DNA from: Octopus vulgaris
Lineage: Eukaryota
Assembly (NCBI GenBank): GCA_951406725.2
Contig: OX597817.1
Location: 59,706,001-59,770,000, forward strand
Length of the DNA stretch: 64,000 nucleotides
Reading direction: 5' to 3'
The number at the start of each line of letters is the position of its first letter. Positions within the stretch are counted from its first letter, which is position 1. The translations under genes and the position numbers were made by a program. Below are positions 1 to 64,000 of this stretch, in pieces. Below the pieces are notes generated by a model. That model was not told the DNA's origin. It saw only the letters and a program-made list of their open reading frames with translations, and made no database searches.

Positions 1-16004: not shown

Positions 16005-16880
16005 AGTCCCTTGTCATCTCCTCTATGAGGTTCAGAGTCCTAAGGTTAGCCTTCATCATTTTGTCCACGTCTTCCTGGTTCTCCTTCTTCTGCAAGCTCC
16101 ATCCACCTTAAGTAATTAACACTTTCTTTATACAGCTATCTTCTGCCACACTTATCCCATCTCCAAAAACCAACACAGTCTTTCTTGCACACCACAGCTG
16201 ATTCCTCTTAGGCCCAGTTTTTCTCTCAGCACTCTCATCCTGTGTCAGACGTGCACACTTAGATTGCTCATCCCACAGAGCATGCTTGTTTCATTTCTTC
16301 CTAATCTTCAGTTCTCCACATTCAACACCCATGCTTCACTGTCATGCAGTGCTAGTAGCTCCTTCCTTGAATTTTCTCCATCTTTTCCTTATCTTGGCTG
16401 CTATACTTTCAGAGCAATCACCTCCCCGATAATTACATCTTGATAACCATCCAGGCATTTCCGAGAATTTATTTCTAGTTAGCTCATACTACACACAGTA
16501 CCAATGCACCCATCACATACGAAGCTTACTTTCTCTGTTACTATTTCTGTGATTCCACTGTCACTCTTGTGTGTCCATAGCTTACAATGGGCTCAGTTGT
16601 TTCTGCATATTGAGCAAGGTCAATGTATAGGTGTTCCCATGGTCAACCAGTCTTAAACTCCACAATAAGGAATAAGAGAGGACTGAGAACTGAGCCTTAA
16701 TGAACCCCTGCCTTCATGCTAAAATTGTTGACTTTTTCTGCCTCTTTTGTACATAGGTTTTAGAACCCTTGTAAGCCATTTGGGTTCCTTCGTGACCACC
16801 AAATTACTGATTGTGCTGCCCTGTCAAGTGCCTTCTCCAAGTCAATGAATGCTTGGAATAGGGCTTTACCCTTAGCCAAG
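16005..16880 (-). pseudogene. Degenerate RTE-type LINE reverse transcriptase fragment
   Basis: Minus-strand translation gives AFIDLEKALDR and GVH*GSVLSPL remnants. Confidence 0.7.
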
Positions 16881-16881
16881 G

Positions 16882-17240
16882 GCAGCGGACTCGTGGTCGT
16901 AGGATCGTGGTTTCGATTCCCAGACCGGGCGTTGTGAGTGTTTATTGAGCGAAAACACCTAAAGCTCCACGAGGCTCCGGCAGGGGATGGTGGTGATCCC
17001 TGCTGTACTCTTTCACCACAACTCTCTCTCTCTCTCTTACTTCCTGTTTCTGTTGTACCTGTATTTCAAAGGGCCGGCCTTGTCACTCTCTGTGTCACGC
17101 TGAATATCCCCGAGAACTACGTTAAGGGTACACGTGTCTGTGGAGTGCTCAGCCACTTACACGTTAATTTCACGATCAGGCTGTTCCGTTGATTCGGATC
17201 AACCGGAACCCTCGTCGTCGTAACTGACGGAGTGCTTCCA
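16882..17240 (+). mobile_element. tRNA-derived SINE (second family)
   Basis: B-box-like GGTTTCGATTCCC head; GC-rich body ending ...GACGGAGTGCTTCCA. Confidence 0.65.
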
Positions 17241-17242
17241 TC

Positions 17243-17297
<55 letters not shown>

Positions 17298-17933
17298 TAC
17301 ATATACACGCACACGTTTATATGCTTATGCCAATTTATTACCAGTTGGTAGTCATCTGCACACATCAGTGAACAGTTTGTTTGCTGAAGTTACAAGAGCT
17401 TTAAACTCATTAAATTAATTAGCCTAGGATCCCTTTGGCTGATGAGACACACTGATGTTGACACACCAGGTGTCTCATAATTCCTTGCGTTAATTAATGA
17501 ATAGTCTGTTAGGAACATACATTTGTTGTAATGGACCATTTTTTCTCCTGTGCTGAAGCACAATTTTCACATTGACATTCAAATCTGTTGGAACTTACCA
17601 AGAAGAAATATGCAAGTAATTTCCATCATCCTTTAACATCCCCTTTTCTGTGCTGGCATGGGTTGGACAGTTCAAGAACAGCTGAGCCTCAGGGCTGCAT
17701 CTGTTTTGGTGTGGTTTCTATGGCTGGATGCACTTCCTAATACCAACCTCTGTACAGAGTGTAGTGAGTACTCTTTGCATGGCCCCAATACCAGTGAGGT
17801 CAGCAAGTACCCACAAGACCCCTCAGTTGAGTGGGGTATAGAATGGAGGAGCAGGTGTCTTGCAAGTCATCATATATATATGTGTGTGTGTGTGTTTATG
17901 TATGTATAGTGTTTGAAGTGGTGTACAGGTATT

Positions 17934-18086
17934 GTATATTATGAAAAAGGGGACAGTCAGAATTTTGGATAATTCTTTATTCGCACTTTTGTTCATTTAA
18001 CCAAACTCAAGAAGAATTGAACCAAAACGAAAGCATAAATAAAGAATTGTCCAAAATTTTGACTGCCTCCTTTTTCTTAATACATA
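17934..18086. repeat. Hairpin/MITE-like inverted repeat
   Basis: GAAAAAGGGGACAGTCAGAATTTTGGATAATTCTTTATT pairs with AATAAAGAATTGTCCAAAATTTTGACTGCCTCCTTTTTC. Confidence 0.65.
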
Positions 18087-18129
18087 TGATGATACACACA
18101 CACACACACACACATAAAAGAAGAAAAAG

Positions 18130-18376
18130 AAAATGGAGATTGGGAAGTTAATAATTGTTTATTATTAACAGCAAATTAATCATCAACCCTTACAGCTGTT
18201 TCAATTAATACTCAATAAATATTAAATTTATATGACCTGAGCATATCTTCAGAGGGAATAAAAAAATATACCTTGGATATTTTATAGTATTTACTTTATA
18301 TTAATTGAAACAGCTGTAAAGGATGATGATTAATTTGCTGTTAATAATGAACAATTAACTTCCTAATTTCCATTTT
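18130..18376. repeat. Inverted Penelope-type pLTR remnant with degenerate hammerhead (minus strand 18187-18256)
   Basis: 18130-18210 is the reverse complement of 18299-18376; CCCT-CTGAAGA...GAA-ACAGCTGT-A-AGGG. Confidence 0.6.
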
Positions 18377-19690
18377 CTTTTATATGACTATAAAATATGT
18401 TTACCTATTATTTAAAGGAAATTAATTCCCCAAAATACTAGGTATTGAACCAGTATTTCCTTGGATGTAACCATCTCTTCATGAGTTAACACAACTTCTA
18501 ATCGAATTTAATCATCATCATCATCATTTAGCGTCCGTTTTCCGTGCTAGCACGGGTTGGACGGTTCGACCGGGGTCTGGGAAGCCAGGGGCTGCACCAG
18601 GCTCCAGTCTGATCTGGCAGTGTTTCTACAGCTGGATGCCCTTCCTAACGCCAACCACTCCGCAAGTGTAGTGGGTGCTTTTTACGTGCCACCTGCACAG
18701 GTGCCAGGGGAGTCTGGCATTGGCCACAATCGGTTGGTGCTTTTAATGTGCCACCGGCACGGAAGCCAGCCAAGGCGGCGCTGGCATTGGCCACGTTATA
18801 TATATAAAGCATATGTTGCATTCTGTATAGAATAGATCCCCTTTCACCAGAGATAAGTACGTTGTTGCCTTTCCAAGTCAGATGCAGAGACAATGACTCT
18901 TAACTCCAACAACATGGTTACTATGTTCCACATTCAACTTATTCACCAGTGCTACTTTTTATGGTATTTATACTAAAGCAAGCACTACTGTGTAATGTTA
19001 GTAGCTCCCAGGTAACCAATTTGGATTCTGTATCCTTAAAAAAGCTCACAAGATATGTGGTCCACTCTTGTGCTAGCTTATGAATTGTGGCATTCTGCTC
19101 ATTAACTTTTGTCTTGAATTGAAAAAAAGCATGAACATCTCCCAATCTTCTGTAGTCTCTTGGCTGGGATTTCACGGCAGCTGTGAATAATTTTTTACCC
19201 TTCCCAAATGTTCACAATGCGGAACGACCATCACATCCTATTTAGCCTCTCAATCATTTGTGTTGCCACCAAGATACTCCATGCTCCACTGAACTTCCCA
19301 AACTACTTCACTCCAACCTCACTCAATTTGTTTCAATTTCAAACTTATGACTAAATACTTTTTGCCACTCTGACTTTCTCCTTTATATCCTCTTTGCATT
19401 TCCCTTGTCAAACAGCAAACCTGTTGAAGTTCAAAGTGGACTCAGCAACAGCCACACCTGTTGTAAAGTTTTTTTTCTCTGATTGATATTAAAAGAAAAA
19501 AATCCATAGGTGCAGGGCATGGCTGTAAAGGTTAAAAATGTTTGTTTTGCAACTCTGTGGGTCTTGAGATCCTGAAACATGTATGGCCATGGAGGGGAAA
19601 TATTACCTCGTTTGGAAACAAGTGAAGGTTGGCTACAAGGAGGGCATCCAGCCACAGAAAACTTCCTGTAATAAATTTCATCTGACCCAT

Positions 19691-20127
19691 GCTACAGCAA
19701 AGAATAAAATTACATACGTTCACAATTTTCTCTCTCATGTAAAGTAACCGAACATACGGCATTTCTTTACGCTTTTTACTGTATTAAATATTTCTGACGC
19801 AGACTATTAGTACTTTGTCGCATGGAAAAGTAGAAGTTAAAATGATAGTGATGATGATGGGTTATCTATCATATTCTATGGGAGAATAACGTTTAAAGTT
19901 ATGTTGTAAGAATTGTGCGTCGTTCATTTGTTCCTAGAAGTAGATTAATGAATCGTGTGTAATCCAGTGGTTAACTTTCTAACAGGATGCTTCATGATTT
20001 AAGGGTATTAATAGTCTGCGTCAGAAATTATTAATACAGTAAAAAGCGTAAAGAAATGCCGTATGTTCGGTTACTTTCCATGAGAGAGAAAATTGTGAAC
20101 GTATGTAATTTTATTCTTTGCTGTAGC
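19691..20127. repeat. ~119-bp inverted duplication (19691-19809 / 20009-20127)
   Basis: Near-perfect reverse complement. Confidence 0.9.
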
Positions 20128-20579
20128 TATTTGTTTGTTTTGTAGGAGGAATTGTTATGTGTTTCGTATTTCTTTTATCACCACACTTTCATTTTACATG
20201 GTTACAATTGAGAATTAGAACTAGGTCGAAAGTTCGTGAAAGCAGTTCATTGATAGCTTACCTTATAAACACCCGACTTTTTGTCACTTTATACTTAGTA
20301 CCTGTCTATGAATATGCATCAATGGTGACAATTATCTAACACTCGTTTTTTTTTTCCTTCTCTTTCAGCAAACACGTGACTTATGCTATTTCTCTCTCGT
20401 TTACTCTGAAGAAAAAACACAGGAATCTCTTTTGATCCGGCACAGATAAATATATCGTTGTCATAAAGAGAAGTAAATTACGAAGACTACAGTCGCAGTA
20501 ACACCAGACAATAAAACAAAAGGAAGTGTGTATATAAAGAAGACTAAATGGGCCAAGTATTAGATGCATCGAGGAGGAC

Positions 20580-20588
20580 CCGGAAGTG
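20580..20588 (+). promoter_or_regulatory. ETS/GABP-type motif CCGGAAGTG, candidate promoter element
   Basis: Consensus motif ~270 bp upstream of the ATG in a locally CpG-richer stretch. Confidence 0.4.
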
Positions 20589-20850
20589 ACCTTTGGTCTT
20601 CTTGACCAGTAAATGAATGAATATTATTGTGTATCACCAATAATGTTGTTATTCAATTTCTTACGTTGATTTCGTTGAACTCGTCCACCTTTCACATAAC
20701 AAGGTTTTGCTTTTCCTTATTGAATCACTCTGTCTCCCTCACTTTGTCATTCTTCGATTTTCTCCTACGTCTCGCTTCGGCTCTTTTTCTTTTTGATTGT
20801 ATTGTTCGGTCTACCACAAGTGGATATTTCATTTTACACCAGAGAGGAAA

Positions 20851-20983
20851 ATGTGGCGACATTCGACGATGTCCTGTTATCATCGCAGTCGGAAGAAAAC
20901 CGTCCTTCACTGCTTCTGTGTTCGCTACAGCTGTAGTGACCTATCATTACTTCTTTTGGCTATATTCCTGCTGTTCCAGCCAG
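20851..20983 (+). CDS. KIAA0319L: KIAA0319-like exon 1 (signal peptide)
   Basis: MWRHSTMSCYHRSRKK...LSLLLLAIFLLFQP; donor CAG|GTAAGT; phase 1 matches the next exon. Confidence 0.7.
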
Positions 20984-23074
20984 GTAAGTTTGAGAATCTT
21001 TTTCTTTCATACTCATCATCATCATCAAGTGTTTTAAATCAGAGTTTTATCCCCGTTAACGGGTGTGGCCGGATCTACCTCAATGCTATTAGCAACCGAG
21101 GTAGGCAGGTGCAGCCCACCCCACCCTTTCTCCTTTGCTATCATGAGGCTTTTTGGGAACTGGTTTTTCTATGGGGAACATGCCCTTGCTTACCCCCAAC
21201 CTCAGTTTCTAGACATGAGTGGTCCCAAGACCAAGGCCTCTACCACGATTGGAAATTTAGCTCAAGAAGGCAGGGATGCTACTCTCTGAGACCTCTTTCG
21301 GAGCCTCCCCTCTACCCTTTGATACTATTGTTTTAAACACACCTTCAGTTTTCACTTCATGGAATTCAACGGATGAATTGAGCATAGGAGAAACTCCAGG
21401 AGCCCTTCATCGGTTTTGCAAGCTTTTCTAGACCCATCACAGTGTTGGAGACCCTTCTGCATTGTCAACAAGTACTTTAGGATCACTAGGGTTTCATTCC
21501 TTCGCATGTACACATCACCTGAGTGGGGCTAGTGAGGACTGACTCAGTCATTTTCGCATGTGGAAGAGTTCCACTTGCAGTTACTGTGCCTCATTCCCAT
21601 TTCTTAAATCCTGCCCTTAGAAGGTTTCTCTGAGGTCCCATCCCTCAAATACATTCTTTGAATATGTTCATCAAACATTGCCATATACGCCGACTAAATA
21701 TACAAAACTTGTATTTGAATGTCATCCATTTGAGATGTAATTTAGTTTTCAAATTGTTGATTACTGTGCATGCATACATACATGGTGAAGGGGTTGCCCT
21801 CACAATCACAAGATTGTGGTTTCAATTCCTGGACTGGGTGGTGTGTTGTGTTCTTGAGTAAAACGCTTCATTTCACATTACTCCAGTCCACTCAGCTGCA
21901 CATGGATCCCTGAGGTGGGCTGGCAAAATATTTTCAGGTGAAGAGAGTCATTTCATACGTCACGTACATCACACTTTTTACATCCTCTTCATAAAAATTC
22001 AACATAAATTCCCAGTAAAAAGTTTGTTTATACTTTGCCTGCAAAGTCAAACTTTACTTTGAAAAATGAATCAATACAATTCTTATAAATGTTTGATTTT
22101 TACATCTCAGGTATTTCATAATCTGTTTTTCTGACCGTCACATACATCACACATGAATGGTTCAATATTACAGTTTTGTGGTGAATTTGAGTCCTTTTAT
22201 AAGTATGTGTGTGTGTGTGCGTGCCTGTGTGTTCCCCCACCATTGCTTGACAATCGATGTTGGTGTGTTTACGTCACTGTCACTTAGTGGTTCAGCAAAA
22301 GTGACTGATAGAATAAGTTCTGGGCTTAAAAGAATAAGTCCTGAGGTCGATTAGTTCAACTAAAGGCAGTGCTGTAGCATGGCCACAGTCAAATGACTGA
22401 GACAAATAAAAGAAAACAATAAAAAAAATTAAGATATTAAAATACAAATGAATGGTACAAAATATTTCAGTTGTATTTATAAATGACTTTAGCTGACTTG
22501 AACTTAGGTTTACTAAACGCTCTTTAGAAAGTGTCCCCTGTTATAACCTCTTACTGACCAATGCCTTGTGAGTGGATTTGAAACTGAAAGAAGCCCATCA
22601 TGTGTGGGAGCGTTTGTGTCTCCTTGTCTTGACATCACAGGAGAACTGTAAATGAATGTCATTCATTTCCATTATTCTGCAAAAACATGTCCAGCCGAGG
22701 TGGGGGTCTTACCTTGATGAGAAGTGAGTGAGGGTTGGCGACAGAAAGGGTGGCTGACGATAGAAAAACCTGTCTTAATGAACTTCTTCCAACTCTTACA
22801 AAAACAGGAAAATGGACATCAAAACGGTGATGTGGATTTGTAACTGGTAAAATTGACCCCAATATGTTACTGGTACTTACTGTATTAATCCCAGGATGAT
22901 AATAAAATAAACTTTGATCCCAAAAGATTTTGAACTCAGAATTTTTAGAAGGAGGAAATCAAACTGAACAAAGCATGCAGTTTGGTGCTTTAGTATTTTT
23001 GCTGCTTCTCTGTCTTGATTAGGTTAATTAATTAATTTTTAATTACTATATTGTTGATTTTTTTTTTCTCTTAG

Positions 23075-23370
23075 GAACTTCTTTGGTATCTACCTCCTCA
23101 GAAAGACCTACAGTAGCTGGCTCCACATCCACTATCAGAAGTGTCCTAGCAAATTCCACTGTTACCACAACTACCATTTCCAGCCATCCCAATGCTACTG
23201 ACCAGTCTAGTTCCCTGAATCAGTCCAGGACCGTCAGTATGTCCACAAACTCTAGTCTGTCCAGTATCTCTACAACCACCAGTTCTTCCAATACTTCAAG
23301 TACCCCCAGTCCGGTCAGCATTTCTAGTATGGCTACAAAAAAAGATGTTACCTCTGGAACTAAAATTAAG
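23075..23370 (+). CDS. KIAA0319L: KIAA0319-like exon 2, Ser/Thr-rich mucin-like stalk
   Basis: Pyrimidine tract + TAG| acceptor; GTSLVSTSSERPT...TSGTKIK; AAG|GTAAAA; phase 1 to 0. Confidence 0.8.
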
Positions 23371-23947
23371 GTAAAAACATTTTTCAGCCAAACTTAATTG
23401 GCAATTTAATTTAAAAAATTTTTTGTCTATTTCTAATTTTCCGTCAATGTCTATTTTCTATGGAAATGTAACATCAAATAGTGATGATGATGTTTGATTT
23501 GTGATGTTAAAATGTTGTACTGCACACTTAAAGATCATAAGTTCAAGAGAAAACGTGAAATACAAGAAAGTCTGATATGGTAAACAGTTCTCCTAAATGG
23601 AATTCCAATCAATTGTGGAAGAATTTGAGCCTAGTAACTGCTCAAATAAGGCAAATTCTAAAGCTTCATTATCTTGTTGCAATGTCATTGGACTGCTACC
23701 AAGCTGGAGTACCATCTTGAAGGGTTTCAGTTGAACAATCACCACCAGGACTTATCTTTAAGTCTGATATTCATTCTATCAGTCGTATTTGGCAAATTGT
23801 TGGGTTACAGAGATGTAAACAAACCAACACTGGTTGTCAAGTGATGGTGGGGTGTGGGTGACAAACACACATACACAGCAGGCTTTCACTCAGTTTCCAT
23901 TGATCACAAGACAATGGTTGGTCAAGGGCTGTAGTGATAATGGTGGT

Positions 23948-24203
23948 GGGGCGAGCTGGCAGAAACATTAGCACACCAGACGAAATGCTTAGTGGTATTT
24001 CGTCTGCCGTTACCTTCTGAGTTCAAATTCCGCCAAGGTCTTCTTTGCTTTTCATCCTTTCGGGGTCGATAAATTAAGTACCAATTACGCACTGGGGTCG
24101 ATATAATCAACTTAATCCCTATGTCTGTCCTTGTATGTATAATCAACTTAATCCCTATGTCTGTCCTCTGTGTTTGTCCCCTTGTGGGTAATAAAGAAAT
24201 AGG
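23948..24203 (+). mobile_element. tRNA-derived Meta-like SINE with small internal duplication
   Basis: Same family as 12082. Confidence 0.75.
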
Positions 24204-24812
24204 TATGGGGGTGGGGGCATGCGCTGTGACAGTGCATTGCTGCATTCATTATTTCTTGATGATTCCAGGTAAGCAGGGTCCAACTTTGAAAACCAATCAA
24301 CATGGCCAAATGGTCTGCGCTGATGCTCCCAAATTATACAAGTAACGGGACGCATCTCTGTTTCTGAGTTGAGTCATTGTTTGGATACAAAATCCAAAGA
24401 ATGGTGAGCCATAATCCTGCAAAATGTCCTGGAACCGAAGGAGTTCAGGTGACTTGCAAGAGCCCTGGACAGCGTCCAGGTCTCACAACTATGGAGCAGG
24501 ACAAGAAGGATAAGAGAGTTAAACACCCAAGCCTTTGTCCTCTTGCTTAGATATCGGCAGCACCAAATACACTTGTTGAATTAGTCCACAATTGCACCAG
24601 CTTGTCCAAGTGTTTTTAGGACTTCAGACTCACAGCTAATGCCACTATGAATCTCACTGCCAAGATAAGTGGAGCAGTCAACAAGTTGTTGTTGTTGTTG
24701 TTAGTCTACCAATTGTGTTTTCTTGTGGAACCAACAGCAAAGGGTTTACTCAGTTCTTGACAACAGCTAAGAGTCTTCTCAACCTGTACAAGCATAGAAA
24801 ACTTATATTAGA

Positions 24813-25338
24813 CTAGCAGTATCGCCCAGCGTTGCTCGGGTTTGTAAGGGAAATAACTATATAAGCATTTTTAGAGAGTTATAGCAAAAAAATACATTAA
24901 AAATGGAATAAAAAATGATGGTAATTTTTATTTTAAATCGTAGACTCATGTAGACGCTTTCTTAGCCATTTCTGTTTTGGTGTCTTCAAGCCATGAAGTC
25001 GTTGTTCTAAAAGAACGCTGGTCTCCTTGACAACGCATTACGACGTTGATTTCCTTACACTCCCTTCCCCACAGGTGCAGGTGTGAGCGTGGACGCCAAC
25101 TCCGCCGCCATCGACACATGAAAAATTATGCATTAAAATGGAATAAAAAATGATGTTAAATTATTTTTAAAATCGTAGACTCATCGTAGACGCGCGCTAA
25201 TACTCAGACGGGCTCGATATGAATCACGACTATAAGATACCCGAATTTGGTTAAACTGCACCGCAAAATGTGGGAGTAGTTAGGAATCTAAATCGAAGGG
25301 GACAGACACTCACACAACTACAGTTTTATATATATAGA
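24813..25338 (-). mobile_element. Non-autonomous Helitron
   Basis: Minus strand starts A|TCTATATAT and ends with hairpin CCCGAGCAACGCTGGG...CTAG|T; no TSD. Confidence 0.75.
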
Positions 25339-28189
25339 TGATGGATATGAGCTCTGGTAAATGGATTGGAATTTGTGGTTTAGCTACACCTCCCATCATG
25401 AGAAAATTAATATGACATATAGTGGGTGTATCACATGCAAAGAAATTCTTCCAAACTCTTGGAATATTATTAGATCATTTGTCATCATCATCATCGTTGT
25501 TTAACGTCTGCTTTCCATGCTGGCATGGGTTAGATGGTTTGACTGAGAACTGGTAAGCCGAGAGGCTGCACCAGGCCCCAATCTGATTTGTCAAGGTTTC
25601 TACAGCTGGATGCCCTTCCTAACACCGACCACTCTGTGAACGTGGTGGGTGCTTTTTATGTGCCACTGGCACAGGTGCCAATGGTAACGGCCATACTTGA
25701 ATAGTGCTTTTTATGTGCCAGTCAGGTGGCACTGGCATCATTGTCTAAATAAATTTATTGAAGACACTTTGAAAAAAAAAAACAGAAATGGATGAAAGGG
25801 ATGTGTAGACACTTGCCAGTTATAAAGTTTACAGCTTCTGTTAATCTATGGAATGAAGCTATCCTTATTAAATATTTAAGAACTGCAACCACAAATCCAC
25901 AAATATGAGCAAATTATGAACCCTGAATCTTTTAATGGATTGTTAACATCACATCCTACTCATTTTGCTATGCTAAGCATAAATGTTTGGATTCTGGTCC
26001 ATTCAAAATATTTTCAAGTATTGCTGTGTATTATTCAGGTCACTGCCTGGAATTGAACTTGAAATCTTGGGGTTAGTAGCCTGTGCTCTTAACCATTACA
26101 CCATACTCCATGGGCAGGAGGGTATATCAGCTGAAACATTGTATTAACAACAAACAAGACAAGGACAAATATCCATCAAATGTAAATGATGTATTGCTGT
26201 GTAGTTTAGAAGTTTTGCGTTCTGTCCCTGTGTGTGTGGCAGTTTAGCTAAGTGTCTTTTGCTATGGCCCTGGGCTGACCAATGGCATGTGAAAGAATTT
26301 GGTGGGCAGAAATTGCAGGGTTATCTTGTGCGGGTGTATCAATGTTTATATATTCCACTCTTATCGCCATCAGAGCAAAGTGGTGCTGATATTGACCCAA
26401 TAATTGGTACTTCTGTGCTTTCAAAAACCTCTGGAATGAAGAAGACATCCCTCTCTTACAAAACATGAGTGTTGGTGACAGGAGAAGCATCCAACCCTAA
26501 AATCCTGCCTCACTTAAACTCATGCTAGTCTGTAAAAGTTTGTCATGAACCCTGGGACTCCTAAGACCAAAGCTTCACTCAGTTTCCATGGTGTACAAAT
26601 GACTGAGATTACAGTTCTCTGCCGTGAACAAGATGCCAGTCTGTTGCAAGATAAACTTCAGCTGTTACTGGAACTCATGGATACCTGACTGGACGGGGGG
26701 GGGACATAAAATGAAGTGTTTTTCCCATGGACACGACACACTGCACTCTGACAATTGTGAGTGCAACTTCATCATCATCATTTAATGTCCGTTTTCCATG
26801 CTAGCACAGGTTGGACAGTTCGACCAGGGTCTGGGAAGCCAGGCGGGTGCACCAGGCTCCAGTTTGATCTGACAATGTTTCTACAGCTGGATGCCCTTCC
26901 TAATGCCAACCACTCCGAGAGTGTAGTGGATGCTTTTTACGTGCCAGGGAAGGCTGGCAGTGGCCACGATCGGTTGGTGCTTTTTACATGCCACTGGCAC
27001 AGAAGCCAGTCAAGGCAGCGCTGGCATTGGCCACGTTCGAATGGTGCTTTTTATGTGCCACTGGCACAGGTATCAAAACTCTTACCATTAAACCACACAC
27101 CTTTAATCTGGAGAAAAAAAAGCAGGTATTGGTTGAATTAATGAGTGAATGGAAGCCAAGATATTGAATAAATATCATATCGCTTTGATGTTGTTTTTGT
27201 TTTACTCCAGGTCAACTTAAATCAAACAGTCCTATCCTCAAAAAGATCTTCCAGCTGTTACCATTTTGTCGTATTCAGACATTGTGTATTTAGGACTACG
27301 TTATTTTGTGTCTCATTCATTTTTTTAGACGCTATAAAATGCTTTCAGTGAGATCGTTAACAACTTGAACAACCTAACATAATCTTGCTCATTATGTTTT
27401 GTAATGGCTTTCATGACATTTAATCCAAGTAAGTGCCACAATCTTATGTAATTTGCCTTAGTTTTAGGTTAAGAACAGAACAATTCTAAACCCCAATTTA
27501 ACAAGAAATCTCTTCACTAAAAATATATCTCCATATTTGAAAATATATTTTTATGATGTGTATAGGTGATTCGTTTAGCATAAATAATTGCTAACTCCAG
27601 GTGTTTTACCTTACAGAACAATCTTTAATGCTCATCATCATTATTTATCACTTCACAGTCACAACTGATTCAATCTACCCTAAAGGTGAATAGCCATGTA
27701 GCTCCTGTTGGGACAAGTGAAATCGAAATTGAACCAAATTCGATGACTGGCATCCATGCCAGTGGAGCGCTAACAGCTCCATCCGAGCGGGATCGCTGCC
27801 AGGGCAGCTGTCTGGCTTCTGTGCCTGTAGGCACGTAAAAAGCACCATTTGAACGGGATTGTTACCAGCGTCGCTTTACTGGCACGTGAACAAAACATTC
27901 GGGCGAGGTCATTGCCAGTGCCGTTACACCGACTCCTGTGCAGGTGGCATGTAAAGAAACACCATTTCGAGCGTGGATGTAGCCAGTACTGCCAGACTGG
28001 CCCTCGTGCAGGTGGCACGTAAAAGCACCCACTGCACTCTTGGAGTGATTGGCATTAGGAAGGGCATCCGGTTGTGGAAACTCTGCCAGATCAGATTGGA
28101 GCCTGGCACAGCCATCTGGTTCGTCAGTCCTCAGTCAGATCATCCAACCCATGCTAGCATGGAATGCGGACGTTAAAGGATGATGATGA

Positions 28190-28237
<48 letters not shown>

Positions 28238-29410
28238 TGTACTTGAGGAGACCCTGTGTTTGAGGAGACCTATTGAGTCAAGTACATCAACATCAAAACT
28301 CAAATGGAAATTGTAGTTGTGATACCTGTGCCGGTGGCACATAAAAAGCACTTGGAGTGGTTGGCATTAGGAAGGGCATCCAGCTGTAGAAACACTGCCA
28401 GATCAAATTGGACACTGGTGTTGCCTTCTGGCTTCCCAGACCCCGGTCGAACCGTCCAGCCCGTGCCAGCATAGAAAACGGACGTTAAACGATGATGATG
28501 GTGATATACATACCATCATCATTTAACTTCCATTGTCCCTGGGCTGGACAGTTTGACCAGGATTGACAATAGCTATGTGCTTCCTTGTCTTGTCATTGTA
28601 TGGTAGTTGTAAATGAATGTCACATGCATACAGTAAGGAAACAGGTGAGGGTTGGCAACTGGAAAAGCACCCAGCTGTAGGGAAATCTGCCTCAATAAAC
28701 TCAGTCGGACCCATGCAAGCGTGGAAGAAAGTGAATGTTAAAACGATGATGATTATGACAATGAGATTGATAAGTTTTTATTTGCAATTCAGATCAGAAA
28801 ATATTTCGCTTCACAGATAACACAAGGTCAAAACCCTTAATTTTTAGATCTCTTTGACATATTTCTCAATTGTTTTCTTCTTTTTTTTCACATCTTATAT
28901 TTGACAAATAAAGGGACTCAGGACTGGTTTTAGTATTGAAGGAGCACCAAGCAGTAATAATATACTAATTTTGACATAAATTACCAACTAATTGACTTAA
29001 AGTGATTTGGTGGGGAGATGGGGAGGAACCAGTAAGTTTGGCAGGGACTCAGTTGTATGCCCATTGTGGTGTGAGGGCCTCAGTCATGATGTGCTCTCAT
29101 TGCTGAGTGGATCATCTTGAGCACTGTGTGCTGTTGATCATCTTCAGCATCATTCAGCCTTGTCTGCCTCACCCCTACATCATTCTAGCTCTTAGTTACA
29201 CACACACACACACTAAATATCACATACTCATACATGAGCACACATTCTCCTACTCACATGTGCACGCGCGCTCACGCACACACACACACACACTCACACA
29301 CACATTACTAGAAATTCATGTAGGGGTTGTTTGTTTTGGTTTGGTAAAAATATTTCTCCAAGACGCCCCACCCCCCGTACTCTAATAATAATGTTCTTCT
29401 AATCTTGTAG

Positions 29411-29471
29411 GTTACTACATCTCAGAATGCCACTGATTCCATAGTTACAACAACCAAAGCAGTGCCAATAT
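29411..29471 (+). CDS. KIAA0319L: KIAA0319-like exon 3 (Thr-rich linker)
   Basis: TAG|VTTSQNATDSIVTTTKAVPI|GTAAGT; phase 0 to 1 bridges exon 2 and exon 4. Confidence 0.8.
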
Positions 29472-29587
29472 GTAAGTACTTACCATTCTCTTGAAGTTGT
29501 TGGTCTGTTTGCATTCCACAGTGAAATGATAGGACAAGGTATGTGCATGTGTGTGTGTGTGTGTGTACAATTCGCACTTATACATAT

Positions 29588-29990
29588 ACTCTTTACTCTT
29601 TTACTTGTTTCAGTCATCTGACCGCGGCCATGCTGGAGCACCGCCTTTTAATCGAGCAACTCGACCCCCAGGACTTATTCTTTTTGTAAGCCCAGTACTT
29701 ATTCTATCGGTCTTTTTTGCCGAACCGCTAAGTAACGGGGATATAAACACACCACCATCGGTTGTCAAGCAATGCTAGGGGGACAAACACAGACACACAA
29801 ACACACACACGCATATATATATATATATACAACGGGCTTCTTTCAGTTTCCGTCTACCAAATCCACTCACAAGGCTTTGGTCGGCCCGAGGCTGTAGTAG
29901 AAGACACTTGTCCAAGGTGCCACGCAGTGGGACTGAACCCGGAACCATGTGGTTGGTAAACAAGCTACTTACCACACAGCCACTCCTGCA
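29588..29990 (-). mobile_element. tRNA-derived SINE (CORE-like) with stem-loop 3' tail
   Basis: A-box TGGCTGTGTGG, B-box GGTTCAGTCCC; copies at 38412-38803, 48850-49241, 59280-59671 (+). Confidence 0.8.
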
Positions 29991-31561
29991 TGTGTCAAAA
30001 CTTGAAAATGTGTGTGTGTGCATGTGTACGCATGTGTATATAAACTCGCATTTGTATGTGTATAAAAAAAAGTATGTATATTTGTGTGTGTGTGCATGTG
30101 TACAAACTCACAAAGGTGTATGTGTGTGTATGCACAAAAGGTGTTGCTCCTTTCACCATCTGTGATGGCTATTCAGCTAGTTACATTTATCCCTTCGTAG
30201 TTAAAAGATTAAATCACAATCAAAAATGGAAATTATAATTGTGGCCAATGCCAGTGTCACCTGACTGGTTCTCATACTGGTGGGTCATTGCCAGTGCCGC
30301 CTGACTGGCTCCTCATGCCGGTGGCATGTAAAAAGCACCATCCAAATGTGGTCAATGCCAGACCCCTCGCCCTGACTGGCTCCTGTGCTGGTAGCACGTA
30401 GAAGGCAACATCTGAATGTAGCTATTGCCAGTGCTGCTTGACTGGCTCCTCATGCCGGTGGCATGTAAAAGGTACCTGCTACACTCTTGGAGTGGTTGGC
30501 ATTAGGAAGGGCATCCAGCTGTTGAAACATTGCCAGATCGGATTGGAGCCTGGTGCGGCCTCCTGGCTTGCCAGTCTCCAGTCAAACCGTCCAACCCATG
30601 CCAGCATGGAAAGCAAACATTAAACGATGATGATGATGATGACAAGGCAGTGGTATTTGTTGTTATAATTTTGATTCAGAGGAAGAAATGTGTGTGTGTG
30701 TGTGATGGTCTGTCCCACTGAGAATGATATACAAGCTTCCAGTTTGATCAGCAAAATTGTCTACTCATCATGCTCAGGTGGATTGCAACTGTGCCTCCCC
30801 TTGATATATTTCTCTTTGATGTGAATCTGAATAACAAAGTCTAGTGGATGGCAAGTAATGGATGCTGTACATGATACATCACCATTTAATGTCTGTGTTC
30901 CTTTCTGGTATGGACTGGACACTTTGACCAGGATCTGACAGTTCCAAGCATGACATTGTCCTCTAGTTTCTGCTTTCGTTGGATGCCCTTCCTAATCTCA
31001 CCAATCACTTTTCGGTGCTTTTTTTCATGGTACCATTGAGGTCATCATGCAGCTCACATGACGAAAACCCAAGGCAGGACGGGCAGTTTAGTAAAGTATT
31101 ATGGGATGGAAGTAGGGGCGACTGGGGTCTTGTAGAGGGGCTACACAGCTGTTCACAGGGATGAGAATGATACATTCCTAATTTATTAAAAGTTCCTCAT
31201 CTTGGACTGATAGAAAACAAAGATTTGGTAAATCTTAGCAACTGTGAATGAGGAAGGGAGATAAATCCAGAAATGGTGAACTTTTTTTACATGTATTTGG
31301 ATTAGTGAAGACTTTGCCTTTTCTCTTTTGACACTTATTTTCATCTAAAATAAGACAATCTGACTGACAGACAAATTTCCATTCACTAATATGTTATAGA
31401 ACCACTGCACTGAGTCTTCTACCTGCGCATATGGCCTAATTTGACAGCTACACTGTTTCGATACTCAACATTCTTCAGCTAGATTTTTTTTCATTCAGTT
31501 GATGTCTACAGACATAATGTCTGTTTCTCAGCTTTTGACTTTTGCAATTCTTCTCTTCCAG

Positions 31562-31660
31562 TGCCTCCATTAAAAGTGTCTGCTGGCACCAACAAACGTC
31601 TGCAACTTCCCAAGAATAAAATTTTTATTACCGCATATGTTATGGATGAGCCATTAGAAG
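31562..31660 (+). CDS. KIAA0319L: PKD cassette copy 1, exon A (PKD1 N-part)
   Basis: LPPLKVSAGTNKRLQLPKNKIFITAYVMDEPLE; resembles human AAVR VSAGESVQITLPKNEVQLNAYVLQEP (recalled). Confidence 0.92.
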
Positions 31661-31701
31661 GTAAATCATGGATGACTATTTTAATCTAATATTGCTTTTG
31701 T

Positions 31702-31757
<56 letters not shown>

Positions 31758-31776
31758 CTTGCTTTTCTAATTGCAG

Positions 31777-31880
31777 GAAAGGAGTTCCATTACAAATGGT
31801 CAATGATAACATTCCCTAAAGGTGCTGAGAAACAAGGGTCAATGACTGGACCAGACAGTCAGACATTTATTCTCAAAGAT
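31777..31880 (+). CDS. KIAA0319L: PKD cassette copy 1, exon B
   Basis: GKEFHYKWSMITFPKGAEKQGSMTGPDSQTFILKD; AG/GT boundaries. Confidence 0.92.
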
Positions 31881-33961
31881 GTAAGTGGATTGCCAATTTA
31901 CTCTCCCTCTCTTTGTCTTTCTCTCCCTTTCTTTCTCTCTCTCTTTCTCTCCCTCTCTCATTGTATGAATTAATTGACTGACAAGGGACTAAGAATTATG
32001 TAACCAACATCATTAACATCGCAGTTTGTTTCTGCAGTGTACTCAGATTTTAAAAGCTCTGAAGAAGCTATCGGATGTTGCCCAAGCTCTCAGCTCTGAG
32101 AGCATTGCTTCTTTTAGCAGAAACATCTGTAAGCCAATGAAGCTGATTATGTATTTTCAGTTCTTGTCATTCAATCAATTTATATTATGCTCTCTACTTT
32201 ACTCTAAAGCATATCTTTATTGAGTCCTAACATCAGGTTGTCTCACTATGTCTATGCAAAATCATCACAAATATGCACACAAGAATTGGTAATTCTGAAA
32301 CATGGTATTGATTTTTTTTTTAATATTCCATGTTGAGGATCTTTCAGCCCCACCCGACTTATTATTCTCTACATACACGGAAGATATTAATGTGACTGAT
32401 TTTGCATCTCAAACATCTGAAATCAGTGTCTGCGAGAAAATCCTGGTCGGAGACAATATGCAAAAAGATTGGGTTCCATTTGCTCTCAATATTTCTCATT
32501 TCTTTTGGTTAGTGTTTTTTAGGAGCAGAGGCACAGCTGTGTGCTTAAGAAATTTACTCTTCAACCACATAGATTTTGGTTCAGTGCCACTGTGTGGCAC
32601 CTTGGGCAAGTGCCATCTTCTATAGCTCCAGGCTGACCAAAGCCTTGTGAGTGGATTTGGCAGACAGAAATGAAAATAAATCTGTCCTATATATCTTCCT
32701 CATCATCTTCTTCCATTTTAACATCCATTTTCTGTGCTGCTATGCATTGGATGGCTTGACAGGACCCAACAAGCCACAGGGCTGCACCATGTCCCTTTGT
32801 CTGCACTGGCATCATCTCTATAGCTGGATGACCTTCCTAATGCTAGCAGTTGGACTGGTGGGGGGAAGCTTGTTTTCATGCCACCAGCACTAGTGAGATT
32901 GCCGACTAACTGGGAAGACAGGAAAACACCCCGCCTAAACAGCGTGTGCCTGGGGGAGTTGGTTTTACACTAGGTGTTGGTGGTGGTTAAAGTTTGGAAG
33001 GAGGGACAAGTCCAGATGTGTTACTATGGTGAATATAAATATTTGCCCCACATTATATAAGAGTGGATGGGACTAGCTAGGAAGTAAGAAGAGATGGTTG
33101 TTATGGTGAGCCAGTGCAAACCCTCTAGGAGCCAGAAAAGATATGGATGAGGAGGAGAAAGAAGGGGGAGAGTGACAACAGATGGTTAGAGATAGGGGTT
33201 AGAAGTGAAGGCGGTGACAAACGAGTGGGAGTGCAGCTTGGTGGGAAGTAGCAGTATTGAGGGAAGGGGTAAGGGGAGAGATAATAAAGGCTGAAGGATA
33301 ACAGATCAGGAAGTAGGGGACAATGATCAAGGAGTGGAAGGGAGGGAGACATGATGATGGTATGTAAATGTGGCCATGGTTAGTGGACATGGTAGCTGAT
33401 GGAGGAGGGCATTGGGAATGAAAGCAGATATGAGATGGAGAGTCACTGGAGGGAGAGATAGGAGGGAATTGGTGAACATGGGAAAGGATGAGGATGGAAA
33501 TGCAGGCTGGAGGCAGTGACTGGTAACGCAAAGAGTTAGGGGATGTGATGGTATGTGTGCCAAGGGGGTGGGGGGTGGGGAAAGAGTGATGTGGGGAATG
33601 TTTGATGGAGCAGAATGAGCATAGGAACAGGGCCTAGCATGCACCCATAGACAATGCTTTTAGGACATGCGTGCGTGTGTGTGTGTTTGTATCTCCTTGT
33701 TGTGACTTTCTGTAATAACTGTAAATTCATTCATTTCCAATATTCTGTGGAATCATCTGTGGCCAGGGAGAAATGTTACTTTGCTTGGAAGCAAGGGAGG
33801 GTTGGCCACAGAAAGGGCATTTGGCCATAGAAAATCCGCCTCACTAGTTTCTTCTTCACTTTTTAACCTTGAAGAAAAGAAATATGTGCATTTTTTTGTC
33901 TTTTTTTTGTGTGTAGTGTATTATGATTGTTTAATTACTAACTTATTATTTTAATATTTAG

Positions 33962-34049
33962 CTTGTTGCTGGTCTTTACACCTTGAAACTTGAAGTCACT
34001 GGAAACAACCGAGCTGGTGAAGCCTATGTCAATGTAACTGTTATCCCAC
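33962..34049 (+). CDS. KIAA0319L: PKD cassette copy 1, exon C (PKD1 end)
   Basis: LVAGLYTLKLEVTGNNRAGEAYVNVTVIP. Confidence 0.92.
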
Positions 34050-34761
34050 GTAAGTAATGAAAATAACCACCTGCATTGTGTTGTGTTGCTCTCATTAGAC
34101 GGAATGGTCAGAAATGGTTAAGAAGCTTTCTTGACAATCGCAAGGTCCTACTTCTTGGCATTTTGAGCAAATGTCTTTTACTGTAGCTTCACATCAAGAC
34201 AAGCCTTCTGAGTGAAATTGGGTTGATTGAAACTGTAGGGAAGCCCATCAAACAAATCATATTTGTAATTCAATCCTTTAGCATTCAGGGGCATTTTGTC
34301 TGTTTTTACATTCTGAGTTCAAATCCCACCAATGTCGACTTTGTCTTTCATCCTTCCAGGGTTGATGGAATCAACTAGACTCTCCTCCACTAAAATTTCA
34401 GGCTTTATCCCTTATCACAGAAAAGACTTTAATTATTATCAAGGCTATTAATTGCTATATTAATTAGCAGGGATTTTATCTTGAGGTTTGGTGACAACAA
34501 TTCTCCTCAAATCTCAAGAATCTTTCTTAGGATTCTCAAAGAATATGGAATGGTACTTTTCTGCAGGTTGACATTGTGAGTCTCAGTTCCAATAGTTTTC
34601 AGTCTTTTTGGTAACATTTTCAGTGTTGTGCCAAGAGCATCCTTTACCACAGGAAGGAACTTTTGAAATTTTTGTCTTCCACAATTTCTTCTTCTCTTTG
34701 ATTAGTCCCAGATATTTCTCAATTTTCTCTAAATATTATCATTATTATTATTATTATTTAG

Positions 34762-34851
34762 CAAAGAGGATTAATAAACCCCCAGTCGCTATAATTAAAC
34801 CAACATCTCTCCAGATCAAGTTACCTACATCTGCTATCCTTGACGGCTCAG
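34762..34851 (+). CDS. KIAA0319L: PKD cassette copy 1, exon D (PKD2 start)
   Basis: PKRINKPPVAIIKPTSLQIKLPTSAILDGS. Confidence 0.92.
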
Positions 34852-35035
34852 GTGAGTAGACAGGCAGACACCACTGTCTTATGTAGATTTCTATGTATGT
34901 GTATCTGTGTATCTGTGTGTGTGTGTGTGCATGTATGTGTGTCTATGTGTAGGTTTTTTTTTACATTTTATTCAGCTATAATATGTATTGAATAAATACT
35001 AATGCTAAGTACTAATACTACTAATTCTGTGTGTC

Positions 35036-35070
<35 letters not shown>

Positions 35071-36651
35071 CTGACTGCTTGTATTTTCTCATATATTTGT
35101 GTGTGTGTATATATATATCTTTCATTTATTCATTTAAATGTACAGAGTTCACAGGAAATGGTACAGCATCATGGTGCTGTTAAACTGGGTGGTTTGTTAA
35201 ATGTCTCACCTGAAAATGTGGACAAAGAAAACATGAATAATGTCTTTGTGGATTTTCATGCTTCTTCCTCTATGTCTAAAAATTATTGAATAAAAGCCTT
35301 TTATATTGTTGTTCAGTTACATATGGCATAAACCCACCTGATGGCACTTGCTTGTAGCGAATCTCAACACCTCCTCCTCTTGAAGACGCTTAAATGATGT
35401 TAGTGTTCTGTTTAAATCTGTGCCCTGACACAGCTTCACCATCTTCTCTTTCTCATACTGAGGTAGCCATGTATCTCCTGCACAGCAAAAGACCTGTCTC
35501 AGTCCGGCTATCATACTCTAACCCCTCATCACCTGTCATCTCCCTTAGTATGACACCACCTTCAGTTGAGGGGTCTTGTCATGGTGTTAGGAAGGACATC
35601 ATCCAGCTGTGGAAATCCTGGCAAAATGAATGTTGGAGCTTGGTGCAGTCCTCTAACTCCCAAGCTCCTGTCAAACTGTCCAACCCATGCCAGTATGGAA
35701 AACGGACATTAAATGACAATGGTAGGAAATTAAAAAACTAAAAGTTGGTTCATATATTCAGTGAAAAACAAAAAATTAAACATTTAGCTAATGACTAATG
35801 TTACTTTCAATTGGAATTATGGAAGATAACTCAAGACATTTCAGGATTTATATGGGGTTCTTCAGCAGAAATGTTTTATTTACTGAATATACAGAATTTG
35901 TTGTTGTGGAGAGAAAGGTATATAATTGTCTGTCTCTGGAACTGATGAATCCTTGAATAATTCTTTTCCTGATCACATTTCAGTTTGTTTAAACTGAAAA
36001 ACCAATCTTCTCAATTTGACATCAACTCAACATAAACCACATCAATCAAAACTAGTCTGGGAAGCATCAAAGTTACTTCTCCTCCTCTCACTTACATTCC
36101 ATGCCACTACACTCCCATGCTTGCACACCTCCACACACCCCAAGAAACCACATGCACCCTATACCACCATACCCCTGCCGATCTCTATTCACAGAATCCA
36201 GTCTCGTCTGGATTTAACAGTCTCTATCTTAGTCGTCCACCGTTCATTCTTATGATGACATGTACACACCACCCTACCTCTTCCTTCCTTTTTAACCCTT
36301 ACAGCTACATTCCCACCTAGCCCCTAACCTTTCTTTCCAAGCACTTTTTCTCGTTCTTTCCTCATACATTCGTTTTTTTCCTGAAGAACTAATCTCTGAA
36401 ACATGGAGACAGTTTCCCTCATTAAGTGTTAAACATCATTGGTTATAAGGTTTCCCTTCCATGTTGTCTTCTTCAAGGCAGTGCCCCAGCATGGCCGCAG
36501 TCCAATAATTGAAACAAGTAAAAGGTAAAAGACCATTGTCTTTGCTCTGGGGATAGAATTTCATTTGCCCTGCAAAGGTTTGTCATGTGAATGCTTGTCC
36601 CCTGCTCCAATTGCTGTTACTAACGGCACTTTCTTGCTTCCATATTTGCAG

Positions 36652-36784
36652 ACAGCACAGATGACATGAAAGTCGTCAAGTATAAATGGGAAGAGGTTAG
36701 TGGTCCCATCAATGACCGACCCATCGAAAGTAATGCATCCATGTTGAAACTCAATCATCTGGAACCAGGGAAATATCAGTTTAA
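36652..36784 (+). CDS. KIAA0319L: PKD cassette copy 1, exon E
   Basis: DSTDDMKVVKYKWEEVSGPINDRPIESNASMLKLNHLEPGKYQF. Confidence 0.92.
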
Positions 36785-37504
36785 GTAAGTAAATTCCATC
36801 TCGTCTTCATTTTTTTCCATGTTAAATGGAAATAAGTCATTTTTCACTTTGATTTTCTCTTCATCTTTCATGTTTTGAATGCATTTAATACTTGTGTTTT
36901 GAGTTGTTATGTAAGATAACCATTACATAATAATATTACCCTCATCAGTCAACATTTTAAAATATAAAGATATATAAAAATCTGGCCTGTATTTAGTAGT
37001 TGTCTGGATAGTCTTAGAAACCCACCAAAGTACAAAGAAGGTGGAGGGAGATAGGTTGAGAAAGGTGTGTGTAAGAGGTAGGGGAAATATGAGTAAATAA
37101 ATATATTATTAAACAGGCAATAAAGCCTAATTGCAGAGATGAAATAAAAAGAACGCAGAAAAAGAAAAAAGAAAGAACAGTAACTGATAAACATTAGACA
37201 CCAAGTGATAGACAAAAAATATAGACAGGAGGGTGCCAAATATAACATCTAATTACTCATAAAATAACTGAAAAAAAAATGAAGGAGTTTCAGCCATTTC
37301 TAATGGATCATAGCATCTTTGACAATTCTTTTTGTGCCTTATAATTTAACACACTCGGCAGTAAAATTTCCACTTATTTTTATTTTCCTAAAATTTTTGT
37401 TGTGTCTTGCAACCTTTTCAAAATCCAAAAATGAAATCTCTGACAATGTTTGTAGTATCATTGACTTTCTATAGAACAGATGTAAACACACCCACACACA
37501 CATT

Positions 37505-37551
<47 letters not shown>

Positions 37552-38081
37552 CACTGCTGAGTGGTTGGTGTTAGGAAGGGCATTCAGCAGTAAAAATCCT
37601 GTCAAGACAGTCACGGAATTCTGGTGCAGGCTTCTGCGCCTGGCTGGCTCTTGTCAAACCATCCCACCCATGTTAGCATGGAAGGCGGATATTAAACAGT
37701 GATGATGATGAAATACATAAGCATATATACATGTATATTCTCACATATATGTACAAACACATACAACTGTGCATATACACACATACAAGCTAAGAAGAAT
37801 AGTAGTGATGGGGTCTCTGGAACAATTGCTTGATACAGTAGAAACTTTTGTATCATTCAAACATACTGGAAATGTTACCATTAACCATTCTGGCCTGAGG
37901 ATTGCCCTAAGCATGAAACTTTTGAGAAATTAGTTGTGAAGTGACTGGACCTAACGACATAGAATATTTACTGTCCTTTACTCTACCACATTTGAGGAAT
38001 GTGTGTTTTTAAGTATAAATATGTATTTTTGTATACATAGATACATACACACACGTTTATAAAATTCATTTTTATTTTCAG

Positions 38082-38146
38082 GTTAACCGTGACTGATTCT
38101 GATGGTGCCACAAATTCCACTTTAGCTAATGTTACCGCTATTAAAG
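38082..38146 (+). CDS. KIAA0319L: PKD cassette copy 1, exon F (PKD2 end)
   Basis: KLTVTDSDGATNSTLANVTAIK; resembles AAVR LTVVDSDGATNSTTANLTV (recalled); ends phase 1. Confidence 0.92.
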
Positions 38147-40635
38147 GTTTGTATATTTCCATTTCTTTTACAAATTATACACAAGGCTGTTGAGTTTCAT
38201 TTCCTGAATATTAAAATAATGCTTTACATGAGCCAACCAGTTTTTTTATAAGTTTGTATTTGTAAAACTAAACTGAAGTAAACCAGAACACAAAACATCT
38301 GGAGGCCCCCAACTCTTACCTGCATTCCAAGCAAGGTATTTTTGTTTCATTCCACTGGTATTCATATGTCAAAGCTTAAACTGTTTATTGGAGATTATAA
38401 ACAAAGAAAGGCGCAGGCATGGCTGCGTGGCAAGAAGCTTGCTTCCCAACCACATGGTCCCAGGTTCAATCCCACTGTATAGCACTTTGGGCAAGTATCT
38501 TCTATTATAGCCTTGGGCCAACCAAAACCTTGTGAGTGGATTTGGTAGATGGAAACTGAAAGAAGCCTGTCGTTTATGTGTATATATGTTTGTGTGTCTG
38601 TGTTTCACCCCATACCATCATTTGACAACCGATGTTGGTGTGTTTACATCCCCGTAACTTAGCAGTTTGGCAAAAGAGATTGATAGAATAAATACTAGGC
38701 TTATAAAGAATAAGTCCTGAGGTCGATTTGTTCGGCTAAAGGTGGTGCTCCAGCATGGCCACAGTCAATTGACTGAAATGAGTAAAAGAAAATAAAAGAA
38801 TAAAGATGCTGCTTTTTGCTCAGACTACATTGAGGACACGTGGAATGACATCTTCACACTCACTTAAACACACACACACACACACATAACAAGCTTTTTC
38901 TCAGTTTCATTTCTTAGTCCCACTCACAAGGCATTGTTTGGCCTAAAACTACGACAGAAAACTCTTGGCCAAGGTGCCACCACATAGCAGGACTGAAAAC
39001 CTCAACCAGGATCCTGTCAGAATGTCCAACTCATACCAGCATGGAAAGCAGGTGGGAAATGATGATAATACACACAACAGATACGTGGGATGAAGTAGTG
39101 AAGGCCAAAGACAAAGGACCAAGATATCTGGTGCCTTGCTGTACTCGGGAGACCTCTTCACCACAGCTGAATTGATATCCTAAGCCACATTGGTTAATTG
39201 CTCCCCTCCCAGCTGAAGGGGGTTTTGTCTTGCAAGTTATTTGGTGACCCTGGTGGTACTGGCACCACCTAAGAAGCACCTGTGCCGGTGCCATGTAAAA
39301 AGCACTCAATACACTGTGTAAAGCAAACCCAGTCATAGAAATTATGCCAAGACAGATGGTTGGAATGTGGTGCAGCTCTTCAGCCTTGCCAGCTCTGGTG
39401 AAACTGTCCAACCCATGCCAGCAAGGAAAGCAGACATTAAATAATGATGATGATGATCATTATCATTTAATGTTCATTTTCCATGCTAGCTTTGGTTGAA
39501 TGGTTTGATGATCCAACATGCAATAGGGCCGTGTGTCAAGTTCCAGTACCTGCTACACTCTTGGAGTGGTTGGCATTAGGAAGGGCATCCAGCTGTTGAA
39601 ACATTGCCAGATCGGATTGGAGCCTGGTGCGGCCTCCTGGCTTGCCAGTCTCCAGTCAAACCGTCCAACCCATGCCAGCATGGAAAGCAAACATTAAACG
39701 ATGATGATGATGATGACAAGGCAGTGGTATTTGTTGTTATAATTTTGATTCAGAGGAAGAAATGTGTGTGTGTGTGTGATGGTCTGTCCCACTGAGAATG
39801 ATATACAAGCTTCCAGTTTGATCAGCAAAATTGTCTACTCATCATGCTCAGGTGGATTGCAACTGTGCCTCCCCTTGACATATTTCTCTTTGATGTGAAT
39901 CTGAATAACAAAGTCTAGTGGATGGCAAGTAATGGATGCTGTACATGATACATCACCATTTAATGTCTGTGTTCCTTTCTGGTATGGACTGGACACTTTG
40001 ACCAGGATCTGACAGTTCCAAGCATGACATTGTCCTCTAGTTTCTGCTTTCGTTGGATGCCCTTCCTAATCTCACCAATCACTTTTCGGTGCTTTTTTTC
40101 ATGGTACCATTGAGGTCATCATGCAGCTCACATGACGAAAACCCAAGGCAGGACGGGCAGTTTAGTAAAGTATTATGGGATGGAAGTAGGGGCGACTGGG
40201 GTCTTGTAGAGGGGCTACACAGCTGTTCACAGGGATGAGAATGATACATTCCTAATTTATTAAAAGTTCCTCATCTTGGACTGATAGAAAACAAAGATTT
40301 GGTAAATCTTAGCAACTGTGAATGAGGAAGGGAGATAAATCCAGAAATGGTGAACTTTTTTTACATGTATTTGGATTAGTGAAGACTTTGCCTTTTCTCT
40401 TTTGACACTTATTTTCATCTAAAATAAGACAATCTGACTGACAGACAAATTTCCATTCACTAATATGTTATAGAACCACTGCACTGAGTCTTCTACCTGC
40501 GCATATGGCCTAATTTGACAGCTACACTGTTTCGATACTCAACATTCTTCAGCTAGATTTTTTTTCATTCAGTTGATGTCTACAGACATAATGTCTGTTT
40601 CTCAGCTTTTGACTTTTGCAATTCTTCTCTTCCAG

Positions 40636-40734
40636 TGCCTCCATTAAAAGTGTCTGCTGGCACCAACAAACGTCTGCAACTTCCCAAGAATGAAATTATT
40701 CTTACCGCATATGTTATGGATGAGCCATTAGAAG
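40636..40734 (+). CDS. KIAA0319L: PKD cassette copy 2, exon A (variant KNEIILTA)
   Basis: Same splice sites; 3 nonsynonymous differences. Confidence 0.9.
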
Positions 40735-42141
40735 GTAAATCAGATTTCAATTTTTCCTTGTTTGTATTTTTTCTTTTTAAATTAATGTTTTCACAGGTGC
40801 AGGCTGGCTGTGTGCTTGAGAAGTTCGCTTCCCTGTCATGTAGTTTTGGGTTCAGCCCCACTGCACAGCACCTTAGGCAGCTGTCTTCTACTATACCCCT
40901 GGGCCAACCAGTACATTGTGAGTGAAAGAAGCAGTGTGTTTATTGTAGTTAAATGTCACTATCATACAAGCAGCGTCCATTCATTTGCAATCTGCTGTGA
41001 AAACCTGTCCAGTTCTTTGGTTTTTCATGTTTGAAGGACTCGAGGGAAATGTTGCCTTGCTTGGAAGCATGGAGAGGATGGTAACAAGGAAAACATACAG
41101 CTGTATAAAATATACTTCAATAAATTTCACCTGACTTCTTGTGCAAGCACGGAAAAGAGGACATTCAAAGCAACCTTTTATTTGATTCCAACCATGCTGG
41201 GACACTGCCTTGAATGAAAATATTTTTCATTGTCTGCTAGGATTGGAATCCAGATCTACTGTAAATCCTGCAGCTGTGGTCACCATTTAGTCAAACGGCT
41301 ATTTTTTTCATGGATGATGTTTCTTGTATGGTTCCGGAATGTCAGCCACAGCGTTTTTCTTCATGTTGTTCAATTTTCGAAGTTTGGATCCTGTGTATTC
41401 TGTTCTCTTCTCTAAAGACCCAGCTGGGCTGGTGGCTTGTGTCGGTTGGCCTCATGGTTACAGTGGAGATAGGGACTGACTGGGACACTGCACCAGGGGT
41501 TGCTCAGGACAACCCAAGCAGATACCCAAGAAATGGTGAATGTAGCAATGCACTGCAATGGCACATGCTTGATGCTTTCATCAAAATCCAATTTTATTTT
41601 CATGGTTTTAGTCAAACGACAACAGGATGTGCTTTCCTTGCATACATCATGGCTATTAATGATGTATACGAGTGTTTTATATCTTGCTTAGCTGAATATA
41701 CTTGCTGTATACAATAGGATATATACACAAGTGTATATAGAAACTCAGTCAAGCCTGAACTGGCTTTACAGCTTGCTCCACCAAATCGTAAACAAATTTG
41801 CAATATCTTTCCATGCATAAAATTTTGAACGAATGAAAAAAGAGAAGAATGAAATGCCATGGAAGAAGTTTGCATATTTCTTTGTTGTTGACATTCGTTT
41901 ATGTTTTCGGTAAAGAATGGGCTGCATTGTAGGTGCGCGCCTGTAAAGGTGTGGCTTGGACTATGTCACTGTGAAGTTACTAAAATAGTTTAGTTATATA
42001 TTATGTAACTGTGAACTTAGCCACCAGACTGAATAAGAATCTGTTAAAATATCTTGGATGAATGCTACAGTTAGTTTGCCTTTTCCTATTTACATTAAGT
42101 ATGATATATGGATGACTATTTTAATCTAATATTGCTTTTGT

Positions 42142-42195
<54 letters not shown>

Positions 42196-42214
42196 CTTGC
42201 TTTTCTAATTGCAG

Positions 42215-42317
42215 GAAAGGAGTTCCATTACAAATGGTCAATGATAACATTCCTAAAGGTGCTGAGAAACAAGGGTCAATGACTGGACCAGACAGTCAGA
42301 CATTTATTCTCAAAGAT
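42215..42317 (+). CDS. KIAA0319L: PKD cassette copy 2, exon B, 1-bp deletion frameshift (103 nt)
   Basis: ATTCCTAAA versus ATTCCCTAAA in the other copies; TGA at 42280-42282. Confidence 0.8.
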
Positions 42318-44401
42318 GTAAGTGGATTGCCAATTTACTCTCCCTCTCTTTGTCTTTCTCTCCCTTTCTTTCTCTCTCTCTTTCTCTCCCTCTCTCATTG
42401 TATGAATTAATTGACTGACAAGGGACTAAGAATTATGTAACCAACATCATTAACATCGCAGTTTGTTTCTGCAGTGTACTCAGATTTTAAAAGCTCTGAA
42501 GAAGCTATCGGATGTTGCCCAAGCTCTCAGCTCTGAGAGCATTGCTTCTTTTAGCAGAAACATCTGTAAGCCAATGAAGCTGATTATGTATTTTCAGTTC
42601 TTGTCATTCAATCAATTTATATTATGCTCTCTACTTTACTCTAAAGCATATCTTTATTGAGTCCTAACATCAGGTTGTCTCACTATGTCTATGCAAAATC
42701 ATCACAAATATGCACACAAGAATTGGTAATTCTGAAACATGGTATTGATTTTTTTTTTAATATTCCATGTTGAGGATCTTTCAGCCCCACCCGACTTATT
42801 ATTCTCTACATACACGGAAGATATTAATGTGACTGATTTTGCATCTCAAACATCTGAAATCAGTGTCTGCGAGAAAATCCTGGTCGGAGACAATATGCAA
42901 AAAGATTGGGTTCCATTTGCTCTCAATATTTCTCATTTCTTTTGGTTAGTGTTTTTTAGGAGCAGAGGCACAGCTGTGTGCTTAAGAAATTTACTCTTCA
43001 ACCACATAGATTTTGGTTCAGTGCCACTGTGTGGCACCTTGGGCAAGTGCCATCTTCTATAGCTCCAGGCTGACCAAAGCCTTGTGAGTGGATTTGGCAG
43101 ACAGAAATGAAAATAAATCTGTCCTATATATCTTCCTCATCATCTTCTTCCATTTTAACATCCATTTTCTGTGCTGCTATGCATTGGATGGCTTGACAGG
43201 ACCCAACAAGCCACAGGGCTGCACCATGTCCCTTTGTCTGCACTGGCATCATCTCTATAGCTGGATGACCTTCCTAATGCTAGCAGTTGGACTGGTGGGG
43301 GGAAGCTTGTTTTCATGCCACCAGCACTAGTGAGATTGCCGACTAACTGGGAAGACAGGAAAACACCCCGCCTAAACAGCGTGTGCCTGGGGGAGTTGGT
43401 TTTACACTAGGTGTTGGTGGTGGTTAAAGTTTGGAAGGAGGGACAAGTCCAGATGTGTTACTATGGTGAATATAAATATTTGCCCCACATTATATAAGAG
43501 TGGATGGGACTAGCTAGGAAGTAAGAAGAGATGGTTGTTATGGTGAGCCAGTGCAAACCCTCTAGGAGCCAGAAAAGATATGGATGAGGAGGAGAAAGAA
43601 GGGGGAGAGTGACAACAGATGGTTAGAGATAGGGGTTAGAAGTGAAGGCGGTGACAAACGAGTGGGAGTGCAGCTTGGTGGGAAGTAGCAGTATTGAGGG
43701 AAGGGGTAAGGGGAGAGATAATAAAGGCTGAAGGATAACAGATCAGGAAGTAGGGGACAATGATCAAGGAGTGGAAGGGAGGGAGACATGATGATGGTAT
43801 GTAAATGTGGCCATGGTTAGTGGACATGGTAGCTGATGGAGGAGGGCATTGGGAATGAAAGCAGATATGAGATGGAGAGTCACTGGAGGGAGAGATAGGA
43901 GGGAATTGGTGAACATGGGAAAGGATGAGGATGGAAATGCAGGCTGGAGGCAGTGACTGGTAACGCAAAGAGTTAGGGGATGTGATGGTATGTGTGCCAA
44001 GGGGGGGGGGGAGGATGGGGAAAGAGTGATGTGGGGAATATTTGATGGAGCAGAATGAGCATAGGAACAGGGCCTAGCATGCACCCATAGACAATGCTTT
44101 TAGGACATGCGTGCGTGTGTGTGTGTTTGTATCTCCTTGTTGTGACTTTCTGTAATAACTGTAAATTCATTCATTTCCAATATTCTGTGGAATCATCTGT
44201 GGCCAGGGAGAAATGTTACTTTGCTTGGAAGCAAGGGAGGGTTGGCCACAGAAAGGGCATTTGGCCATAGAAAATCCGCCTCACTAGTTTCTTCTTCACT
44301 TTTTAACCTTGAAGAAAAGAAATATGTGCATTTTTTTGTCTTTTTTTTGTGTGTAGTGTATTATGATTGTTTAATTACTAACTTATTATTTTAATATTTA
44401 G

Positions 44402-44489
44402 CTTGTTGCTGGTCTTTACACCTTGAAACTTGAAGTCACTGGAAACAACCGAGCTGGTGAAGCCTATGTCAATGTAACTGTTATCCCAC
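44402..44489 (+). CDS. KIAA0319L: PKD cassette copy 2, exon C
   Basis: Same as copy 1. Confidence 0.88.
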
Positions 44490-45201
44490 GTAAGTAATGA
44501 AAATAACCACCTGCATTGTGTTGTGTTGCTCTCATTAGACGGAATGGTCAGAAATGGTTAAGAAGCTTTCTTGACAATCGCAAGGTCCTACTTCTTGGCA
44601 TTTTGAGCAAATGTCTTTTACTGTAGCTTCACATCAAGACAAGCCTTCTGAGTGAAATTGGGTTGATTGAAACTGTAGGGAAGCCCATCAAACAAATCAT
44701 ATTTGTAATTCAATCCTTTAGCATTCAGGGGCATTTTGTCTGTTTTTACATTCTGAGTTCAAATCCCACCAATGTCGACTTTGTCTTTCATCCTTCCAGG
44801 GTTGATGGAATCAACTAGACTCTCCTCCACTAAAATTTCAGGCTTTATCCCTTATCACAGAAAAGACTTTAATTATTATCAAGGCTATTAATTGCTATAT
44901 TAATTAGCAGGGATTTTATCTTGAGGTTTGGTGACAACAATTCTCCTCAAATCTCAAGAATCTTTCTTAGGATTCTCAAAGAATATGGAATGGTACTTTT
45001 CTGCAGGTTGACATTGTGAGTCTCAGTTCCAATAGTTTTCAGTCTTTTTGGTAACATTTTCAGTGTTGTGCCAAGAGCATTCTTTACCACAGGAAGGAAC
45101 TTTTGAAATTTTTGTCTTCCACAATTTCTTCTTCTCTTTGATTAGTCCCAGATATTTCTCAATTTTCTCTAAATATTATCATTATTATTATTATTATTTA
45201 G

Positions 45202-45291
45202 CAAAGAGGATTAATAAACCCCCAGTCGCTATAATTAAACCAACATCTCTCCAGATCAAGTTACCTACATCTGCTATCCTTGACGGCTCAG
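45202..45291 (+). CDS. KIAA0319L: PKD cassette copy 2, exon D
   Basis: Same as copy 1. Confidence 0.88.
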
Positions 45292-45476
45292 GTGAGTAGA
45301 CAGGCAGACACCACTGTCTTATGTAGATTTCTATGTATGTGTATCTGTGTATCTGTGTGTGTGTGTGTGCATGTATGTGTGTCTATGTGTAGGTTTTTTT
45401 TTTACATTTTATTCAGCTATAATATGTATTGAATAAATACTAATGCTAAGTACTAATACTACTAATTCTGTGTGTC

Positions 45477-45509
<33 letters not shown>

Positions 45510-47090
45510 CTGACTGCTTGTATTTTCTCATATATTTGTGTGTGTGTATATATATATCTTTCATTTATTCATTTAAATGTACAGAGTTCACAGGAAATGG
45601 TACAGCATCATGGTGCTGTTAAACTGGGTGGTTTGTTAAATGTCTCACCTGAAAATGTGGACAAAGAAAACATGAATAATGTCTTTGTGGATTTTCATGC
45701 TTCTTCCTCTATGTCTAAAAATTATTGAATAAAAGCCTTTTATATTGTTGTTCAGTCACATATGGCATAAACCCACCTGATGGCACTTGCTTGTAGCGAA
45801 TCTCAACACCTCCTCCTCTTGAAGACGCTTAAATGATGTTAGTGTTCTGTTTAAATCTGTGCCCTGACACAGCTTCACCATCTTCTCTTTCTCATACTGA
45901 GGTAGCCATGTATCTCCTGCACAGCAAAAGACCTGTCTCAGTCCGGCTATCATACTCTAACCCCTCATCACCTGTCATCTCCCTTAGTATGACACCACCT
46001 TCAGTTGAGGGGTCTTGTCATGGTGTTAGGAAGGACATCATCCAGCTGTGGAAATCCTGGCAAAATGAATGTTGGAGCTTGGTGCAGTCCTCTAACTCCC
46101 AAGCTCCTGTCAAACTGTCCAACCCATGCCAGTATGGAAAACGGACATTAAATGACAATGGTAGGAAATTAAAAAACTAAAAGTTGGTTCATATATTCAG
46201 TGAAAAACAAAAAATTAAACATTTAGCTAATGACTAATGTTACTTTCAATTGGAATTATGGAAGATAACTCAAGACATTTCAGGATTTATATGGGGTTCT
46301 TCAGCAGAAATGTTTTATTTACTGAATATACAGAATTTGTTGTTGTGGAGAGAAAGGTATATAATTGTCTGTCTCTGGAACTGATGAATCCTTGAATAAT
46401 TCTTTTCCTGATCACATTTCAGTTTGTTTAAACTGAAAAACCAATCTTCTCAATTTGACATCAACTCAACATAAACCACATCAATCAAAACTAGTCTGGG
46501 AAGCATCAAAGTTACTTCTCCTCCTCTCACTTACATTCCATGCCACTACACTCCCATGCTTGCACACCTCCACACACCCCAAGAAACCACATGCACCCTA
46601 TACCACCATACCCCTGCCGATCTCTATTCACAGAATCCAGTCTCGTCTGGATTTAACAGTCTCTATCTTAGTCGTCCACCGTTCATTCTTATGATGACAT
46701 GTACACACCACCCTACCTCTTCCTTCCTTTTTAACCCTTACAGCTACATTCCCACCTAGCCCCTAACCTTTCTTTCCAAGCACTTTTTCTCGTTCTTTCC
46801 TCATACATTCGTTTTTTTCCTGAAGAACTAATCTCTGAAACATGGAGACAGTTTCCCTCATTAAGTGTTAAACATCATTGGTTATAAGGTTTCCCTTCCA
46901 TGTTGTCTTCTTCAAGGCAGTGCCCCAGCATGGCTGCAGTCCAATAATTGAAACAAGTAAAAGGTAAAAGACCATTGTCTTTGCTCTGGGGATAGAATTT
47001 CATTTGCCCTGCAAAGGTTTGTCATGTGAATGCTTGTCCCCTGCTCCAATTGCTGTTACTAACGGCACTTTCTTGCTTCCATATTTGCAG

Positions 47091-47223
47091 ACAGCACAGA
47101 TGACATGAAAGTCGTCAAGTATAAATGGGAAGAGGTTAGTGGTCCCATCAATGACCGACCCATCGAAAGTAATGCATCCATGTTGAAACTCAATCATCTG
47201 GAACCAGGGAAATATCAGTTTAA
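47091..47223 (+). CDS. KIAA0319L: PKD cassette copy 2, exon E
   Basis: Same as copy 1. Confidence 0.88.
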
Positions 47224-47945
47224 GTAAGTAAATTCCATCTCGTCTTCATTTTTTTCCATGTTAAATGGAAATAAGTCATTTTTCACTTTGATTTTCTCTT
47301 CATCTTTCATGTTTTGAATGCATTTAATACTTGTGTTTTGAGTTGTTATGTAAGATAACCATTACATAATAATATTACCCTCATCAGTCAACATTTTAAA
47401 ATATAAAGATATATAAAAATCTGGCCTGTATTTAGTAGTTGTCTGGATAGTCTTAGAAACCCACCAAAGTACAAAGAAGGTGGAGGGAGATAGGTTGAGA
47501 AAGGTGTGTGTAAGAGGTAGGGGAAATATGAGTAAATAAATATATTATTAAACAGGCAATAAAGCCTAATTGCAGAGATGAAATAAAAAGAACGCAGAAA
47601 AAGAAAAAAGAAAGAACAGTAACTGATAAACATTAGACACCAAGTGATAGACAAAAAATATAGACAGGAGGGTGCCAAATATAACATCTAATTACTCATA
47701 AAATAACTGAAAAAAAAATGAAGGAGTTTCAGCCATTTCTAATGGATCATAGCATCTTTGACAATTCTTTTTGTGCCTTATAATTTAACACACTCGGCAG
47801 TAAAATTTCCACTTATTTTTATTTTCCTAAAATTTTTGTTGTGTCTTGCAACCTTTTCAAAATCCAAAAATGAAATCTCTGACAATGTTTGTAGTATCAT
47901 TGACTTTCTATAGAACAGATGTAAACACACCCACACACACATTTG

Positions 47946-47989
<44 letters not shown>

Positions 47990-48519
47990 CACTGCTGAGT
48001 GGTTGGTGTTAGGAAGGGCATCCAGCAGTAAAAATCCTGTCAAGACAGTCACGGAATTCTGGTGCAGGCTTCTGCGCCTGGCTGGCTCTTGTCAAACCAT
48101 CCCACCCATGTTAGCATGGAAGGCGGATATTAAACAGTGATGATGATGAAATACATAAGCATATATACATGTATATTCTCACATATATGTACAAACACAT
48201 ACAACTGTGCATATACACACATACAAGCTAAGAAGAATAGTAGTGATGGGGTCTCTGGAACAATTGCTTGATACAGTAGAAACTTTTGTATCATTCAAAC
48301 ATACTGGAAATGTTACCATTAACCATTCTGGCCTGAGGATTGCCCTAAGCATGAAACTTTTGAGAAATTAGTTGTGAAGTGACTGGACCTAACGACATAG
48401 AATATTTACTGTCCTTTACTCTACCACATTTGAGGAATGTGTGTTTTTAAGTATAAATATGTATTTTTGTATACATAGATACATACACACACGTTTATAA
48501 AATTCATTTTTATTTTCAG

Positions 48520-48584
48520 GTTAACCGTGACTGATTCTGATGGTGCCACAAATTCCACTTTAGCTAATGTTACCGCTATTAAAG
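48520..48584 (+). CDS. KIAA0319L: PKD cassette copy 2, exon F
   Basis: Same as copy 1. Confidence 0.88.
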
Positions 48585-51073
48585 GTTTGTATATTTCCAT
48601 TTCTTTTACAAATTATACACAAGGCTGTTGAGTTTCATTTCCTGAATATTAAAATAATGCTTTACATGAGCCAACCAGTTTTTTTATAAGTTTGTATTTG
48701 TAAAACTAAACTGAAGTAAACCAGAACACAAAACATCTGGAGGCCCCCAACTCTTACCTGCATTCCAAGCAAGGTATTTTTGTTTCATTCCACTGGTATT
48801 CATATGTCAAAGCTTAAACTGTTTATTGGAGATTATAAACAAAGAAAGGCGCAGGCATGGCTGTGTGGCAAGAAGCTTGCTTCCCAACCACATGGTCCCA
48901 GGTTCAATCCCACTGTATAGCACTTTGGGCAAGTATCTTCTATTATAGCCTTGGGCCAACCAAAACCTTGTGAGTGGATTTGGTAGATGGAAACTGAAAG
49001 AAGCCTGTCGTTTATGTGTATATATGTTTGTGTGTCTGTGTTTCACCCCATACCATCATTTGACAACCGATGTTGGTGTGTTTACATCCCCGTAACTTAG
49101 CAGTTTGGCAAAAGAGATTGATAGAATAAATACTAGGCTTATAAAGAATAAGTCCTGAGGTCGATTTGTTCGGCTAAAGGTGGTGCTCCAGCATGGCCAC
49201 AGTCAATTGACTGAAATGAGTAAAAGAAAATAAAAGAATAAAGATGCTGCTTTTTGCTCAGACTACATTGAGGACACGTGGAATGACATCTTCACACTCA
49301 CTTAAACACACACACACACACACATAACAAGCTTTTTCTCAGTTTCATTTCTTAGTCCCACTCACAAGGCATTGTTTGGCCTAAAACTACGACAGAAAAC
49401 TCTTGGCCAAGGTGCCACCACATAGCAGGACTGAAAACCTCAACCAGGATCCTGTCAGAATGTCCAACTCATACCAGCATGGAAAGCAGGTGGGAAATGA
49501 TGATAATACACACAACAGATACGTGGGATGAAGTAGTGAAGGCCAAAGACAAAGGACCAAGATATCTGGTGCCTTGCTGTACTCGGGGAGACCTCTTCAC
49601 CACAGCTGAATTGATATCCTAAGCCACATTGGTTAATTGCTCCCCTCCCAGCTGAAGGGGGTTTTGTCTTGCAAGTTATTTGGTGACCCTGGTGGTACTG
49701 GCACCACCTAAGAAGCACCTGTGCCGGTGCCATGTAAAAAGCACTCAATACACTGTGTAAAGCAAACCCAGTCATAGAAATTATGCCAAGACAGATGGTT
49801 GGAATGTGGTGCAGCTCTTCAGCCTTGCCAGCTCTGGTGAAACTGTCCAACCCATGCCAGCAAGGAAAGCAGACATTAAATAATGATGATGATGATCATT
49901 ATCATTTAATGTTCATTTTCCATGCTAGCTTTGGTTGAATGGTTTGATGATCCAACATGCAATAGGGCCGTGTGTCAAGTTCCAGTACCTGCTACACTCT
50001 TGGAGTGGTTGGCATTAGGAAGGGCATCCAGCTGTTGAAACATTGCCAGATCGGATTGGAGCCTGGTGCGGCCTCCTGGCTTGCCAGTCTCCAGTCAAAC
50101 CGTCCAACCCATGCCAGCATGGAAAGCAAACATTAAACGATGATGATGATGATGACAAGGCAGTGGTATTTGTTGTTATATTTTTGATTCAGAGGAAGAA
50201 ATGTGTGTGTGTGTGTGATGGTCTGTCCCACTGAGAATGATATACAAGCTTCCAGTTTGATCAGCAAAATTGTCTACTCATCATGCTCAGGTGGATTGCA
50301 ACTGTGCCTCCCCTTGACATATTTCTCTTTGATGTGAATCTGAATAACAAAGTCTAGTGGATGGCAAGTAATGGATGCTGTACATGATACATCGCCATTT
50401 AATGTCTGTGTTCCTTTCTGGTATGGACTGGACACTTTGACCAGGATCTGACAGTTCCAAGCATGACATTGTCCTCTAGTTTCTGCTTTCGTTGGATGCC
50501 CTTCCTAATCTCACCAATCACTTTTCGGTGCTTTTTTTCATGGTACCATTGAGGTCATCATGCAGCTCACATGACGAAAACCCAAGGCAGGACGGGCAGT
50601 TTAGTAAAGTATTATGGGATGGAAGTAGGGGCGACTGGGGTCTTGTAGAGGGGCTACACAGCTGTTCACAGGGATGAGAATGATACATTCCTAATTTATT
50701 AAAAGTTCCTCATCTTGGACTGATAGAAAACAAAGATTTGGTAAATCTTAGCAACTGTGAATGAGGAAGGGAGATAAATCCAGAAATGGTGAACTTTTTT
50801 TACATGTATTTGGATTAGTGAAGACTTTGCCTTTTCTCTTTTGACACTTATTTTCATCTAAAATAAGACAATCTGACTGACAGACAAATTTCCATTCACT
50901 AATATGTTATAGAACCACTGCACTGAGTCTTCTACCTGCGCATATGGCCTAATTTGACAGCTACACTGTTTCGATACTCAACATTCTTCAGCTAGATTTT
51001 TTTCATTCAGTTGATGTCTACAGACATAATGTCTGTTTCTCAGCTTTTGACTTTTGCAATTCTTCTCTTCCAG

Positions 51074-51172
51074 TGCCTCCATTAAAAGTGTCTGCTGGCA
51101 CCAACAAACGTCTGCAACTTCCCAAGAATAAAATTTTTATTACCGCATATGTTATGGATGAGCCATTAGAAG
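51074..51172 (+). CDS. KIAA0319L: PKD cassette copy 3, exon A (KNKIFITA)
   Basis: Same as copy 1. Confidence 0.9.
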
Positions 51173-52579
51173 GTAAATCAGATTTCAATTTTTCCTTGTT
51201 TGTATTTTTTCTTTTTAAATTAATGTTTTCACAGGTGCAGGCTGGCTGTGTGCTTGAGAAGTTCGCTTCCCTGTCATGTAGTTTTGGGTTCAGCCCCACT
51301 GCACAGCACCTTAGGCAGCTGTCTTCTACTATACCCCTGGGCCAACCAGTACATTGTGAGTGAAAGAAGCAGTGTGTTTATTGTAGTTAAATGTCACTAT
51401 CATACAAGCAGCGTCCATTCATTTGCAATCTGCTGTGAAAACCTGTCCAGTTCTTTGGTTTTTCATGTTTGAAGGACTCGAGGGAAATGTTGCCTTGCTT
51501 GGAAGCATGGAGAGGATGGTAACAAGGAAAACATACAGCTGTATAAAATATACTTCAATAAATTTCACCTGACTTCTTGTGCAAGCACGGAAAAGAGGAC
51601 ATTCAAAGCAACCTTTTATTTGATTCCAACCATGCTGGGACACTGCCTTGAATGAAAATATTTTTCATTGTCTGCTAGGATTGGAATCCAGATCTACTGT
51701 AAATCCTGCAGCTGTGGTCACCATTTAGTCAAACGGCTATTTTTTTCATGGATGATGTTTCTTGTATGGTTCCGGAATGTCAGCCACAGCGTTTTTCTTC
51801 ATGTTGTTCAATTTTCGAAGTTTGGATCCTGTGTATTCTGTTCTCTTCTCTAAAGACCCAGCTGGGCTGGTGGCTTGTGTCGGTTGGCCTCATGGTTACA
51901 GTGGAGATAGGGACTGACTGGGACACTGCACCAGGGGTTGCTCAGGACAACCCAAGCAGATACCCAAGAAATGGTGAATGTAGCAATGCACTGCAATGGC
52001 ACATGCTTGATGCTTTCATCAAAATCCAATTTTATTTTCATGGTTTTAGTCAAACGACAACAGGATGTGCTTTCCTTGCATACATCATGGCTATTAATGA
52101 TGTATACGAGTGTTTTATATCTTGCTTAGCTGAATATACTTGCTGTATACAATAGGATATATACACAAGTGTATATAGAAACTCAGTCAAGCCTGAACTG
52201 GCTTTACAGCTTGCTCCACCAAATCGTAAACAAATTTGCAATATCTTTCCATGCATAAAATTTTGAACGAATGAAAAAAGAGAAGAATGAAATGCCATGG
52301 AAGAAGTTTGCATATTTCTTTGTTGTTGACATTCGTTTATGTTTTCGGTAAAGAATGGGCTGCATTGTAGGTGCGCGCCTGTAAAGGTGTGGCTTGGACT
52401 ATGTCACTGTGAAGTTACTAAAATAGTTTAGTTATATATTATGTAACTGTGAACTTAGCCACCAGACTGAATAAGAATCTGTTAAAATATCTTGGATGAA
52501 TGCTACAGTTAGTTTGCCTTTTCCTATTTACATTAAGTATGATATATGGATGACTATTTTAATCTAATATTGCTTTTGT

Positions 52580-52627
<48 letters not shown>

Positions 52628-52646
52628 CTTGCTTTTCTAATTGCAG

Positions 52647-52750
52647 GAAAGGAGTTCCATTACAAATGGTCAATGATAACATTCCCTAAAGGTGCTGAGA
52701 AACAAGGGTCAATGACTGGACCAGACAGTCAGACATTTATTCTCAAAGAT
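52647..52750 (+). CDS. KIAA0319L: PKD cassette copy 3, exon B
   Basis: Intact, 104 nt. Confidence 0.9.
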
Positions 52751-54832
52751 GTAAGTGGATTGCCAATTTACTCTCCCTCTCTTTGTCTTTCTCTCCCTTT
52801 CTTTCTCTCTCTCTTTCTCTCCCTCTCTCATTGTATGAATTAATTGACTGACAAGGGACTAAGAATTATGTAACCAACATCATTAACATCGCAGTTTGTT
52901 TCTGCAGTGTACTCAGATTTTAAAAGCTCTGAAGAAGCTATCGGATGTTGCCCAAGCTCTCAGCTCTGAGAGCATTGCTTCTTTTAGCAGAAACATCTGT
53001 AAGCCAATGAAGCTGATTATGTATTTTCAGTTCTTGTCATTCAATCAATTTATATTATGCTCTCTACTTTACTCTAAAGCATATCTTTATTGAGTCCTAA
53101 CATCAGGTTGTCTCACTATGTCTATGCAAAATCATCACAAATATGCACACAAGAATTGGTAATTCTGAAACATGGTATTGATTTTTTTTTAATATTCCAT
53201 GTTGAGGATCTTTCAGCCCCACCCGACTTATTATTCTCTACATACACGGAAGATATTAATGTGACTGATTTTGCATCTCAAACATCTGAAATCAGTGTCT
53301 GCGAGAAAATCCTGGTCGGAGACAATATGCAAAAAGATTGGGTTCCATTTGCTCTCAATATTTCTCATTTCTTTTGGTTAGTGTTTTTTAGGAGCAGAGG
53401 CACGGCTGTGTGCTTAAGAAATTTACTCTTCAACCACATAGATTTTGGTTCAGTGCCACTGTGTGGCACCTTGGGCAAGTGCCATCTTCTATAGCTCCAG
53501 GCTGACCAAAGCCTTGTGAGTGGATTTGGCAGACAGAAATGAAAATAAATCTGTCCTATATATCTTCCTCATCATCTTCTTCCATTTTAACATCCATTTT
53601 CTGTGCTGCTATGCATTGGATGGCTTGACAGGACCCAACAAGCCACAGGGCTGCACCATGTCCCTTTGTCTGCACTGGCATCATCTCTATAGCTGGATGA
53701 CCTTCCTAATGCTAGCAGTTGGACTGGTGGGGGGAAGCTTGTTTTCATGCCACCAGCACTAGTGAGATTGCCGACTAACTGGGAAGACAGGAAAACACCC
53801 CGCCTAAACAGCGTGTGCCTGGGGGAGTTGGTTTTACACTAGGTGTTGGTGGTGGTTAAAGTTTGGAAGGAGGGACAAGTCCAGATGTGTTACTATGGTG
53901 AATATAAATATTTGCCCCACATTATATAAGAGTGGATGGGACTAGCTAGGAAGTAAGAAGAGATGGTTGTTATGGTGAGCCAGTGCAAACCCTCTAGGAG
54001 CCAGAAAAGATATGGATGAGGAGGAGAAAGAAGGGGGAGAGTGACAACAGATGGTTAGAGATAGGGGTTAGAAGTGAAGGCGGTGACAAACGAGTGGGAG
54101 TGCAGCTTGGTGGGAAGTAGCAGTATTGAGGGAAGGGGTAAGGGGAGAGATAAAAAAGGCTGAAGGATAACAGATCAGGAAGTAGGGGACAATGATCAAG
54201 GAGTGGAAGGGAGGGAGACATGATGGTGGTATGTAAGTGTGGCCATGGTTAGTGGACATGGTAGCTGATGGAGGAGGGCATTGGGAATGAAAGCAGATAT
54301 GAGATGGAGAGTCACTGGAGGGAGAGATAGGAGGGAATTGGTGAACATGGGAAAGGATGAGGATGGAAATGCAGGCTGGAGGCAGTGACTGGTAACGCAA
54401 AGAGTTAGGGGATGTGATGGTATGTGTGCCAAGGGGGGGAGGATGGGGAAAGAGTGATGTGGGGAATATTTGATGGAGCAGAATGAGCATAGGAACAGGG
54501 CCTAGCATGCACCCATAGACAATGCTTTTAGGACATGCGTGCGTGTGTGTGTGTTTGTATCTCCTTGTTGTGACTTTCTGTAATAACTGTAAATTCATTC
54601 ATTTCCAATATTCTGTGGAATCATCTGTGGCCAGGGAGAAATGTTACTTTGCTTGGAAGCAAGGGAGGGTTGGCCACAGAAAGGGCATTTGGCCATAGAA
54701 AATCCGCCTCACTAGTTTCTTCTTCTTCACTTTTTAACCTTGAAGAAAAGAAATATGTGCATTTTTTTGTCTTTTTTTTGTGTGTAGTGTATTATGATTG
54801 TTTAATTACTAACTTATTATTTTAATATTTAG

Positions 54833-54920
54833 CTTGTTGCTGGTCTTTACACCTTGAAACTTGAAGTCACTGGAAACAACCGAGCTGGTGAAGCCTATGT
54901 CAATGTAACTGTTATCCCAC
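54833..54920 (+). CDS. KIAA0319L: PKD cassette copy 3, exon C
   Basis: Same as copy 1. Confidence 0.9.
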
Positions 54921-55632
54921 GTAAGTAATGAAAATAACCACCTGCATTGTGTTGTGTTGCTCTCATTAGACGGAATGGTCAGAAATGGTTAAGAAGCTTT
55001 CTTGACAATCGCAAGGTCCTACTTCTTGGCATTTTGAGCAAATGTCTTTTACTGTAGCTTCACATCAAGACAAGCCTTCTGAGTGAAATTGGGTTGATTG
55101 AAACTGTAGGGAAGCCCATCAAACAAATCATATTTGTAATTCAATCCTTTAGCATTCAGGGGCATTTTGTCTGTTTTTACATTCTGAGTTCAAATCCCAC
55201 CAATGTCGACTTTGTCTTTCATCCTTCCAGGGTTGATGGAATCAACTAGACTCTCCTCCACTAAAATTTCAGGCTTTATCCCTTATCACAGAAAAGACTT
55301 TAATTATTATCAAGGCTATTAATTGCTATATTAATTAGCAGGGATTTTATCTTGAGGTTTGGTGACAACAATTCTCCTCAAATCTCAAGAATCTTTCTTA
55401 GGATTCTCAAAGAATATGGAATGGTACTTTTCTGCAGGTTGACATTGTGAGTCTCAGTTCCAATAGTTTTCAGTCTTTTTGGTAACATTTTCAGTGTTGT
55501 GCCAAGAGCATTCTTTACCACAGGAAGGAACTTTTGAAATTTTTGTCTTCCACAATTTCTTCTTCTCTTTGATTAGTCCCAGATATTTCTCAATTTTCTC
55601 TAAATATTATCATTATTATTATTATTATTTAG

Positions 55633-55722
55633 CAAAGAGGATTAATAAACCCCCAGTCGCTATAATTAAACCAACATCTCTCCAGATCAAGTTACCTACA
55701 TCTGCTATCCTTGACGGCTCAG
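55633..55722 (+). CDS. KIAA0319L: PKD cassette copy 3, exon D
   Basis: Same as copy 1. Confidence 0.9.
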
Positions 55723-55908
55723 GTGAGTAGACAGGCAGACACCACTGTCTTATGTAGATTTCTATGTATGTGTATCTGTGTATCTGTGTGTGTGTGTGTG
55801 CATGTATGTGTGTCTATGTGTAGGTTTTTTTTTTTACATTTTATTCAGCTATAATATGTATTGAATAAATACTAATGCTAAGTACTAATACTACTAATTC
55901 TGTGTGTC

Positions 55909-55941
<33 letters not shown>

Positions 55942-57522
55942 CTGACTGCTTGTATTTTCTCATATATTTGTGTGTGTGTATATATATATCTTTCATTTAT
56001 TCATTTAAATGTACAGAGTTCACAGGAAATGGTACAGCATCATGGTGCTGTTAAACTGGGTGGTTTGTTAAATGTCTCACCTGAAAATGTGGACAAAGAA
56101 AACATGAATAATGTCTTTGTGGATTTTCATGCTTCTTCCTCTATGTCTAAAAATTATTGAATAAAAGCCTTTTATATTGTTGTTCAGTCACATATGGCAT
56201 AAACCCACCTGATGGCACTTGCTTGTAGCGAATCTCAACACCTCCTCCTCTTGAAGACGCTTAAATGATGTTAGTGTTCTGTTTAAATCTGTGCCCTGAC
56301 ACAGCTTCACCATCTTCTCTTTCTCATACTGAGGTAGCCATGTATCTCCTGCACAGCAAAAGACCTGTCTCAGTCCGGCTATCATACTCTAACCCCTCAT
56401 CACCTGTCATCTCCCTTAGTATGACACCACCTTCAGTTGAGGGGTCTTGTCATGGTGTTAGGAAGGACATCATCCAGCTGTGGAAATCCTGGCAAAATGA
56501 ATGTTGGAGCTTGGTGCAGTCCTCTAACTCCCAAGCTCCTGTCAAACTGTCCAACCCATGCCAGTATGGAAAACGGACATTAAATGACAATGGTAGGAAA
56601 TTAAAAAACTAAAAGTTGGTTCATATATTCAGTGAAAAACAAAAAATTAAACATTTAGCTAATGACTAATGTTACTTTCAATTGGAATTATGGAAGATAA
56701 CTCAAGACATTTCAGGATTTATATGGGGTTCTTCAGCAGAAATGTTTTATTTACTGAATATACAGAATTTGTTGTTGTGGAGAGAAAGGTATATAATTGT
56801 CTGTCTCTGGAACTGATGAATCCTTGAATAATTCTTTTCCTGATCACATTTCAGTTTGTTTAAACTGAAAAACCAATCTTCTCAATTTGACATCAACTCA
56901 ACATAAACCACATCAATCAAAACTAGTCTGGGAAGCATCAAAGTTACTTCTCCTCCTCTCACTTACATTCCATGCCACTACACTCCCATGCTTGCACACC
57001 TCCACACACCCCAAGAAACCACATGCACCCTATACCACCATACCCCTGCCGATCTCTATTCACAGAATCCAGTCTCGTCTGGATTTAACAGTCTCTATCT
57101 TAGTCGTCCACCGTTCATTCTTATGATGACATGTACACACCACCCTACCTCTTCCTTCCTTTTTAACCCTTACAGCTACATTCCCACCTAGCCCCTAACC
57201 TTTCTTTCCAAGCACTTTTTCTCGTTCTTTCCTCATACATTCGTTTTTTTCCTGAAGAACTAATCTCTGAAACATGGAGACAGTTTCCCTCATTAAGTGT
57301 TAAACATCATTGGTTATAAGGTTTCCCTTCCATGTTGTCTTCTTCAAGGCAGTGCCCCAGCATGGCTGCAGTCCAATAATTGAAACAAGTAAAAGGTAAA
57401 AGACCATTGTCTTTGCTCTGGGGATAGAATTTCATTTGCCCTGCAAAGGTTTGTCATGTGAATGCTTGTCCCCTGCTCCAATTGCTGTTACTAACGGCAC
57501 TTTCTTGCTTCCATATTTGCAG

Positions 57523-57655
57523 ACAGCACAGATGACATGAAAGTCGTCAAGTATAAATGGGAAGAGGTTAGTGGTCCCATCAATGACCGACCCATCGAAA
57601 GTAATGCATCCATGTTGAAACTCAATCATCTGGAACCAGGGAAATATCAGTTTAA
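57523..57655 (+). CDS. KIAA0319L: PKD cassette copy 3, exon E
   Basis: Same as copy 1. Confidence 0.9.
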
Positions 57656-58374
57656 GTAAGTAAATTCCATCTCGTCTTCATTTTTTTCCATGTTAAATGG
57701 AAATAAGTCATTTTTCACTTTGATTTTCTCTTCATCTTTCATGTTTTGAATGCATTTAATACTTGTGTTTTGAGTTGTTATGTAAGATAACCATTACATA
57801 ATAATATTACCCTCATCAGTCAACATTTTAAAATATAAAGATATATAAAAATCTGGCCTGTATTTAGTAGTTGTCTGGATAGTCTTAGAAACCCACCAAA
57901 GTACAAAGAAGGTGGGGGAGATAGGTTGAGAAAGGTGTGTGTAAGAGGTAGGGGAAATATGAGTAAATAAATATATTATTAAACAGGCAATAAAGCCTAA
58001 TTGCAGAGATGAAATAAAAAGAACGCAGAAAAAGAAAAAAGAAAGAACAGTAACTGATAAACATTAGACACCAAGTGATAGACAAAAAATATAGACAGGA
58101 GGGTGCCAAATATAACATCTAATTACTCATAAAATAACTGAAAAAAAAATGAAGGAGTTTCAGCCATTTCTAATGGATCATAGCATCTTTGACAATTCTT
58201 TTTGTGCCTTATAATTTAACACACTCGGCAGTAAAATTTCCACTTATTTTTATTTTCCTAAAATTTTTGTTGTGTCTTGCAACCTTTTCAAAATCCAAAA
58301 ATGAAATCTCTGACAATGTTTGTAGTATCATTGACTTTCTATAGAACAGATGTAAACACACCCACACACACATT

Positions 58375-58419
<45 letters not shown>

Positions 58420-58949
58420 CACTGCTGAGTGGTTGGTGTTAGGAAGGGCATTCAGCAGTAAAAATCCTGTCAAGACAGTCACGGAATTCTGGTGCAGGCT
58501 TCTGCACCTGGCTGGCTCTTGTCAAACCATCCCACCCATGTTAGCATGGAAGGCGGATATTAAACAGTGATGATGATGAAATACATAAGCATATATACAT
58601 GTATATTCTCACATATATGTACAAACACATACAACTGTGCATATACACACATACAAGCTAAGAAGAATAGTAGTGATGGGGTCTCTGGAACAATTGCTTG
58701 ATACAGTAGAAACTTTTGTATCATTCAAACATACTGGAAATGTTACCATTAACCATTCTGGCCTGAGGATTGCCCTAAGCATGAAACTTTTGAGAAATTA
58801 GTTGTGAAGTGACTGGACCTAACGACATAGAATATTTACTGTCCTTTACTCTACCACATTTGAGGAATGTGTGTTTTTAAGTATAAATATGTATTTTTGT
58901 ATACATAGATACATACACACACGTTTATAAAATTCATTTTTATTTTCAG

Positions 58950-59014
58950 GTTAACCGTGACTGATTCTGATGGTGCCACAAATTCCACTTTAGCTAATGT
59001 TACCGCTATTAAAG
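58950..59014 (+). CDS. KIAA0319L: PKD cassette copy 3, exon F
   Basis: Same as copy 1. Confidence 0.9.
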
Positions 59015-61505
59015 GTTTGTATATTTCCATTTCTTTTACAAATTATACACAAGGCTGTTGAGTTTCATTTCCTGAATATTAAAATAATGCTTTACATGAG
59101 CCAACCAGTTTTTTTATAAGTTTGTATTTGTAAAACTAAACTGAAGTAAACCAGAACACAAAACATCTGGAGGCCCCCAACTCTTACCTGCATTCCAAGC
59201 AAGGTATTTTTGTTTCATTCCACTGGTATTCATATGTCAAAGCTTAAACTGTTTATTGGAGATTATAAACAAAGAAAGGCGCAGGCATGGCTGTGTGGCA
59301 AGAAGCTTGCTTCCCAACCACATGGTCCCAGGTTCAATCCCACTGTATAGCACTTTGGGCAAGTATCTTCTATTATAGCCTTGGGCCAACCAAAACCTTG
59401 TGAGTGGATTTGGTAGATGGAAACTGAAAGAAGCCTGTCGTTTATGTGTATATATGTTTGTGTGTCTGTGTTTCACCCCATACCATCATTTGACAACCGA
59501 TGTTGGTGTGTTTACATCCCCGTAACTTAGCAGTTTGGCAAAAGAGATTGATAGAATAAATACTAGGCTTATAAAGAATAAGTCCTGAGGTCGATTTGTT
59601 CGGCTAAAGGTGGTGCTCCAGCATGGCCACAGTCAATTGACTGAAATGAGTAAAAGAAAATAAAAGAATAAAGATGCTGCTTTTTGCTCAGACTACATTG
59701 AGGACACGTGGAATGACATCTTCACACTCACTTAAACACACACACACACACACATAACAAGCTTTTTCTCAGTTTTCATTTCTTAGTCCTACTCACAAGG
59801 CATTGTTTGGCCTAAAACTACGACAGAAAACTCTTGGCCAAGGTGCCACCACATAGCAGGACTGAAAACCTCAACCAGGATCCTGTCAGAATGTCCAACT
59901 CATACCAGCATGGAAAGCAGGTGGGAAATGATGATAATACACACAACAGATACGTGGGATGAAGTAGTGAAGGCCAAAGACAAAGGACCAAGATATCTGG
60001 TGCCTTGCTGTACTCGGGGAGACCTCTTCACCACAGCTGAATTGATATCCTAAGCCACATTGGTTAATTGCTCCCCTCCCAGCTGAAGGGGGTTTTGTCT
60101 TGCAAGTTATTTGGTGACCCTGGTGGTACTGGCACCACCTAAGAAGCACCTGTGCCGGTGCCATGTAAAAAGCACTCAATACACTGTGTAAAGCAAACCC
60201 AGTCATAGAAATTATGCCAAGACAGATGGTTGGAATGTGGTGCAGCTCTTCAGCCTTGCCAGCTCTGGTGAAACTGTCCAACCCATGCCAGCAAGGAAAG
60301 CAGACATTAAATAATGATGATGATGATCATTATCATTTAATGTTCATTTTCCATGCTAGCTTTGGTTGAATGGTTTGATGATCCAACATGCAATAGGGCC
60401 GTGTGTCAAGTTCCAGTACCTGCTACACTCTTGGAGTGGTTGGCATTAGGAAGGGCATCCAGCTGTTGAAACATTGCCAGATCGGATTGGAGCCTGGTGC
60501 GGCCTCCTGGCTTGCCAGTCTCCAGTCAAACCGTCCAACCCATGCCAGCATGGAAAGCAAACATTAAACGATGATGATGATGATGACAAGGCAGTGGTAT
60601 TTGTTGTTATATTTTTGATTCAGAGGAAGAAATGTGTGTGTGTGTGTGATGGTCTGTCCCACTGAGAATGATATACAAGCTTCCAGTTTGATCAGCAAAA
60701 TTGTCTACTCATCATGCTCAGGTGGATTGCAACTGTGCCTCCCCTTGACATATTTCTCTTTGATGTGAATCTGAATAACAAAGTCTAGTGGATGGCAAGT
60801 AATGGATGCTGTACATGATACATCACCATTTAATGTCTGTGTTCCTTTCTGGTATGGACTGGACACTTTGACCAGGATCTGACAGTTCCAAGCATGACAT
60901 TGTCCTCTAGTTTCTGCTTTCGTTGGATGCCCTTCCTAATCTCACCAATCACTTTTCGGTGCTTTTTTTCATGGTACCATTGAGGTCATCATGCAGCTCA
61001 CATGACGAAAACCCAAGGCAGGACGGGCAGTTTAGTAAAGTATTATGGGATGGAAGTAGGGGCGACTGGGGTCTTGTAGAGGGGCTACACAGCTGTTCAC
61101 AGGGATGAGAATGATACATTCCTAATTTATTAAAAGTTCCTCATCTTGGACTGATAGAAAACAAAGATTTGGTAAATCTTAGCAACTGTGAATGAGGAAG
61201 GGAGATAAATCCAGAAATGGTGAACTTTTTTTACATGTATTTGGATTAGTGAAGACTTTGCCTTTTCTCTTTTGACACTTATTTTCATCTAAAATAAGAC
61301 AATCTGACTGACAGACAAATTTCCATTCACTAATATGTTATAGAACCACTGCACTGAGTCTTCTACCTGCGCATATGGCCTAATTTGACAGCTACACTGT
61401 TTCGATACTCAACATTCTTCAGCTAGATTTTTTTTCATTCAGTTGATGTCTACAGACATAATGTCTGTTTCTCAGCTTTTGACTTTTGCAATTCTTCTCT
61501 TCCAG

Positions 61506-61604
61506 TGCCTCCATTAAAAGTGTCTGCTGGCACCAACAAACGTCTGCAACTTCCCAAGAATAAAATTTTTATTGCCGCATATGTTATGGATGAGCCATTA
61601 GAAG
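61506..61604 (+). CDS. KIAA0319L: PKD cassette copy 4, exon A (variant KNKIFIAA)
   Basis: ACC to GCC at 61574. Confidence 0.9.
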
Positions 61605-63010
61605 GTAAATCAGATTTCAATTTTTCCTTGTTTGTATTTTTTCTTTTTAAATTAATGTTTTCACAGGTGCAGGCTGGCTGTGTGCTTGAGAAGTTCGCTT
61701 CCCTGTCATGTAGTTTTGGGTTCAGCCCCACTGCACAGCACCTTAGGCAGCTGTCTTCTACTATACCCCTGGGCCAACCAGTACATTGTGAGTGAAAGAA
61801 GCAGTGTGTTTATTGTAGTTAAATGTCACTATCATACAAGCAGCGTCCATTCATTTGCAATCTGCTGTGAAAACCTGTCCAGTTCTTTGGTTTTTCATGT
61901 TTGAAGGACTCGAGGGAAATGTTGCCTTGCTTGGAAGCATGGAGAGGATGGTAACAAGGAAAACATACAGCTGTATAAAATATACTTCAATAAATTTCAC
62001 CTGACTTCTTGTGCAAGCACGGAAAAGAGGACATTCAAAGCAACCTTTTATTTGATTCCAACCATGCTGGGACACTGCCTTGAATGAAAATATTTTTCAT
62101 TGTCTGCTAGGATTGGAATCCAGATCTACTGTAAATCCTGCAGCTGTGGTCACCATTTAGTCAAACGGCTATTTTTTTCATGGATGATGTTTCTTGTATG
62201 GTTCCGGAATGTCAGCCACAGCGTTTTTCTTCATGTTGTTCAATTTTCGAAGTTTGGATCCTGTGTATTCTGTTCTCTTCTCTAAAGACCCAGCTGGGCT
62301 GGTGGCTTGTGTCGGTTGGCCTCATGGTTACAGTGGAGATAGGGACTGACTGGGACACTGCACCAGGGGTTGCTCAGGACAACCCAAGCAGATACCCAAG
62401 AAATGGTGAATGTAGCAATGCACTGCAATGGCACATGCTTGATGCTTTCATCAAAATCCAATTTTATTTTCATGGTTTTAGTCAAACGACAACAGGATGT
62501 GCTTTCCTTGCATACATCATGGCTATTAATGATGTATACGAGTGTTTTATATCTTGCTTAGCTGAATATACTTGCTGTATACAATAGGATATATACACAA
62601 GTGTATATAGAAACTCAGTCAAGCCTGAACTGGCTTTACAGCTTGCTCCACCAAATCGTAAACAAATTTGCAATATCTTTCCATGCATAAAATTTTGAAC
62701 GAATGAAAAAAGAGAAGAATGAAATGCCATGGAAGAAGTTTGCATATTTCTTTGTTGTTGACATTCGTTTATGTTTTCGGTAAAGAATGGGCTGCATTGT
62801 AGGTGCGCGCCTGTAAAGGTGTGGCTTGGACTATGTCACTGTGAAGTTACTAAAATAGTTTAGTTATATATTATGTAACTGTGAACTTAGCCACCAGACT
62901 GAATAAGAATCTGTTAAAATATCTTGGATGAATGCTACAGTTAGTTTGCCTTTTCCTATTTACATTAAGTATGATATATGGATGACTATTTTAATCTAAT
63001 ATTGCTTTTG

Positions 63011-63051
<41 letters not shown>

Positions 63052-63070
63052 CTTGCTTTTCTAATTGCAG

Positions 63071-63174
63071 GAAAGGAGTTCCATTACAAATGGTCAATGA
63101 TAACATTCCCTAAAGGTGCTGAGAAACAAGGGTCAATGACTGGACCAGACAGTCAGACATTTATTCTCAAAGAT
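63071..63174 (+). CDS. KIAA0319L: PKD cassette copy 4, exon B
   Basis: Intact, 104 nt. Confidence 0.9.
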
Positions 63175-64000
63175 GTAAGTGGATTGCCAATTTACTCTCC
63201 CTCTCTTTGTCTTTCTCTCCCTTTCTTTCTCTCTCTCTTTCTCTCCCTCTCTCATTGTATGAATTAATTGACTGACAAGGGACTAAGAATTATGTAACCA
63301 ACATCATTAACATCGCAGTTTGTTTCTGCAGTGTACTCAGATTTTAAAAGCTCTGAAGAAGCTATCGGATGTTGCCCAAGCTCTCAGCTCTGAGAGCATT
63401 GCTTCTTTTAGCAGAAACATCTGTAAGCCAATGAAGCTGATTATGTATTTTCAGTTCTTGTCATTCAATCAATTTATATTATGCTCTCTACTTTACTCTA
63501 AAGCATATCTTTATTGAGTCCTAACATCAGGTTGTCTCACTATGTCTATGCAAAATCATCACAAATATGCACACAAGAATTGGTAATTCTGAAACATGGT
63601 ATTGATTTTTTTTTTAATATTCCATGTTGAGGATCTTTCAGCCCCACCCGACTTATTATTCTCTACATACACGGAAGATATTAATGTGACTGATTTTGCA
63701 TCTCAAACATCTGAAATCAGTGTCTGCGAGAAAATCCTGGTCGGAGACAATATGCAAAAAGATTGGGTTCCATTTGCTCTCAATATTTCTCATTTCTTTT
63801 GGTTAGTGTTTTTTAGGAGCAGAGGCACGGCTGTGTGCTTAAGAAATTTACTCTTCAACCACATAGATTTTGGTTCAGTGCCACTGTGTGGCACCTTGGG
63901 CAAGTGCCATCTTCTATAGCTCCAGGCTGACCAAAGCCTTGTGAGTGGATTTGGCAGACAGAAATGAAAATAAATCTGTCCTATATATCTTCCTCATCAT

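Follow-up and report, generated by a model that had tools for sequence, protein, structure and literature searches.

A tandem PKD1-PKD2 cassette array in a young, anchorless partial duplicate of an AAVR-like gene fused to the tail of ZNF346 in Octopus vulgaris

KIAA0319L (AAVR) and KIAA0319 are type I membrane proteins of the family PF22352. According to the accessible part of PMC13431526, the single invertebrate gene is older than the split between KIAA0319 and AAVR, making it a co-orthologue of both, and AAVs are dated to ~50 million years. As given in the available sections of PMC6704107, nine PKD1 positions of human AAVR contact AAV5, and PKD2 residues S425, V427 and D429 touch AAV1. Soluble forms have been described for human KIAA0319, which has a minor secreted isoform lacking the transmembrane (TM) segment and a shed ectodomain (PMC3000997, in its accessible part). 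A different class of relevant systems is formed by the chimeras that arise through tandem duplication, which often alter expression in Drosophila (accessible part of PMC5460883). Here we describe an octopus locus that touches on both. The window, i.e. the whole stretch of DNA analysed, comprises 64,000 nucleotides of the Octopus vulgaris assembly (59706001-59770000); coordinates follow its numbering, continued below 1 and above 64000 along the same assembly scaffold, and 400 kb of flanking sequence were compared alongside it.

Self-comparison of the window revealed four head-to-tail units with identical junctions, starting at 30472, 39546, 49985 and 60416, just as an earlier note on this sequence had reported. 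Units 1 and 3 contain six exons of 99+104+88+90+133+65 = 579 nt with phase 1 at either end, and exon F joins exon A of the following unit in frame (G+TG), so that the frame symmetry claimed for the cassette stands. The description of the unit as ~10.4 kb long with six exons totalling 579 nt holds in part: the length is right for units 2 and 3 and not for unit 1, shortened by an intron deletion, and the exon content is right for units 1 and 3. Exon B of unit 2 has 103 nt as assembled, a 1-nt frameshift (CCC to CC at ~42251, in a C run), and unit 4 lacks exons E and F as well as the exon D donor. The array thus consists of three whole cassettes and one PKD1-only cassette, rather than of at least four copies as first counted. 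The exons were correctly recognized as PKD1 and PKD2 of a KIAA0319L/AAVR-like gene, based on PF22352 and on alignment to human AAVR; the parent protein matches PKD1-3 of human AAVR (6nz0_Z) with an E value of 2.8e-88. Searching the assembly returned five copies of exon D and five of exon A, all in this region. Microhomology amounts to 2 bp at the tandem junction, 3 bp at the unit 4 deletion and 1 bp at each of the remaining two deletions.

A search with exon E retrieved three KIAA0319-like proteins, from Octopus vulgaris (1166 aa), O. sinensis (909 aa) and Argonauta (907 aa), and mapping these proteins uncovered two gene copies at the locus. Copy A, which carries the array, begins with exon 1 (20851) and ends with the PKD5 exon (74491), with no exon for the residues past PKD5. 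Gene B (116418-219772), ~96 kb beyond copy A, is intact, has one cassette (186599-197011) and five PKD hits, and runs on into the Cys-rich region. Its TM and tail exons lie beyond a gap (Table 1), and we infer that the scaffold holds the contig bounded by the gaps at -7709 and 221229 in inverted orientation, which would split the real receptor in the assembly. Once this contig is turned, intact ZNF346 comes first, followed after ~28 kb and a repeat insert of ~20 kb by copy A; next are a second set of the last two ZNF346 exons with the ~28 kb, gene B, and the TM and tail exons. A segment of ~130 kb, made up of the 3' end of ZNF346 and the part of the receptor gene that reaches from the promoter to PKD5, occurs twice, which is how a tandem duplication of that size is laid out; its new junction sets the ZNF346 tail exons in frame after PKD5. 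In addition to the cassette array, the first copy bears a 61-kb deletion, two smaller deletions inside it and a second zinc-finger exon. The breakpoints of the array and deletions are sharp, with 1-3 bp of microhomology.

Table 1. Positions of the features of copy A, its array and the neighbouring genes, in window numbering
Feature	Position	Strand	Remarks
CCGGAAGTG motif	20580..20588	+	~270 bp 5' of ATG; identical in gene B
Copy A coding exon 1	20851..20983	+	hydrophobic signal-like segment; Pro to Ser vs gene B
Junction of ~61-kb deletion	22198..22199		intron 1; copy A-specific; takes out alternative Cys-rich exon
Ser/Thr-rich stalk exon	23075..23370	+
Linker exon X	29411..29471	+	phase 1 end
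Unit 1	30472..39545	+	9074 bp
Unit 1 exons	A 31562-31660, B 31777-31880, C 33962-34049, D 34762-34851, E 36652-36784, F 38082-38146	+	exon A derived: E to K, I to F, L to I
Unit 1 intron A-B deletion	31667/31668		1366 bp
Tandem junction	39545..39546		2-bp GT microhomology; recurs at 49984/49985 and 60415/60416
Unit 2	39546..49984	+	10439 bp; exon A ancestral
Unit 2 exons	A 40636-40734, B 42215-42317, C 44402-44489, D 45202-45291, E 47091-47223, F 48520-48584	+
Unit 3	49985..60415	+	10431 bp; intact; exon A derived
Unit 3 exons	A 51074-51172, B 52647-52750, C 54833-54920, D 55633-55722, E 57523-57655, F 58950-59014	+
Unit 4, window part	60416..64000	+	A 61506-61604 (derived, plus T to A), B 63071-63174
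Unit 4, past window	C 65234-65321; deletion at 66123		D without donor; ~4.57-kb deletion, CAG microhomology
Six PKD3-PKD5 exons of copy A	67152-74491		first donor GC, not GT
Fused ZNF346 exons behind copy A	77910, 79962, 80974-81062
Gene B TM and tail exons	-9611..-9811 and -12475..-12618	minus	beyond gap; single-copy in assembly
Intact ZNF346	258723-250090		all 6 exons; last two duplicated behind copy A

The deposited model of copy A (PF22352, E 1.3e-138) has 10 PKD stretches in the order 1212121345, followed by zinc fingers. The exons behind PKD5 correspond to the last finger and the C-terminus of ZNF346 (97-100%), with the zinc-finger exon present twice through a ~2-kb duplication. The phases are compatible with fusion, the PKD5 exon ending in phase 1 and the 93-nt zinc-finger exon being of phase 1-1; a PKD5-ZNF346 fusion transcript is putative, being represented by deposited gene models only. 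Neither of the two copy A models scanned has a TM peak, compared with a peak of 3.05 in the normal protein, and the hydrophobic peak of copy A (2.04 at residue 31 in a hydrophobicity scan, which is not a signal-peptide predictor) is as in the parent. MANEC gave no match in the copy A model nor in two normal octopus proteins and is therefore not diagnostic. Copy A is a truncated, anchorless, chimeric partial duplicate without Cys-rich, TM or tail exons, and the deposited 'KIAA0319' models of 1119-1172 aa do not represent the receptor. The event had been proposed to be a domain amplification rather than a gene duplication; it is both, the amplification lying inside a partial gene duplicate. Nor does the array lengthen a receptor ectodomain in this assembly, as had been suggested, since the gene that carries it has no TM or cytoplasmic exons and the nearby membrane receptor has one cassette. 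The 561 bp upstream of copy A and gene B are 99.6% identical and include the CCGGAAGTG sequence, which we take to be an ETS-type promoter motif; both the promoter region and the reading frame are retained in copy A. Read through full exons, the assembled copy A reaches a stop at codon 412. In units 1-3, the two deposited models that were mapped begin exon B 45 nt further in, which bypasses the frameshift at the cost of a Trp conserved in 97/97 homologues.

All copies are very similar. Substitutions between copy A and gene B amount to 0.14-0.66% by segment (0.15% for the ZNF346 part), and the units differ from each other by 0.06-0.22% outside simple repeats, a likeness far above chance which bears out the suggestion that the amplification is recent. 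The whole range of divergence (0.06-0.66%) lies below the heterozygosity of Octopus vulgaris, given as 1.22% in the available part of bioRxiv 10.1101/2023.05.16.540928. Eight sites set all covering units apart from gene B, indicating that the units descend from one ancestor. Other sites group the units incompatibly (1+2, 1+3+4, 2+3+4 and 1+3), a pattern that unequal crossing-over and conversion would leave, as would mixed polishing. PKD domains were also counted in relatives, as the earlier note had suggested for cephalopod orthologues. In the O. sinensis models there is one cassette, whose protein sequence is identical to that of the gene B cassette. Among 97 animal homologues (from the best 120 of 1544 matches, restricted to 499-1591 aa, leaving out the locus itself and 22 bacterial-type proteins), five PKD hits are found in 95, four in two and more than five in none. 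The five-PKD layout is very stable in animals, hence the amplified version is unusual.

The array was also checked in independent data, namely the contigs of four of 24 listed sequencing runs over one stretch (38050-42335). These are two Octopus vulgaris DNA runs from two studies, one of which may be the source of the assembly, one DNA run of another species and one RNA-like run. In both octopus DNA runs, the main contig bears the three derived exon A letters and accounts for ~85% of the depth: derived versus ancestral letters are covered at 370.7 vs 54.2 and 122.7 vs 18.1, a ratio of 6.8 each, contig depth being a rough guide. The derived letters were not found in the DNA run of the other species. 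As ~85:15 letters are seen twice, the array does not come from one diploid locus. The contigs of both octopus runs end at 39547, at the tandem junction (90/90 and 87/87 letters aligned), and a 467-nt contig of the other species continues past this position. Depth, which had been named as a way to recognize an assembly artefact, and the contig ends at the junction support the array, and we conclude that it is not one. No bridge over the tandem junction is present among the contigs listed, the right side of the junction being a high-copy repeat, and the exon F depth arithmetic is compatible both with a fork and with no fork at this point. With the ancestral form taken as single-copy, the depths imply ~six cassettes in the array for each one in gene B, compared with four assembled, so the array is probably under-assembled. 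As to copy-number variation, both octopus DNA runs give the same 6.8, and the assembly holds five exon A copies. Exon B has no contig cover in any of the three DNA runs, so these contigs are silent on the unit 2 frameshift.

Over 1926 nt, the coding differences of copy A comprise 6 amino-acid-changing and 1 silent, as neutrality predicts (expected amino-acid-changing fraction 0.764, p=0.48). Signs of decay are the change of the PKD3 exon donor from GT to GC and the loss of the exon D donor in unit 4. The residues gained by the derived letters also speak for decay or neutrality: Lys, Phe, Ile and Ala are seen in 2, 0, 0 and 0 of 96 homologues, respectively, and the Leu that was replaced is conserved in 95 of the 96. 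In the RNA-like run, whose RNA status is a guess and which represents one sample, a 291-nt contig corresponds exactly to exons A+B+C, with ancestral exon A and no frameshift. The derived exon A letters were not found in the contigs of this run, which may lose minor alleles or forms, though DNA is ~6:1 derived. Derived letters should dominate if copy A were expressed like gene B, which suggests that copy A is at most minor there, or that the animal differs. The contig bears the copy A-type Gln letter in exon B, which may be a gene B polymorphism. It starts abruptly with the first base of exon A, the neighbouring intron being uncovered; splicing from F to A would produce such a break, which may point to a second upstream exon such as F. 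The other break, after exon C, was considered as a sign of array splicing and rejected, given that isoform X4 of O. sinensis already skips PKD2 in the normal gene. No separate contig for the short splice from A to B', which the deposited models use in units 1-3, was found in the RNA-like run (the bin depth equals that of one contig), although such contigs lose minor forms.

Taken together, we favour, with some reservation, the reading that the array sits in a young, anchorless partial duplicate fused to the ZNF346 tail, which is probably no lengthened receptor but a by-product that is weakly expressed and decaying. With the intact receptor untouched, copy A is likely under little constraint. 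Its history would have begun with the tandem duplication that made the chimera; a single microhomology-mediated event may then have doubled the PKD1+PKD2 cassette, and unequal crossing-over and conversion could have multiplied and mixed the units, up to the ~six estimated from depth. The product predicted for a fully spliced transcript would start with a signal peptide and a stalk, continue with ten PKD domains and finish with one or two zinc fingers; its fate would be secretion or retention in the secretory pathway. The kept frame had been considered as proof of selection and was set aside, two introns sharing a phase with a probability of 0.39-0.66.

Some observations sit uneasily with a by-product. 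The same high dosage of a very young duplicate recurs in two studies, and drift is a poor explanation for it if the animals are unrelated. Three substitutions fall inside 10 nt of PKD1 (p=0.0016 if independent), promoter and frame are kept, and the RNA contig has both the Gln letter and the break at exon A. In a first alternative, which we hold to be unlikely, copy A would be a functional new gene, encoding a secreted, multivalent PKD1/PKD2 decoy or competitor for a ligand of the receptor ectodomain, with the growth of the array and the PKD1 changes being selected. The signal-like segment and the retained promoter region and frame are consistent with it, as is the equal dosage of ~6.8 in both studies. 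The changed residues correspond to human AAVR positions 325, 327, 328, 329 and 365. Three of the four clustered changes occupy the alternating positions 325, 327 and 329 of what appears to be one strand, with presumed exposure, and in an alignment by eye these match the AAV1-touching PKD2 residues S425, V427 and D429 (PMC6704107, in its accessible part). The minor secreted isoform of human KIAA0319 (PMC3000997, likewise) points in the same direction. Against a decoy stand the neutral ratio of amino-acid-changing to silent differences, the GC donor, the absence of derived letters from the RNA contig and the deposited models, which splice around the conserved Trp; the tight cluster could also have arisen as one multi-nucleotide mutation. 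When 464 kb were searched for a sequence that could have served as template for the three clustered changes, the units themselves were the only matches.

A virus as the driver, proposed in the earlier note, finds no support: none of the changed PKD1 residues falls on the nine AAV5-contact positions listed in the accessible part of PMC6704107, and a literature search on octopus endogenous parvoviruses returned nothing relevant by title or abstract start. For the octopus AAVR-like ectodomain, neither a ligand nor a virus is known to us. In its strongest form, namely that of a brand-new gene spread within one octopus species and encoding a secreted decoy of at least ten PKD domains, with PKD1+PKD2 multiplied and one PKD1 face changed, the decoy reading is in our view rather improbable. 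If true, it would mean an accordion caught at birth, and would suggest that, in molluscs, some ligand or pathogen engages the AAVR-type ectodomain.

Copy A might also act at the level of RNA or dosage only, through a low-level chimeric transcript or a retained protein that modulates the parent receptor or ZNF346. The promoter region is kept, the 3' end of ZNF346 is carried along, and tandem chimeras in Drosophila often shift expression (accessible part of PMC5460883), but any expression of copy A is putative, and we judge this proposal improbable.

Still less credence is due to the view that copy A or the array arose in assembly, as a false haplotype duplication or through read loops. The contig is inverted and flanked by gaps, divergence is below the partly accessible heterozygosity estimate, no listed contig bridges the junction, and the unit 2 frameshift lies in a C run. 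Against these points, derived letters make up ~85% in two runs, contigs stop at the junction in both octopus runs and not in the other species, and the units bear distinct deletions with microhomology. Details such as the number of units or the letters of unit 2 may be wrong in the assembly. Finally, it is very doubtful that the membrane receptor itself is accordion-extended, e.g. in other haplotypes through crossover of the homologous stretches behind the cassette (66121-77359 vs 196885-208114, ~11 kb, 98%) that would join the array to the TM exons. These stretches exist, and depth suggests more cassettes than are assembled; on the other side, the assembly shows a single cassette in gene B and ZNF346 exons at the end of copy A, and no animal homologue among the 97 exceeds five PKD hits.

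The locus is real and recent, and no description of it was found in the literature searched, which covered few subscription journals; the kind of event, a tandem-duplication chimera, is already known. What the locus adds is a pile-up of gene-birth steps within a single, very young copy: a partial duplication, a fusion, an amplification of domains and losses. Should copy A be the decaying by-product that we favour, it provides a clean case of relaxed constraint letting symmetric exon cassettes expand; if it is expressed and fixed, it offers a route to the natural ligand of AAVR-family PKD1/PKD2 in an invertebrate.

Compared with known systems, the 5' part of copy A derives from the KIAA0319L/AAVR and KIAA0319 family, whose five PKD domains are kept in gene B. 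Copy A differs from these proteins in its ten PKD domains (1212121345), in the lack of Cys-rich region, TM segment and tail, and in ending with zinc fingers. From ZNF346/JAZ it takes the last finger only, doubled and placed behind a signal-like segment, making a zinc-finger function unlikely. Like the tandem-duplication chimeras of Drosophila yakuba (PMC5460883, in its accessible part), it combines the 5' end of one gene with the 3' end of its neighbour on the same strand, with both parents intact; in contrast to them, it stacks the 61-kb deletion, the array, two deletions and a doubled exon at <0.7% divergence. With intragenic accordion amplification, the array shares head-to-tail, frame-symmetric units with a single common junction. 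The nearest precedent for the predicted product is the secreted human KIAA0319 (accessible part of PMC3000997), likewise a soluble PKD ectodomain; there, the soluble form comes from splicing or proteolysis of one gene, whereas copy A is a separate duplicated locus with amplified domains.

The contig of about 229 kb that holds the window appears to be inverted in its scaffold; it lies between two assembly gaps, one at -7709 and the other at 221229 (numbered as in the window, continued beyond both ends). The true receptor is split because of this inversion, which is also why the deposited models of the parent gene, gene B (P0008 and P0009), stop short of the transmembrane exon.

The ZNF346 side is separated from copy A, the truncated receptor duplicate, by an insert of about 20 kb, which has no counterpart in front of gene B. 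In the corrected order, with the contig turned round, the termini of the insert are inverted copies of each other (about 500 bp, 94% identity) and its interior is mostly palindromic. Either a fold-back element or an inverted duplication could account for this structure, or part of it could be an artefact.

The insert and the LINE copies (window coordinates, continued beyond both ends)
Feature	Position	Strand	Remarks
~20-kb insert	1-11100 plus flanks (-7609; 221329-222713)		at (AT)n site
LINE, intact-looking	3700-7760	+	
LINE ORF1	3780-4595	+	271 aa; weak match, Torus/CCCH-type
LINE ORF2	4345-7668	+	1107 aa; endonuclease and reverse transcriptase
LINE, second copy	-2340..-6373	inverted relative to first	98.5% identity to window copy

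Downstream of the ZNF346 parent lies a 3.6-kb tandem duplication (99.8%; 225886-233126 in continued coordinates), which is not common to the duplicated segment.

Copy A contains 748 bp (26320-27067), with CAGG at each boundary, that gene B lacks, a presence/absence difference suggesting that the two derive from different haplotypes. In exon A, the first cassette exon, the derived letters of units 1, 3 and 4 create an inverted repeat with two perfectly matching 7-bp arms 1 nt apart (31615-31629 in unit 1), which may indicate a single multi-nucleotide mutation.

In O. sinensis, the annotated isoform X4 (P0022) of the normal gene skips PKD2 entirely, and its join is identical to the one that the deletion in unit 4 would force in copy A.

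Follow-up and report, generated by a model that had tools for sequence, protein, structure and literature searches.

Tandem exon arrays under concerted evolution are formed when a phase-compatible exon block is multiplied by unequal crossing-over, and their copies are mosaics. The array described here, found in a window of 64,000 nucleotides of the Octopus vulgaris genome (contig OX597817.1), is likewise a phase-compatible block with mosaic copies. Unlike typical arrays of this kind, it is very young (approximately 0.2% between copies) and lies in a paralogue beside the intact parent gene. According to the accessible text of PMC13431526, KIAA0319L/AAVR is a single gene outside jawed vertebrates. 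The window contains a young O. vulgaris duplicate of this gene with tandemly amplified PKD1-PKD2 exons; compared with the rest of the family, the duplicate has PKD1-PKD2 tandemly repeated and is devoid of the EGF-like exon.

Template switching that mimics positive selection is documented in the accessible parts of PMC8604942 and PMC5453318. Like the short clusters at quasi-palindromes described there, the octopus cluster completes a perfect inverted repeat, changes neighbouring amino acids and mimics positive selection. In contrast to them, it would need two successive switches in registers 3 nt apart, and its putative templates of 7–8 nt lie below the 14-nt filter given in the accessible text of PMC5453318. 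A literature search on KIAA0319/KIAA0319L in octopus and cephalopods, or on its duplication in invertebrates, listed no paper that describes the locus, as judged from titles and the opening of abstracts (subscription journals and supplements were outside its scope). In a search for short PKD1-bearing proteins in other octopods, none of the 34 candidates passed 1e-15, which is weak evidence.

A second, expressed KIAA0319L/AAVR gene with a multiplied PKD1-PKD2 block

The amplified unit consists of six exons (A–F) of 579 nt, in frame and phase-matched, and the tandem copies are 99.5–99.7% identical (Table 1). Because of this length and phase matching, a transcript could read through the array as (PKD1-PKD2)n, with putative splicing of exon F to exon A. 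In copy 1, a block of 1366 bp is missing from the A-B intron (deletion junction at 31668), and the 5' boundary of this copy is located inside a SINE-like repeat. A putative 91-nt exon at 32038–32128 was rejected, since its inclusion breaks the frame and it does not fit into the RNA contig.

The assignment to the family is based on the PF22352 profile (E = 1.3e-138, Pfam) and on K319L-like PKD domains orthologous to human PKD1-2, which were aligned to the solved structures 6NZ0, 7KPN and 6JCS; the best solved-structure match of the parent was human AAVR 6NZ0 (E = 2.8e-88). In PKD1 and PKD2, the duplicate is identical to the parent at 351 of 356 residues. The duplicate does not have five PKD domains in series: ten PF22352 stretches were found in P0006 vs. 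five in P0008 and P0010. Among the 128 proteins compared, more than one PKD1 was found only in the four isoforms of the duplicate.

In the existing annotation, the duplicate corresponds to CAI9721072-5, the adjoining intact parent gene to CAI9721076-7 and the O. sinensis orthologue to XP_029634781. A hydrophobic signal-like stretch at residues 30–43 of the duplicate is identical to that of the parent. No Pfam match to the N-terminal MANEC domain was obtained in the duplicate, the parent or the O. sinensis protein, i.e., it is absent from these octopus proteins generally, and the parent's EGF-like alternative exon (aa 45–113 of P0008) had no tblastn match in the window. Beyond the window, the annotated duplicate ends in zf-met exons after PKD5, without the C6 and transmembrane part; this missing tail may be an annotation fault, because the annotation of the parent likewise stops before the transmembrane helix. 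In addition, exon B is shortened in three copies of the annotated models, contrary to the RNA contig.

O. vulgaris carries a second, expressed KIAA0319L/AAVR copy with multiplied PKD1-PKD2, whereas every other protein examined has one PKD1. This by-product of the analysis is more interesting than the substitution cluster itself. In such a very young domain-repeat expansion, mutation mechanism, conversion and selection could be separated.

Table 1. Position of the features of the KIAA0319L-like duplicate in the window.
Feature	Position	Strand	Details
Exon 1	20851..20983	+	Start codon and hydrophobic signal-like stretch; P5S vs. parent
Exon 2	23075..23370	+	Ser/Thr-rich mucin-like region
Exon 3	29411..29471	+	End of mucin-like stalk
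Tandem unit copy 1	30472..39545	+	9074 bp; exons A 31562-31660, B 31777-31880, C 33962-34049, D 34762-34851, E 36652-36784, F 38082-38146
Derived KIFI tract	31615..31629	+	Perfect 7-bp inverted repeat, 1-nt centre; E183K (31618), I185F (31624), L186I (31627)
Tandem unit copy 2	39546..49984	+	Exons A 40636-40734, B 42215-42317, C 44402-44489, D 45202-45291, E 47091-47223, F 48520-48584
Parent-type EIIL tract in copy 2	40692..40701	+	Itself an imperfect hairpin; putative conversion patch or assembly chimera
1-bp deletion in exon B of copy 2	42251	+	Frameshift (103 vs. 104 nt); base present in contigs of all 3 covering runs
K225Q site	42297	+	First codon position; common to all four exon-B copies; organism-B contig has parent-type A
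Tandem unit copy 3	49985..60415	+	Exons A 51074-51172, B 52647-52750, C 54833-54920, D 55633-55722, E 57523-57655, F 58950-59014
Tandem unit copy 4	60416..64000	+	Cut by window end; exon A 61506-61604 (T187A at 61574), exon B 63071-63174

Substitutions among the copies, their polarity and their origin

As reported in the first-pass annotation, exon A has three forms, and its four changes are all nonsynonymous and at the first codon position: copies 1 and 3 encode KNKIFITA, copy 2 encodes KNEIILTA (G at 40692, A at 40698, C at 40701) and copy 4 encodes KNKIFIAA (G at 61574). The four changes fall within 13 bp. Altogether, 22 substitution columns were found among the copies, 4 in 579 exonic and 18 in 9861 intronic columns. 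The clustering of 4 of the 22 sites within 13 bp exceeds chance (P = 5.5e-5 under uniform placement). An exonic excess over the intronic background is seen when the changes are counted as four events (p = 0.031), but not when they are counted as two (p = 0.31), and the absence of synonymous changes (4 N, 0 S) is unremarkable under neutrality (P = 0.29–0.36). Exons B–F are indeed free of substitutions, but they are not identical: the 1-bp deletion in copy 2 had been overlooked. Intronic differences are clustered too, at 44006/44015/44040 and at 43794/43805.

The suggestion that the copy 2 tract is ancestral was borne out. The parent (P0008/P0009) and the O. sinensis orthologue (P0002) read KNEIILT, DSK and MWRHP, vs. 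KIFI, DSQ and MWRHS in the window; therefore, copy 2 has the parental state of the tract, and a single derived haplotype (E183K, I185F, L186I) is common to copies 1, 3, and 4. The parent and O. sinensis differ at 1 of 641 compared positions. Between duplicate and parent, 5 of 641 compared residues differ, four of them, including K225Q, in the 98-residue PKD1 (P = 0.002 as sites, 0.013–0.06 as events) and none in PKD2-5 or the mucin stalk; all are first-position changes, the codon of P5S being deduced.

Only one intronic change is private to copy 2, vs. eight in copy 1 (p = 0.006–0.04), and site 39742 conflicts with the KIFI split among the copies; for these reasons, copy 2 is regarded as a mosaic. 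Its EIIL tract is probably a conversion patch or an assembly chimera.

All three changes of the derived haplotype complete one 7-bp inverted repeat, as random three-site clusters do in 0.2–0.7% of trials. Of the two hairpins, the ancestral one is the more stable (−2.7 kcal/mol, vs. −1.6 kcal/mol for the derived one). No one-step template switch was found in either direction. One two-step path exists, with reverse-complement templates of 8 and 7 nt; templates of this kind were obtained for 0.8% of 1734 single changes and for 1.1% of 5040 pairs, in a test that was post hoc and concerned short, A/T-rich templates. The targeted mutational hotspot proposed earlier was partly right, in that the tract has the form of a quasi-palindrome and template switching is consistent with the changes; a single neutral multinucleotide event, named earlier as the competing reading, largely agrees with the data as well, as two templated steps instead of one.

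We consider it reasonably probable that the pattern reflects one inherited templated mutation cluster, carried through the tandem array, plus a parent-derived patch in copy 2, and not a selected repertoire. KIAA0319L/AAVR would have been duplicated in the O. vulgaris lineage, and a local mutation cluster would have arisen at the quasi-palindrome in the PKD1 strand-B codons of the duplicate: first G>A, templated by the right arm of the ancestral hairpin, and then A>T plus C>A, templated by the new left arm. The KIFI haplotype and K225Q may have been carried into, or homogenised across, the six-exon array, presumably made by unequal crossing-over. The EIIL tract would be a short parent-derived patch (gene conversion or chimeric consensus), T187A a private or erroneous singleton, and the changes probably near-neutral. 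L186I is an unlikely target of adaptive change, judging from the alignment, because L186 is invariant in 49/49 aligned proteins. The location of four of the five differences in PKD1, and of all at the first position, is not predicted by neutrality and counts against this explanation. The need for two switches, the short A/T-rich templates and the lower stability of the derived hairpin weigh against it as well. As a caution for similar loci, a tight, wholly nonsynonymous cluster between tandem copies can arise from one templated cluster and a parent-derived patch.

Support from reads and transcripts

The first-pass annotation had allowed that the variants might find no support in reads; for KIFI this is not the case. 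It formed the long majority contig in both DNA runs of the same species, X1 and X2, which come from two samples and two studies, and in run X17. The latter was taken as RNA from the tool's guess and the spliced contig, none of the listed runs being on record as RNA. In the X17 contig, all six exons are joined in frame; it corresponds exactly to the 579-nt unit and carries KIFI and Q. The EIIL depth was 54.2/424.9 and 18.1/140.8 depth units in the two DNA runs, approximately 13% each and far below the 40% expected from 2/5 assembled copies, with the reservation that contig depth does not give copy number; the parent gene alone could supply this depth. Shared intron contigs were approximately 7 times deeper than the EIIL contig. 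Neither the KIFIA form of copy 4 (T187A) nor the exon-B frameshift of copy 2 was present in the listed contigs, from which rare alleles drop out, so that minor variants may stay hidden. RNA editing was rejected as a source, since DNA contigs also show the differences and codon 183 changed by G>A in the derived form.

Selection, decay, and artefact

A possible but rather doubtful alternative is that directional selection remodelled one PKD1 face of the duplicate and that the favoured unit was amplified into a multivalent (PKD1-PKD2)n with a new partner, template switching perhaps supplying the mutations. The concentration of differences in PKD1 and the dominance of KIFI in the RNA contig argue for it, as does the comparison of exons A, B, and F (268 bp) with organism-B contigs: four nonsynonymous and no synonymous differences at an intron divergence of 0.22% (Poisson P = 0.003 as four events, 0.02 as three). 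According to the secondary structure of the AlphaFold model, residues 184–187 and 226–230 are strands, which we take to be the neighbouring strands B and E of one sheet; this, too, would agree with directional selection. However, if the cluster is templated, only three events remain; L186I affects a core residue that is invariant, and the synonymous comparison extends to exons A, B, and F only.

The changed residues correspond to human 325, 327, 328, 329, and 365 by structure mapping, and none of the five is among the listed AAV5 contacts (349–357, 371–376, 397, 399), which speaks against directional selection and against a virus-receptor arms race at the AAV footprint. To our knowledge, no octopus virus uses a KIAA0319L/AAVR-type protein. 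Cat AAVR R353E (accessible text of PMC13431526) is a comparable lineage-specific PKD1 substitution in the same family; unlike AAV5-interface variation, which concerns the C-D and E-F loops, the substitutions in octopus are situated on strand B and ahead of strand E. It appears unlikely that a recent, highly transcribed second AAVR-type gene exists in O. vulgaris that codes for a multivalent chain of approximately 4–6 PKD1-PKD2 units, in which positive selection fixed the outer face of PKD1 (E183K, I185F, K225Q) and this face spread to the other units. If it were true and the transmembrane exons truly lost, the product would be a secreted avidity binder or decoy made from two domains bound by viruses in vertebrates.

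We find it quite improbable that the duplicate is decaying under relaxed constraint, as a transcribed pseudogene or a gene with a functionless product. Such decay would agree with the change of invariant L186, the copy 2 frameshift, the absent EGF-like exon and the annotated models without the C6 and transmembrane part. However, the frameshift occurs in none of the three covering runs, all six exons are joined in frame in the RNA contig, PKD2-5 are unchanged, and the loss of the tail may lie in the annotation; moreover, at its young age the duplicate would not be expected to reveal whether or not it decays.

Diversifying selection among the tandem copies, building a repertoire of variant PKD1 domains as the first-pass annotation had proposed, is very improbable. 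Three exon-A types do occur in the assembly, and the exonic density counted as four events would favour it, but one type is the parent sequence, and another is a singleton absent from the listed contigs, in which rare alleles may go unnoticed. The three linked changes belong to a single lineage, X1, X2, and X17 each have KIFIT in their majority contig, and EIIL falls short of its expected share. There is almost no likelihood that assembly errors alone produced the array and its variants: the near-identity of the copies, a public O. vulgaris reference built from nanopore reads with short-read polishing (accessible text of PMC10700109) and a 39546 junction not visible among the contig joints listed (dominated by SINE contigs, with 2187 joints beyond these) would allow it, but KIFI and Q225 occur in independent DNA and RNA contigs, which already refutes it for KIFI, and both the depth of the shared intron contigs and the exact 579-nt RNA contig oppose it. 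Among the joints listed, the deletion junction of copy 1 and the F-to-A splice did not appear either.

In the sister-species run, depth over the region was uneven, which hints that the amplification began earlier or happened twice.

Substitutions among the tandem PKD1-PKD2 units

The window contains a tandem array of PKD1-PKD2 units with 99.5–99.7% identity between units. Each unit comprises six phase-matched exons, A to F (99, 104, 88, 90, 133, and 65 nt); since they total 579 nt, in-frame splicing of exon F to the next exon A is possible.

Start positions of the tandem units in the window
Unit	Start
Copy 1	30472
Copy 2	39546
Copy 3	49985
Copy 4	60416

Full alignment of the four copies (579 exonic and 9861 intronic columns) revealed 22 substitution columns, 4 exonic and 18 intronic. 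The four exon A substitutions described in the first-pass annotation are all present, all at first codon positions and all amino-acid changing; a 1-bp deletion in exon B of copy 2 (42251) had been overlooked, and no mention was made of the clustering of intronic changes. Four of the 22 substitutions lie within 13 bp (P = 5.5e-5). The chance of all four exonic changes being nonsynonymous is 0.29–0.36, and the excess of exonic over intronic substitution density gives p = 0.031 for four independent changes and p = 0.31 for two events. Intronic clusters occur in a purine-rich tract (44006–44040 and 43794–43805, copy 2 coordinates), with three changes private to copy 1 and two private to copy 3.

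Copy 1 is without 1366 bp of the A–B intron (window 31668 versus 40743–42108), and 7 nt of the original sequence remain after the donor GT. Copies 2, 3, and 4 carry this block without differences, and a contig of organism B (a sister species) also has it, so copy 1 bears a deletion.

The parent gene and the mosaic structure of copy 2

Exon E matches an O. vulgaris protein named KIAA0319-like (1166 aa), and the four isoforms of this protein (CAI9721072-5) carry the same three exon A types as the window. The duplicate is already in the NCBI annotation and is a variant of a known family; no published description of it was found in the main text of open-access articles. A second O. vulgaris gene (CAI9721076-7), located on a contig of identical length, has a single PKD1-PKD2 and the tract KNEIILT, which is also the tract of O. 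sinensis, with DNEVILT in Argonauta. The window therefore holds a duplicate, with an intact parent gene next to it, and copy 2 shows the parental state. Beyond the jawed vertebrates, KIAA0319L/AAVR is described as one ancestral gene (PMC13431526). Among 128 proteins compared, many of which are non-independent isoforms, only the four duplicate isoforms contain PKD1-like stretches in more than one copy, and the EGF-like exon of the parent had no match anywhere in the window. Five of the 356 residues of spliced copy 1 depart from the parent (P5S, E183K, I185F, L186I, and K225Q), and none of the 285 in the annotated PKD3-5 does; O. sinensis and the parent differ once over the 641 positions compared.

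Copy 2 is a mosaic. K225Q is common to all four exon B copies, so that copy 2 retains Q225 despite its parent-type EIIL tract. It has a single private intronic change, against 8 for copy 1 and 6 for copy 3; had it branched off first, more would be expected (p = 0.006–0.04). At site 39742, copies 1 and 2 have a common allele, missing from the majority contigs of two DNA runs of organism A (the same species; X1 and X2) and of organism B (X5), and this split conflicts with the grouping of copies 1, 3, and 4 by the derived KIFI tract. The EIIL tract of copy 2 fits a short parent-derived tract, produced either by gene conversion in the animal or by a chimeric consensus. The latter is plausible because the public reference is a nanopore assembly with short-read polishing (PMC10700109).

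Reads were checked through contigs from 4 of the 24 listed runs; such contigs lose rare alleles, and their depth is only approximate. X1 and X2 come from separate samples and studies; about 80% of X1 was read, and this run could come from the assembled animal or from another. In both, the long exon A contig departs from copy 2 at four sites, 39742 and the three KIFI sites. EIIL accounts for 54.2 of 424.9 depth units in X1 and 18.1 of 140.8 in X2 (about 13% in each); 40% would be expected from two EIIL copies of five assembled, and 14% from one locus among about seven. The base deleted in exon B of copy 2 is present in all three runs covering the site. The X5 contigs carry EIIL and K225; over 2736 intronic bases they show 6 differences from copy 2. 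X5 depth is uneven on long unique-looking contigs (window 37900–42750; exon B 18, exon A 103, exon F 132), which may reflect separate amplification of the region in organism B. A second X5 contig begins inside exon A.

Origin of the exon A cluster

The clustered nonsynonymous pattern is real, and the best account of it is a templated mutation cluster together with the parent-type patch in copy 2. Template switching is reported to generate such clusters and to mimic positive selection (PMC5453318 and PMC8604942). In its derived KIFI form the tract makes a perfect inverted repeat whose arms are 7 bp long; the ancestral repeat has three mismatches, and every KIFI change abolishes one of them, a repair achieved by 0.2–0.7% of random three-site clusters (8000 trials per null). 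The derived hairpin is weaker than the ancestral one. No single four-point template switch links the EIIL and KIFI forms, but one of the six two-step orders has templates in both steps: in the first, an 8-nt reverse complement would template the G>A change and make the ancestral hairpin perfect, and in the second, a 7-nt reverse complement would template the two right-hand changes. The test was post hoc and the sequence is A/T-rich; of 1734 single changes in these exons 0.8% have such a template, as do 1.1% of the 5040 pairs.

Directional selection on the duplicate is the less likely reading, though it retains some weight. PKD1 holds four of the five differences from the parent (P = 0.002 as sites, 0.013–0.06 as events), and all of the differences are first-position (P5S by inference). 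Against organism B, exons A, B, and F, the exons in which synonymous differences were visible, show four nonsynonymous and no synonymous changes (P = 0.003 for four events, 0.02 for three, 0.12 for two). Residues 184–187 and 226–230 are strands in the parent model; the fold and the conservation pattern suggest that they are adjacent in one sheet, with 183, 185, and 187 facing outward. However, all 49 aligned proteins have leucine at position 186, as do 117 of the 119 proteins in a wider set, and isoleucine never occurs there; the human equivalents of the changed residues (325–329 and 365, counted along the alignment) lie outside the AAV5 contacts on AAVR (349–357, 371–376, 397, and 399; PMC7698955). 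A repertoire of variant domains among the copies, as proposed in the first-pass annotation, is highly improbable; T187A, carried by copy 4, is absent from all listed contigs of the four runs.

Transcript, predicted product, and annotation

One contig of exactly 579 letters in X17, a run guessed to be RNA, spans the whole of exon B as well as exon A; it reads KIFIT and Q225 and lacks the frameshift, and its other 376 letters are exons C to F. The contig ends match the unit ends, from which we infer F-to-A splicing, although other branches or circular RNA could do the same. In three copies the NCBI duplicate models leave out the 14 opening codons of exon B (window 31777–31820), which encode strand C and the C-D loop; given the full exon B in X17, the models are probably wrong there.

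The window supports a signal-like stretch, a mucin stalk, and (PKD1-PKD2)n, followed in the annotated models by a final PKD1, PKD3-5, and zinc-finger exons; a transmembrane helix is absent from these models, and the parent annotation likewise ends ahead of it. This ending and the cut exon B mean that the modelled C-terminus of the duplicate is not firm. Beyond the window, the models close with one or two zf-met zinc-finger exons, which reflect either an annotation chimera or a genuine fusion of genes where the duplication broke.

An intronic SINE-like repeat (window 26761–27141) has one frame nearly identical to a peptide in an O. bimaculoides UniRef model; this peptide is the repeat exonised in that annotation, wrongly or truly. 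An apparently intact non-LTR retrotransposon occupies window 3780–7668 (+), with a short ORF1-like frame before a 1107-aa stop-free frame containing endonuclease and reverse transcriptase domains, and is flanked by long (TA)n arrays.
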